A stretch of 47,531 nt of DNA, from the NCBI GenBank assembly GCA_035640715.1, contig DASQVO010000066.1, forward strand, positions 1 through 47,531. The letters are read 5' to 3'. Below are positions 1-47,531 of this stretch, piece by piece. The translations under genes were made by a program, and so were the position numbers. The first letter of the stretch is position 1; the number at the start of each line of letters is the position of its first letter. The notes beneath the pieces were generated by a model. It was given only the letters and a program-made list of their open reading frames with translations. It did not search any database and was not told where the DNA came from. Origin of the DNA: Streptosporangiaceae bacterium (lineage in GTDB: Bacteria > Actinomycetota > Actinomycetes > Streptosporangiales > Streptosporangiaceae).

Positions 1-216
1 GAGCCGCCGGGAGCCGTGTCCGTTGTCGGCGACTTCAACAACTGGGATCCGTTCGCGCATCCGCTGCGGAAACGCTCGAACGGCACCCGCAGCACCGTGG
101 TGACGGTCTTGCCAGGCAGCACGCTGCACTTCCGCTACCTCGCCGAGGGCGGCATGTGGTTCGACGACGAGTCGGTCCCCGCCATGGATGGCCAGGGAGC
201 CACCATCTCGGTATAA
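1..216 (+). CDS. C-terminal part of an E-set/CBM48-like (glycogen-binding, isoamylase early-set type) domain protein; the 5' end lies outside the window
   Basis: The frame is open from base 1. VVGDFNNWDP...LHFRYLAEGGMWFDDES matches the CBM48/AMPK-beta type signature. Stop TAA at 214-216. Confidence 0.6.
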   Translation, partial: EPPGAVSVVGDFNNWDPFAHPLRKRSNGTRSTVVTVLPGSTLHFRYLAEGGMWFDDESVPAMDGQGATISV

Positions 217-302
217 ATGCCGGTTATGCGACCTGGGTGGCCAGGTGGCGCACCTGGCACTGATCCGTCTCGCCTGTCCGCCCGCCACTCGGTTGTCCCG
301 GT

Positions 303-887
303 TTACTCCAGTTCGGTGAGTGAACGTGGATCGAAGCTGATCGCGAACGGCTGGCTGACGGTCAGTGCCTGTCCCGCCCGTATCTCGGTGTCCAGGACGT
401 ACTCGCCGGCGTGCAGCGCGAGGATGGTGACTTTCGGCTTGGGCTCGAGATCCACGATCCAGTACAGCGGGATCCCTGCCTTGGCGTATTCGCCCACCTT
501 CCGCACGCGGTCTACTTGCTCGCTGCTGCTCCGCGGGGAAATCACTTCGGCGACGAGAAGCAGGTCGGCTGCGTAGTAGGTGCGCGCCTTCCCGTCGATG
601 GCCGCGCGTGCCACGTCGCGAGGCACGACGAACACGTCAGGCTTGCGTACGCCTGCTGGCGTGCTGACGTCGTTCGGCCCGCCAGCGACGTATACCTCAG
701 CTCCGGCTAGCCGTGCCGCATCCTTGAGAATGGCCTTGAGACGGTCGGCGGCATGATCGTGCCAGGGGCTGGGGGACAACTCGGTCAACCACCCATCGGC
801 AAGTTCGTAGCGCTTGCCGTCTTCGGGCAGCGCGTCAAGATCATAAAGGGTGTAAGGACCATATTCGTGCACCGCCGGGACGTTCAC
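303..887 (-). CDS. Uma2 (DUF820) family PD-(D/E)xK putative endonuclease
   Basis: PDVFVVP...LLVAEVISPRSS...D..K..EYAKAGIPLYWIVD layout is typical of Uma2. I chose GTG at 887, preceded by GGAGGCAGG, over the longer ORF start at 941. Confidence 0.8.
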   Translation of the reverse strand: MNVPAVHEYGPYTLYDLDALPEDGKRYELADGWLTELSPSPWHDHAADRLKAILKDAARLAGAEVYVAGGPNDVSTPAGVRKPDVFVVPRDVARAAIDGKARTYYAADLLLVAEVISPRSSSEQVDRVRKVGEYAKAGIPLYWIVDLEPKPKVTILALHAGEYVLDTEIRAGQALTVSQPFAISFDPRSLTELE

Positions 888-1399
888 AGGTCCTGCCTCC
901 CTCCAGCGAAAGCATCGAACGGTGCGCCGCCAGCGGGGCACACCGACCGTGAGATTAAGCGTAGCGGCAGGCGGCTATCCCGGGCCTGAGGCGCGAGATG
1001 CTGCACGGCACGGGCGGTGCCTTCAGCATCAAGGGCTCGCGTTCCGTACGCATCACCACGCCGCATATCCCGCTGCCGGCCGCGGATAGCCTCGAGGATC
1101 ACGTGCTGCCGTCGATGGCACGGATCGTGGCGACGGTGCGCGAAGCCCTCAAGGAAAGCTGAGCCGCTAGGGAGCAGAAGTGGCGCCGCAGGCGCCGGGC
1201 CGGACGCCGCATAGTGTTAGCTAGCGCGCCTCCGGCATGACGCACCGCCAGGGCCGTTGCGGTGTCCCGGCGCCGGGGACCAGCCTCCCGCGCTGCTTGC
1301 TGGCGTGTCTCCGTGCGTCATGCCGGGGGCATGCCAAAAGGCACTGTCAAGTGAAGCGCCCGCGAGGGAGGCAGTAAACAGAGGAGGCAGAACAAACGA

Positions 1400-2863
1400 A
1401 TGAGCGGCAACTTGGCGTCCCTGACCGGCATTGACGTGCCCACTAGCCTGCTGATCGGCGGCGAGTGGACCGGCGGCCGCGGCGGTGGCAGCCTTCCGGT
1501 GATCGACCCGGCCACGGAGGATGCGCTGACTGAGGTCGCCGACGCCACGGAGGACGACGCGCTGGAAGCGGTCGGCGCCGCGTACGAGGCGCTGCCCGGC
1601 TGGGCGGCCACGCCGCCACGGCAGCGCGCCGAGTGCCTGCGCCGCACGTTCGAGCTGATGACCGAGCGGGCTGAGCCGCTCGCCCGGCTCATGTCGGCCG
1701 AGAACGGCAAGGCGCTGCGCGACGCACGCGCCGAGGCGGCATACGCCGCCGAGTTCTTCCGCTGGTACGCGGAGGAAGCCGTGCGCATCGACGGCGGCCT
1801 GACGACCGCGCCGGCAGGCGCCAACCGGATACTGGTCACGCGGCAGCCGATTGGCGTCTCGGTCCTGGTCACGCCCTGGAACTTCCCCGCCGCGATGGCC
1901 ACGCGCAAGATCGGGCCGGCGCTGGCGGCAGGCTGCACGGTGGTGCTCAAGCCGGCCGAGGACACGCCGCTCACCGCGCTGGCCATCGCCCGGCTGATGA
2001 CGGAGGCGGGCGTGCCGCGCGGCGTCGTCAACATCGTGCAGACATCCAGCCCAGGGCCGGTGGTCGCCGCGATGCTCCGCGACCCGCGGGTCAGGAAGCT
2101 GTCCTTCACCGGCTCCACTGAGGTCGGCCGGATCCTGCTGCGCCAGGCCGCCGACACGGTGATCAGCTGCTCCATGGAGCTGGGGGGTAACGCGCCGTTC
2201 ATCGTCTTCGACGACGCCGATCTCGACGCCGCCATCGAGGGCGCACTCACCGCCAAGATGCGCAACGGCGGCGAGGCGTGCACCGCGGCCAACCGGTTCT
2301 ACGTCCACGAGGCCGTCGCGGACGAGTTCACCAGCCGGCTCGCCGACCGGCTCGGCAAGCTCAACGTCGGCCCTGGCCTGGAGGAGTCCACCGACGTCGG
2401 CCCCCTGGTCAACGAGAACACGAGGAGCAAGGTCGCCGGGCTGGTGGACAGCGTGGCATCTGACGGCGGCCGGGTCGTCCTCGGCGGCCGGTCACCGGAC
2501 CGGCGCGGCTACTTCTACGAGCCCACGGTCATCGACCAGGTCCCGGCCGGGGCCGCGATCACCCGCACCGAGATCTTCGGCCCGGTCGCGCCAGTCATCC
2601 GCTTCTCCGACGAGACCGAGGTGATCCGCTGGGCGAACGACACCGAATACGGTCTCGTCTGCTACGTTTACACCCGCGACCTGCGGCGCGGCCTGCGGGT
2701 GTCGGAAGCGCTGGAGACCGGCATGGTGGGCCTGAACCGCGGCCTGGTCTCTGACCCTGCCGCGCCCTTCGGCGGAGTTAAGCAGTCGGGCCTCGGCAGG
2801 GAGGGCGGCCACGACGGCCTGCTCGAGTTCATGGAGACCAGGTACATCGCCGCGGAGTGGTGA
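1400..2863 (+). CDS. gabD: NAD(P)+-dependent succinate-semialdehyde / aldehyde dehydrogenase
   Basis: 487 aa. ALDH motifs are present: VTPWNFP, catalytic Glu in MELGGNAP, catalytic Cys in GGEACTAANR. GAGGAGG RBS at about 1381. Confidence 0.9.
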   Translation: MSGNLASLTGIDVPTSLLIGGEWTGGRGGGSLPVIDPATEDALTEVADATEDDALEAVGAAYEALPGWAATPPRQRAECLRRTFELMTERAEPLARLMSAENGKALRDARAEAAYAAEFFRWYAEEAVRIDGGLTTAPAGANRILVTRQPIGVSVLVTPWNFPAAMATRKIGPALAAGCTVVLKPAEDTPLTALAIARLMTEAGVPRGVVNIVQTSSPGPVVAAMLRDPRVRKLSFTGSTEVGRILLRQAADTVISCSMELGGNAPFIVFDDADLDAAIEGALTAKMRNGGEACTAANRFYVHEAVADEFTSRLADRLGKLNVGPGLEESTDVGPLVNENTRSKVAGLVDSVASDGGRVVLGGRSPDRRGYFYEPTVIDQVPAGAAITRTEIFGPVAPVIRFSDETEVIRWANDTEYGLVCYVYTRDLRRGLRVSEALETGMVGLNRGLVSDPAAPFGGVKQSGLGREGGHDGLLEFMETRYIAAEW

Positions 2864-3033
2864 GGCGGCCCGCGGTTACTGACCCACCCGCCTGTCGATC
2901 CGCTCGCGCATCATGGGCGGTCCGGGTCCGGACCAGGCCCGCAATGGTTTTCGCTGCGGATGCGGTGCCCAGGGCGGAGATCCGGGGCGCGTGACGGGTG
3001 CCAGAACCAGCCCTGGGCACGTAGCCTGGCCCT

Positions 3034-4392
3034 GTGGACCGGCGCATCTTCGGACTCGAGAACGAATACGGCGTGACATGCACGTTCCGCGGGCAGCGGC
3101 GGCTGTCACCAGATGAGGTGGCGCGCTACCTCTTCCGGCGCGTGGTGTCATGGGGCCGCAGCAGCAACGTGTTCCTGCGGAACGGCGCACGTCTCTACCT
3201 CGACGTGGGCAGCCACCCGGAATACGCGACGCCCGAGTGCGACAACGTGACAGACCTTATCGCGCACGACAAGGCCGGCGAGCGGATCCTCGAGGGGCTG
3301 CTCGTCGACGCCGACAAGCGGCTGCGAGAGGAGGGCATCGCCGGTGATATCTACCTGTTCAAGAACAACACCGACTCGGCCGGCAACTCCTACGGCTGCC
3401 ATGAGAACTACCTGGTCGGGCGGCACGGCGAATTCGGCCGGCTCGCGGACATCCTGATCCCGTTCCTGGTCACCAGGCAGGTCATCTGCGGCGCCGGCAA
3501 GGTGCTGCAGACGCCGCGCGGCGCCGTCTACTGCGTCAGCCAGCGGGCCGAGCACATCTGGGAGGGCGTGTCGTCGGCGACGACCCGGTCGCGCCCGATC
3601 ATCAACACCCGCGACGAGCCGCACGCGGATGCCGAGCGGTTCCGCCGGCTGCACGTGATCGTCGGTGACTCGAACATGAGCGAGACCACCATGCTGCTCA
3701 AGGTTGGCTCGACCGACCTGGTGCTGCGCATGATCGAGGCCGGCACGATGATGCGTGACCTTACGCTGGACAACCCGATCAGGGCGATCCGCGAGGTCAG
3801 CCACGACATGACCGGCCGGAGCAGGGTACGCCTGGCCAACGGCCGCGAAATGAGTGCGCTGGAGATCCAGCGCGAGTACCTGTCCAAGGCGCAGGACTTC
3901 ACCGACAGGAACGGCGCGGACGCGACCACGCGCCGGGTGCTCGCGATGTGGGACCGTGCGCTCGATGCCATCGAGACGGGAAAGCTCGACCTGGTGGCCA
4001 GGGAAATCGACTGGGTGACCAAGTACCAGCTGATCGAGCGGTACCGGGCCAAGCACGACCTCCCGCTGTCCTCGCCGCGGGTGGCCCAGCTCGACCTGGC
4101 CTATCACGACGTGCATCGCGGCCGGGGCCTGTACTACCTGCTGCAGCGCAAAGGGGCGGTGGACCGGGCCGTCCGTGACCTCGACATCTTCGAGGCGAAG
4201 TCGGTCCCGCCGCAGACGACGCGGGCGAGGCTCCGCGGCGAGTTCATCCGCCGCGCGCAGGAGAAGCGGCGCGATTTCACGGTGGACTGGGTGCACCTGA
4301 AGCTCAACGACCAGGCCCAGCGGACCGTGCTGTGCAAGGACCCATTCCGTTCCGTGGACGAAAGGGTCGAGAAGCTCATCGCCGGAATGTGA
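3034..4392 (+). CDS. pafA: Pup--protein ligase PafA
   Basis: GTG start. N-terminus [16 protein letters not shown]...[47 protein letters not shown] is near-identical to mycobacterial PafA. At 452 aa it is PafA length, not the longer Dop. pafBC lies downstream. Confidence 0.95.
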
Positions 4393-4688
4393 TCCTGCCA
4401 GGCGCAATCCCCGCATCCGGGGACGCAGTGCCCCGCCGGACGGCACCGCGCGGCGCGGCTGCCGCCGGGCTGCCCGGCATGTATAGTTATGCGCCGAACC
4501 GTGGCAGGAAATCCCTGAAGTGCCACCGGACACTCTGGACAGATCACCGTCAGCGAGTCGTGCTGGAAGGGAACTCCCACGTCCGGGGAGCTTGCCACGG
4601 GCTCGTCTTCTACCTGTAGCCTGCCTTCACATAAGGCGTGGCATACCCGAGAGTCGGCCAGCTTCCATATGGCGGAAGGAAACGTGCG

Positions 4689-5903
4689 GTGACCGGACCG
4701 GCGCCGAAAGGCAATTTCGAGCTTGACGCTGTCGTCATCGGCGGGTGCGGGCATGTCGGCCTGCCCCTTGCGATCGCACTTGCCGCCCGCGGTGCGCGGG
4801 TCGGCATCTATGACGTGAGCGAGACCGCGGTCGAGACGGTCAATGCCGGCCGGCTGCCGTTCGCCGAGCCCGGCGCCGCGGAGCCGCTGCGCGCTGCCCG
4901 CGCCGCGGGCCAGCTGGAAGCATCGGCCGATCCCGCCATCGTGGCCAGCGCCGAGCACGTGATCGTGGTGATCGGCACGCCGGTGGATGAGCACCTCAAC
5001 CCCGACCAGGTAGCCATACCCAACGCACTCGGCAGCTGTTCCAGATACCTGCACGACGGGCAGATCCTCATCCTGCGCAGCACCGTGTACCCCGGGGTGA
5101 CGGCGCTGGTGGAGAAGATGGTCGCCGGGCTGGGCGTCGACATCGACGTGGCGTTCTGCCCCGAGCGGATCGCCGAGGGCAAGGCCATGACGGAGCTGTT
5201 CGAGCTCCCGCAGATCGTCTCGGCCCGCACGGCCCGCGGCGCGGAGCGGGCGAGCCGGCTGTTCAGCCGGCTCACCGACAAGCTCGTGATGATGTCCCCG
5301 GAGGAAGCCGAGCTTGCCAAGCTCTTCACCAACGTATGGCGCTACATCAAGTTCGCGACCGCCAACCAGCTCTACATGATGGCCAACGACCGCGGCCTCG
5401 ACTTCGAACGCATCCGGCAGGGGCTGGCGCAGGATTACCCGAGGGCCGCCGACATGCCGGCCGCCGGGTTTGCAGCCGGGCCGTGCCTGTTTAAGGACAC
5501 GATGCAGCTCGCTGCCTTCAACAACAACAACTTCGCTCTCGGGCACACCGCGATGACGATCAACGAGGGCATGCCGCTCTACCTTGTCCACCGCCTCGAG
5601 CAGAACTTCGACCTTGCGTCCATGACGGTCGGGATCTGTGGCATGGCGTTCAAGGGCGGCTCGGACGACATCCGGTCGAGCCTGTCGTACAAGCTCAAGC
5701 GGATCCTGACCTTCAAGGCCGACACGGTGCTGTGCACCGACCCGTACGTGACCGTCGACCCGGACCTGCTCCCGCTGGAGAAGGTCATGGCCCGGTCGGA
5801 CCTGCTGGTGATCGCCGCGCCGCATCCGGAGTACCGGGAGCTGGCGACGGACAAGCCGGTGGCCGACATCTGGAACATCACCGGGAAGGGCGTGCGGGTA
5901 TGA
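4689..5903 (+). CDS. Nucleotide-sugar dehydrogenase (UDP-glucose/GDP-mannose dehydrogenase family)
   Basis: Rossmann motif VIGGCGHVGLPLA, catalytic Cys in AAGPCLFKD, C-terminal UDP-binding-like domain. GTG at 4689 sits 8 nt after GGAAGGA; the longest ORF begins at 4638. Confidence 0.85.
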   Translation: MTGPAPKGNFELDAVVIGGCGHVGLPLAIALAARGARVGIYDVSETAVETVNAGRLPFAEPGAAEPLRAARAAGQLEASADPAIVASAEHVIVVIGTPVDEHLNPDQVAIPNALGSCSRYLHDGQILILRSTVYPGVTALVEKMVAGLGVDIDVAFCPERIAEGKAMTELFELPQIVSARTARGAERASRLFSRLTDKLVMMSPEEAELAKLFTNVWRYIKFATANQLYMMANDRGLDFERIRQGLAQDYPRAADMPAAGFAAGPCLFKDTMQLAAFNNNNFALGHTAMTINEGMPLYLVHRLEQNFDLASMTVGICGMAFKGGSDDIRSSLSYKLKRILTFKADTVLCTDPYVTVDPDLLPLEKVMARSDLLVIAAPHPEYRELATDKPVADIWNITGKGVRV

Positions 5904-6664
5904 CCGGCGACGACCCGCGCGTGTCGGTCGTCATGCCCGCCTACAACGAGGGCGGGCAGATCGTTCCGATACTTGACCGGCTCTTCGAGTCGGTACGCCT
6001 GTCCTGCGAGGTCCTCGTCATCGTCGATACCGACACCGACACGACGATCCCCGTCATCGAACAGTACGCGAAGAAGGAACCGCGGCTCCGCTGCCTGATT
6101 AACACCTACGGCCGCGGGCCGGCCAACGCGATCAGGTTCGGCATCGACGCCGCCGCGGCGCCGGTCGCCGTCGTGACGATGGCGGACGGCTGCGATGACG
6201 CGCGGCAGATCGACGAGCTCGCGCGGCTCGTGGAACGCGGCGTCGCCGTCGCCGCGGCCTCCCGCTACATGGCCGGCGGCCAGCAGGTCGGCGGTCCCGT
6301 CCTGAAGGGCACGCTGTCCCGGATGGCCGGCCGCTCGCTGCGGGTACTGGCGCACGTCGGCACCAGGGACGCGACCAACTCGTTCAAGGCGTACTCAACG
6401 GAGTTCGTCCGGGAAGTCGGCATCGACTCCCGCGACGGCTTCGAGATAGGCATCGAGCTCACGGCCAAGGCCAAGCGCCTCGGCCGCCCTGTCGCCGAGA
6501 TTCCCACTATCTGGCTGGACCGGCAGGCAGGCGTCTCCAACTTCCGGGTTGCGAAGTGGATTCCCAGCTACCTGCGCTGGTACCGGTTCGCGTTCGGCTC
6601 CCGCCTGACCGCTGAGCAGATACGCGTTCGCGCGTCCCAGGAGCGTCATTCGTCAGCCGGCTAG
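5900..6664 (+). CDS. GT2 glycosyltransferase, polyprenyl/dolichyl-phosphate sugar synthase-like (DPM1/ArnC-like)
   Basis: VSVVMPAYNEG start of a GT-A fold; acidic motifs IVDTDTD and MADGCDD; FKAY...GFEIGIEL tail as in Ppm1/DPM1-type enzymes. The ATG overlaps the upstream stop (ATGA at 5900-5903). Confidence 0.8.
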   Translation: MTGDDPRVSVVMPAYNEGGQIVPILDRLFESVRLSCEVLVIVDTDTDTTIPVIEQYAKKEPRLRCLINTYGRGPANAIRFGIDAAAAPVAVVTMADGCDDARQIDELARLVERGVAVAAASRYMAGGQQVGGPVLKGTLSRMAGRSLRVLAHVGTRDATNSFKAYSTEFVREVGIDSRDGFEIGIELTAKAKRLGRPVAEIPTIWLDRQAGVSNFRVAKWIPSYLRWYRFAFGSRLTAEQIRVRASQERHSSAG

Positions 6665-6671
6665 CGAATAC

Positions 6672-6748
6672 GGGCTTTCTGGGCCCATGTGAGCGGCCAG
6701 TGCGGGCTGCGACGACAGCCTACCCGGGCCGCCTGAATGGCGCGAAAA
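6672..6748 (+). repeat. About 75-nt hairpin-forming repeat, copy 1 (partner at 18801-18875)
   Basis: CCCATGTGAGCGGCC[A/G]GTGCGGGC...CAGCC...GGGC[C/T]GCCTGAATG[G/A]CGCGAA is shared by both copies. The outer stem is GCGGCC/GGCCGC here. Confidence 0.55.
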
Positions 6749-6800
6749 CTTCCGGGCAGGCACCGCAAGACGCCGGACATAAGGAAAGAATGAAAGGGAG

Positions 6801-7829
6801 ATGATGGAGAAAGTTCTCGTCAGTGGCTCGGCGGGCTTCATCGGCGGTTATGTCGTCGAGGAACTGCTCCGGCGAGGCTACGCGGTCGTGGGTGTGGACA
6901 ACTTCTCCAAGTACGGGAAGGTGAAGAAGTCCTACGACGATCATCCGCACTACCAGATCGTTGAAGGCGACGCGCGCGATGTCGGCCTGATGACGAGCCT
7001 GCTCGCTGACTGTGATCACTTCATCGCCGGCGCGGCCATGATCGGCGGCATCTCCTACTTCCATACCTACGCCTACGACCTGCTGGCGACCAATGAGCGG
7101 ATTATCGCCGCCTCCTGCGACGCGGCGATCAAGGCCCACCAGGAGGGCCGCCTGCGCAAGGTCACCTACCTGTCGTCGTCCATGGTCTTCGAGAGCGCGA
7201 ACGAGTGGCCGTCGTATGAGGGCCAAGAGCGGGAGGTCCCGCCGCCGCTGTCGTCCTACGGGTTCCAGAAGCTGGCTGTCGAGTACTTCGCGCACGCCGC
7301 GTGGGACCAGTACCAGCTGCCGTACACGATCGCGCGGCCGTTCAACTGCGTAGGGATCGGCGAGAGCCGGGCGCTGGGCGACGAGGAGATCCTGTCCGGC
7401 AACGTCCGGCTGGCCATGAGCCACGTCGTTCCCGACCTGGTGCAGAAGGTGCTCAAGGGCCAGGACCCGCTGCACATCCTCGGCTCGGGTGAGCAGGTCC
7501 GGCACTACACCTACGGCGGCGACCTCGCCACGGGCGTGGTGACCGCGATGGAGCACCCCGACGCCCGCAACGAGGACTTCAACCTGTCCACGGCGGAGAG
7601 CACCACCGTGCTCCAGCTGGCCGAGGTCATCTGGCGCAAGATCAAGGGCGACGGGGTGCCACTGCGGATCATCAACGACGAGCCGTTCACTTACGACGTG
7701 CAGCGGCGCATCCCAGCCGTCGACAAGGCCAAGCGGATACTCGGCTTCGAGGCGACGACGACGCTGGACCAGATGCTGGACGAGGTCATCCCGTGGATCC
7801 GCAACGCCGTCGAGGCCGGCACGATCTGA
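6801..7829 (+). CDS. NAD-dependent epimerase/dehydratase (extended SDR)
   Basis: GSAGFIGG glycine motif; catalytic S...YGFQK (YxxxK). 342 aa. Confidence 0.9.
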   Translation: MMEKVLVSGSAGFIGGYVVEELLRRGYAVVGVDNFSKYGKVKKSYDDHPHYQIVEGDARDVGLMTSLLADCDHFIAGAAMIGGISYFHTYAYDLLATNERIIAASCDAAIKAHQEGRLRKVTYLSSSMVFESANEWPSYEGQEREVPPPLSSYGFQKLAVEYFAHAAWDQYQLPYTIARPFNCVGIGESRALGDEEILSGNVRLAMSHVVPDLVQKVLKGQDPLHILGSGEQVRHYTYGGDLATGVVTAMEHPDARNEDFNLSTAESTTVLQLAEVIWRKIKGDGVPLRIINDEPFTYDVQRRIPAVDKAKRILGFEATTTLDQMLDEVIPWIRNAVEAGTI

Positions 7830-7851
7830 GCACATTCAGGACCGGAGACCC

Positions 7852-9597
7852 ATGTCGGCGTCGGACGAAGGGGCGGCAGGCCAGGGAGCCGGGCCAGCGG
7901 GTGGCATAGCGGTCGTCCCGGCGGCGCGACGCCGTGGCGGCGAGCCGCGCCGCCCGGCCGCGCTCGGCAATGCCGCCCGCTGGCTCTGGCCAGCTGCGTT
8001 CGCGCTGGCGGGGATCGTGCTGTTCCTTGTGTACCTGCGGCTCTCGAATACCTACCCGGAGAACTCCGACCAGGCGAACCTCGGGCTGCAGGCCTGGGAC
8101 ATGCTGCACGGCAACCTGCTGCTGCACGGCTGGGTCTTGTCGGACGTGTCGTTCTACACGACCGAGCTGCCGCAGTACATGCTGCTCGAGCTGATCCTCG
8201 GCCTGCACACCGGGACGTTCCACGTGGCCGCGGCGATGACTTACACGCTGGTGGTGCTGCTCGCCGCGCTGCTGGCCAAGGGCAAGGCAACCGGCCGCGA
8301 GGCCGTGGTCCGGACGATGGTGGCCGGCGGGATCATGCTCGCGCCGCAGCTTGGCTTCGGCGTCTTCGTGCTGCTGCTGACTGTGGGGCACATCGGGACG
8401 TCAGTGCCGCTGCTGCTGACCTGGCTCGTGCTGGACCGCTGGCGGTCGCGCTGGTATGTGGCGGCGGTGATCGGGATCCTGCTGGCGTGGGGAGCCGTGG
8501 CGGATTCCCTGGTGCTTGCGGTGGGCGCCGTGCCACTGGCGCTGGTCTGCGGGTTTCGCGTCATCCAGGGGCTCTTCAGCGCGGCCGGCACGGATGGCGG
8601 CCCGTCCGCCAGGCTCAGCCGGGTGCTCCGGTCACGCTGGTACGAGCTGTGCCTGGCCGGGGCTGCCGTGGCAGCGGCCGGGGCCTCCTGGGCGGTGACC
8701 AGGCTGATCCGCGCACTGGGCGGCTACGCCGTGCACCCGGTCACGTTCCAGATCGAACCGGTGCGCCAGTGGGTCGCCAACATCCCGGCCACGTGGCATG
8801 GAGTGCTCCTGCTCTTCGGCGCGGACTACGTCGGCGCCAAGCCCGGCTCCGGGCTTGACTTCGCCCTCCTCCATCTGGTCGGCGTGGCCCTGGTGGGCTG
8901 CGCGCTGCTGCTCGTGGTGCTGCGGTTCTTCACCCGGGTATCACTGACCGACCAGGTGCTGGCCGTCGCCATCGTCATCAACGTGGTTCTGTACCTGATC
9001 AGCAACATGCCCTCGCTGAACCCGCATGAGCTAGCCGTCGTCCTGCCGTGCGGGGCGGCCCTGGCCGGCCGGATGCTCGCCGGCCGGGCACGGGCCAGCG
9101 TGCACACTGGCCCGGTGCGCCGCGGCGTGCCCAGCGGGCCGGTGCGGGCCGCGCTGGGAGGGCTGGGAGGGCTGGTCCTGGCCGGTTACCTGCTGGGCCT
9201 GGCCCATGAGGCCACCCGGCCGCCTGTTCCGGCGGACAAAGCGGATCTCACCTCATGGCTGGCCGCCCATCACCTCACCAGCGGGCTGGGCGGTTACTGG
9301 GAGGGAAGCATCGTTACCGTCGAGAGCGGGGGCAGCGTCAAGGTCCGGGCGCTGATGCAGTTCACTCTCCAGGCCGATATGTGGGAGGCGAAGGGTTCGT
9401 GGTATGACCCCCGCTCGCAGCGGGCCAACTTCGTCGTCTTCGACAGCCTGCCAGGGTTCCGCCGGCACTGGGAGCCCTACTCGCTGGTCCGCAAGTATTT
9501 CGGCGTTCCCGCGCGCACATACCGGTTCGGCCCGTACACGGTGATGGTCTGGGACAAGAACCTGCTGGCGAGCATCCCGGCCGGCTGGCAGATTTAA
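7852..9597 (+). CDS. Polytopic membrane protein, family A paralog 1; putative GT-C-fold glycosyltransferase with a C-terminal soluble domain
   Basis: 581 aa with many hydrophobic spans. The loop after TM1 reads NSDQANLGLQAWDMLHGNLLLHGW. The C-terminal block reads GYWEGSIVTVESGG...WEAKGSWYDPRSQRANFVVFD...RTYRFGPYTVMVWDKNLL. Paralogous to 12884-14584 and 15759-17456. Confidence 0.7.
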   Translation: MSASDEGAAGQGAGPAGGIAVVPAARRRGGEPRRPAALGNAARWLWPAAFALAGIVLFLVYLRLSNTYPENSDQANLGLQAWDMLHGNLLLHGWVLSDVSFYTTELPQYMLLELILGLHTGTFHVAAAMTYTLVVLLAALLAKGKATGREAVVRTMVAGGIMLAPQLGFGVFVLLLTVGHIGTSVPLLLTWLVLDRWRSRWYVAAVIGILLAWGAVADSLVLAVGAVPLALVCGFRVIQGLFSAAGTDGGPSARLSRVLRSRWYELCLAGAAVAAAGASWAVTRLIRALGGYAVHPVTFQIEPVRQWVANIPATWHGVLLLFGADYVGAKPGSGLDFALLHLVGVALVGCALLLVVLRFFTRVSLTDQVLAVAIVINVVLYLISNMPSLNPHELAVVLPCGAALAGRMLAGRARASVHTGPVRRGVPSGPVRAALGGLGGLVLAGYLLGLAHEATRPPVPADKADLTSWLAAHHLTSGLGGYWEGSIVTVESGGSVKVRALMQFTLQADMWEAKGSWYDPRSQRANFVVFDSLPGFRRHWEPYSLVRKYFGVPARTYRFGPYTVMVWDKNLLASIPAGWQI

Positions 9598-9599
9598 TG

Positions 9600-9614
9600 T
9601 ATATGTCACATATA
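9600..9614. promoter_or_regulatory. Perfect 7-1-7 palindrome TATATGT-C-ACATATA in an AT-rich intergenic patch; possible operator or internal promoter
   Basis: Read directly from the sequence. It lies 3 nt after the stop of 7852-9597 and about 100 nt upstream of the GTG of 9713-11263, in the only AT-rich stretch of this part of the block. Confidence 0.35.
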
Positions 9615-9712
9615 AGGAACATTGCTCTTGCCGTCTCCATGGCCAATAACCTCGGCACGGTGAGGCAGCATCGGCGCGCTGAGCTAGCCGCCCCGCGGAG
9701 GAGGAGCGACTA

Positions 9713-11263
9713 GTGACCATCCGAGGGCACCGGAACACCGCGTCAGCGGCAACCGCCGTGCGCCGTCCATGGTGGATCTGGGCGGGGCCCTTCGCGATAT
9801 TGCTCGCCGTGCTACTGGTCCGCAACCGGTTCCTCTTCACCACCCGCATCTACGAGCACGGCGATGCCGGCGCGAACTCGATCCTGATCCAGCAGGCCAT
9901 GCACGTCACCCTGCTGGTCGGCAACTACTCGCGCGAGGGTTTCAACCATCCGGGGCCGGCGTACATGTATGTGCAGGCGTTCGGCCAGTGGGTGTTCCAG
10001 TACGCACTGCATGTGGTGCCGACCGCCTGGAACGCTCACATGCTCGCCGTCTTCGTGCTCAACAGCGCCCTGCTGGCGATGGCTGTCGCCATCGTCTACG
10101 GCTGGACGCGCTCGCTGCGCGGTGCTGCCGCCTGCTTCGCGGTCCTCCTGGTCTTCGCCGCCGTGCACCCGCCAGCGGTCAGCTCGGACTGGAACCCATA
10201 CGTGTACGTCCCGACGTACTGCGTTTTCGTGATCGCGGCGGCGTCGGTGGCGGCCGGGCATTCACGCGATGCGTGGATTCTCGCGCTGACCGGGTGGTTC
10301 CTCATCCATGGCCAGGCATCCTTCCTGTTCTTCGTCCCGGTCATTGTCCTTGCGGCGCTGGCTGTCCTGGTGTGGGCGCACCGGCGGACACCGGTCGCGT
10401 CGCTACGGCGTTTCTTCCGCGAGCAGCGGAAGACCTGGATCGCCGCGGGTGGCATCAGCGCCCTGTTCGCCCTGCCGATCGTCGTCAACCTGTCGCTCAA
10501 CTGGCCGGGTGACTTCGCCAAGTACGTTGCCTACGGCCGCTCGAAGCACGCCGGCGGCCACACGCCCGCGCAGATCGCCGATTACGCGCTGTGGTTCTGG
10601 TGGCCGCACGGCAACGCGTGGCTGGCGCCCGTCCTGCTGTACGGGCTCGCGATCAGCGTGACTTTCTGGCTCGCCCGCGGTCCGCTGCGCCGGTTCTTCC
10701 TTACGCTGCTGGGCATCAACCTGGTGTCATCCCTGGCGCTCGGCATCTACGCCGCGGCCGGCATCGACTTCCTGTCCGAGTACTACATCGGCTACTTCTA
10801 CTGGTCGGCGCCGCTGGTCACGATGCTCGTCATCGCCGTCGGCGTAGGACAGGCGCTCACCTTCCGCTGGGCCACCGCCGTGGCCGCGGCCGGCGCGGCG
10901 GCCGCTCTCGTCGTGCTCGCGGCAGTTCCCGGGATACGCACGAGTACGGCGGATTCCGATCCGGGCCTGCCACGGGCCGTTGCCGCGCTTGCCGCCCGGG
11001 CGCCGGGCCGGCTGATCGTCCTGACCATCGACCACGGGACCTGGATTGACACCACCGGTTTCCTGGTCCAGGCGGAGCGGACGCACGTGCGGGCGTGCCT
11101 GGACCAGCCGTGGTGGAGTTTCATGATGACCAGGCAGTTCATCTGCACATCCCGGGAAGCCGCGGCCGGGGTGCATTACTGGTTCGACTCGCCGAAGCCT
11201 GCGCCGAATTCGCCGGTCATCCTGCGTTTCGGCAACACCGATGTTGCTGTGGGGCCACATTGA
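9713..11263 (+). CDS. Polytopic membrane protein, family B paralog 1; putative GT-C-like
   Basis: GTG start after GGAGGAGGAG. 516 aa. The loop after TM1 reads YEHGDAGANSILIQQA...NYSREGFNHPGPAYMYVQAFGQW. Tandem paralog of the next gene. Confidence 0.7.
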   Translation: MTIRGHRNTASAATAVRRPWWIWAGPFAILLAVLLVRNRFLFTTRIYEHGDAGANSILIQQAMHVTLLVGNYSREGFNHPGPAYMYVQAFGQWVFQYALHVVPTAWNAHMLAVFVLNSALLAMAVAIVYGWTRSLRGAAACFAVLLVFAAVHPPAVSSDWNPYVYVPTYCVFVIAAASVAAGHSRDAWILALTGWFLIHGQASFLFFVPVIVLAALAVLVWAHRRTPVASLRRFFREQRKTWIAAGGISALFALPIVVNLSLNWPGDFAKYVAYGRSKHAGGHTPAQIADYALWFWWPHGNAWLAPVLLYGLAISVTFWLARGPLRRFFLTLLGINLVSSLALGIYAAAGIDFLSEYYIGYFYWSAPLVTMLVIAVGVGQALTFRWATAVAAAGAAAALVVLAAVPGIRTSTADSDPGLPRAVAALAARAPGRLIVLTIDHGTWIDTTGFLVQAERTHVRACLDQPWWSFMMTRQFICTSREAAAGVHYWFDSPKPAPNSPVILRFGNTDVAVGPH

Positions 11264-11279
11264 CAGCGGGGAGCGGCGA

Positions 11280-12869
11280 GTGACGATTGGGGACTGGAAG
11301 ACCGCTGAGCCCCGGGCAGCCGGGTCTGCCATCCCGGTCGTGATCACAGACGGGCCGGGCGGGGCGCGCCGTCCATGGTGGATTTGGGCCGCGCCTTTCG
11401 CGGTCCTGTTCACCACCCTCATCGTCCGCAACCGGTTTCTCTTCACCACTCGGCTCTATGAGCGCGCCGATTCCGCCGCGAACTCGATCCTGATCCAGCA
11501 GGCCATGCACTTCACCCTGCTCGTGGGCAATTACTCCCGTGAAAACTTCAACCATCCCGGGCCGGCGTACATGTACGTGCAGGCGTTCGGGCAGTGGCTG
11601 TTCTACGACGGGCTGCACGTGGTGCCGACCGCCTGGAACGCCCACGTGCTCGCCGTATTTGCCCTCGACAGCGCCTTCATGGCCCTGGCCGTGCTCGTCG
11701 TCTACGGCTGGACCGGCTCGCTGCGCGGGGCCGCGGCCTGCCTGACGGTCATCCTCATCTTCGCTGCCTCGCACCCGCAGGCGGTCAACAACGACTGGAT
11801 GCCGTACATGTACATCCCGACGTACTGCGTCTTCGTGATCGCGGCGGCGTCGGTGGCGGCCGGGCATTCACGCGATGCGTGGATTCTCGCGCTGACCGGG
11901 TGGTTTCTCATCCACGGCCAGGCGTGCTTCCTGTTCTTCGTCCCCTTCATCATTTTTCCGGTGCTGGTGGCTCTGGTGTGGGCGCACCGGCAGACGCCGG
12001 CCGCGTCGCTGCGGCGCTTTGTCCGCGGCCAGCGGAAGGTCTGGATTCCGGTCGTTGCCATCAGCATCCTGTTCGCCTTGCCGATCGTCGTCAACCTGGC
12101 GCTCAACTGGCCGGGTGACTTCGGGAAGTACTTTGCCTATGGCAGGTCCGCGCAGGCCGGCCACCACAGCGCCGCGCAGATTGCGCATTTCGTGCTGTGG
12201 TTCTGGTGGCCGCACAGCAACGCGTGGCTGGCGCCGGTCCTGCTGTACGGGCTTGCGATCGGTGTGACCTTCGGCCTCACGCGGGGGCCGCTGCGCCGGT
12301 TCTTCCTCGCGCTGCTGGGCATCAATCTGGTGTCATCCCTGGCACTTTGCATCTACGCGGCGGTCGGCATCGATTTCCTTTCCGAGTACTACATCGGCTA
12401 CTTCTACTGGTCGGTGCCGATGATCACCTTGCTCGTGATCGTCGTCGGCGTTGGCCAGGCGATGGGTCCCCGCATTGGCACGGCTGCGGCCGCGGCCGGG
12501 GCGGTGACCGCGCTCGTCGTCCTCGCCGCGCTGCCCGGCCTGCGTACGAGCACGCAGCGCACCGATCCGAGTCTGCCCGGGGCCGTCGCCAGGCTCGCCG
12601 CCATGGCCCGTGGCCGGACGATCGTCCTGACCATCGGCCAGACTCAGTGGGGCGACACCACCGGCTTCCTCGTGCAGGCCGAGCGGACCCAGGTCCGGGC
12701 CTGCGTGGATGAGCCGTGGTGGACATTCATGATGACGAAGCAGTTCATCTGCACGCCGCAGGAGGCCGAGACCGGGGTACATTACTGGTTCGACTCGCTG
12801 AAGCCTCCGCCGCACGCGCCGGTCATCTTCCGTTTCGGCGGTTCCGATGTCGCAGCGAAGGCCGGTTGA
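11280..12869 (+). CDS. Polytopic membrane protein, family B paralog 2; tandem duplicate of 9713-11263
   Basis: GTG at 11280 sits 7 nt after GGGGAG. Both copies start VTI...RRPWWIWA.PFA. Similarity is very high along the whole length. Confidence 0.7.
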   Translation: MTIGDWKTAEPRAAGSAIPVVITDGPGGARRPWWIWAAPFAVLFTTLIVRNRFLFTTRLYERADSAANSILIQQAMHFTLLVGNYSRENFNHPGPAYMYVQAFGQWLFYDGLHVVPTAWNAHVLAVFALDSAFMALAVLVVYGWTGSLRGAAACLTVILIFAASHPQAVNNDWMPYMYIPTYCVFVIAAASVAAGHSRDAWILALTGWFLIHGQACFLFFVPFIIFPVLVALVWAHRQTPAASLRRFVRGQRKVWIPVVAISILFALPIVVNLALNWPGDFGKYFAYGRSAQAGHHSAAQIAHFVLWFWWPHSNAWLAPVLLYGLAIGVTFGLTRGPLRRFFLALLGINLVSSLALCIYAAVGIDFLSEYYIGYFYWSVPMITLLVIVVGVGQAMGPRIGTAAAAAGAVTALVVLAALPGLRTSTQRTDPSLPGAVARLAAMARGRTIVLTIGQTQWGDTTGFLVQAERTQVRACVDEPWWTFMMTKQFICTPQEAETGVHYWFDSLKPPPHAPVIFRFGGSDVAAKAG

Positions 12870-12883
12870 GAGGGGGTGACAAA

Positions 12884-14584
12884 ATGACGTCGCTCGGCCG
12901 CGGGTCATCTCGGCGAGGGGCAGGTGCCGGGGCGCCGGCCCCAGAAATGCCGGCGATCTCTTCGGCCAAGGAGGCCGGGCGCGGCCTACGGACACCAGCT
13001 GCCCGGAAGATAGCGTGGGCAGCCGGGTATGCGGTGGCGGCTGTGGTCTTGTTCTTCTGCTACCTCCGGCAGTCGCGGACGGTGACGGTTGGTGCCGACG
13101 GCGGGTCAATCGCGCTTCAGGCATGGGACATGCTCCACGGCAACGCGCTGCTGCAAGGCTGGGGCATGTCGGACGTGTCGTTCTATTCGACGGAACTCGT
13201 GCAATACGTGCTGCTGGAGGCACTCCACGGACTGGGCCCCGATGTGATCCACATTGGCGGGGCGATGACGTACACGCTGCTGCTGCTGCTTGCGGGATTG
13301 GTGGCCAAGGGCCGCGCGGGGGGCCGCGAAGGCCTCGTCCGGGTCCTGGTCGCGGGCGGCATCATGCTGGCCCCGGCGCTGGGCAATGCGACCTCAACGC
13401 TGCTGCTGACCCCGGATCATCTCGGCAGCGCGGTGCCCGTGCTGCTGGCGTGGCTGCTCGTGGAGCGCCTGCCGCAACGCTGGTACGTGCCTGTCGCCGT
13501 ATGTGTCGTGCTGGTGTGGGGGCAGGTCGCCGATCTCCTCGTGCTCCTCACCGGGGTCGCGCCGCTGGTTATTGTCTGCGGCATCCGCGTGGGCCAGAAA
13601 GTGTGGCGTCGGGAGCCGCTCAAGTCTCAGTGGTATGAGCTAGCGCTCATCGCTGCCGCGCTGGCCTCCGTGGGGCTTATGCGCGCTGCCGAGGCCCTCA
13701 TCCGCATCAGCGGCGGTTTCGTGCTGCAGCCAGTTGCCATGAGCTTCGCCGGATGGTCCGCGATGCCGCAGCATCTCCTGGTCACGGGCGAAGGCCTGCT
13801 GACGCTCTTCGGCGCGTCCTTCTTCGGCCCGGAGCCCAGCAACTACATGATTTTCGCTGTGCTGCACGTCGCGGGCGTTGCCGCGGTGGCCTGGGCTTTC
13901 TGCGTCGCCATACGGCGGTTCGCGCGCCGGGAGGAGCTAATCGTCCCGGCGCTCGTCCTCGCGATCGTGCTCAACGTGGCGGCGTACGTGCCCGGTACGT
14001 ACGTGGCGAACCTCCTCAGCACGCGTGAGATCTCCGAGGTGTTGCCGTTCGGCGCGGTGCTGGCCGGGCGGCTGCTGGCCGGCCCCATCGTGCGGGCTGG
14101 CCGGGCGGTCCGGCTCGTACTGGGGTCACTGGGGATCACCTGCCTGGTCTGCTATGCCGCTGCGGCGGGCTACGGCGCCGCCCAGGCGGCGGTGCCAGCC
14201 CAGAACCAGGATCTCGTGGCCTTCCTGATGGCACACGGCCTCCGCAGCGGGCTCGCGGGCTACTGGCAGGCCAACAGCGTGACGCTGGACAGCGGGGGCC
14301 AGATCGTGGTCAGGCCCGTGAAGCTGAACGCGGCGGGACTGGCGGTGGCGAACCTCTGGGAGGCGAAGGCGTCGTGGTACGACCCGCGGGCCAACCAGGC
14401 CAACTTCGTCGTCACCGTCAGCAGGCCGCCGTCCCAGGAATGGCAAATGCAGCCTTTCCAAGCACGGGACACGTTCGGCCACCCGGTGCGGACGTATCGT
14501 TTCGGGCGCTACACCATCCTGGTATGGCACACTAACCTGCTGGCCCATCTCGGCCAGGGCGTAGACAAGAGCGTCGGGCCGTAG
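12884..14584 (+). CDS. Polytopic membrane protein, family A paralog 2; putative GT-C-like
   Basis: ATG at 12884 after GAGAGGGGG. Motifs GADGGSIALQAWDMLHGNALLQGW and C-terminal GYWQANSVTLDSGG...WEAKASWYDPRANQANFVV...RTYRFGRYTILVWHTNLL. Confidence 0.7.
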   Translation: MTSLGRGSSRRGAGAGAPAPEMPAISSAKEAGRGLRTPAARKIAWAAGYAVAAVVLFFCYLRQSRTVTVGADGGSIALQAWDMLHGNALLQGWGMSDVSFYSTELVQYVLLEALHGLGPDVIHIGGAMTYTLLLLLAGLVAKGRAGGREGLVRVLVAGGIMLAPALGNATSTLLLTPDHLGSAVPVLLAWLLVERLPQRWYVPVAVCVVLVWGQVADLLVLLTGVAPLVIVCGIRVGQKVWRREPLKSQWYELALIAAALASVGLMRAAEALIRISGGFVLQPVAMSFAGWSAMPQHLLVTGEGLLTLFGASFFGPEPSNYMIFAVLHVAGVAAVAWAFCVAIRRFARREELIVPALVLAIVLNVAAYVPGTYVANLLSTREISEVLPFGAVLAGRLLAGPIVRAGRAVRLVLGSLGITCLVCYAAAAGYGAAQAAVPAQNQDLVAFLMAHGLRSGLAGYWQANSVTLDSGGQIVVRPVKLNAAGLAVANLWEAKASWYDPRANQANFVVTVSRPPSQEWQMQPFQARDTFGHPVRTYRFGRYTILVWHTNLLAHLGQGVDKSVGP

Positions 14585-14684
14585 GGCGGTGCTGCAGAAG
14601 TCTGGCCGGGCGGCGCATACCGATCACGCGGGACGGTACACGATCATGGCGTGGGACACGAACCTTCTTGCCCGGCTCCGATAA
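14583..14684 (+). pseudogene. Relic of the 3' end of a further family-A paralog
   Basis: Translates as ...SGRAAHTDHAGRYTIMAWDTNLLARLR* (stop at 14682-14684). This aligns to the C-terminus ...GQPARTYRTGPYTILVWNQNLLSRLR* of 15759-17456. No upstream body is present. Confidence 0.6.
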
Positions 14685-14776
14685 GCGGCATGCCTTCCCA
14701 TAACCGGCAAAGGCCGCTCTCGGCCATGCCGGCCAGTAGGCTGGCAGGGCTCATGTCACCGATCTTGAGGTATCCA

Positions 14777-15745
14777 ATGCGACGCATCCTCGCGCTCATC
14801 GCTTTCCCGCTGCTGGGCGCCTCTGCGCTGGCTGGCTGCGGGTCGTCCTCGCCGTCTACGCCGTCGTCGGCGGCGAACGCCGCCGTCACCGCAAAAGGGA
14901 CGTTCGGCAAGGCGCCGTCTGTCACGATCCCGAAGGAGAAGCCAGGCAGCGCGCTCACCGTCAAGACCCTGATCCAGGGGAACGGGGCCACGATCAAGAA
15001 GTCAGATCTGGTCCTCAGCAACTTCACGCTGTACCTGTGGAGCGGCACGAAGAACAAGCTGGTCGACTCGACCTACCAGTTCACCCCTCAGGTACTTCCC
15101 GCCTCTCTGCTTCCCGGAATCGAAACCGCCCTGACCGGCGAGAAGCTTGGCAGCCGGGTACTCGCGGTGCTCCCGCCAAAGGAAGGCTACGGCAGCAACG
15201 GCAACCCCCAGCTCGGCGTGTCTGGCTCCGACACGCTCGTCTTCGTCATGGACTTGATCCAGAGGTACTCCTCCGGCGCGGTCTCAGCATCCGGTTCGCA
15301 CGTGTCAAGCGGCGGAGGCGCCCTCCCAACGGTCAGCGCGGCGCAGGGCAGCGCGCCGGCCGTGACGATCCCCAAGGGCGTGACGCCCCCGAAGACGCTA
15401 GTGGCGAAGACCCTGATCAGGGGCTCCGGGCCGGCTGTCACCAAGGGGCAGGACCTCGTCGTCCAGTACACCGGCGTCAACTGGCGTACCGGCAAGGTAT
15501 TCGATTCCTCGTGGTCGCGTGCAACGCCCTTTTCCTTCAAGATCGGGGCAACGCCCAGCCAGGTCATCGCCGGCTGGGACAAGGGCCTCATCGGCCAGAC
15601 CGTGGGCAGCCGCGTGCTGCTGGTCATCCCGCCGTCCGACGGCTACGGCAGCGCCGGGCAGGCACAGGCCGGGATCAAGGGCACCGACACTCTCGTCTTC
15701 GTGGTCGACATCATCAGCGCCGTAAATCCCGGCTCAGCTGCCTGA
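14777..15745 (+). CDS. Lipoprotein with two FKBP-type peptidyl-prolyl cis-trans isomerase domains
   Basis: Signal peptide plus lipobox MRRILALIAFPLLGASALAGC. There are two FKBP modules; the second is classic: VVQYTGVNWRTGKVFDSSW...FKIG...VIAGWDKGL.GQ.VGSRVLLVIPP..GYG. ATG at 14777 follows GAGG. Confidence 0.85.
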   Translation: MRRILALIAFPLLGASALAGCGSSSPSTPSSAANAAVTAKGTFGKAPSVTIPKEKPGSALTVKTLIQGNGATIKKSDLVLSNFTLYLWSGTKNKLVDSTYQFTPQVLPASLLPGIETALTGEKLGSRVLAVLPPKEGYGSNGNPQLGVSGSDTLVFVMDLIQRYSSGAVSASGSHVSSGGGALPTVSAAQGSAPAVTIPKGVTPPKTLVAKTLIRGSGPAVTKGQDLVVQYTGVNWRTGKVFDSSWSRATPFSFKIGATPSQVIAGWDKGLIGQTVGSRVLLVIPPSDGYGSAGQAQAGIKGTDTLVFVVDIISAVNPGSAA

Positions 15746-15758
15746 TCAGGGCTTATCG

Positions 15759-17456
15759 ATGGCTGGGCAAGCACCAGAGACGGCAGGAGCCGCCCAGGCG
15801 GTCGGTGCCCCGGACATGCCAGGGGCACCGCCGCCCGGTCCCGCGCCGGACCTCGGCACCCGGGCGGGACACGGGAAGGGGGGCGCGGAGGGCGCGGCAG
15901 CCCCGGCCGGCCCGGCGCGCCGCGGACGATGGGCGTGGGCGGCCGCGTTCACGGCGGCCGGGATCGCCTTGTTCGCTGCCTACATCCGGCTGTCAGCCAC
16001 CTATCCGGTGAACTCGGACGGGGCGAACATTGTGCTGATGGCGTGGGACATGCTGCACGGCAACCTGCTGCTGCACGCCTGGTCCATGTCGGATGTGGCG
16101 TTCTACACCACCGAACTGCCGCAGTACATGCTGCTGGATCTCATCCGCGGGCTGAGCCCCGATGTGACCCATATCGCGGCTGCCATGACCTACACGCTCG
16201 CGCTGCTGCTCGCGGCGCTGCTGGCGAAGGGCCGGGCGCCGGGCGGGGAAGGCGTCGCCCGGGTGCTCGTGTCGGCGGGGGTCATGCTGGCGCCCCAGCT
16301 CGGCGTGGGCATCTTCGTCCTGCTGCTGTCGGTGGGCCACATCGGCACGGCCGTGCCGGTCCTGCTGACCTGGCTGGTGCTGGACCTGGCGCGGCCGCGC
16401 TGGTTCGTGCCGGTCATCGCCGGTGTCATGCTGGCCTGGGCGATGACCGCCGACTCCCTCGTGCTTGTGGTGGGCGTCGCGCCGCTGGTGCTGGTGTGCG
16501 CGCTCCGCGTCGTGCAGCGGCTTGCGGCGCGCCAGGCGCTCCGGACCGCGTGGTATGAGCTGTCGCTGGCCGTCGCGGCGCTCGCCGCGATCGCGGCCTC
16601 GTCGGCCGCCGGGAGGGTCATCCACGGGATCGGCGGCTACACCCTCCACCCGGTGCCGTACAGCTTGGCCGACGTGACCGCGTGGCCGGCGCACCTGCGT
16701 GTGACGGCCCAAGGGGTACTCGCGATCTTCGGCGCCAGCTTCACCGGATTGCGGCCGGGTGCCGCCCTGGTGTTCGCGATACTGCATCTCGCCGGGCTGG
16801 CGATGGTGGTGTGGGCGCTGTGGCTCGTGGCGCGGAACTTCCTGCGCCGGGCCGGGCTCATCGATCAGGTCCTGGCCGTCGCGATCGTCCTCAACCTGGC
16901 CGTATACGTGCCCAGCGCGCTGGCGAGCGGCGTGCTGAACGCGCGGGAGTTCGCCGTCGTGCTGCCGTTCGGCGCCGCCCTCGCCGGGCGGGTGCTCGGC
17001 CCTCGGGTGAGGGGAACGAGGCTCGCGCCGGCGCTGCTGGCCGTACTCGCCGGATACGGGCTTTCGCTTGTCTACGGGGCGGCGCAACCCCCGGCCCCGC
17101 CGGCGAATGCGCGCCTGGCTACGTGGCTGGCCGGCCATCACCTGTACAACGGGCTGAGCGGCTACTGGCAGGCCAGCAGCGTCACGCTGGACAGCGCGGG
17201 CAAGGTCACGATCAGGGCGCTGGTGACGCACGGCGCCGGGCTCGTGCCGTACCAGTGGGAATCAAAGAGCACCTGGTATGACCCGCGCTCGCGGCAGGCC
17301 AACTTCGTCGTCCTCGACAGCCAGCCGGGATTCTTCAACTACTGGGAGCCTGCGGGCCCGGTCCGCGCGGTGTTCGGCCAGCCGGCGCGGACCTACCGCA
17401 CCGGCCCGTACACGATCCTGGTCTGGAACCAGAACCTGCTCAGCCGCCTCCGCTGA
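15759..17456 (+). CDS. Polytopic membrane protein, family A paralog 3; putative GT-C-like
   Basis: 565 aa. NSDGANIVLMAWDMLHGNLLLHAW and C-terminal GYWQASSVTLDSAG...WESKSTWYDPRSRQANFVVLD...RTYRTGPYTILVWNQNLL. Confidence 0.7.
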   Translation: MAGQAPETAGAAQAVGAPDMPGAPPPGPAPDLGTRAGHGKGGAEGAAAPAGPARRGRWAWAAAFTAAGIALFAAYIRLSATYPVNSDGANIVLMAWDMLHGNLLLHAWSMSDVAFYTTELPQYMLLDLIRGLSPDVTHIAAAMTYTLALLLAALLAKGRAPGGEGVARVLVSAGVMLAPQLGVGIFVLLLSVGHIGTAVPVLLTWLVLDLARPRWFVPVIAGVMLAWAMTADSLVLVVGVAPLVLVCALRVVQRLAARQALRTAWYELSLAVAALAAIAASSAAGRVIHGIGGYTLHPVPYSLADVTAWPAHLRVTAQGVLAIFGASFTGLRPGAALVFAILHLAGLAMVVWALWLVARNFLRRAGLIDQVLAVAIVLNLAVYVPSALASGVLNAREFAVVLPFGAALAGRVLGPRVRGTRLAPALLAVLAGYGLSLVYGAAQPPAPPANARLATWLAGHHLYNGLSGYWQASSVTLDSAGKVTIRALVTHGAGLVPYQWESKSTWYDPRSRQANFVVLDSQPGFFNYWEPAGPVRAVFGQPARTYRTGPYTILVWNQNLLSRLR

Positions 17457-17467
17457 ATCCGGGAGCC

Positions 17468-18754
17468 CTACCAGATCCGGGTCCGGTACACGGCGACGGC
17501 GATGAGGATCGGAGCCGCGCATGCCGCGAACGCCTTGAGGCGACGCTGTGGCGTGGCGAACAGGATCAGCACGGCCAGCAAGTACACCTCGACGAACGAC
17601 CGCAGGTCCGCATAGCCGTTCCAGTTGGTGGGCGACAGCGAGAAGATCTCCACTACGTACAGGACGAAGGCGAGGCGCTCGTATACCGGCACCGCGGTGG
17701 CACGCAACGACAGCAGCGCGGCGATGGCGAAAACGGCGAGGACCAGGAACTCGACATCCCAGATGATGACCGCGCCAGGCGCGCCGCCCACCACGGCGGT
17801 GGGGTGGGTGAAGTTGTGGACCACCGCCTTGATGCCGGCCGACAGAGGGAAGCTGGCGTTCTTCCCGCCGTCGCTCAGGATGGGGAAGACCCCCGTCGCG
17901 GCCTTCAGCACCACTTCCCAGCCGATGAAGACGACACCGGGCAGGACCCAGGCCAGGTCATCGAGTGACGGCCGGGCGCGGCGGCGGACGATCTCGATGA
18001 GCCGCACGATGCCGAGCGCCACGGGCGCGACCAGGACCGTCTCCCGGGTGAGGCACCCATAGGCGAACGCGACCGCGGCGAGCACCGGGTGCCGGCGGCG
18101 GTAGGCGAGGATCCCGGCGAGCAGGCATACGGCGCCCAGCGGCTCGGTCAGGTCGCGGGCCAGGCTCGTCATGAGGCCGAAATAGCCGGCCAGCAGCAGG
18201 CCCCATATCGCGTGGCGGCCGGACTCGCGGGCGAGTAGGCCGCCGAGCAGGCCCAGGACGCCCATGGCCACGATATTGATCGCGACCAGCGCATAAGGCA
18301 CCGCCGAATGCTGGCCGCCTGAGATAAGCCAGGTGAGAGCGGAGTAACCGATCCGTATGAACCGGTACGAGTAGTCCATGGTGATGCCGAATGCGGTCCG
18401 GTGGAGGTTGGCGGGGTCCAGCGCCATCCGGTAGTAGAACTGCCCGTCGTAGCCGGTGTAGCGGAAGACATGCACGCCAGGGGGGAGCCGAGCCGGGTTG
18501 CCGTATTTGTCGCCGACCAGCATGAGGTCGGTGACGTTGCGATGGGCCAGCAGCACCATGCGCACGATGACCACGCCCAGTGCGACCACGAAAGCGATCA
18601 GCCCGGGGACGGCCGGCCGGTTCGTCACCGTCCGCAGCGCTGAGCGCTGCCCCGGCACGGTCGTGTCGCCGGCTGTCGTTGATGCCAGGTGCACCTGCGG
18701 CCTCCACCCTGCGTGCCAGCCCGGGCCGGGCATGTTGCCTGCCGGGAACGTCAT
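17468..18754 (-). CDS. Polytopic integral membrane protein with a YDGQFYY loop motif; possible GT-C/PIG-V-like transferase or polymerase
   Basis: 428 aa, hydrophobic throughout. FRYTGYDGQFYYRMALDP follows the first TM. Convergent with 15759-17456, with an 11-nt gap. Confidence 0.6.
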   Translation of the reverse strand: MTFPAGNMPGPGWHAGWRPQVHLASTTAGDTTVPGQRSALRTVTNRPAVPGLIAFVVALGVVIVRMVLLAHRNVTDLMLVGDKYGNPARLPPGVHVFRYTGYDGQFYYRMALDPANLHRTAFGITMDYSYRFIRIGYSALTWLISGGQHSAVPYALVAINIVAMGVLGLLGGLLARESGRHAIWGLLLAGYFGLMTSLARDLTEPLGAVCLLAGILAYRRRHPVLAAVAFAYGCLTRETVLVAPVALGIVRLIEIVRRRARPSLDDLAWVLPGVVFIGWEVVLKAATGVFPILSDGGKNASFPLSAGIKAVVHNFTHPTAVVGGAPGAVIIWDVEFLVLAVFAIAALLSLRATAVPVYERLAFVLYVVEIFSLSPTNWNGYADLRSFVEVYLLAVLILFATPQRRLKAFAACAAPILIAVAVYRTRIW

Positions 18755-18800
18755 TCACAACCGGCCAACACGACCGGGGGTCCGCCCGGGCCCGCACAGC

Positions 18801-18875
18801 GGGCCTTGCCCATGTGAGCGGCCGGTGCGGGCCGGGCTGGCGGCAGCCACCGCGGGCTGCCTGAATGACGCGAAG
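18801..18875 (+). repeat. About 75-nt hairpin-forming repeat, copy 2 (partner at 6672-6748)
   Basis: Same core sequence as copy 1. The outer stem is GCGGCC/GGCTGC, a G-U wobble only if read as plus-strand RNA. The apical stem GCTG/CAGC is kept but carries a different loop. Confidence 0.55.
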
Positions 18876-18950
18876 TACTGACGAAGACAAGTACCAAATA
18901 AGACATTGCGTCCGAGGGACGCCGACAGCGTACCGGACGCTGGCGCTGGG

Positions 18951-19386
18951 TTAGCCGTTCTTGCCTGGGCGATCGGTGAGGTCGTCGATGATCAGGCCGA
19001 GGGCGATGCCCATCATCCACGAGTCCTTGGCGAGCGCGATGCCCTGCTCCGTCGGGAACGGGGTACCTTCCCGGCGCATGCCGGGCGTTTTGGCGTACAG
19101 GCCGAGCAGGCCGCCGGAGAACGCTGCCAGGCCCGCGCCGGCCAGGGCGGACGGCACGAACGGGATTAGCAGCGCCGAGCCCAGCGTGATCTCGGCGGCC
19201 GCGAGGAGCTTCGCGAAGTCCTTCGGCTTCAGCTTTTTCAGGAACGGGTACGTGCCTGCCGCGAATCCGTGCAGCTGTGCGGCGGTCTCCTCGTCCGCGG
19301 ACAGCTTGCCCACACCGGAGTTGAGGAAGAACGCGCCCGTCGCCATCCGCGCCGGCAGATGGCTTGCCTTCACCAAAAGTCTCATG
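18951..19386 (-). CDS. Small integral membrane protein (DoxX-like topology; family not assigned)
   Basis: ATG at 19386 after AGGAGCG. 144 aa with hydrophobic segments GAFFLNSGVGKL, LLAAAEITLGSALLIPFV and GLAAFSGGLLGLY. Confidence 0.6.
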
Positions 19387-19480
19387 TTCTCGCTCCTATC
19401 GCTACGGAAAGTCAGGTTCCATTGTTTCCCACCGCCCCGGCACCCCGTCCCGGGGGACCATGGTGCTGCCCTGTCTCCCC

Positions 19481-19600
19481 GCTCGCTCATGCTCTGTCTC
19501 CCCGCTCGCCTCCGGGGCGCCTTGACGCGCCGCCTTCCCTCGTCGCTCGTACCTCGCTCCTCAGTCCAGGCGGCACGGCGCCCCTGCGGCTCGCTCATGC
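19481..19600 (-). repeat. Stop/start-junction mini-ORF hairpin element, copy A
   Basis: About 94% identical to 38174-38290. On the minus strand it begins GCATGAGCGAGCCGCAGGGGCGC, with its ATG overlapping the TGA of 19595-20839, and it is bounded by the direct repeat GCATGAGCGAGC. Confidence 0.7.
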
Positions 19601-20839
19601 CTGCAGCAGGGCGGCGGCGTGCCGCCCGGCCGCCGCGGCCGCGAGGAAGTAGACGCGGTCCTCGTCCAGGCCCCTGCCCATCGTGGACAGCGGTGCCGGG
19701 CACCGGCGCAGCGCCTCATCAAGGCCGTCGAGCTCGACCCGGACCAGCGAATGCCGCCTCCCGAGCGGCTCCGCCTCCGCCGCGACCCGCGCGCCGAACT
19801 CGCCGGGCAGGGCAGGCACCACGACGTCCGCCCGCGCGAGCGCCACCCGGCCATAGGAGGTGAGGCTGTGATGCGACACGCCGCGATGGCGCTCGCGCGG
19901 GTCCGCCTCGCTGACCCGCAGCGCCGCCACCGGGCGGCCGGCCAGGGCGGCGACCGCGTTGACCGCCTCGCCGGCCGCCACGCCGGAGAAGCCCCACGTC
20001 GTGCCCGTGCCCAGGTTGCCGGGCCCCTGTGCCACGACGGCCACGTCCGCCCCGAGCACATGCCGGGCCGCGAGCAGCCCGGTGTGCAGGGTCACCGCCT
20101 CGAGATCGCCGCCGAACGCCTGCCCGGCGGTGACCGTCCCGGCCAGCCACCCGGCCTCCCGCAGCGCCGCGCAGGTCCGGGAGAACCAGGCCGGCAATGC
20201 CCCGCCGTCCGTCATCACGTACACCACGCGCGGGCGGCGTCCGGGGCCGCCGGGGTCTGGGCCACGGAGGTCCAGGGGCATCCCCTGGGAAGGCGCCGTC
20301 CCAGGCGGCAGGGTATCTTCGCGGGCGTGCGGGCACTCCCCGCGCCTTCGTTCAGTATCGGCATAGAGTCCCGCCAGCACGGCCGGGAGAGCGGAGTGCA
20401 GGTCGGCCACCACGACCGGCATTCCCCCGATGCTGTCCGCACTGCGCAGCGTGTCGTGGTGCGGCGACCCCTGCTCATCGGCGCCCAGTACCACGGCCTG
20501 CAGCGGCGTGTAGCGGGCCTTGACCAGGTGCCCGGGCCCGGACCGGTCCGGTGGCAGCCTGTCGGGAACCGCGACGACCAGCGCGTACCCGCCGGTGCCG
20601 AGTCCCAGGTCAAGCGCGGTCGTGTTGAGCAGCACCCGGTCGCCTGGCTCCGGCCGTCCGGTCAGCTCCGGGTAGGCGAGCGCGCGCACAGGCAGGGCGG
20701 ATGCTTCCTGGCCGCCGGCCGCGCCGTGGCGCGCCGCCGCAGGCCCCCCGGGGGGCCCGGATATCGTCACGTCCAGTTCCACTGCGCCGGGCCACTCCCG
20801 CCGGATGCGGGATACCGTGCCGTTCCGCCACGTGATCAC
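19595..20839 (-). CDS. Conserved hypothetical protein, DUF3866-like
   Basis: 414 aa. The blocks LGTGGYALVV, GHLVKARYTPLQ, VYVMTDGGALP and PGNLGTGTTWGFSG recall the DUF3866 family (assigned from memory, not searched). Coding-type third-position G+C bias. Confidence 0.6.
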   Translation of the reverse strand: MITWRNGTVSRIRREWPGAVELDVTISGPPGGPAAARHGAAGGQEASALPVRALAYPELTGRPEPGDRVLLNTTALDLGLGTGGYALVVAVPDRLPPDRSGPGHLVKARYTPLQAVVLGADEQGSPHHDTLRSADSIGGMPVVVADLHSALPAVLAGLYADTERRRGECPHAREDTLPPGTAPSQGMPLDLRGPDPGGPGRRPRVVYVMTDGGALPAWFSRTCAALREAGWLAGTVTAGQAFGGDLEAVTLHTGLLAARHVLGADVAVVAQGPGNLGTGTTWGFSGVAAGEAVNAVAALAGRPVAALRVSEADPRERHRGVSHHSLTSYGRVALARADVVVPALPGEFGARVAAEAEPLGRRHSLVRVELDGLDEALRRCPAPLSTMGRGLDEDRVYFLAAAAAGRHAAALLQA

Positions 20840-20950
20840 TCCGGCAGGTTAACCTCATCACTCCGGCGGGGTAGCCGGGCGCGCGGATTATGCACCCGCA
20901 CCCGGCCGCGGTGGGCGAGAATATATCCGGACCGGGGAGGAGGGGTGCCG

Positions 20951-21931
20951 ATGTCGAGGCGCAAGACCGAGCGGCTGCTGAGCCTTGTGGTCTGCCTGCT
21001 CTCCACCAGGCGCTACCTCACCGCGGAGCAGATCCGCCAGGCTGTGGCCGGCTACCCGGACCAGCCGGAGGCCTTCAAACGGATGTTCGAGCGCGACAAG
21101 GAGGAACTCCGCGAGCTCGGGATACCCCTGGAGACCGGAGCCATCAGCCCGCTCGACGAGGACGTGACGGGCTACCGGGTGCAGCGGCAGGCGTATGAGC
21201 TGCCCGAGCTGCGGCTGGAACCCGACGAGGCCGCCGTGCTCGGCCTGGCCGCGCGGGTGTGGCGGCACGCCGAGCTTGCCGGGGCCGCGGCGGGGGCGCT
21301 GCTGAAGCTCCGGGCCGCCGGCATCGATACCGACGATCCGGACGGCACCGCACGGCAGGGCATCGAGCCGCGGGTGCATACCACCGAGCCGGCGTTCGGC
21401 CCGCTCTGGGAGGCGGTGCGCGACCGCAGGCCGGTGACCTTCAGCTACCGGGCGGCGGGACGCAGCGATCCGGCCAGGCGCGAGCTGGAGCCGTGGGGAG
21501 TGGTCAACCGGCACGGCCGCTGGTATGTGGCCGGCTGGGACCGGGGCCGGGATGCGGTCCGCGTGTTCCGGCTCAGCCGCATCGAAGGGGCCGTCCGGTT
21601 CTCCGGCCCGCCCGGCAGCGTCACCGTGCCGGCGGGCACGGACGTGCGCGAGGTGGTGCGCAGCTGGGACTCGGTCCCGCCGCGTGAGCACACCGCCGTC
21701 CTGCGGCTGCGGCACGGCGCGGGCTACGGCCTGCGGCGTTATGCGACCGGCCGGCAGGCCGCGGCGGAGGCCCCGGACGCAGCGGTCGGCTGGGACACGA
21801 TCACCGTGCCGTTTTCCGATATCGGCTGGTTCGCCGACCATGTCGCCTCCTTCGGCGCGGACGTCGTGGTCATCGACCCGCCCGACCTGCGGGACGCGGT
21901 GATCAGGAGGCTCAAGGGGGCCCTCGCATGA
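20951..21931 (+). CDS. pafB: PafB, HTH/WYL-domain transcriptional regulator
   Basis: MSRRKTERLLSLVVCLLSTRRYLTAEQIR...FERDKEELRELGIPLE, followed by a WYL-type region (GRWYVAGWD). RBS GGGGAGGAGGGG. Stop overlaps the pafC start. Confidence 0.9.
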   Translation: MSRRKTERLLSLVVCLLSTRRYLTAEQIRQAVAGYPDQPEAFKRMFERDKEELRELGIPLETGAISPLDEDVTGYRVQRQAYELPELRLEPDEAAVLGLAARVWRHAELAGAAAGALLKLRAAGIDTDDPDGTARQGIEPRVHTTEPAFGPLWEAVRDRRPVTFSYRAAGRSDPARRELEPWGVVNRHGRWYVAGWDRGRDAVRVFRLSRIEGAVRFSGPPGSVTVPAGTDVREVVRSWDSVPPREHTAVLRLRHGAGYGLRRYATGRQAAAEAPDAAVGWDTITVPFSDIGWFADHVASFGADVVVIDPPDLRDAVIRRLKGALA

Positions 21932-22920
21932 GCGAGCCAAAGGGGCGCGGTGCCGGCCACGCCGCTACCTCGGCCGAGCGGCTCCAGCGGCTGCTCGCCC
22001 TGGTGCCGTACGTCGTCAGCAGAAAGGCCGTCGGCCTGGCCGATACCGCGGCCGCGTTCGGGCTCAGCGAGCGCGAGCTGGTCGACGACCTGAACATGCT
22101 CTGGTGCGTCGAGCTGCGCGATCCGGACCCCTACTGCCCGATCGACCTGTCGTATGAGGGCGGCGAGATCGTGATCAGTCAGGCCGAGTCGATCGGGCGC
22201 CCGCTACGGCTTGCCGTCGACGAGGCCAGCGCGCTGCTCGTCGCGCTGCGGATGCTCGCGGAGGTGCCGGGCCTTGAGGACCGGTCCGCGCTCAGCCGGG
22301 TCATCGCGAAGCTCGAGGCGGCGGCCGGCGAGGCCGCCGGGCCCAGCGCCCAGGTGGCCGTGCAGGTTGACCGGCCGCACGGGGACGGGGTGATCGGCCA
22401 CGTCCGGGAGGCGCTCGACCGGCGGCGGCGGGTGCACCTGCGCTACTACGTGCCCGGCCGGGACGAGGCAACCGAGCGCGACGTGGACCCGATGCGCCTC
22501 CTCGTCGTCGAGGGCCGGGCCTACCTTGAGGGCTGGTGCCGGCGCGCCGACGGGGTACGGCTGTTCCGGCTGGACCGGATCCTCGGCATCGACGTGCTCG
22601 ACGTGCCCGCCTCGGTGCCGGGCATCGCACGCCCCGTCGACGTCGACCAGGGGCTGTTCCGGCCGTCACCCGGCGACGTGCATGTCGTGCTTGAGGTGTC
22701 GGCGGCCGGGCGCTGGGTCGCCGAATACTACCCGTGTGAATCGGTGGAGGAACTCGGTGACGGGTGGCTGCGTGTCCGGCTCCGCACGCCGGACACGCAG
22801 TGGGTGCGGCGGCTGGCACTGCGCCTCGGCGAGGACGGCCGCGTCACCGCGCCCGGGGATCTCCGGGCACGGGTACGCGAAGACGCCGCGGCGGCGCTGG
22901 CCCGCTACGCGAGCGGCTGA
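21928..22920 (+). CDS. pafC: PafC, HTH/WYL-domain transcriptional regulator
   Basis: ERLQRLLALVPYV...LSERELVDDLNMLW..., then WYL-like RVHLRYY...RDVDPMRLLVVEGRAYLEGWC. ATGA overlap with pafB. Confidence 0.9.
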   Translation: MSEPKGRGAGHAATSAERLQRLLALVPYVVSRKAVGLADTAAAFGLSERELVDDLNMLWCVELRDPDPYCPIDLSYEGGEIVISQAESIGRPLRLAVDEASALLVALRMLAEVPGLEDRSALSRVIAKLEAAAGEAAGPSAQVAVQVDRPHGDGVIGHVREALDRRRRVHLRYYVPGRDEATERDVDPMRLLVVEGRAYLEGWCRRADGVRLFRLDRILGIDVLDVPASVPGIARPVDVDQGLFRPSPGDVHVVLEVSAAGRWVAEYYPCESVEELGDGWLRVRLRTPDTQWVRRLALRLGEDGRVTAPGDLRARVREDAAAALARYASG

Positions 22921-23774
22921 TCCGTCTCGCCGGGTCCCCTGGGCTCCGCCAGGCCGAGGTCACCCATGATCGCCTCGGCGGCGCCGGCCGGATCCTCGGC
23001 CGGATGCGAGCGGTACCGGTTCCACAGAAACCGCCACCCCGTGGACGTCGAGATGACCCAGATCGAGGCGTCCCCGATCCGGAGGTACGGCAGGAACGGG
23101 TATTTCTGCCGCCACCTCAGTTCAAGTTCACAGCCGGCCATGGCGCCGGCGGCATCGGTGATGGCCCTCGAGAGCACATGGAGATGCCCGGCCTGCGACT
23201 CCGTGTTCGTGTCGTTCTCAACAGCCCCCCCGCCCGCACCTGGCGCCCGCTGGCCGGACCGGGGCGGGGCGGGGCGCTGGGCCGGCACGAGAAGCGGCGA
23301 GCGGCCGCCAGATAGCCGGCCGTTGCGCTTCCGGCCAGGGGCGAGCAGGCCGGCCGCGGTGGCACGGGCCGCACGGCTGCCCGGCGCGGCGGTGCGGCCG
23401 CCGATCGGCACGACCGTGGCGGGCCCGGCGGCGCCGTTCAGCACCTGCGTGACGTCCGGGGAGTTCAGTACCGCCTCGACCTGCGCTGCCGGGTACCTGC
23501 GGGCGTCGGGCCCGTCGGGACCGATGGGCTGCAATATCCCCCGCGCCGCGAGATCAGTGAGCTCCTGCAGGCTGACACCCAGAACGGCGGCCGCTTCGCG
23601 GGCCGTGAGCCGCGGGCTGCGCGCAGCCGGGGCACTAGTGCGGGCCGACGTGTCGCCGCGGTGCCCGCGATCGTCGCCCGATCCCTGATCACGATGTGGG
23701 ATCTCCTGCGCCCTGCCTGGTGCCCAGTATCGCCGTTGAACCTCGCCCTCAGGCGTCATCTGGATGCGCCGCAC
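22905..23774 (-). CDS. Hypothetical protein with an N-terminal excisionase/MerR-like HTH
   Basis: [26 protein letters not shown] helix-turn-helix. The C-terminal part ([39 protein letters not shown]) has strong G/C third-position bias. The 3' end overlaps pafC by 16 nt, convergently. Confidence 0.55.
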
Positions 23775-23997
23775 TGGTCGCTACCTGCTTCCCATAGCAA
23801 AATGGACAAAACGGAGGATCACCCATATACAGCGCCGTAGGCGGCTCAGGCGTCACAGCAGACGGCCGTCACAAAAGTTCACAAATCCGCAAGCAGCCTG
23901 GGGCGTCGGGGGCTGCTGTTCGGGGGATCTGCCGTGTAGACTCACGTCTGAAAAGCCCGATTGCGGGGGGGCAGCATCCCCGCCAAAGAGGACGGAC

Positions 23998-24330
23998 ATG
24001 ATTGGCGACCTGTTTGACAGTCCGTGGAAGATCCTTATTGTCGCCGTGGTGCTCATCGTGCTCTTCGGCTCCACGAAGCTCCCGACCGCGGCCAGGTCAC
24101 TGGGCCGGTCGATGCGCATCCTCAAGTCCGAGGTGCAGGGTCTGCACGGTGACGACGCCGAGCCCGAGCCAGCTCCACCGGCGCGGGCCGAAGCGCAGCC
24201 CACGGCGCAGCAGCAGATCACGGCGGCGCAGCAGCAGACGGCGCAGCAGCAGATCGATGACCTTCAGCAGCAGCTCAGCAAGCTGAAGGGGGCCTCCGCC
24301 GGGGACCAGCGGACTCAGCAGCCAAGCTGA
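23998..24330 (+). CDS. tatA: Sec-independent translocase TatA/E
   Basis: [43 protein letters not shown] is the canonical TatA TM plus amphipathic helix. Gln-rich tail. Confidence 0.9.
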
Positions 24331-24356
24331 GCCGGCGGAATTCGGGGAAACCTGAT

Positions 24357-25280
24357 ATGCCGAAGCTGGCTGACACGGTGCTAGGCGCCCGCGTGGTCGG
24401 CAGCCGCATGCTCCGGGCGTCGCGCAGGCCCGATCCAGAAGGCCGGATGCCGCTCATGGAGCACATCCGTGAGCTGCGCAACCGGATCGTCAAGGCGGCT
24501 CTCGCGCTTGCCGTGGGCATGGCGGTCGGGCTCATCTACTTCGATCAGGCCTGGAAATTCATCACCCACCCGTTCTGCTCGGCCACCATCCGCGGTCTTA
24601 GCGGCTGTGGCAAGCCTGGTGACCAGCTCGTCGTCACGGGGGTCCTCGACCCCTTCATGCTGCACGTCAAGATTGCCTTCTTCGTCGGGCTGATCATCTC
24701 CTCGCCGATCTGGCTCTACCAGATCTGGGCCTTCCTCGCCCCCGGCCTCTACCGGCGCGAAAAGCGCTGGGCTTACGCGTTCGTGGGCGCGGCGGTCCCG
24801 CTCTTCGCGGCCGGGGCCGTGCTCGCCTACCTGGTGATGAGCCGGGGGCTGCACTACCTGCTCGGGCTCACCCCGTCGGGTGTCCTTAACCTGCCCAGCA
24901 TCAACACCTACCTCAACTACTTCCAGGCGATGATCCTCGGCTTCGGCATAGCCTTCGAGCTGCCGCTCGCCCTGGTGATGCTCAACCTCGCCCATGTCCT
25001 CACCCACGCGCGGTTCGCGAAGTGGCGCCGCCTGATGATCTTCGCCGCTTTCCTCTTCGCGGGCATCGCGAATCCGAGCCCGGACCCGATCAGCATGCTG
25101 CTGCTCGCGGTTCCCTGCGTGGTGCTCGTGGAGGTGGCCGAGGTGATCATATGGGCGAACGATCGCAGGCGCGCCCGCATCCCGGATCCGTATGCCGGCC
25201 TTGCGGACGACGAGGTCTCGCCGCTGGATGTGGGCGAAGCCGCCGAGACCGATCCAGGCGACCGCAGCAGCCTGAATTAA
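24357..25280 (+). CDS. tatC: Sec-independent translocase TatC
   Basis: MPLMEHIRELRNRIVK... and six hydrophobic spans. The start is uncertain (24357 or an internal Met). Confidence 0.9.
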   Translation: MPKLADTVLGARVVGSRMLRASRRPDPEGRMPLMEHIRELRNRIVKAALALAVGMAVGLIYFDQAWKFITHPFCSATIRGLSGCGKPGDQLVVTGVLDPFMLHVKIAFFVGLIISSPIWLYQIWAFLAPGLYRREKRWAYAFVGAAVPLFAAGAVLAYLVMSRGLHYLLGLTPSGVLNLPSINTYLNYFQAMILGFGIAFELPLALVMLNLAHVLTHARFAKWRRLMIFAAFLFAGIANPSPDPISMLLLAVPCVVLVEVAEVIIWANDRRRARIPDPYAGLADDEVSPLDVGEAAETDPGDRSSLN

Positions 25281-25378
25281 TCGGAGCTTCGCTCCGCCTG
25301 TCCGTGATGCTGGCCAAGCGGTGGTGCTTGTGGTCCCGGGTGGCTACAGCGACAGCCGGTTCCGCCTAGGCTGGATCT

Positions 25379-28363
25379 ATGGCCCCTGCGCTCGGCCGGG
25401 TGGACAACAGCTCCCCGGAACCTCACGCAAGGACCCCGGCGCAGCGCTACGCGGCATTCCGGGAGCGGACATCGGATCCGGAACTCGCCAGCTTCCGGGC
25501 GCTCTACGACTTCGAATTCGATGACTTCCAGCTTGAGGCGTGCCGCGCGCTGGGCGCGGGCGACGGTGTGCTCGTCGCCGCGCCGACGGGCTCCGGTAAG
25601 ACGGTGGTCGGAGAGTTCGCCGTCCACCTGGCCCTCGCCCAGGGCCTTAAATGCTTCTACACGACGCCGATCAAGGCGCTGTCGAACCAGAAGTATGCCG
25701 ACCTGGTCCGCAGGTACGACAGCCAGACGGTAGGGCTGCTCACCGGTGACAACAGCATCAACGGCGAGGCGCCCGTGGTGGTGATGACCACCGAGGTCCT
25801 GCGGAACATGCTCTACGCGGGGTCGGTCACCCTGAGCGGTCTCGGCTACGTTGTGCTCGATGAGGTGCACTACCTTGCCGACCGGGCCCGTGGCGCCGTC
25901 TGGGAGGAAGTGATCATCCACCTGCCCGAATCTGTGCGGGTGGTGGCGCTGTCGGCGACGGTGAGCAACGCCGAGGAGTTCGGCGACTGGCTGGACCGGC
26001 TGCGCGGGGGCGTCACGGTCATCGTGGACGAGCACCGGCCGGTGCCGCTGTGGCAGCACATGATGATGGGGCACCGGCTGTACGACCTGTTCACGGACCC
26101 GGCTAACACCCGCGTCAACCCCGAACTGCTGCGCATCGCCCAGCGCGACCGGTGGGCGGAACAGCGGACCGCGGCCGGAGCCATCCGCGGACGCGGCCGC
26201 GGGGGCGGTCGCGGCCGGGGCGGAGGGCCCGGTGGTGCCTTCCGCGGCGGTCAGCGCCAGGGCAGGTCCAGGCCCCCCTACCGGCCGGAGGTCATCTCCA
26301 GCCTTGACGCCGCCGGCCTGCTGCCGGCGATCGAGTTCATCTTCAGCCGGGCAGGCTGCGACGCGGCGGTGCTCCAGTGCCTGAACGCCGGCCTCCAGCT
26401 CACCCAGCCAGATGAGGCCGTCGCGATCACCGAGCTGGTTGAGAGCCGCACCGCGGACATCCCCGACACCGATCTCGCCGTGCTCGGCTACGGGGAATGG
26501 CTTACCGGTCTGCAGCGGGGGATTGCCGCGCATCACGCGGGCATGCTCCCCACGTTCAAGGAGGTCGTCGAGGAACTGTTCTCCTCGGGACTCGTCCGCG
26601 TGGTGTTCGCTACCGAGACGCTGGCGCTGGGCATCAACATGCCTGCCAGGACCGTGGTCATCGAGAAGCTGGACAAGTGGAACGGCGAGACGCACGCCGA
26701 GCTGACGCCAGGGGAGTACACCCAGCTGACCGGCCGGGCGGGCCGCCGTGGCATCGACGTGGAGGGGCACGCGGTCGTCCTGTGGCAGCCCGGGATCGAC
26801 CCTGGCGCGGTCGCCGGGCTTGCCGGGACCCGGACCTACCCGCTCAACTCCAGCTTCCGGCCCTCCTACAACATGGCGGTCAACTTGACCGGCCGTGTCG
26901 GGCGTGCCAAGGCCGCCACCTTGCTGGAATCCTCCTTCGCCCAGTTCCAGGCGGACCGCGGCGTGGTCGGGCTGGCGCGGCAGGTGCGGCGTAACCAGCA
27001 GGCGATGGAGGAGCTCAGGGCAAAGATGGCCTGCGATGCCGGTGACTTCGCCGCTTACGCCGATATCCGCAGGCAGCTCTCCGAACTTGAGAGTGATCTT
27101 GCCCGGCGGCGTGCGATGGCCCGGCGCGCCGAGGCAGCACGGTCGCTGGAGGAGCTGCGCCGCGGCGACATCATCCGGGTGCCCGGCGGCCGGCGGGCCG
27201 GGATGGCTGTCGTCCTGGAGCCCGGGCCGGGACCCTACCGTGCACCAGACCGCGGCGGACGGGGTCCCGCACAGGCCGGCCGTGGCGGCGCGAATCGTGG
27301 CTCGCGAGCCAACGTGTCCGGCGGGGACACGTCCCGCGCTGCCGCGCTGGCCGGGCACGGGCCGCTGGTGCTCACCGCTAACCGCCAGGTCAAACGCCTC
27401 TCCCTGGCTGACTTTCCGGTGCCGGTCGAGGCGATCGACCGGGTCCGTATCCCTGCCTCGTTCAGCGTGCGCTCGCCGCAGCACCGGCGCGATCTCGCCG
27501 CGACGGTGCGCAACCGGCTGGCCGGGCGGGACATCGGCGGCCCGCGGCGGGTGGCCGACTGGAGCGACGACCGGAAGCCGGCCGCCGGGGGTTCCGGGCG
27601 GGCCGAGCCCCGGGACGCCCCCGGCCGGGAGATCGCGGCGCTGCGGCGCCGGCTGCGCCGGCATCCTTGCCATAGCTGCCCGGACCGGGAGGAGCACGCC
27701 AGGTACGCCGAGCGGTATATGCGGCTGCGCCAGGAAACCGAAGCCCTGGAGCGCAGGATCGCTGGCCGCTCGCACGTCATCGCGCGCACCTTCGACCGTG
27801 TCTGCGCGGTGCTGGAACGCCTCGGCTACCTGGACGGAGACACCGTCACCACGGAGGGACGGCGGCTGGCCGGGCTGTACACCGAGCTTGACCTGCTCGC
27901 GGCCGAGTGCCTGCGCCGCGGATACTGGGACGGCCTGGAGCCGCGCGAACTCGCAGCGTGCGTGTCGGCGCTTTCATTCGAATCGCGCCTGGATGATGCG
28001 GGTGCGCCGCGGCTGCCACCCGGCCGGGTTCGCGAGGTGCTCGGGCAGATGGTCCGGGCCTGGGGCGAGCTGGACGAACTGGAAAAGGACAACGGGGTCT
28101 CGTTCCTGCGCGAGCCGGATCTCGGCTTCGCCTGGGCGTCGCATGAGTGGGCCTCCGGTGCCCGGCTCGAGGACGTGCTCGAGGTCGCCGGCCTTACCCC
28201 CGGCGATTTCGTCCGCGCGGTAAAGCAGCTCATCGACCTGCTGGACCAGATAGCCGGCGCTGCCGGGCCCGGCCAGCCGGGGGAGAAGCTCTCCGCCAAT
28301 GCCCGCGCCGCCATCACCGCGATCCGCCGTGGCGTCGTCGCCTACTCCACCGTCACCGATTAG
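25379..28363 (+). CDS. helY: Ski2-like DEAD/DEAH-box RNA helicase HelY
   Basis: AAPTGSGKT Walker A, LDEVHYL DExH box, SATVSN, HHAGMLP, C-terminal DSHCT-like region. Sits in the conserved position after tatC. Confidence 0.9.
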   Translation: MAPALGRVDNSSPEPHARTPAQRYAAFRERTSDPELASFRALYDFEFDDFQLEACRALGAGDGVLVAAPTGSGKTVVGEFAVHLALAQGLKCFYTTPIKALSNQKYADLVRRYDSQTVGLLTGDNSINGEAPVVVMTTEVLRNMLYAGSVTLSGLGYVVLDEVHYLADRARGAVWEEVIIHLPESVRVVALSATVSNAEEFGDWLDRLRGGVTVIVDEHRPVPLWQHMMMGHRLYDLFTDPANTRVNPELLRIAQRDRWAEQRTAAGAIRGRGRGGGRGRGGGPGGAFRGGQRQGRSRPPYRPEVISSLDAAGLLPAIEFIFSRAGCDAAVLQCLNAGLQLTQPDEAVAITELVESRTADIPDTDLAVLGYGEWLTGLQRGIAAHHAGMLPTFKEVVEELFSSGLVRVVFATETLALGINMPARTVVIEKLDKWNGETHAELTPGEYTQLTGRAGRRGIDVEGHAVVLWQPGIDPGAVAGLAGTRTYPLNSSFRPSYNMAVNLTGRVGRAKAATLLESSFAQFQADRGVVGLARQVRRNQQAMEELRAKMACDAGDFAAYADIRRQLSELESDLARRRAMARRAEAARSLEELRRGDIIRVPGGRRAGMAVVLEPGPGPYRAPDRGGRGPAQAGRGGANRGSRANVSGGDTSRAAALAGHGPLVLTANRQVKRLSLADFPVPVEAIDRVRIPASFSVRSPQHRRDLAATVRNRLAGRDIGGPRRVADWSDDRKPAAGGSGRAEPRDAPGREIAALRRRLRRHPCHSCPDREEHARYAERYMRLRQETEALERRIAGRSHVIARTFDRVCAVLERLGYLDGDTVTTEGRRLAGLYTELDLLAAECLRRGYWDGLEPRELAACVSALSFESRLDDAGAPRLPPGRVREVLGQMVRAWGELDELEKDNGVSFLREPDLGFAWASHEWASGARLEDVLEVAGLTPGDFVRAVKQLIDLLDQIAGAAGPGQPGEKLSANARAAITAIRRGVVAYSTVTD

Positions 28364-28429
28364 CCCCGTGAGGTTTATCCGGCTCAGGATCAGAGAAGTC
28401 TGGGCCACTACGCCCTCGTTCGGTGGAGG

Positions 28430-28990
28430 TTAACCGGGCGGGCCGTGCCGGCGGCCGTGATGCGGCCTGTGCGGAGGGTGCGTGCTGGGGGGTGGCGGGG
28501 CGGGGATGGGCCCCGGCGGCCCTGGCCATACGAGCAGCACCGGGCATGGGGCGTGGTCAACGACGAACCGGACCGCCTTGCCGAGGCTCTTGGGTCCGGG
28601 GCCATGTCCGTCGCGGGCGACAATGAGCATGGTCGCATCGCGCGCGGCCGACACGATCTCGTGCTTCTCCTGACCGCGGCACTGGATCCGGCGGGCGGGG
28701 CGGCCGAGCCGTGCCTCTGCCGCGTCAAGCAGATCACACGCCGCCGCCTCCGCGGTCGCCGCGAGCTGCTCGGCCGGGTCGTGCCCGGCACGGCCGAGCA
28801 TGCCGCTGAACGCGCCATGGGCCGTCTCGGCCGTGTTGGTGTCGATGACCGTCAGGAGCGCGAAGTCGGCTCCGGCGGGTGCCAGCGATCGTGCGGCATC
28901 AACGCAGGCCTTCCACGTGTTCTCGGTCACCCATACCAATACGTTGACATCCTCCCCGGCCTGAACGCCGGGGATTCCTGGGCGGCTCAT
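28430..28990 (-). CDS. Universal stress protein (UspA family) with a Pro-rich C-terminal tail
   Basis: VLVWVTENTW...LLTVIDT...MLIVARDGHGPGPKSLGKAVRFVVDHAPCPVLLV is the USP fold signature. The ATG at 28990 overlaps the tnpB stop. An alternative TTG at 28939 follows GGGGAGGA. Confidence 0.7.
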   Translation of the reverse strand: MSRPGIPGVQAGEDVNVLVWVTENTWKACVDAARSLAPAGADFALLTVIDTNTAETAHGAFSGMLGRAGHDPAEQLAATAEAAACDLLDAAEARLGRPARRIQCRGQEKHEIVSAARDATMLIVARDGHGPGPKSLGKAVRFVVDHAPCPVLLVWPGPPGPIPAPPPPSTHPPHRPHHGRRHGPPG

Positions 28991-30231
28991 GCCGCGCTCC
29001 GGGTGGTTCCCGCTGCCGCGTGCGCGGGCTTACGCGGGCGTGGTGCCCCGTGCCCCGGGGCGCGCGCAGGGACGGTCTCGCCAGCGGCGAGCAGCAGTCC
29101 CCGGGCAAGGATGTTGCGGGCAGCGTTGGCGTCCGCGTGGTCTTCGTGGCCGCACGCAAGGCACCGGAACACCGCTTGGCTATCGCGGTTGCCGGGCTCG
29201 GTGTGGTGGCACAGGCGGCACTGCTGGGAGGTGAAGCGGGGGTCGACGTAGATGACCTGGCAGCCGGAGGCGGCGGCCTTGTCGTCCAGGCGGCGGGCGA
29301 GGGTTCCCCAGCACGAGGCCGGGATGCCCCGGCTGAGTGCGGCCTTGGCGCGGGCCCGGTTCGGCAGGAAGGCACCGGGCCGCCCCGGGTCGGGTTTCGG
29401 CGCGGGGCGCTTGGTCATGACGCGGGTGTTCAGTTTCTCCAGCACGATCACGTCGTGGTCGCGGACCAGCCGGGTGCTGATCTTCTCGGCCCAGTCCCGG
29501 CGGCGGTCTGTGACGGCGGCGGTGATGCGGGCCATGGCGGCGCGGGTGCGCTGCCGCTGACGTGAGCCCTTGCGCTGCCGGGCCATCCGCCGCTGCAAGG
29601 CCACATACCGCGCCGCCCTGCGATCGCTGATCCGCGGCGCCCGGTAATGTTGCCCATCGGAGGTGACCAGCGCGGTGCGCACCCCCCGGTCGATGCCGAT
29701 GGCGCTCCCGGTGCCCTGCCGTCTGACTGCTGGCTGCGGGGCGGGGAAGGACACGTGCCAGCGCCCGGCCCGGTCAAAGGTGACCCGTGCCATGCCCGGC
29801 TTGGCTGGCAGGGAGCGCGTCCACCGGAACCGTACCCACCCGCACTTGGGCACATGTACCTCACCCCAGCGGCGGTTCAGCCTCCGCGCCTTCACGTCGC
29901 GGATGACGAAGCCCTGGCTGCCGCGCTTGCTCCGGTATCCCGGCTTTCCCGCCGGGTTGCCCGGGTCGAAGAACGCTGCCAGCGCCCGGTCGAAGTCCCG
30001 CAGCGCCTGCTGCTGCACCGACGAGGACCCCTCGGCCAGCCACGGCTCGGCGGCCCGGGCCTCGGCGAGCTGCCGCTGCCGCGCCGCCGCGCCAGGTGCC
30101 GGGCCGCGCCCGGGATGCCACCAGGACTGCTGCTCCACGGCGAGATTCCATACGAACCGGGCATCCTCACAGTGCCGCACGAGCACGCGCTCCTGCTCCG
30201 CACCGGGGTACAGCCGGTTCCGTATGGCCAT
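28987..30231 (-). mobile_element. tnpB: Stand-alone TnpB (IS200/IS605-IS1341 type RNA-guided RuvC nuclease ORF); no TnpA partner present
   Basis: MAIRNRLYPGAEQERVL... N-terminus. RuvC-I is IGIDRGV, RuvC-II is VIVLEKLN, zinc finger is CRLCHH...CLACGH, RuvC-III is HADANAARNI. All catalytic acids are present. Confidence 0.85.
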
Positions 30232-30497
30232 GGCACCAGAGCATGCCATAGGCCTATGACAGCCAACGGCGATTATCGCTCGGGGCAGGCATGCTGTCTC
30301 CGCGTTGTCTCCGCCTTGCACGTCCACGTGGTCATCGTGACGAAGTACTGGCGCGGGCGCTAACCACGCGCTGACCTCGCCCTGAATTAGGACGGGGCTT
30401 GTGCCCTGCTATCGCTAGTGGTGGTGATTGGAAGTATGGCCGTGTGTGGCGGGTGTCTGGGCCTGATTTTGTCGGTGCCTGGTGGTGTGCTTGATGC

Positions 30498-30989
30498 ATG
30501 CCAAGGCACCGGGATCCCAGCGCGCCCCGGGTGGTGCACCGCACCGCCCGGGCGGGGCTGCGGGTGACCGGTGCCCAGCGGCGCCGCCTGCTGGGGCTGC
30601 TGGCCTCGGCCGGGGACGTGTGGGCGTGCGTGCTGGAGGTCAACGCCTGGCGGCGGGCCCGGCAGGACGTGCCGCTGGCCGGGTATCAGGAGCTGTGCCG
30701 GGAGCTGGCCGCCTCCGGGCCCGGCACGTTCGGGGACCTGGACACCACGGGTGCAAGGTCGGTGCTGCGCCGGTATTCCGATGCGTGGATGGCGGCGGCG
30801 AGCCGCCGCCGGGACGGTGATCTGTCGGCCCGGTTCCCGCGCGGCCGTCGGGCTCTGGTGCCGGTCCGCTGGTATGCGGGCACGTTCGCCCTGGCGGGGC
30901 GCCGGCTGCGGCTGCCGGTTCGGCGGGCCTGGCGTACCGGCGGCATGGCCGACATGGGCGGACGAACCATCGAACCTGCCTATGAATGA
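30498..30989 (+). pseudogene. N-terminal fragment of a second, different TnpB-like ORF
   Basis: VVHRTARAGLRVTGAQRRRLLGLLASAGDVWACVLEVNAWRR... resembles TnpB N-terminal domains. Similarity stops near 30930 and no RuvC or Zn motifs follow. Confidence 0.5.
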
Positions 30990-31065
30990 ACCAGAAATTC
31001 GGCATTAGTGCTATGAGTCGCTGGGCGTTAGGTTGGGCTGATTAGCCAGTGACGAGGGGGTGGCC

Positions 31066-31638
31066 ATGTCCGTGACCAGTGCGATCCCGGGTCTCGCTGC
31101 GCGCCGGGGTGAATCTTCCTGCTGCCCGGCCAGCCTTACCGACGCGATCCGGCGGGCGGTACGGCAGGGTGGGGGACCGCAGAGGACCGCCGACCGGGTG
31201 GCTGGCCAGCTACGCCGGCACCTCCCCGGACCCGAGATCCTGACGCCTGCGCAGCGCCGCGGTGATCCGGCCGGCTACCAGACTCACCTGGTGCACGCCG
31301 AGCCCGACGGCTCCTTCTCGATCGCGGCGATGGTGTGGCTGCCGGGCCAGCAGACCCCCGTGCACGACCACGTTTCGTGGTGCGTCACCGGGGTTCTCCA
31401 GGGCGCCGAGGACGAGGAGATCTTCGCCCTAGGCGCCGCCTTCCTGGCAGAGATCACCCGCAGGCGCAACCCGGCAGGCACAGTGACCGGGTTCGCCCCG
31501 CCCGGCGACATTCACCGCGTGCGCAACGCCGGGGACGGCATTGCCGTGTCGATGCACGTCTACGGTGCCGACCTGCCGACGCTGGGGTCCAGCATCCGCC
31601 GCGTGTACGACCTGCCCGTCCGCGCGCCCGGCCAGTAG
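31066..31638 (+). CDS. Cysteine dioxygenase type I-like cupin protein
   Basis: Cupin metal site TPVHDHVSWCVTGVL...GDIHRVRN...SMHVYG. ATG at 31066 follows GAGGGGG. Confidence 0.7.
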   Translation: MSVTSAIPGLAARRGESSCCPASLTDAIRRAVRQGGGPQRTADRVAGQLRRHLPGPEILTPAQRRGDPAGYQTHLVHAEPDGSFSIAAMVWLPGQQTPVHDHVSWCVTGVLQGAEDEEIFALGAAFLAEITRRRNPAGTVTGFAPPGDIHRVRNAGDGIAVSMHVYGADLPTLGSSIRRVYDLPVRAPGQ

Positions 31639-31820
31639 CCGGCGCGGCATCAAGCGCGCGAGCCGCCGGTTATCCGGGCTTCACCCGGTACGCCGGGCCT
31701 GCCATCATCCGCAAGCCGCGCAGGTGCGCGTCCGGTAGTTGCTGCGCAGAGCCATGCCGCCCGGATTCTTATCCAGATTCCTCACCTGAGACGTCCGCGG
31801 GCTTGCCCTCCGAACGATAC

Positions 31821-31905
31821 CGATATATCTTTGAGCTAGCTAGAAAGTATCTAGATGCTCTATCGTTATGGCGACGGGGCATGTACTTCTAGCGGAATGT
31901 CACGT
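31821..31905 (+). promoter_or_regulatory. AT-rich, CTAG-rich region upstream of padR; likely promoter or operator
   Basis: Locally low G+C. Inverted repeat CTAGA-N5-TCTAG at 31839-31853, with further CTAG repeats. It lies immediately 5' of the AAGGAG RBS of 31925. Confidence 0.3.
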
Positions 31906-31924
31906 ACGAAAGGAGTGAGAAGCA

Positions 31925-32542
31925 ATGCACGAGGAAGAATGGGGACGCCGGGGCGGCCACCGGTCACGGATACGCGCAGCTCGCCGGATGGAGTGGGGTC
32001 CGCCGCCGGAGGTCATGATGCGGGGCGGCCCGTTCGGGCGCGGCCCGAGGTTCGCGCGCGGACCGAGGGTCCGCCGGGGCGATGTCCGGGCGGCGGCGCT
32101 GTCGCTGCTGGCCGAGGGCCCGCGGAACGGCTATCAGATCATCCAGGAGATCAGTGAGCGCACCGACGGCGTGTGGCGGCCGAGTCCCGGCTCCGTCTAC
32201 CCCGCGCTTCAGCAACTCGAGGACGAGGGCCTCATCCGGGCCGAGGTTGGTGAGGGCGGACGCAAGGCGTTCCGGCTGACCGACGAGGGCGAGGCATATG
32301 CCTCCTCGCATGCCGAGGAGCTCAGCGCGTCATGGGATGCGGTGACCGGTAGCGTCGATGACGCCGAGGTCGAGCTGCGGGGGCTGATCCGCCAGGTCAT
32401 GATGGCGGTGATGCAGGTGGGGCAGGCTGGCTCGGCGGCGCAGGTTAAGCAGGCGGGCAAGGTCCTCACCGACACCCGCCGGGCGCTCTACCGGATCCTC
32501 GCTGCGGACGGCGGGGATGAGGAAGGCAGTTCGCAAGAGTGA
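31925..32542 (+). CDS. PadR family transcriptional regulator
   Basis: GDVRAAALSLLAEGPRNGYQIIQEISERTDGVWRPSPGSVYPALQQLEDEGLI is the PadR winged-helix signature. Confidence 0.9.
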   Translation: MHEEEWGRRGGHRSRIRAARRMEWGPPPEVMMRGGPFGRGPRFARGPRVRRGDVRAAALSLLAEGPRNGYQIIQEISERTDGVWRPSPGSVYPALQQLEDEGLIRAEVGEGGRKAFRLTDEGEAYASSHAEELSASWDAVTGSVDDAEVELRGLIRQVMMAVMQVGQAGSAAQVKQAGKVLTDTRRALYRILAADGGDEEGSSQE

Positions 32543-32677
32543 GCCAGGCCCGGACGCGGCAGCGCGCCAGCGCCGGGCACGGCCACGCCGGCAGCCCGAA
32601 GCCGCGCCGCGGCCGAAACGGGGGCGGCCACGCCCACGACAATCAGTCTCGGATGAGACTCGCAGATGGAGGTAACC

Positions 32678-33730
32678 ATGGCGGCCGTACAAACCGGCCC
32701 GGAGTCCAGCGGCTCCGCGCGGACCGGACCGGTGCATGCTGTCGGCAGCGGGCATGCGGCGATATCGGTTAGCGAGCTAACGAAGCGGTACGGCCAGATC
32801 GAGGCGGTACGCGGCATCGACTTCGACGTGGCGGCAGGGGAGACGTTCGGCTTCCTCGGGCCGAATGGCGCGGGCAAGTCCACCACGATCAAGATCTTGT
32901 GCACGCTGGTCCAGCCCACGTCGGGGACGGCCATGGTGGCCGGCCATGACGCGGTCAGGGAGCGGGACACGGTACGCCGCAACATCGGGCTGGTGTTCCA
33001 GGACACCACGCTCGACAGCTACCTGACGGCCGAGCAGAACCTGCGCTTCCACGCTGACCTGTACGGGGTGCCCAGGGCTGCCGTCGGGCCCCGGATGCGT
33101 CAGGTGCTCGAGATGGTCGGCCTGTGGGACCGGCGGGAGAGCAAGGTGAGCACCTACTCGGGCGGCATGCAGCGGCGGCTCGAGATCGCACGCGGACTGC
33201 TGCATGCGCCGCACGTGCTCTTCCTCGACGAGCCGACCGTGGGCCTCGACCCGCAGACCCGTTCCTCGATCTGGCGGTACATCAACGACCTGAAGCGGCG
33301 CGAGGACATCACCATCTTCCTTACCACGCACTACATGGACGAGGCGGAGCACTGCGACAGGATCGCCATCATCGATCACGGGAAAATCGTGGCGATTGAC
33401 ACTCCTGAGGCGCTCAAGGCCAGCGTCGGCAAGGACCGCGTGCAGATCAGCACGGCGGACGACCAGGCGGCAATCGCTGAGCTGGCGGACCGGTTCGGCA
33501 TCGAGGCCTCGGTCCATGACGGGCTGGTCACCTTCTCGGTGGAATCCGGGGAAGAGTTCGTGCCGCGGCTCTTCGCGGGACTGGACGTGGCGATCCGCTC
33601 GGTGAGCGTGTCACGGCCCTCGCTTGATGACGTGTTCATGTCCTACACCGGCCGCACCATCCGCGATACCGAGGCCACCGGAGCGGACGCGATGCGGGCC
33701 ATGGCGCAGCGTTTCCGAGGGAGGCGATGA
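32678..33730 (+). CDS. ABC transporter ATP-binding protein (DrrA/ABC-2 type)
   Basis: Walker A GPNGAGKST, signature YSGGMQRRL, Walker B LFLDEPT. ATG at 32678 follows GGAGG. Confidence 0.9.
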   Translation: MAAVQTGPESSGSARTGPVHAVGSGHAAISVSELTKRYGQIEAVRGIDFDVAAGETFGFLGPNGAGKSTTIKILCTLVQPTSGTAMVAGHDAVRERDTVRRNIGLVFQDTTLDSYLTAEQNLRFHADLYGVPRAAVGPRMRQVLEMVGLWDRRESKVSTYSGGMQRRLEIARGLLHAPHVLFLDEPTVGLDPQTRSSIWRYINDLKRREDITIFLTTHYMDEAEHCDRIAIIDHGKIVAIDTPEALKASVGKDRVQISTADDQAAIAELADRFGIEASVHDGLVTFSVESGEEFVPRLFAGLDVAIRSVSVSRPSLDDVFMSYTGRTIRDTEATGADAMRAMAQRFRGRR

Positions 33731-33733
33731 GAG

Positions 33734-34639
33734 ATGGCTACCCCGACCACCGAAGAAGCGGCCGCCACGTCCGCCGAGGTTGCCCTGACCGGGGCTATCA
33801 GGTTCGCCGTGCCCGAGCCCGGCTTCCGCCAGGATCTGCGTGCGATCAGCATCGTCTGGCGCCGCGAGCTGATCAGGTTCCGTACCGACCGCCTGCGCGC
33901 GGTGACCTCCCTCATCCAGCCGGTCCTCTTCCTCTTCATTCTCGGGACGGGGCTGGGCTCGCTCGCCGGGCGTGGCATGCCGCCGGGGATCAACTTCAGG
34001 ACCTTCATCTACCCAGGCGTTCTCGGCATGGCGGTGCTCTTTACCGCTATTTTCTCGGCTGGCTCGATCGTCTGGGACCGCGAGTTCGGGTTCCTGCGCG
34101 AGATGCTCGTGGCGCCGGTCAACCGCGGGGCGATCGTCCTCGGCAAGTGCTTGGGCGGCGCCACGGTGGCCACCTTCCAGGGGATCGTCGTGCTGATCCT
34201 GGCGGGCCTGGCCGGAGTGCCGTACAACCCCGTTCTGCTGCTGACGCTCATCGGTGAACTGCTGCTGCTGTCGTTCACGCTGACCGCGTTCGGCGTGATG
34301 CTGGCGGCGCGGATCAAGCAGTTCCAGGCGTTCATGGCGGTCATGCAGATGCTCGTGATGCCGCTGTTCTTCCTGTCCGGGGCGCTCTACCCGCTCAACG
34401 GCCTGCCGGCCTGGCTGACGGTCCTGACCCGCATCGACCCGCTGACCTACATCGTCGATCCGATGAGGCGGGCCGTCTTCACCCACCTGAACATCAGCCC
34501 GGAAGCGCTGCACGTGCTGGCCCCGGGAGTGTCCTGGGCCGGCTGGAACGTCCCTCTCGGCCTGTCTCTCGGCATCGTCGCCGCGATGGGCGTGGCTATG
34601 TGCGGTGTAGCCATCGCCGAGTTCAACAAGACCGAGTAA
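33734..34639 (+). CDS. ABC-2 type transporter permease
   Basis: 301 aa with six hydrophobic spans. Directly follows the ATPase gene. Confidence 0.85.
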   Translation: MATPTTEEAAATSAEVALTGAIRFAVPEPGFRQDLRAISIVWRRELIRFRTDRLRAVTSLIQPVLFLFILGTGLGSLAGRGMPPGINFRTFIYPGVLGMAVLFTAIFSAGSIVWDREFGFLREMLVAPVNRGAIVLGKCLGGATVATFQGIVVLILAGLAGVPYNPVLLLTLIGELLLLSFTLTAFGVMLAARIKQFQAFMAVMQMLVMPLFFLSGALYPLNGLPAWLTVLTRIDPLTYIVDPMRRAVFTHLNISPEALHVLAPGVSWAGWNVPLGLSLGIVAAMGVAMCGVAIAEFNKTE

Positions 34640-34680
34640 GCTCCCGGGCTCCGTCCGGCGGTTCTGCGTGGGGCCGTGGC

Positions 34681-34771
34681 GAGATCCCCGGGATGCTGCC
34701 CGGCGCCCGGGTGCGTTGCGTGCCGGGTCCGTGCGCGTCTAGTGCCGCGACCGGCAACGTTCGCCCGGTCT
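34681..34771 (+). repeat. Left arm of an inverted repeat pair bracketing the GNAT gene
   Basis: 34739-34771 matches the reverse complement of 35532-35564 at 31 of 33 positions. 34681-34707 matches the reverse complement of 35607-35628, apart from a 4-nt indel. Confidence 0.75.
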
Positions 34772-34772
34772 C

Positions 34773-35339
34773 CTAATCATCCATAGGGGGCGCAGCAGCG
34801 TGCGATGCATCGGGACTCCCGGGCGGCCGGGCATCGAGGCTCATGGTCATCCACGTGTTGTACGGGCTAGGTGCGTATTCGCCGAAGGGCTCACAAGGCT
34901 CAAATCCCATCCTGGCGTACAGGGCACGAGCCGGGGCAAAGGCGTCCATGGTCCCGGTCTCAAGGCTCACCCGCCGATAGCCCTGCTCGCGGGCGAAGGC
35001 CAGGATGTGTCCGGCCATTGCCCGTCCCACTCCCCGGCCTCTGACCGCCTCGCTGGTGTGCATCGACTTCAGCTCGGCGTGGGAGTCGTCCAGCCGTTTC
35101 AGCGCTCCGACGCCCACCAGCATCCCCCCGGCCCGGGCGCTGAAGAAGGTCACCCCTGGCTCAGAAAGGCGATCAGCGTCCAGGGCGTAGGCGTGGGCGA
35201 TAGGAGTGAGGGCATGGCAGAACGCCAGATGAGTCTCCAGCAGGGCCCGCACGTCTTCAGCTCCCGGATCGTCGACGCTGATAAGGACCCCACCGCTCTC
35301 AGCATCCCTCCCGGGACCGGCTGATGCGACCTCCGTCAA
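34773..35339 (-). CDS. GNAT family N-acetyltransferase
   Basis: Acetyl-CoA motif VRGRGVGRAMAGHILAFAREQGY. TTG at 35339 sits 8 nt after GAGGAGG; the longest ORF reaches 35384. Confidence 0.8.
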   Translation of the reverse strand: MTEVASAGPGRDAESGGVLISVDDPGAEDVRALLETHLAFCHALTPIAHAYALDADRLSEPGVTFFSARAGGMLVGVGALKRLDDSHAELKSMHTSEAVRGRGVGRAMAGHILAFAREQGYRRVSLETGTMDAFAPARALYARMGFEPCEPFGEYAPSPYNTWMTMSLDARPPGSPDASHAAAPPMDD

Positions 35340-35531
35340 CCCGGTTACCTCCTCACCTTGCTGGCCCGGCGACGGGCCCACCATGCTCGAATAGCCGCAT
35401 GACCCAAAGTCAGCCGGTCGAGGCTACCAGGACGCTCGAAAGCCGGATCCCGGGAACGCCCCCGCATGGCCTGGTTCGGATGGGTGTCACGGCGTCAGAT
35501 GGACCCGGTACCACCGATATCGGAACCGGCC

Positions 35532-35628
35532 AGAACGGGCGAACGTTACCGGTCGCGGCACTAGCCGGTGGCTGTGCTGGGGGAGGTGTCCCCCAGGCCC
35601 CCTCAGGCGCCGGGCAGCATGGGATCTC
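35532..35628 (-). repeat. Right arm of the inverted repeat pair bracketing the GNAT gene
   Basis: See the left arm. The divergent spacer contains the hairpin CTGGGGGA-GGTG-TCCCCCAG (35577-35596). Confidence 0.75.
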
Positions 35629-35685
35629 CCCCCGGGGTAGCACTGCGAGCCCCTGGCGAGGCGGTCGAAAGCCGCCAAGCATAGA

Positions 35686-35804
35686 GCGACGCCGGGTGGC
35701 TACGGGGGCAAACCACCCGGCGTCGCATTCATCGGCGTTCCGACGGGGGCCCGGAACGCCGGCAACGGTGCTCCGACGGGGGACCAGAGCACCGATATGA
35801 ATGC
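35686..35804. ncRNA. Candidate structured RNA: three GC-rich hairpins with a shared loop motif, two of them enclosed by an outer helix
   Basis: H1 35686-35726 (14 bp), H2 35733-35761 (10 bp), H3 35766-35794 (8 bp). The loops all contain ACGGGGG on the plus strand (CCCCCGT on the minus strand). ATTCAT 35727-35732 pairs with ATGAAT 35797-35802. No credible ORF. Confidence 0.35.
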
Positions 35805-35890
35805 TACACGGAAAACCCCCCCTATGTGTCAAGACCTAATTACAAGCACATCTCGGGTCGGGCAACGGGATCGTTGGCCGCCGTGTGGCC

Positions 35891-36259
35891 TTACGGCCGG
35901 GCGGATTGATCTTCCGATCCTTGAGGCCCCTTGCCGGATCCGCTCTTACCTGGGGGAACGTGCCGTTCCGGCAGGTTTGCCCGGTACTCCAGGAACCCGC
36001 GAACGTTGTCAGGCTCACGCCCCCCGTTCGCGAAAATCACTGCCACGTAGGGGATGAAGATCGCGAAAACGGCCGGGATAGCCGCAAGCCAGCCGAAGTG
36101 ATTGAGGAACAGGATGACGGTGATACCGAAGCACACCGAACGGATCCCCATCATGAACAGGTACCTGCGCTGCCGGTAGGCGATGTCCTCGGACATCGGG
36201 CGCCGCGCCTGCGTGACGACATGGACGTTGCGGTTGCCGTCCAGGTGCGCGATCCTCAT
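35891..36259 (-). CDS. DUF3099-like small membrane protein
   Basis: SEDIAYRQRRYLFMMGIRSVCFGITVILFL...AAIPAVFAIFIPYVAVIFANGG gives two TM helices after a basic segment, as in actinobacterial DUF3099 proteins. Confidence 0.6.
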   Translation of the reverse strand: MRIAHLDGNRNVHVVTQARRPMSEDIAYRQRRYLFMMGIRSVCFGITVILFLNHFGWLAAIPAVFAIFIPYVAVIFANGGREPDNVRGFLEYRANLPERHVPPGKSGSGKGPQGSEDQSARP

Positions 36260-36515
36260 ACCCCCACGCTATTCCCTGGATGGCGCCCTGGCCAACGCTG
36301 GGGAGCCGCGCCGTCGGACGGGACCGCGCCCGCGGCACCTGCCGGGAGGACCGGGGCCGCCACGCCCTCGAGATAGGTGGCGCCGTCCGCGGCTCCTCGC
36401 GCGGCGCGGGGCCTGCCGCGGCGGGGAACTACGTTCGGCGGCGTGCGATCGGGGAAGTCCGCTGTCCAGGGCACCAAGATCACTTCCGGGGCTATCAGGA
36501 AAGCAGGGCAGGCAC

Positions 36516-36731
36516 ATGACCGACCACATTTACCGTGTCACGGAGATCGTCGGAACCTCGCCGGAGGGCATCGAGCCGGCGGTGCGCAATGCGCTGCACC
36601 GCGCCGAGCAGACACTCCGTCACCTCGACTGGTTTGAGATCACGGAGGTGCGCGGCCAGATCACCGATGGCAGCGTCGCCTCCTTCCAAGTCGGGCTCAA
36701 GGTCGGGTTCCGGCTTGAAGACGCGTCCTAA
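36516..36731 (+). CDS. Dodecin family flavin-binding protein
   Basis: 71 aa: MTDHIYRVTEIVGTSPEGIEPAVRNALHRAEQTLRHLDWFEITEVRGQI.DG.V..FQV.LKVGF. Confidence 0.85.
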   Translation: MTDHIYRVTEIVGTSPEGIEPAVRNALHRAEQTLRHLDWFEITEVRGQITDGSVASFQVGLKVGFRLEDAS

Positions 36732-36763
36732 CCGGGCTCGGCCGCCCAGCAGCCCGTCCTCGG

Positions 36764-38182
36764 TCAGCTGGCCTGGCTGACCGAGGACATGTTGAAGCCC
36801 TCAATCCGCACGGGCGGCATCGCGACGCGGCTGAAATAGTCGCCCCACTCGCGAGGGAGCGTCGGTACGCTCGCCCCGACCTCGGCGAGCCTGCCCAGCA
36901 TGCCAACCGGGCTCTCGTTGAACCGGAAGTTATTCACTGCGCCCGTGACCTCGCCGTTTTCCACGAGGTAGACCCCATCCCTGGTCAGCCCGGTCAGCAG
37001 CAGCGTCTGCGGGTCGACCTCGCGGATGTACCACAGGCAGGTGAGGAGCAACCCGCGCTCGGTGCGGGCGATCATATCGGCGAGCCCAGGAGGGTCCGGT
37101 TGGTCCGTTTCGAAAACGAGGTTGTCGATGGCGGGAGTCACCGGCAGGCCGGACAACCGGGCCGAATACCGGGTCTGCGTGAGCGCGGCCAGCTCACCGC
37201 GGCGAATCCAGTCCGTCGGCCCCAGCGGCAGCCCGTTGTCGAACACCGACGAGTCCCTGCTCGATGCGTGCGCGATCACGAACGGCGCACAGGCGAGCCC
37301 GCGTGTGGCGGGATCGCTGCGCAGCGTCACGGGCTGGCTGGTGAGCCGTTCCCCGACCCTGGTGCCGCCGCCGGGTTTGCTGAAGACGGTCCGGCCATCG
37401 ATCGCGTCCTTCGCGCCGGCCGACCAGTACAGGTAGGTGAGCAGGTCGGAGGTGGCCGTCGGCGGCAGCAGCGTCTCATACCGCCCAGCCGGCAGGTCGA
37501 TGCGCCGGCGGGCCCACTCCAGCCGCTCGGCCAGCCCCGCGTCGAGCGCCGCCACGTCGACGTCGGCGAAGTCACGGGTCGCCTCGCCCGCCCACGCGGA
37601 CCGGCTGAGGTCGGCCGATTTGGCGTTGAGCTCCACCTTCCCCGATGGCTGGTCATGCCGCAGCCGCAGGCCGGTCGAGCTGCCCAGGAAGGTGCTGGTC
37701 AGCTCGTGTTCGGCGTAGCCGTACAGCTTCCGCCCGGCCGAACCGGCGGCCCGGAGCGTGTCACCAAGCTGGGCGGAAAAGCCTTGCAGCACGCCGATGC
37801 CAGTACTGACCGCCGGATCGTCCCAGCTCGGCTGTCCCGGAGCGGCCATACCAAACGGGGCCGTGGTGTCAGCCCCGATCAGCCCATCGGCATCTTCGGC
37901 CGGTGATCCCTCCGCCGCCTCTTTCTCCGCGGCGCGGACCACGTCCTCCACCTGATCATCCCGGATGCCGGATCTGGAGACCACGCCGGTAGCCGCGCCG
38001 TCGGACCGGCGGTCGATGGCGATGACGGTGAGACGGCGGGACCGGGCGACGCCGTTCGTGGTCAGCGTGTTGCCGGCCCACCGAAGGTTGGCCGTGGAGG
38101 TCTCGTCCGCGATCACGACGCAGCCGTCGCACCTCGCGGCGCTGAGCGCGTGCTCGACGATGTCCTGCGGTCGCTCGCTCAT
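36764..38182 (-). CDS. pmbA: TldE/PmbA-type metallopeptidase partner (TldD-related, lacks HExxxH)
   Basis: 472 aa of TldD/PmbA family architecture. Immediately downstream of tldD. Confidence 0.8.
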   Translation of the reverse strand: MSERPQDIVEHALSAARCDGCVVIADETSTANLRWAGNTLTTNGVARSRRLTVIAIDRRSDGAATGVVSRSGIRDDQVEDVVRAAEKEAAEGSPAEDADGLIGADTTAPFGMAAPGQPSWDDPAVSTGIGVLQGFSAQLGDTLRAAGSAGRKLYGYAEHELTSTFLGSSTGLRLRHDQPSGKVELNAKSADLSRSAWAGEATRDFADVDVAALDAGLAERLEWARRRIDLPAGRYETLLPPTATSDLLTYLYWSAGAKDAIDGRTVFSKPGGGTRVGERLTSQPVTLRSDPATRGLACAPFVIAHASSRDSSVFDNGLPLGPTDWIRRGELAALTQTRYSARLSGLPVTPAIDNLVFETDQPDPPGLADMIARTERGLLLTCLWYIREVDPQTLLLTGLTRDGVYLVENGEVTGAVNNFRFNESPVGMLGRLAEVGASVPTLPREWGDYFSRVAMPPVRIEGFNMSSVSQAS

Positions 38183-38285
38183 GCGGTGTCTCCCGCTCGC
38201 CTCCGGGGCGCTTTGAGGCGCCGCCTTCCCTCGCCGCTCGTACCTCGCTCCTCAGTCCAGGCGGCACCGCGCCCCTGCGGCTCGC

Positions 38286-38290
<5 letters not shown>
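38174..38290 (-). repeat. Stop/start-junction mini-ORF hairpin element, copy B, between tldD and pmbA
   Basis: On the minus strand: ATG (overlapping the tldD TGA), then 36 codons MSEPQGRGAAWTEERGTSGEGRRRLKAPRRRAGDTA, then TGA overlapping the pmbA ATG. Interrupted 16-bp stem between 38260-38275 and 38205-38225. Confidence 0.7.
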
Positions 38291-40632
<2,342 letters not shown>

Positions 40633-40684
40633 GCGCCGCCGCGGCCCCCCTTTTTCTGAAGAAGACACGACCTGAGGGAGCGTC

Positions 40685-41449
40685 ATGGGAATCCTGGCAG
40701 GGAAACGCATCCTGGTGACCGGCGTGCTCACCGACTCCTCGATTGCGTTCCATGTGGCACGGGTGGCGCAGCAGGAGGGCGCGACCATCGTGCTGACCGG
40801 GTATGGACGGATGAGCCTGGTGGAGCGGATCGCCAAGCGCCTGCCCGACCCGCCTCCCGTCCTCGAGCTCGACGTGACCGACCCCGGCCACCTCGCTTCG
40901 CTGGCGGAGCGGGTATCCGGGCACGTCGACCAGCTGGATGGCGTGCTGCACGCGGTCGCGTTCGCGCCGCAGGAGGCAATGGGCGGCAACTTCCTCAATA
41001 CCGCCTGGGATGACGTATCCACGGCGGTCCATGTCTCGACGTTCTCACTGAAGTCCCTGGCGATGGCCACGCTGCCGCTGATGACCGGGGGCGGTTCCAT
41101 CGTGGGCCTCGACTTCGACGCCAGCGTCGCCTGGCCGGGCTATGACTGGATGGGAGTGGCCAAGGCCGGCCTGGAATCATGCGCCCGGTACCTGGCCCGG
41201 GATCTCGGTGGCAAGGGCATCCGGGTGAACCTGGTCTCGGCGGGACCGCTGCGCACGATGGCGGCCAAGAGCATCCCCGGCTTTGAGCGGTTCGATGGCC
41301 TGTGGGGCGAACGGGCGCCACTCGGCTGGAACATCGCCGATCCGGAGCCCGCAGCCCGCGCCTGCGTGGCTCTCCTGTCCGACTGGTTTCCCGCGACCAC
41401 TGGCGAGATCGTCCACGTCGACGGCGGCGCTCACGCCGTCGGCGCGTGA
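40685..41449 (+). CDS. inhA: NADH-dependent enoyl-ACP reductase, InhA type
   Basis: GKRILVTGVLTDSSIAFHVARVAQQEGA...YDWMGVAKAGLE (Tyr/Lys catalytic pair spacing as in InhA). Confidence 0.9.
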   Translation: MGILAGKRILVTGVLTDSSIAFHVARVAQQEGATIVLTGYGRMSLVERIAKRLPDPPPVLELDVTDPGHLASLAERVSGHVDQLDGVLHAVAFAPQEAMGGNFLNTAWDDVSTAVHVSTFSLKSLAMATLPLMTGGGSIVGLDFDASVAWPGYDWMGVAKAGLESCARYLARDLGGKGIRVNLVSAGPLRTMAAKSIPGFERFDGLWGERAPLGWNIADPEPAARACVALLSDWFPATTGEIVHVDGGAHAVGA

Positions 41450-41466
41450 CGGCGGCCATGGCATCC

Positions 41467-41484
41467 GGCGTCCGCAAGGACGCC
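41467..41484 (+). terminator. GC hairpin downstream of inhA; possible terminator, but with no U-tract
   Basis: GGCGTCC-GCAA-GGACGCC, 18 nt after the inhA stop. Confidence 0.3.
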
Positions 41485-41574
41485 AACGGACTCCCTCGAG
41501 ATTCCTGCCAGTCCTCACACGGCGGTCGTGGCCGCCGGGTGTGTCACCAGGGGGATCACCCGGGCGTCCGTCTA

Positions 41575-42303
41575 TCACCAGGGCACCACCCCGGCGTCCT
41601 CGAAGAACCCGCCGGTCGGGCCGTCGTCGGGCAGCGTCGCGAGCCGGATCGCGATCGCCGCCCCCTGCTGCGGGGTGCGGACGCCGCGGAAGCCGTTGAG
41701 GTCGGTCGCGCAGAAGCCGGGGCAGGCGGCGTTGATCAGGATGTTTGTGTCGCGCAGCTCCTTGGCGTACTGCACGGTGACGGCGTTGAGGAACGTCTTC
41801 GACGGCGCGTACGCGGCGGAAATCGGGCCCGTCTCAGTGCCGGGAGTGGTCTGCAGGGTGAGTGAGCCGACCCTGCTGGACATGTTCACGATCCGCGGCG
41901 ACGCCGAGCGGCGCAGCAGCGGCAGCATGGCATTGGTGACGCGGATGACGCCGATCACGTTGGTCTCCACGGCCGTCCGCACGGCCGCGGGGTCAACCGT
42001 GGTAGGCATCTGTCCCATGCCGCCGGTCACCCCGGCGTTGTTGACGAGAACGTCGAGGCGGCCGGCGCGCTCTTCGATCAGCCCGGCGGCGGCGGCGGTC
42101 ACGCTCGCGTCGTCGGTCACGTCGAGCGGCACGCCGAACGCGTCGATGCCGGCTGTGCGCAGCTTCTGCACGGCGGCTTCCCGGCGCTCCTCGTCCCGGG
42201 CGCCGACGCCGACGCTCCAGCCGAGGGCGCCCAGGCCGGCCGCGATCTCGTACCCGATCCCCTTGTTAGCGCCGGTGACCAGCGCGATCGTCTGTCCGCT
42301 CAT
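41575..42303 (-). CDS. Classical SDR oxidoreductase (carbonyl-reductase-like)
   Basis: ALVTGANKGIGYEIA glycine motif, NNAG, YAPSK. I chose ATG at 42303 over the ORF start at 42450. Confidence 0.85.
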   Translation of the reverse strand: MSGQTIALVTGANKGIGYEIAAGLGALGWSVGVGARDEERREAAVQKLRTAGIDAFGVPLDVTDDASVTAAAAGLIEERAGRLDVLVNNAGVTGGMGQMPTTVDPAAVRTAVETNVIGVIRVTNAMLPLLRRSASPRIVNMSSRVGSLTLQTTPGTETGPISAAYAPSKTFLNAVTVQYAKELRDTNILINAACPGFCATDLNGFRGVRTPQQGAAIAIRLATLPDDGPTGGFFEDAGVVPW

Positions 42304-42440
42304 GCAGTCAATCCTGTCCGCGCCGCGGCTGGGGCGTCCAACACCGCCTGGGTGGGCACCGATACCTCCCGGGTATCGGTGCAGGGTCGCTGGCTTCAGG
42401 GAGCGCGGCACAGGCCATCTCGCCGGTTTACCCTGGCGGC

Positions 42441-43289
42441 ATGGAGACACGGGAGCTGCGGTACTTCGTCGCCGTCGCCGAGGAGTTGCACTTCGGGCGG
42501 GCCGCGCAGCGGCTCGGGATCGCGCAGCCGCCGCTGTCGCGGGCGATCCAGCAGCTCGAACGGCGGCTCGGGGTGACGCTGCTTGACCGCACCGGCCGTA
42601 CCGTCACGCTGACCGAGGCCGGGTCGGTGCTGCTGGTCGAGGGCCGGGCGGCTCTCGACGCGGTCGACGCCGCCGACCGCCGTACGCGCCGCGCCGCCCT
42701 CGCCGCGGCCGGCCACCCCGGCCTGGTCCTCGTCACGAAGGCCGGAGCATCCAGCGAACTGCTGTCGAAGCTGCTCGACGCCTACGCCGCCGAACCCGGC
42801 GCGGTCACCGTCGACGTGCTCCTGTGCGGGCCCGGCGAGCAGGAGCGCCTGCTGCGCGACGGGCGGGCCGACGTCGCGCTGCTGCACCGGCCATTCGACT
42901 CGACGGCCGGATTCGACACCGAGGAGCTGTGTGCAGAGGAGCAGGTCCTGGTCCTGCCTGCCGGGCACCCCCTCACTGGCCGGGCCGGCCTGCGGATGGT
43001 CGACGTCACCGCGCTGCCCAGGCTGCCGATGCCGCGCTGGCCCCGCCCCGACGGCACGTACCCGGACGGCCCCGGTCCGCAGGTCCGGGACAATGCGCAG
43101 TTGCAACAGCTGATCGCGCTCGGCCGGGCCTCGGCGGTCCTGCCGGAGTCGTGCCGGGTCCATCTGCGCCGCGACCTCGCCACCGTGCCAGTGCTGGACG
43201 CGCCGACGGTGACGACGGTGATCGCGTGGCCGCCGCACAGCCGGTCCCGGGCCCTCGCCGGGCTGGTCCGGGCCGCGACCCGCCTCTAG
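42441..43289 (+). CDS. LysR family transcriptional regulator, divergent from the SDR gene
   Basis: METRELRYFVAVAEELHFGRAAQRLGIAQPPLSRAIQQLE is the canonical LysR HTH. Confidence 0.9.
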   Translation: METRELRYFVAVAEELHFGRAAQRLGIAQPPLSRAIQQLERRLGVTLLDRTGRTVTLTEAGSVLLVEGRAALDAVDAADRRTRRAALAAAGHPGLVLVTKAGASSELLSKLLDAYAAEPGAVTVDVLLCGPGEQERLLRDGRADVALLHRPFDSTAGFDTEELCAEEQVLVLPAGHPLTGRAGLRMVDVTALPRLPMPRWPRPDGTYPDGPGPQVRDNAQLQQLIALGRASAVLPESCRVHLRRDLATVPVLDAPTVTTVIAWPPHSRSRALAGLVRAATRL

Positions 43290-43533
43290 CACTTCGGGTG
43301 GCCGCTACATGCGTCGCGGTCGCGGCGGCAGGAGCTTTGACGGCAGCAGCCCCCGAAATTAAACAGAGCACACGGCAGGACAGGCGACCTGATCCCAGCG
43401 TTCAGGCAGGTCAGCAGCCTATCCAGGGGCACGGTCACCGCACTTGGGCGCACCTGTGCGCGGCCCGCCGCTCCCATCTCGCTCCCAGAATCGGACAGCA
43501 GTTGCGGCGTGCTCAAAGGCTGCGTGGCCGGTG

Positions 43534-43749
43534 CTATCTCTTCTCTGATGCAGAGTGATCCGTGAAACGGCGTCTTTGCCTGCGCAGGTGCCAGTGGGCC
43601 ACGATCATCGCGATTACCAGGCCACTGGCCAGCAGTGCCAGCAAAGTGGCGCTGATCCACATCGGCGATAGCACCCACCACCACGACCAGGTGATGACGC
43701 CGGTTAGCTTGAGCACGATGAGCGCGATCCCCGCGATCGAAAGCAGCAT
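43534..43749 (-). CDS. Small two-TM membrane protein
   Basis: MLLSIAGIALIVLKLTGVITWSWWWVLSPMWISATLLALLASGLVIAMIVAHW. The start choice is uncertain. Confidence 0.4.
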   Translation of the reverse strand: MLLSIAGIALIVLKLTGVITWSWWWVLSPMWISATLLALLASGLVIAMIVAHWHLRRQRRRFTDHSASEKR

Positions 43750-44033
43750 GTCCCGGACGGACTCCAAGCGGCGCGCAGGGGGCCGCGGTCGTTCTACCCG
43801 GATGCTGGGCACCCCGCAAGCGTAACGACGTAGTCGGGAACTGCGCCACGGCGCAATATTCATCGGTCTCTTGGCCTAGCGCGCCGCGTCGGCTCGGCGC
43901 CGCGCAGCGGCGCCGCTTGATCTCAGTACTGCTCAATCCGGCAGTGACCATCGGGCTATCTGGGGAGACTGCTGCCGTGGACGGTAACGTTTGCAATTGA
44001 AAGCTTAAGTGGGTCGGCTGCGAGAATCACCAG

Positions 44034-44615
44034 ATGGTACCTGAGAGCATTCATGACTTCTTCATAGCGAGCGGCGGCGTGGCCGGGGCGCTGATCGGGC
44101 TGCTGTTCGTGGCCATCTCGGTTTCCTCTGAGCGGCTCGCCCGCGCCGAGGCCGGGGCGCAGCTGCACCGCATCCGCGCCTCGGCCGCGCTGACGGCGTT
44201 CATCAACGCCCTGGCCGTGTCGCTGTTCGCGCTGGTCCCCGGACACAAGATCGGGCCGGCCGCTGTGGTCGTGGCAGCCGGTGGGCTCACGTTCGTGATG
44301 GCGTCGCTGCTGTCGCTGATCCGCCTGCGCCAGGTGCGGTGGGGCACGATGCGTGATGCCCTGTTCCTGCTCGGGCTGGCAGTAACCTTCGTAATCCAGC
44401 TGATCGAGGGAGCAGACGTGATCGCCCAGCCGGGCAACTCCGGCGCCGTGAACACCATCGCGATCCTGGTGGTCGTCTGCTTCCTGATCGGGATCGCCCG
44501 GGCATGGGAACTGATCGGCGGACCCTCGATCGGTATCACGCAAGAGGTCACCGCAATGGTCAGGAGTCACGAGCACGGCACGGATAACCCCACGGACAGC
44601 GAGCCGGTGCCCTAG
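44034..44615 (+). CDS. Hypothetical integral membrane protein
   Basis: 193 aa with about five hydrophobic spans. No family recognised. Confidence 0.5.
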
Positions 44616-44649
44616 CCCGAGTTTCCGATGATCATGGTTTCCTGAGGTC

Positions 44650-45077
44650 GACCCGGCTGCGGGGTTGAAGGCGCCGATCGCGCAGCGCGGCAAGGCCAAG
44701 CAGAAGCGGGCCGGCTTGCGGCTGGTGGGGCTGGGGCTGGTGGTGACCCGGGACGGTGGGATCCCGCTGACCTGGCACGCTTATCCCGGTGACCGCCCGG
44801 ACCTCACCCAGTTCCCGCACATGATCGGCCAGCTTGTCACCCAGTACGAGGCGGTCTGTAACGCGGCCGGGATCCCCGCAAGCGCGCCGGATATGACGGT
44901 GGTCTTCGACGCCGGGCAGAACTCGGCGGACAACTTCGCCCACCTGGCCAGGACCGGGCTGCACTACATCGGGTCAGTGCCGGCCAGCGACTGCCCGGAC
45001 CTGACCAGCCTGCCCGCCAGCGTGCGCCAGGTCGTGGACCGGCAGCGCTTCGGCGGCCTGACCGCGTTCGGCACCCG
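44650..45077 (+). pseudogene. Internal fragment of an IS1634 (IS4-like) family DDE transposase
   Basis: ...KRAGLRLVGLGLVVTRDGGIPLTWHAYPGDRPDLTQF...VVFDAGQNSADNF...GLHYIGSVP is typical of IS1634 transposases. N- and C-terminal parts are missing. Confidence 0.65.
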
Positions 45078-45179
45078 CCGGGAGACCAGGATCAGCTCGG
45101 TGGCCGACACCCGCTCGAGCAGCGCCCCTACCACGAGCCGACCGAGGCGGCCCGATGCTCCGGTGACCATCACGCTCAC
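45078..45179 (-). pseudogene. N-terminal stub (about 33 codons) of an NmrA/SDR-type NAD(P)-binding protein, truncated at the IS1634 fragment
   Basis: The minus strand reads VSVMVTGASGRLGRLVVGALLERVSATELILVSRR, then runs into the antisense of the transposase fragment. The junction is uncertain by about 15 nt. Confidence 0.45.
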
Positions 45180-45277
45180 AAGAACCTCCGCATCCAGGAC
45201 TCAAAACCGATGGACCGTGTGAGTGTAGGCGCCAGCGGTCGCGACCTCCCGCAGCAGGCGGAGCCCAAGATGTCGGT

Positions 45278-45710
45278 TGAATCCGGCCCGTTACGGATCG
45301 TGTCTCGCTGTTGTTGGCCCAGGGGCGGGATCACTGACGACGGGCGGGGCGATGGCTGTCGCTGCGGTGGAGCTTGGGCGGGGTGCCGATCTCCGGTTCT
45401 TCATGGAGTTCCGGGAGGCTGACAGCGGGATCTCCCGGCCGTGCTGGAAGCGGCGGATGATCGTGTGTGGCCGTCCGCCATGACGACAATCACCCCGGGG
45501 CGTGCCGCGGAAGCTCCGGAACCGGGCGTCTTCCAGGGCCGGGGGGAGGCCCTTGAGCGTATAGGCGGAGACCTTCGCGACTTCGCCCGGCCCGCCCGTC
45601 GGCGTCCCGCACGACGTGGGCCTTGCCGACCGCGTCCATGGTGCGCGCCCTCCCGCAATGGGCACCCGTCCCAGGAATCACGGCAACAGCCACGCCCGGC
45701 GCTCCGTGCG
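45278..45710 (-). mobile_element. Degraded 3' portion of an IS3-family element (OrfB C-terminus with frameshifts, plus the terminal inverted repeat)
   Basis: The minus-strand frames contain rve C-terminal-like strings (...GEVAKVSAYTLK..., compare DNAxAESFFATLK, and ...RRFQHGREIPLS / SLPELHEE, compare RRHSALGYLSPxEFE) split over different frames. The terminal 44 nt, TGAATCCGGCCC...TTGGCCCA, are repeated at 47488-47531. Confidence 0.5.
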
Positions 45711-45765
45711 GGTGCGGCCTCGTTATCGGGCCGCACCGCCCACGGGCGCCTCGGCGTCCACGCCG

Positions 45766-46653
45766 TTACCCGGCGAGGCTGGCGATGTCCTCCGGTGTGA
45801 GCTGGACGCTGGCCGCGCCGACGTTCTCCTCCAGGTGGGCGAGGCTGCCGGTGCCGGGGATGGGGAGCATCATCGGGGAGGCTGCCAGCAGCGCGGCGAG
45901 CGCGACCTGCTGGACGGTCGCCCCGTGCCGGGCGGCGGTCTTCTCAAGCCGGGTCGTGTCGATCGGGTCGAGGCCGCCGCCAAGCGGGAAGAACGGTACG
46001 AACGCGGTGCCGGACCGGGTGCATTCCGCCAGCAGCGCGGCGTCCGCGGTGGCGTGCACGTGGAACGCGTTCTGCACGGCGGCGACCGGGGCGATCGCGC
46101 GGGCCTCGGCGAGCTGCGCGGCGTCGACGTTGCTGACGCCCAGATGCCGGATCAGGCCCTCCTCGCGCAGCTTCGCCAGCGCGGCAAACCGCTCGGCGAT
46201 CGGCTCGCCGCCGGGCGGGTTCAGCGCGCCGACCCGCAGGTAGACCAGGTCGAGACGGTCGACGCCGAGCTCGCGGAGGTTATCCTCCACCAGGCCGCGT
46301 AGCTGGCCCGCGGTGGCCTGCAGGGCGGGGATGCCGTCCGGCCCGAGCATCGGGCCGACCTTGGTGGCGATCACCAGGCCGTCGGGATAGGGGGCCAGCG
46401 CCCGGCGGACCAGCTCGTTGGCGACGACGCCTCCACGCCGGTAGAAGCTCGCGGTGTCGATGTGGTTCACGCCTAGCTCGACGGCGCGGCGCAGCACCGC
46501 GATCCCGTCCTCCGGGTCGCGGACCGGGCCGGTGAAGGTCCCGGTAGGCAGCCGCATCGTGCCGAAGCCGAGCCGCGCGACGGGAAGGTCGCCACCGATC
46601 GCGAAGGTGCCGGAGGCGGCGGCGGGCTGGCTGGTGTTCGTTGTGCTCGTCAT
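45766..46653 (-). CDS. Aldo/keto reductase
   Basis: LGFGTMRL...AVELGVNHIDTASFY...ATKVGP...L.RLG.DRLDLVYLR...GLIRHLGVSN are AKR signature blocks. ATG at 46653. Confidence 0.85.
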   Translation of the reverse strand: MTSTTNTSQPAAASGTFAIGGDLPVARLGFGTMRLPTGTFTGPVRDPEDGIAVLRRAVELGVNHIDTASFYRRGGVVANELVRRALAPYPDGLVIATKVGPMLGPDGIPALQATAGQLRGLVEDNLRELGVDRLDLVYLRVGALNPPGGEPIAERFAALAKLREEGLIRHLGVSNVDAAQLAEARAIAPVAAVQNAFHVHATADAALLAECTRSGTAFVPFFPLGGGLDPIDTTRLEKTAARHGATVQQVALAALLAASPMMLPIPGTGSLAHLEENVGAASVQLTPEDIASLAG

Positions 46654-46745
46654 GCTCACAGCCTGCCCCGGCCCCGTGGCCGTGGCGAGGAGCTGGCAGG
46701 TTGCTGCCATTTGCCGGACCTGGAGACGGCAAGCATACTGAGCGC

Positions 46746-47411
46746 GTGGCTGATGGCCAGACCAGCACGGTGCGCGGCGATGCGGAGCTCATCGCCGGGG
46801 CGGGGCACCTGTTCGACGCGGTGCACGAGGAGTTCGCCTGCGCGGCCCGCGACCTTGCCACCTGGTCGCAGCCGGAGGCCCGGTCCGCGGTCGCCCGGCG
46901 GGTGCTTGCCCACGGCACGGACGGCTTCACGGTGCGCAAGCTGATGAGCCCGCTGGCGCTGGCCGACGAAGCGCAGCGCGCGCACCTGCGGCGGCTCGAC
47001 GCGGCGGGCTCGCAGGTGCGGATCAGTTCCGCGCCACTGCCGCACGAGACGATCATCCTGGACCGGCGGGTGGCGATCCTGGCCGGCCAGCCGTCGCCGC
47101 TCGGCCGCGAGTACACGGTGACGACGTCCCCGGTCCTGGTGGGCGGGGTCTACTCACTGTTCACCGCGGCCTGGGAGGCGGCCATCGACCTCGGCGCCTG
47201 CCTGCGCGGCGAGGTCCCCGAGCTCGCTCCCGAGGCCCGGGAGGTCCTGCGGGCGCTCGGCGCGGGTCTCACCGACGAGGCGGCCGCCCGGCGGCTGGGC
47301 ACCTCGCTGCGCACCTACCGGCGGCGGGTCGCCGAGCTGATGGCCGCGCTCGATGCCGGCTCCCGCTTCCAGGCCGGGGTGCGGGCCGGCGAGCTCGGCC
47401 TAGCCCACTGA
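46746..47411 (+). CDS. LuxR-family (C-terminal HTH) transcriptional regulator
   Basis: C-terminal EVLRALGAGLTDEAAARRLGTSLRTYRRRVAELMAALDAGSRFQAGVRAGELG is a LuxR/GerE HTH. The start is uncertain (GTG 46746; the ORF is open from 46641). Confidence 0.7.
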   Translation: MADGQTSTVRGDAELIAGAGHLFDAVHEEFACAARDLATWSQPEARSAVARRVLAHGTDGFTVRKLMSPLALADEAQRAHLRRLDAAGSQVRISSAPLPHETIILDRRVAILAGQPSPLGREYTVTTSPVLVGGVYSLFTAAWEAAIDLGACLRGEVPELAPEAREVLRALGAGLTDEAAARRLGTSLRTYRRRVAELMAALDAGSRFQAGVRAGELGLAH

Positions 47412-47487
47412 CGCGGCCACCCGGTCACCCCTGCGGACTCGTCTGACATTGCCCGGTGACACCGACGCGCGTGCCGACGGGCGGCAG

Positions 47488-47531
47488 TGAATCCGGCCCA
47501 TTACGGGCCGTGTCTCATTATTGTTGGCCCA
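47488..47531. repeat. Second copy of the IS3-type terminal repeat; the element presumably continues beyond the window
   Basis: TGAATCCGGCCCATTACGGGCCGTGTCTCATTATTGTTGGCCCA against 45278-45321: about 38 of 44 positions identical, same orientation. Confidence 0.5.

Follow-up and report, generated by a model that had tools for sequence, protein, structure and literature searches.

Between pafA and pafB of an uncultured peat/soil actinomycete of the Streptosporangiaceae, we have identified a gene cassette that most plausibly, though with clear room for other readings, specifies a lipid-phosphate-sugar donor pathway feeding several GT-C enzymes, by which an envelope glycan would be built or decorated outside the membrane. 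The cassette is composed of genes for a dehydrogenase, a GT2 enzyme and an extended SDR together with those for membrane proteins of three families, called A, B and C here. If this reading is true, the cassette represents surface glycosylation by membrane glycosyltransferase families still unnamed in databases. Indeed, no description of the system was found in the literature searched, and every source name listed for the homologues of A and B was “hypothetical protein,” in keeping with the initial annotation, which had proposed an undescribed system.

In the window, i.e., the whole stretch of 47,531 nucleotides analysed, the Pup ligase gene pafA (3034..4392, + strand; PF03136 Pup_ligase, 2.6e-169) forms the left boundary and lies outside the cassette. 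The right boundary is formed by pafB (20951-21931, +; WYL and WCX domains) and pafC (21928-22920, +; HTH_PafC, WYL and WCX domains), downstream of which are tatA, tatC and helY. The whole interval between the end of pafA at 4392 and the start of pafB at 20951 is ~16.5 kb, and our coordinates and domain searches agree with the boundaries and gene content given in the initial annotation. Family searches of the ORFs between pafA and pafB gave 0 matches to Wzx, Wzy, ligase, priming phosphoglycosyl transferase, GtrA, SMR and MATE, also as had been supposed; furthermore, a flippase, acceptor-synthesis genes and a priming enzyme are absent from every cassette version compared among the related loci.

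On the donor side, the first gene (4689..5903, +) encodes an NDP-sugar 6-dehydrogenase with three UDPG_MGDP_dh Pfam domains and a TIGR03026 match of 258.5 bits, above the cut-off of 189.8. While the longest ORF begins at 4638, the GTG at 4689 gives a protein of 404 aa, homologues are 400-404 aa long, and a GGAAGGA sequence lies upstream of this start. Its nearest PDB relatives are UDP-ManNAcA dehydrogenase (4r16, 5.5e-43), UDP-Glc dehydrogenase (3vtf) and Cap5O. The ATG of the GT2 gene (5900..6664, +; PF00535, 8.9e-19) overlaps the dehydrogenase stop (ATGA), and its product of 254 aa has no C-terminal TM helix. The best solved relative of GT2 is the Dol-P-Man synthase of P. furiosus (5mlz, 9.3e-13), with the match spanning the whole catalytic domain, and weak NCBIfam matches were to Dol-P-hexose transferase, AglJ and ArnC; by homology, GT2 is nearest to polyprenyl-phosphate sugar synthases, the type to which it had initially been assigned. 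The extended SDR (6801..7829, +; PF01370, 4.6e-39; PF16363, 6.9e-28) is NDP-sugar epimerase-like. In an alignment with UXS1 and 8vr2, the S-T-S-E motif of these two reads S-S-S-M in the SDR, in which YxxxK is retained. The SDR lacks the Glu found in UDP-glucuronate decarboxylases and has the look of an epimerase. The donor sugar is probably a uronic acid, an assignment based on this one motif and family-level homology.

The five large membrane proteins, previously described as two related families, do separate into two families, namely three members of A and two of B. Family A comprises A1 (7852..9597, +; 581 aa), A2 (12884..14584, +; 566 aa) and A3 (15759..17456, +; 565 aa; the subtype usually paired with C), which are 43-55% identical to one another (A2-A1, 43%; A2-A3, 51%; A3-A1, 55%). 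In family B, B1 (9713..11263, +; 516 aa) is followed by its tandem paralogue B2 (11280..12869, +; 529 aa; 76% identity to B1); most related loci have a single B, and B2 gives the best score for every B of these loci. The kinship between A and B extends only to predicted fold and topology and to a marginal profile match confined to TM1 and loop 1 (hhalign E 1.3e-3, probability 18%). The earlier remark that the membrane proteins have no assignable family holds for A and B, which gave 0 sequence matches in Pfam, NCBIfam and PDB, but not for C as described below.

One member of each family was modelled with AlphaFold2 and then searched with Foldseek. The A1 model is of medium confidence (pLDDT 69.5, pTM 0.73), and its top 9 matches in the PDB were all GT-C with probability 1.0, ArnT giving the best TM-score for family A (TMq 0.49). 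The B1 model (pLDDT 79.1, pTM 0.83) likewise had GT-C enzymes as all of its top 12 matches with probability 1.0, among which were STT3, DPY19, AftA, PglB, ALG12 (TMq 0.50), ALG3 and Pmt4. Taken together, the structural matches of A1 and B1 cover ArnT, PglB/STT3, AglB, AftA, Emb (EmbA/B), DPY19, ALG and Pmt4, with E-values of 1.5e-4 to 2.4e-2, modest TM-scores of 0.36-0.50 and rmsd of 9-14 Å; transporters were listed only with probability <0.3 and a TM-score of ~0.1. In both families, 11 TM helices are predicted, beginning from a cytoplasmic N-terminus; the first outside loop is large, and the C-terminal domain also faces outward, an architecture that agrees with the description of GT-C enzymes (PMC11127046). 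The first outside loop contains the invariant D73 and E105 and the nearly invariant E70 and D83 of family A, as well as the invariant E48 and D51 of family B; two cysteines of the family B C-terminal domain, C462 and C478, are invariant as well. A and B are predicted from these models to be GT-C glycosyltransferases but not transporters, as the initial annotation had suspected of the large membrane proteins.

Protein C (17468..18754, − strand; 428 aa), also a polytopic membrane protein, matches NF046093 of NCBIfam, [quoted passage not shown] (7.6e-48; 162.7 bits, cut-off 150). After TM1, GYDGQFYYR is nearly invariant in family C, and D127 is invariant; DUF2079 was weakly matched in two of 30 members. 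Profile comparison of C with A or B detected no similarity.

Among 74 related loci, about 45 have the dehydrogenase, GT2 and SDR genes alongside those for A, B and C in several gene orders, and no other gene type was found inside the cassette in the loci compared. The three donor-side enzymes are mostly 78-92% identical across the cassette loci, whereas the A proteins are 31-70% identical; such a pattern is as expected from one donor and diversifying transferases. Each locus contains three to seven GT-C-like paralogues.

In the favoured reading, the dehydrogenase would oxidise an NDP-hexose to an NDP-uronic acid in the cytoplasm, which the SDR would then epimerise, and the soluble, Dol-P-Man-synthase-like GT2 would transfer the sugar to polyprenyl phosphate, as its homology suggests. 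The lipid-linked monosaccharide would move to the outer face of the membrane, the cassette having no flippase gene for this step, and A and B, and probably C, would pass the sugar to acceptors outside the membrane, with the acidic residues of the first outside loop as putative catalytic residues. The paralogues might differ in the linkages they form or in their acceptors. The acceptor is likely to be a cell-envelope glycopolymer that is made or decorated outside the membrane, in parallel to Emb/Aft/Mpt in mycobacteria and to RgtA-D in Rhizobium, whose donor is bactoprenyl-P-galacturonate.

An acceptor of another kind would be Ser/Thr of secreted proteins or lipoproteins, to which the lipid-linked sugar would be transferred as by Ppm1/Pmt of actinomycetes. 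Protein glycosylators (DPY19, STT3/PglB/AglB and Pmt4) are indeed among the structural matches, but GT-Cs acting on polysaccharides or lipids (ArnT, AftA, Emb and ALG12) have equal or better TM-scores. A gene for a secreted FKBP lipoprotein is located inside the co-directional gene run of the window; nonetheless, it is an ancestral neighbour of pafA and not a cassette member. Given also that three to seven paralogues per locus suit a multi-linkage polymer better than a single protein modification and that the NCBIfam name of C says “glycopolymer formation,” we regard protein O-glycosylation as unlikely.

Similarly improbable is that A, B and C are GT-C-like polymerases, ligases or other enzymes acting on undecaprenyl-diphosphate-linked oligosaccharides, with the dehydrogenase, GT2 and SDR building the repeat unit in the cytoplasm. 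GT2 might then be an ordinary Leloir transferase because it has no membrane anchor, and PF00535 includes many Leloir enzymes; the matches include three users of diphosphate-linked oligosaccharides, STT3, PglB and AglB, and no cassette version has a flippase for a monophosphate donor. No version, however, has a priming phosphoglycosyl transferase, Wzx or extra cytoplasmic glycosyltransferases, and among solved structures it is a Dol-P-Man synthase that GT2 resembles best over its full catalytic domain. Modest TM-scores, the medium confidence of the A1 model and the lack of a sequence-level tie to GT-C families would also be consistent with generic helical-bundle likeness, in which case the membrane proteins would be unrelated to the donor-side enzymes and to glycosyl transfer, and the clustering would have no functional meaning. 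This appears very unlikely, since two independent models gave only GT-C at probability 1.0 with other membrane folds at TM ~0.1, the linkage of the dehydrogenase, GT2 and SDR survives several rearranged gene orders, and the invariant acidic residues are located where GT-C catalytic residues sit.

Several known systems resemble the donor pathway with multiple GT-Cs that we favour. The Arn pathway consists of Ugd, ArnA, ArnB, ArnC, ArnD, ArnT and ArnE/F, and it would share with the cassette a dehydrogenase, an SDR, a GT2 making a lipid-phosphate sugar and a GT-C transferase. The cassette, however, has several GT-Cs instead of one, no aminotransferase, formyltransferase, deformylase or ArnE/F, and an SDR without the decarboxylase Glu. 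Periplasmic glycosylation of the Gtr type has three components, namely a polyprenyl-phosphate sugar synthase, a flippase and a GT-C (Kelly et al. 2024, PMC11127046). The likeness would lie in a cytoplasmic synthase supplying a polyprenyl-monophosphate sugar to a GT-C outside the membrane, with donor and GT-C genes clustered. The cassette differs in that it has no GtrA, SMR or MATE flippase gene and that its GT2 is without the 1-2 TM helices that anchor GtrB-type enzymes. Moreover, a locus carries three to seven GT-C-like genes where a Gtr system has one, and the GT-C families have no sequence match to known ones.

In Rhizobium, RgtA-C are ArnT-like GalA transferases, and the nucleotide sugar is supplied by a UDP-sugar dehydrogenase and a 4-epimerase. 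RgtE is the bactoprenyl-phosphate-GalA synthase, and RgtD/F are further GalA transferases (PMC7663294). A GT2-made, lipid-linked uronic acid, which is putative in the cassette, would thus be shared by several paralogous membrane transferases in both, while the Rgt acceptors are the LPS core and lipid A of Gram-negative bacteria and the cassette host is an actinomycete. Mycobacterial and corynebacterial GT-C routes include Ppm1 with MptA/B/C and PimE, DPA with Emb/Aft, and PpgS with Rv3632 and Rv3779 (PMC3485146). In these as possibly in the cassette, a polyprenyl-phosphate monosaccharide feeds several GT-Cs, and actinobacterial envelope glycans are built or decorated outside the membrane; Emb/Aft/Mpt use decaprenyl-phosphate-arabinose or polyprenyl-phosphate-mannose, Ppm1/D2 and PpgS are GT2 synthases, and the structural matches of A1/B1 include AftA and EmbA/B. 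The cassette proteins nonetheless do not resemble those families in sequence, GT2 is not adjoined by a membrane partner such as Ppm1/D1 or Rv3632, the donor pathway contains a sugar 6-dehydrogenase, and the cassette is carried by soil actinomycetes that are non-mycolate and bear the label Streptosporangiaceae.

The interval had been taken as one 16.5 kb block splitting a conserved synteny, but comparison of neighbourhoods revealed it to be composite. It also contains genes for a lipoprotein with two FKBP domains (14777..15745, +; PF00254 in two stretches, 2.2e-32; lipobox LAGC) and a DUF3866 protein (19595..20839, −; PF12982, 2.8e-124). In 16 related loci (e.g., L026, L028, L034 and L062), the cassette lies upstream of pafA, and pafA-FKBP-DUF3866-pafB-pafC are contiguous: the FKBP gene directly follows pafA, and DUF3866 comes after it, before pafB, in each of the 16 cassette-upstream loci reaching that far. 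The presence of FKBP and DUF3866 between pafA and pafB is therefore old. In L056, pafA is embedded inside the cassette, and because the position of the cassette relative to pafA varies among loci, the “split” is a lineage-specific local rearrangement; pafA itself is 90-98% identical among related loci. Judging from these gene orders, the paf genes, like FKBP and DUF3866, are neighbours but not components of the cassette, and nothing in the gene neighbourhoods of the related loci points to a functional connection with pupylation or Paf. PafBC, initially annotated as pupylation regulators, is instead the activator of the DNA-damage response (PMC5656591, PMC6789036). Pairs of C with an A3-type protein recur and also stand alone elsewhere (L012, L013, L017 and L043), solitary cases including the cultured Streptomyces humicola. 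A small membrane protein of 144 aa (18951..19385, −), with weak DoxX/MauE matches below the cut-off, is confined to those of the related loci compared that share the arrangement of the window.

Open reading frame and domain searches of the window, the GC content of which is 65-74%, agreed with the initial annotation on the genes between pafA and pafB and on their coordinates. An aldehyde dehydrogenase gene (ald; 1400-2863, + strand) precedes pafA (3034-4392; Pup_ligase, 2.6e-169), which is followed by genes for an NDP-sugar 6-dehydrogenase (4689-5903; TIGR03026, 258.5 bits, above the curated cut-off), a GT2 protein of 254 aa (5900-6664), whose ATG and the stop codon of the dehydrogenase gene overlap in ATGA, and an extended SDR (6801-7829). 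These are succeeded by the genes for the membrane proteins A1 (7852-9597), B1 (9713-11263, +), B2 (11280-12869, +) and A2 (12884-14584), a lipoprotein with two FKBP domains (14777-15745; lipobox LAGC) and the membrane protein A3 (15759-17456); from the dehydrogenase gene to A3, the genes share one direction, with gaps of 11-136 bases. On the - strand then lie the genes for the membrane protein C (17468-18754; NCBIfam NF046093), a 144-aa membrane protein (18951-19385) and the adjoining DUF3866 protein (19595-20839). The region continues with pafB (20951-21931) and pafC (21928-22920), both encoding WYL and WCX domains, tatA (from 23998), tatC (24357-25280) and a helY-type helicase gene (25379-28363). 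A1, A2 and A3 are 43-55% identical among themselves and B1 is 76% identical to B2, and BLAST detected no resemblance among A, B and C. The genes of B1 and B2 (9713-12869, +) represent a tandem duplication; most of the related loci have a single B protein, which always scores best against B2. The recorded gene call of B1 (P0121, 487 aa) begins 29 codons into the reading frame and would drop the first transmembrane helix (TM1), and homologues of 532 aa span the full open reading frame.

When one genome per GTDB species was scanned for family A, 524 stretches were obtained, the best 74 of which were mapped with the proteins of the window. Nearly all of these 74 loci come from uncultured MAGs (Danish soils, bogs, palsa and SPRUCE samples), with taxonomic labels of Streptosporangiaceae, Actinomycetes or Actinomycetota. 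With the NDP-sugar dehydrogenase abbreviated as DH and the 144-aa protein as sm, 15 of the 74 loci have the arrangement of the window, namely ald-pafA-[DH GT2 SDR A B ...]-FKBP-[A C sm]-DUF3866-pafB-pafC-tatC. In 23 other loci, the same kind of genes stands upstream of pafA, as (ald)-[C DH GT2 SDR B (A) C A]-pafA-FKBP-DUF3866-pafB-pafC-tatC, and eight more loci present the left part of this second arrangement, beginning at ald. In a single locus (L056), pafA lies inside the set, in the order DH GT2 SDR B B pafA C A FKBP DUF3866 pafB pafC A. It follows that the functional unit is a cassette composed of the dehydrogenase, GT2 and SDR genes together with varying numbers of A, B and C genes. The ald gene (77-87% identical across the loci) is the conserved left boundary in both of the main arrangements; its neighbour is pafA in the window and a cassette gene in other loci.

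The genes pafA, FKBP, DUF3866 and pafB are contiguous in all of the 16 cassette-upstream loci that reach far enough; FKBP and DUF3866 have long occupied the space between pafA and pafB and do not belong to the cassette. The 16.5 kb between pafA and pafB, which had been taken for a single block splitting a conserved synteny, is thus a composite of the cassette and older neighbours, and the split seen in the window is one among several local rearrangements. It also follows that the cassette was already situated in the region from ald to pafB when these lineages diverged. A functional tie to pupylation, which had made the locus look special, is not upheld, because the position of the cassette relative to pafA changes: it is upstream of the gene in 23 loci and downstream of it in 15, and in L056 it encloses pafA; the association with the Paf genes is positional only. 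PafBC, which had been described as regulators of pupylation, is the activator of the DNA-damage response (PMC5656591, PMC6789036).

None of the A and B proteins of the window matched a family in Pfam or NCBIfam, and no match in the PDB was obtained either by sequence or by profile. Also, none of 57 homologues scanned singly hit a GT-C family, and 10 distant or longer members of family A gave no Pfam match. The families are large nonetheless: in a collection of 5.8 billion proteins, family A has more than 5,180 members and family B at least 1,035, and an exhaustive profile search with family A among 1.84 billion representative proteins (50% identity clusters, E <= 1e-3) gave 3,562 clusters, 1,052 of them at E <= 1e-30. 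Among the matches listed, the names and precomputed Pfam domains of 360 homologues of A, B and C held nothing except "hypothetical protein," and for A and B we saw no protein with a domain or family annotation. In terms of sequence, A and B were connected in profile comparison by a marginal match over TM1 and the first loop (E 1.3e-3, probability 18%), which pairs YPENSDQAN in A with YEHGDAGAN in B and is the sole sequence-level trace of a relationship.

The fold was predicted by AlphaFold2 from alignments of 29 homologues for A1 (pLDDT 69.5, pTM 0.73) and 28 for B1 (pLDDT 79.1, pTM 0.83). In a Foldseek search of the PDB, the top nine matches of the A1 model were all GT-C enzymes at probability 1.00 (DPY19, AglB, AftA, ArnT, PglB and EmbA/B; E 1.7e-4 to 1.2e-2; TMq 0.35-0.49, best for ArnT at 0.49), as were the top 12 of the B1 model (STT3, DPY19, AftA, PglB, ALG12, ALG3 and Pmt4; E 1.5e-4 to 2.4e-2; TMq 0.28-0.50, best for ALG12 at 0.50), and B1 further matched AftD (probability 0.98), EmbB (0.97) and PimE (0.91). 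Both models therefore resemble GT-C folds, with TM-scores that are modest and, in the case of A1, a pLDDT below 70. Transporter folds were hit at probabilities below 0.3 with TM-scores of ~0.1, and A1 and B1 hence do not model as transporters, in line with the initial annotation, which had considered the membrane proteins to be glycosyltransferase-like.

Predicted helices combined with the positive-inside rule gave the same topology for A and B. The chain begins in the cytoplasm and crosses the membrane 11 times; its first outside loop is long and contains short helices, TM6 and TM7 are separated by a cytoplasmic helix rich in Lys/Arg, and a C-terminal domain of ~100-125 residues follows outside the membrane. 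GT-C enzymes have about 7-13 or more transmembrane helices, and the number in A and B agrees. The proposal that A and B are two related families is thus favoured by the shared predicted fold and topology, while the link in sequence is marginal. Several acidic residues of the first outside loop are conserved: D73 and E105 do not vary in family A, where E70, D83 and D98 reach at least 90% conservation, and E48 and D51 do not vary in family B. The catalytic site of GT-C enzymes is located in the extracytoplasmic region after TM1 (PMC11127046), and the predicted topology places the conserved acidic residues of A and B at this expected location. C462 and C478, which are invariant in the C-terminal domain of family B, would fit an extracellular disulfide. 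Judging from fold and topology, A and B probably belong to the GT-C superfamily, yet to no sequence family described in Pfam, NCBIfam or the PDB.

Protein C is a different case. It scored above the curated cut-off of NF046093 (AZOBR_p60025 family cell surface glycopolymer formation protein), with 162.7 bits where 150 are required (E 7.6e-48), and the alignment takes in positions 7-231 of a profile of 232. The view that none of the membrane proteins can be assigned to a characterised family is accordingly correct for A and B, and C has a curated family. This NCBIfam model is the only annotation of family C, which has more than 1,800 relatives, and our literature search found no paper on the AZOBR_p60025 family. 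Apart from NF046093 and DUF2079, the latter matched weakly by two of 30 members, searches of Pfam, NCBIfam and the PDB with single sequences, alignment members and profiles of C gave no GT-C family, and a comparison of profiles gave no signal between C and either A or B. After TM1, C has a nearly invariant GYDGQFYYR and an invariant D127; that C is also a GT-C enzyme is our conjecture.

As for the three enzymes accompanying these membrane proteins, the nearest relatives of the dehydrogenase are UDP-ManNAc and UDP-Glc 6-dehydrogenases, and its product is hence expected to be an NDP-uronic acid. The SDR aligns over its full length with UDP-Glc 4-epimerase and also with UDP-glucuronate decarboxylase, but it has the motif S-S-S-M versus S-T-S-E in decarboxylases (UXS1). 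The Glu in the latter motif is required for decarboxylation, and 4,6-dehydratases require Asp-Glu at this place. Without these acidic residues, the SDR was rejected as a UDP-xylose synthase, an ArnA-type decarboxylase or a 4,6-dehydratase, and its motif makes an epimerase more likely. The closest solved relative of the GT2 protein is the Dol-P-Man synthase of Pyrococcus (5mlz), matched over the whole catalytic domain at 9.3e-13; in NCBIfam, Dol-P-hexose transferase, AglJ and ArnC were matched weakly, with all equivalog scores far below the cut-offs. The GT2 protein has no transmembrane helix or anchor and is in this respect like the catalytic part of mycobacterial Ppm1 (PMC3485146) and unlike GtrB. 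We infer that the donor is a polyprenyl-phosphate uronic acid; A and B may use such a lipid-phosphate-linked donor, as suggested by their context, a conserved adjacent GT2 resembling Dol-P-Man synthase. Across the loci, the donor enzymes are mostly 78-92% identical and the A proteins 31-70%, which suits one conserved donor with diversifying transferases.

The best-supported reading is that a lipid-linked uronate donor serves multiple GT-C enzymes in building an envelope glycan. An NDP-uronic acid would be made in the cytoplasm and probably epimerised, its sugar would be moved by the GT2 protein onto polyprenyl phosphate, the lipid-linked sugar would be translocated across the membrane, and A and B, probably together with C, would transfer the sugar to an envelope glycan outside the membrane, the paralogues possibly serving different linkages or acceptors. 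Our analysis shows which genes are present and that their linkage is conserved, together with predicted folds like those of GT-C enzymes and conserved acidic residues in the loop; the lipid-linked donor, the sugar, the acceptor and all activities are what we infer. The proposal of a multi-GT-C glycosylation machine is in this form favoured by the folds of A1 and B1 and by the linkage, while its single block and its association with Paf are given up. Clustering of these genes devoid of any functional meaning is very improbable, since the linkage survives the rearrangements and the fold matches are specific to GT-C. Protein-modifying GT-Cs score as well as other GT-Cs, as would be expected if the enzymes of the cassette O-glycosylated proteins, but so many paralogues, and the name that NCBIfam gives to the family of C, point to a polymer, and we regard this as unlikely.

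The GT2 protein might otherwise be a Leloir enzyme in a pathway assembling diphosphate-linked repeat units. Such a pathway is also rather improbable, because no primer enzyme, Wzx or additional cytoplasmic glycosyltransferases were found in the cassettes. Indeed, no flippase, primer enzyme, Wzx or Wzy was present in the 14 cassettes examined base by base, which had no gene-sized unassigned gap beyond those explained by partial A/C matches, and Pfam and NCBIfam detected no GtrA, SMR or MATE family among the open reading frames of the block; the lack of Wzx/Wzy, priming enzyme and flippase noted initially thus extends to related cassettes. The 144-aa protein was rejected as a GtrA-type flippase, having sub-threshold similarity to DoxX/MauE only and being limited to the window-type loci. 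For an envelope glycan made from one lipid-linked uronate, a more specific form can be put forward with considerable reserve: A, B and C, as new GT-C families, might constitute a GT-C-only extracytoplasmic line which, in non-mycolate actinomycetes living in acidic peat and soil, makes an anionic uronic-acid wall glycopolymer from one polyprenyl-phosphate uronate donor and uses neither a flippase gene of its own nor a diphosphate-linked primer. If so, it would be a counterpart of mycobacterial arabinan/mannan synthesis outside Mycobacteriales.

The cassette shares the logic of three-component (Gtr-like) systems but differs from them in having many GT-Cs and no flippase gene; the GT-C transferase is represented by the predicted folds of A1 and B1, and no dedicated GtrA, SMR or MATE flippase is encoded with the system. 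The Arn (L-Ara4N) pathway was rejected, as there are no aminotransferase, formyltransferase, deformylase, SMR or ArnE/F genes and the SDR has no decarboxylase Glu. The closest functional analogues of the proposed pathway are Rhizobium Rgt, in which bactoprenyl-P-GalA from RgtE supplies several GalA transferases (PMC7663294), and the Ppm1/Mpt, DPA/Emb/Aft and PpgS/Rv3779 pathways of mycobacteria (PMC3485146). We found no description of the cassette in the literature on AZOBR_p60025, actinomycete GT-C families or pafA neighbourhoods; in the sources searched, therefore, a multi-GT-C glycosylation cassette of this kind appears undescribed, while the logic of the system is familiar. A predicted GT-C fold for A and B and the link to a donor-synthesis module give a testable function to two large families without annotation and to a third, C, with an NCBIfam model only, and would enlarge the classification of glycosyltransferases by new families. 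The cassette is carried by uncultured actinomycetes that abound in peat, bog and Danish soils; an envelope glycan that they assembled outside the membrane would be of ecological interest as a trait of their lineage.

Several other features of the window may be mentioned. A 289-aa open reading frame (22905-23774, -) with a sub-threshold match to HTH_17 (24.5 bits; cut-off 27) fills the gap between pafC and tatA, and the spacing from pafC to tatC is ~1.0-1.1 kb in the three window-type loci measured and ~0.55-0.63 kb in five cassette-upstream loci. Just 3' of helY, a TnpB/IS605 OrfB-type gene (28987-30327, -) with HTH_OrfB_IS605, OrfB_IS605 and Cas12f1-like TNB domains represents a mobile element near the rearranged region. 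Genes for acceptor synthesis, export and priming were sought at 28-47 kb, where only TnpB, an ABC-2 transporter, GNAT, PmbA/TldD and LysR were present. The ABC-2 pair (32666-34639, +), a DrrA-like ATPase and an ABC2_membrane permease, is 12 kb from the cassette, has no link to it and is not conserved beside it in the related loci viewed. Scans of the window for Rfam families and tRNA genes gave no match, and those for promoters and terminators were both uninformative, with no promoter-like site and 10 terminator-like sites versus 5.6 expected.

Finally, pairs of C and A3-type genes without the rest of the cassette were noticed in L012, L013, L043 and L017, four of the loci carrying family A. 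Another C/A3-type pair, ~50% identical to the actinomycete proteins, is on a 2.8 kb contig of a "Gemmatimonadota" MAG (L029; JBLMWU010000142.1), for which, given the short contig, an error of binning seems a likelier explanation than a genuine presence outside Actinomycetota. L017 is Streptomyces humicola RB6PN25 (NZ_JANFNG010000001.1), the sole cultured organism among the best 74 family A loci and thus a possible experimental entry point; in the stretch at ~6.9-12.8 kb of this locus, its lone pair (~8.7-11.5 kb) stands between two SDR epimerase genes, with GH3 and YkuD L,D-transpeptidase genes nearby.

Follow-up and report, generated by a model that had tools for sequence, protein, structure and literature searches.

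GT-C glycosyltransferases assemble or decorate the outermost layer of cellular glycans, and among them are drug targets (Emb) and determinants of antibiotic resistance (ArnT) and serotype (Gtr). ArnT (GT83), the undecaprenyl-phosphate-L-Ara4N:lipid A transferase, has 13 TM helices, with a polytopic core followed by a C-terminal outside domain; the first enzymes of its donor pathway (Ugd/ArnA/ArnC) are a sugar 6-dehydrogenase and an SDR protein, and a GT2 loads the sugar on polyprenyl phosphate. The Rgt transferases of rhizobia are ArnT-like (GT83), and the sugar they use has to come from a UDP-sugar dehydrogenase and epimerase; RgtA-D/F are GT-C enzymes which add galacturonic acid to Gram-negative LPS (lipid A, core). 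In this system one bactoprenyl-phosphate uronic-acid synthase (RgtE, GT2) serves several GT-C enzymes with different acceptor positions, and rgtE with rgtD and rgtF is thus a precedent for a single lipid-sugar synthase supplying several GT-C enzymes (PMC7663294). The mycobacterial arabinofuranosyltransferases AftA (GT85), AftB (GT89) and EmbA/B/C (GT53) are likewise several GT-C paralogs sharing one polyprenyl-P-sugar donor, made by PRPP-based DPPR synthase and DprE1/E2. In the GtrA/GtrB/GtrC, CsbB/GtcA/YfhO and GT136 systems a GT-A enzyme makes a C55-P-sugar and an outside-facing GT-C enzyme decorates a surface polymer with it. The GT-C components of multi-component systems are very divergent and often recognised only via structure prediction (PMC8035078; PMC11127046), and those of Gram-positive bacteria also provide a precedent for one lipid-sugar synthase with several GT-C enzymes (PMC8035078). 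In the subclass GT-C_A, which includes PglB, ArnT, AftB and PimE, TM helices 1-7 form a conserved module at the N-terminus, with two juxtamembrane helices, JM1 and JM2, between TM1 and TM2, and in all GT-C_A enzymes the catalytic Asp lies at the tip of JM1 (PMC12041299). The active-site loop of such enzymes is extracytoplasmic, and their donor is a sugar linked to polyprenyl phosphate.

We analysed a window of 47,531 nucleotides from a soil actinobacterium of the Streptosporangiaceae, which holds a co-directional array of genes for large membrane proteins with intergenic distances of -23 to 136 nt, three of them belonging to one family (A) and two to another (B); the other genes considered here are listed with them in Table 1. 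A promoter scan returned 0 promoters, and 8 terminator-like sites were counted against 5.4 expected. As an earlier sequence-only reading had claimed, A1, A2 and A3 are end-to-end paralogs with open reading frames at the positions it gave; their pairwise identity is 46-56%, and A1 and A2 aligned over their full length by BLASTP with E=4e-119, far exceeding chance. The post-TM1 motif it had described, (S/A)D..., AWDMLHGN, SDV.FY and TEL.QY, is present in all three proteins, as are the C-terminal motifs GYW, WE.K, WYDPR, ANFVV, RTYR and NLL, the sole deviation being SAG for SGG in A3, and both family-B proteins carry the (G/A)D(A/S)(G/A)ANSILIQQA motif assigned to them. The start of A2 was placed at ATG 12884, although its reading frame opens at GTG 12716, because this avoids overlap with the gene ending at 12869; the start of B2 is possibly GTG 11280, a 529-aa call being present in the database.

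Table 1. Positions of the genes and protein regions discussed in the text
Feature	Coordinates	Strand	Description
NDP-sugar 6-dehydrogenase (UDP-Glc/GDP-Man dehydrogenase family)	4638..5903	+	Pfam PF03721/PF00984/PF03720
Soluble GT2, polyprenyl-phosphate sugar synthase-like	5900..6664	+	254 aa; PF00535 E=9e-19
SDR-type NAD-dependent nucleotide-sugar epimerase/dehydratase (or decarboxylase)	6801..7829	+	PF01370 E=5e-39
A1, family-A predicted GT-C glycosyltransferase	7852..9597	+	581 aa; 11 TM and C-terminal extracytoplasmic domain (predicted)
A1 extracytoplasmic loop 1 (predicted)	8047..8208	+	residues 66-119; helices 72-87 and 105-116; acidic D73, D98, E105
A1 C-terminal alpha/beta domain (predicted)	9214..9594	+	residues 455-581; DSSP elements after TM11
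B1, family-B predicted GT-C glycosyltransferase	9713..11263	+	516 aa; 11 TM and C-terminal domain (predicted)
B2, second family-B paralog	11241..12869	+	74% identical to B1
A2, family-A paralog	12884..14584	+	566 aa
A3, family-A paralog	15759..17456	+	565 aa
C, polytopic membrane protein, AZOBR_p60025 family	17468..18754	-	428 aa; NCBIfam NF046093 E=7.6e-48, above cutoff

Both families are real and large. A profile search of 1.84 billion representatives gave 3,429 50%-identity cluster representatives for family A, and a word-indexed search gave more than 1,000 90%-cluster matches for family B. A1, A2 and A3 fall in three old subfamilies, each with counterparts in other genomes (20 members from other genomes in the A2 cluster, 29 members in that of A3), which would fit the several acceptor or linkage specificities proposed for the array. 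None of the five A and B proteins matched a Pfam or NCBIfam model at E<=1, and sequence profile searches of the PDB (profiles from 3, 100, 95 and 101 sequences) yielded noise and no GT-C match; judged by sequence, A and B thus appear to be families named by no current database. The extensions of some family-A members (240-275 aa at the N-terminus or 370 aa at the C-terminus) contained no Pfam domain. The distant common ancestry suggested for A and B was not detectable at the level of sequence, where BLASTP gave E=2.6 and hhalign gave P=0.004 with a shallow and 0.16 with a diverse A profile, neither significant, nor were N- and C-terminal sub-alignments (P=0.03-0.57); what remains of it is a shared predicted fold and an equivalent Asp position. 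In related loci, open reading frames with matches to both families were rejected as read-through or frameshift artefacts of the stop-to-stop ORF caller.

AlphaFold2 produced confident models of A1 (pLDDT 78.9, pTM 0.81) and B1 (pLDDT 82.9, pTM 0.86), and when these were compared with the PDB by Foldseek, the top 23 matches of A1 and the top 24 of B1 were all GT-C enzymes at probability 1.00, which bore out the GT-C reading made from the letters. The best E-values of A1 were to AglB (7e9s, E=3e-6), STT3 and DPY19, while the best match of B1 was ArnT (5ezm, E=3e-6); the matches comprised ArnT, AftA/AftB, PglB/AglB/STT3, DPY19, ALG9/12 and Emb (EmbC), most of which we take to be GT-C_A members. 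TM-scores were 0.48-0.55 for ArnT (5ezm/5f15) and 0.50-0.55 for AftA. The GT-C core was not missing from either model; two helices lie between TM1 and TM2 in both (residues 50-63 and 82-98 in B1), as expected of JM1 and JM2 in the GT-C_A module. Since no sequence similarity links A or B to any characterised GT-C family, the assignment is based on structure models whose TM-scores are moderate (0.4-0.55), and it is on these models that A and B are supported as extracytoplasmic-facing GT-C glycosyltransferases of a GT-C_A-like subclass.

The distribution of charges agrees with this orientation. Counted over loops of <=70 residues, A1 has 18 K/R in 87 inside-loop residues and 2 in 115 outside-loop residues, and B1 has 12 in 48 and 5 in 116, respectively, so that by the positive-inside rule the acidic loop would be extracytoplasmic, as the sequence-only reading had it, and not cytoplasmic. 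A and B are predicted to have 11 TM helices and an inside N-terminus, with both loop 1 and the C-domain facing outward. Loop 1 of A1 contains 0 K/R and 6 D/E, and its residues 90-100 were modelled with low confidence. The separate C-terminal domain noted earlier is also present; in the A1 model it is an alpha/beta domain of about 125 aa, predicted outside because the number of TM helices is odd and the N-terminus inside, and its conserved residues are G478, Y482, W483, W511 and W517-Y518.

Within loop 1, the first helix has an Asp in second position, D73 in A1 (nt 8068-8070; helix 72-87) and D51 in B1 (nt 9863-9865; helix 50-63), the equivalent residues being D77 of B2 (nt 11469-11471), D72 of A2 (nt 13097-13099) and D87 of A3 (nt 16017-16019). 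D73 was found in 100/100 sequences of one alignment and D51 was invariant in 101 sequences; in a diverse family-A alignment D73 was retained in 93/95, D98 and E105 each in 92/95, and D83 in 73/95, with Ala in 14. Their position in the models matches the JM1-tip Asp of GT-C_A enzymes and makes D73 and D51 the candidate catalytic residues. Thus, of the Asp residues in the SD and AWD motifs, for which a catalytic role had been suggested, the first (SD/AD) is the best candidate, and not the less conserved AWD residue, D83. R407 and H180 of A1 are invariant, and R236 is kept in 84/95 sequences.

Upstream of the array, at 4638-7829, lie donor-type genes which were absent from the sequence-only reading. 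The dehydrogenase scored 258 bits with TIGR03026, above cutoff, its nearest PDB sequences being UDP-ManNAcA dehydrogenase (4r16) and Cap5O. The GT2 gene overlaps its stop by 4 nt and encodes a protein without membrane anchor, with NCBIfam similarity below cutoff to AglJ, dolichyl-phosphate hexose transferase and ArnC; the nearest solved structure by sequence is dolichol-phosphate mannose synthase of P. furiosus (5mlz, E=1e-12, residues 7-227). This predicted lipid-sugar synthase would be the GT-A enzyme that multi-component systems encode together with their GT-C enzyme. PDB relatives of the SDR protein included GalE, WbmF, the UDP-GlcA decarboxylase UXS1 and UDP-GlcA 4-epimerase-like proteins, none of them decisive; because the SDR and the dehydrogenase reach only subfamily or superfamily level, with no equivalog cutoff, we do not name the sugar.

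For 75 related loci we also counted the genes that lie up to 10 kb from family A. The dehydrogenase was present in 51/75, the GT2 in 49/75 and the SDR in 52/75, counts which are inflated by shared ancestry, as a single clade of Streptosporangiaceae-like genomes, all uncultured, contributes much of the co-occurrence; the trio occurs in at least 3 gene orders, with or without the pafA neighbourhood. The most constant neighbour (60/75 loci) is protein C, a sixth membrane protein, encoded downstream of the array and likewise absent from the earlier reading, which belongs to a family with the curated name 'cell surface glycopolymer formation protein' and has a conserved GYDGQFYYR loop after TM1. 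Its homologs are all without a name in the database; hhalign showed no significant similarity between C and A (P=0.064), a profile search gave no PDB sequence match, and 36 members gave no consistent Pfam match. An FKBP gene lying inside the array was rejected as a component of the system, since it tracks the pafA/DUF3866 backbone and not the module.

Among the described systems, ArnT was the best or near-best structural match, and A and B resemble it in their polytopic core with an outside C-domain, as the locus resembles its pathway in the dehydrogenase, SDR and GT2. Unlike ArnT, A and B have 11 TM helices and no sequence similarity to the GT83 or GT39 enzymes (no PMT, PMT_2 or ArnT-type model match at E<=1 and no ArnT or PMT match among PDB sequences), in which they also differ from the Rgt transferases; the locus lacks an aminotransferase, formyltransferase, deformylase and ArnE/F, and the host is Gram-positive, without lipid A. 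AftB is also actinobacterial and is reported to have the layout predicted for A and B, 11 TM helices and an outside C-domain, a periplasmic cap, with the catalytic Asp at the JM1 tip (PMC12041299). However, A and B show no detectable sequence homology to the Aft and Emb enzymes and no Emb/AftD-type carbohydrate-binding modules, their donor module is of dehydrogenase/SDR/GT2 type, and the host lineage, unlike mycobacteria, is not known to make arabinogalactan. The logic of the Gtr-type systems is the same, but here a donor module is accompanied by five to six membrane proteins where those systems have a single one, the GT2 is not anchored by a TM helix, and the ORFs scanned around the cluster included no flippase of the GtrA, Wzx, SMR or MATE type; a small membrane ORF at 18951-19361 (minus strand), the only one in the vicinity, is weakly DoxX/MauE-like.

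From the observed paralogy, residue conservation and gene neighbourhood, together with the predicted fold and topology bias, we infer the catalytic activity, donor chemistry, acceptor and residue roles that follow. The locus probably encodes a multi-component extracytoplasmic glycosylation system in which A and B, as GT-C_A-like enzymes, use a lipid-sugar donor made by the GT2 and act on an envelope acceptor. The dehydrogenase would carry out the first step of donor sugar synthesis, in which the SDR protein would also take part, the DPMS-like GT2 would place the sugar on polyprenyl phosphate, and the lipid-linked sugar would then be flipped by a protein outside those identified. Each A or B enzyme would bind the lipid-phosphate-sugar in the outer leaflet and move the sugar to a cell-envelope acceptor, with D73 of A1 or D51 of B1 as catalytic base or nucleophile and R407, H180 and R236 as candidates for phosphate binding. 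The small outside C-terminal domain may serve as a lid over the active site or as a binding site for the acceptor, and the three A subfamilies and the B pair may supply differing acceptor or linkage specificities.

It is distinctly unlikely, in our view, that A and B instead attach sugars to secreted or membrane proteins, as OST, PMT or DPY19 enzymes do, and not to a glycopolymer or lipid. The best E-values of A1 were indeed to the peptide-modifying AglB, STT3 and DPY19, and the outside C-domain has conserved aromatic-acidic GYW(E/Q) and WYDP motifs, which we take to resemble loosely the WWDYG motif of OSTs. But A and B contain no WWD(Y/W)G string, DK/MI motif, MIR domain or STT3 Pfam match which would place them with the oligosaccharyltransferases (GT66), and the C-domain is far smaller than in OSTs; the TM-scores to ArnT and AftA are equal or better, protein C is named for glycopolymer formation, and a donor module with five to six paralogs is more typical of glycan builders and decorators such as Rgt and Emb/Aft.

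The nature of the donor bears on another alternative, that A and B are ligase- or polymerase-like enzymes using polyprenyl-diphosphate-linked oligosaccharides, independent of the product of the adjacent GT2. PglB, AglB and STT3, which use such donors, rank high in the structural comparison and a flippase for a monophosphate donor was not found, yet the gene conserved beside A and B encodes a DPMS-like GT2, of the kind making monophosphate-linked single sugars, no initiating phosphoglycosyltransferase, Wzx or Wzy was found in the cluster, and WaaL, Wzy and SEDS structures were absent from the 50 listed matches of each model; we therefore regard it as very unlikely. That A and B are non-catalytic transporters, lipid-linked-sugar flippases or scaffolds resembling GT-C enzymes is scarcely credible, since transporter folds (MFS and others) matched the models at probability <0.35 with TM about 0.1 and near-invariant acidic, His and Arg residues would occupy the expected GT-C active-site positions, even though the missing flippase might be one of the cluster's membrane proteins, with C or one of the paralogs as possible candidates.

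On our best reading the GT-C enzymes of this multi-component system come from new sequence families, and the locus points to an undescribed sugar polymer or decoration of the cell envelope. A bolder proposal, which we put forward tentatively and hold to be rather unlikely, is that A, B and C form an extracytoplasmic assembly line building, and not just decorating, a new envelope glycopolymer of acid-soil and peat Streptosporangiales-like actinobacteria, which would be rich in uronic acid or a uronic-acid-derived pentose, have one polyprenyl-phosphate sugar as its sole donor and be a non-mycobacterial counterpart of arabinan or lipomannan assembly, with its GT-C families founding new CAZy families. 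On the probable reading of a multi-component system, thousands of sequence clusters of A and B labelled 'hypothetical protein' gain a predicted fold and topology as well as a candidate for the catalytic residue and a plausible route to the donor, the classification of glycosyltransferases would gain new families, and an envelope glycan not described so far is flagged in abundant, mostly uncultured actinobacteria of peat and soil. One carrier, Streptomyces humicola RB6PN25, is in culture, which makes the idea testable.

All genes between 4638 and 17456 lie on the + strand with intergenic gaps of -23 to 136 nt, in a window of 67-74% GC whose nearest relatives are uncultured Streptosporangiaceae and Actinomycetes genomes from soil, bog and peat. 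The three family-A reading frames which the sequence-only reading had placed in this array, A1, A2 and A3, are all present, and they align end to end, as it had claimed, at 46-56% identity (A1 against A2, BLASTP E=4e-119). The post-TM1 and C-terminal-domain motifs it had described recur in all three, the sole deviation being SAG for SGG in A3, and the family-B motif, GD/AD...ANSILIQQA, is found in both B1 and B2, which share 74% identity. Clustering at 50% divergence puts A1, A2 and A3 each in a cluster of its own, with 32, 20 and 29 members, respectively, from other genomes, and the three are therefore old paralogs kept side by side.

Features of the glycosylation array and of its surroundings
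Feature	Position	Strand	Remarks
NDP-sugar 6-dehydrogenase (Ugd)	4638-5903	+	TIGR03026
GT2, 254 aa	5900-6664	+	nearest solved relative archaeal dolichol-phosphate mannose synthase 5mlz, E=1e-12
SDR epimerase/dehydratase	6801-7829	+	directly upstream of A1
A1	7852-9597	+	581 aa, family A
B1	9713-11263	+	family B
B2	11241-12869	+	family B
A2	12884-14584	+	566 aa, family A
FKBP-type lipoprotein	14651-15745		inside array; lipobox LAGC
A3	15759-17456	+	565 aa, family A
C, polytopic membrane protein, 428 aa	17468-18754	-	NCBIfam NF046093, above cutoff; convergent with A3
Small membrane ORF	18951-19361	-	weak DoxX/MauE-like similarity, E ~1e-3, below cutoff
IS605-type OrfB/TnpB (Cas12f-like TNB domain), mobile-element nuclease	28987-30327	-	~10 kb downstream of cluster
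ABC-2 type transporter pair (DrrA-like ATPase + permease)	32666-34639	+	not adjacent to cluster

Both families are very large. A word-indexed search of 90%-identity clusters gave more than 5,180 matches for A and more than 1,035 for B, and an exhaustive profile search with family A recovered 3,429 cluster representatives at 50% identity, of which 956 scored below 1e-30. The majority of members are unnamed and those carrying a source name are all called 'hypothetical protein'. Neither family had a match in Pfam or NCBIfam at E<=1, the ArnT/PMT_2 models of Pfam included, profiles of both retrieved nothing meaningful from all PDB sequences, and the oligosaccharyltransferase (OST) hallmark WWDYG is absent from these proteins. 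Families A and B thus belong to no named sequence family.

The predicted fold was far more telling. AlphaFold2 models built from input alignments of about 100 sequences reached pLDDT 78.9 and pTM 0.81 for A1, and pLDDT 82.9 and pTM 0.86 for B1. When the A1 model was compared with the PDB by Foldseek, the top 23 matches were all GT-C glycosyltransferases, among them AglB (E=3e-6), STT3, DPY19, AftA, ArnT (TM-scores 0.50-0.55), PglB, AftB, ALG9/12 and EmbC. For B1, ArnT came first (E=3e-6), followed by STT3, ALG9/12, AftA, DPY19, PglB, AftB, ALG3, Pmt4 and Emb, and unrelated membrane folds scored a probability below 0.35 and a TM-score of about 0.1 with either model. Both models consist of 11 TM helices followed by an alpha/beta domain of 110-127 residues, the same layout of 11 TM helices and C-terminal domain as in mycobacterial AftB (PMC12041299). 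In structure and function the A and B proteins resemble GT-C_A enzymes, with ArnT, AftA and AftB as the closest. The GT-C interpretation already proposed for the array gains support from predicted fold and also, as described below, from topology and residue conservation.

Taking the modelled helices as TM segments, we counted K/R in the loops and found a bias, A1 carrying 18 K/R in the 87 loop residues of one side and 2 in the 115 of the other, and B1 12 in 48 against 5 in 116. By the positive-inside rule this bias predicts a cytoplasmic N-terminus, with loop 1 and the C-terminal domain outside, so that in neither protein does the acidic loop come out as cytoplasmic. Loop 1 of both models forms two helices, like JM1 and JM2 of the GT-C_A module, and in all GT-C_A enzymes the catalytic Asp sits at the tip of JM1 (PMC12041299). 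In the A1 model this position falls to D73, which comes second in helix 72-87 and is conserved in 100 of 100 close homologs and in 93 of 95 sequences of a 35-56%-identity set; in B1 the second residue of helix 50-63 is D51, invariant in 101 sequences. The sequence-only reading had pointed to the Asp residues of both the SD/AD and the AWD motifs in the loop after TM1. The former, D73, fits the catalytic position, whereas the latter, D83 of A1, gives way to Ala in 14 of the 95 and so is not the prime candidate. Further invariant or near-invariant residues of family A, namely D98 and E105 of loop 1, D218, which lies where TM5 turns into TM6 on the outer side, H180, R407, P165 and W94, are natural candidates for binding of substrate and phosphate.

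A distant common ancestry of A and B, suggested earlier from the related motif after TM1, received no significant sequence support, leaving homology unproven. Similarity is limited to TM1 and the start of loop 1, and significance was reached neither by BLASTP (E=2.6) nor by hhalign, whether with a shallow (P=0.004) or a diverse (P=0.16) A profile or on N- or C-terminal sub-alignments (P=0.03-0.57). What makes shared descent plausible is no more than the GT-C fold of both models and an Asp at the same structural position. Long stop-to-stop ORFs in three related loci (L043, L016 and L050) match B in their N-terminal part and also A; we rejected them as true B-A fusions and regard them as pseudogenised B genes or as artefacts of read-through or frameshift.

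The most informative neighbours of the array lie outside the stretch 7852-17456 considered earlier, and are the Ugd, GT2 and SDR genes directly upstream and the gene for C downstream. Neighbourhoods were counted by tblastn over 75 related loci, most of them from one broad clade. In 49-52 of the 75 loci the upstream trio lies no more than 10 kb from a family-A gene, family B is present in 41 and at least two family-A copies in 57, while C, in 60 loci and frequently as a divergent pair, is the most constant family-A neighbour. Block order varies by lineage, for example 'pafA Ugd GT2 SDR A B A A FKBP A C', 'C A A Ugd GT2 SDR B A C' and 'C Ugd GT2 SDR B A C A pafA', and this variation argues for functional coupling of A, B, C and the trio rather than frozen synteny, most loci again being of one broad clade. 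The FKBP gene tracks the backbone pafA/DUF3866/pafBC/tatC/helY, and its lipoprotein is probably a bystander of the glycosylation array. The insertion site of the array is the conserved actinobacterial backbone pafA - fkbP - DUF3866 - pafB/pafC - tatC - helY-like helicase (window 3034-4392 and 14651-28363), glycosylation genes being inserted on either side of the FKBP gene; in other lineages the module is located elsewhere.

We infer activity, donor and acceptor, and consider it quite likely that A and B are GT-C glycosyltransferases that depend on lipid-linked sugars and act together with the donor genes next to them. A cytoplasmic GT-A enzyme would put a modified sugar on polyprenyl phosphate, the lipid-sugar would be flipped across the membrane, and GT-C enzymes facing outside would pass the sugar to envelope acceptors. 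Because the 6-dehydrogenase is paired with an SDR enzyme, the sugar is suggested to be a uronic acid, its 4-epimer or a decarboxylated pentose. The scheme is analogous to the Ugd/ArnA/ArnC/ArnT route and to the rhizobial system, where one lipid-linked donor serves several transferases, RgtE being the bactoprenyl-phosphate GalA synthase and RgtD and RgtF lipid A GalA transferases (PMC7663294). That each donor module has five to six such membrane enzymes could mean decoration at several positions or, by analogy with mycobacterial Emb/Aft, stepwise extracytoplasmic assembly of a polymer.

A search for a flippase near the cluster found none. Protein C, whose NCBIfam entry is named 'AZOBR_p60025 family cell surface glycopolymer formation protein', had no match in Pfam or PDB sequences. 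Its TM1 is followed by a conserved GYDGQFYYR loop, and it might be a further GT-C or serve as the missing flippase. The small membrane ORF following it was rejected as a flippase of GtrA type; locus L004 has a 135-aa gene in the corresponding place, beside DUF3866, matched by position alone. The ABC-2 pair could export a glycopolymer or a drug.

GT-C enzymes are very divergent and new ones come from structure prediction (PMC8035078; PMC11127046), as with GT136, founded in PMC11127046. Here an annotation becomes available for two, perhaps three, very large families so far called 'hypothetical', and there are signs of an as yet undescribed envelope glycan in actinobacteria abundant in peat and soil. 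In Actinoplanes missouriensis, AMIS_70420 of the gsf cluster has 11 TM segments and no recognised domain and adjoins UDP-ManNAc/GlcNAc dehydrogenase, GtrA and GT2 genes; deletion of the cluster gives small sporangia, and its authors recognised no GT-C in it (PMC13390465). Likened by description alone, AMIS_70420 is possibly related to family A or B. A cultured entry point to family A is Streptomyces humicola RB6PN25 (NZ_JANFNG010000001.1:586687-608186, locus L018; match at 10001-11500, 54% identity), the only cultured genome with family A among the 71 distinct loci kept as the best of 523 confirmed matches. GT2 and dehydrogenase are absent within 10 kb of A in this locus, where A lies between two SDR epimerase/dehydratase genes and is further accompanied by C, a GH3 glycosidase and an L,D-transpeptidase.
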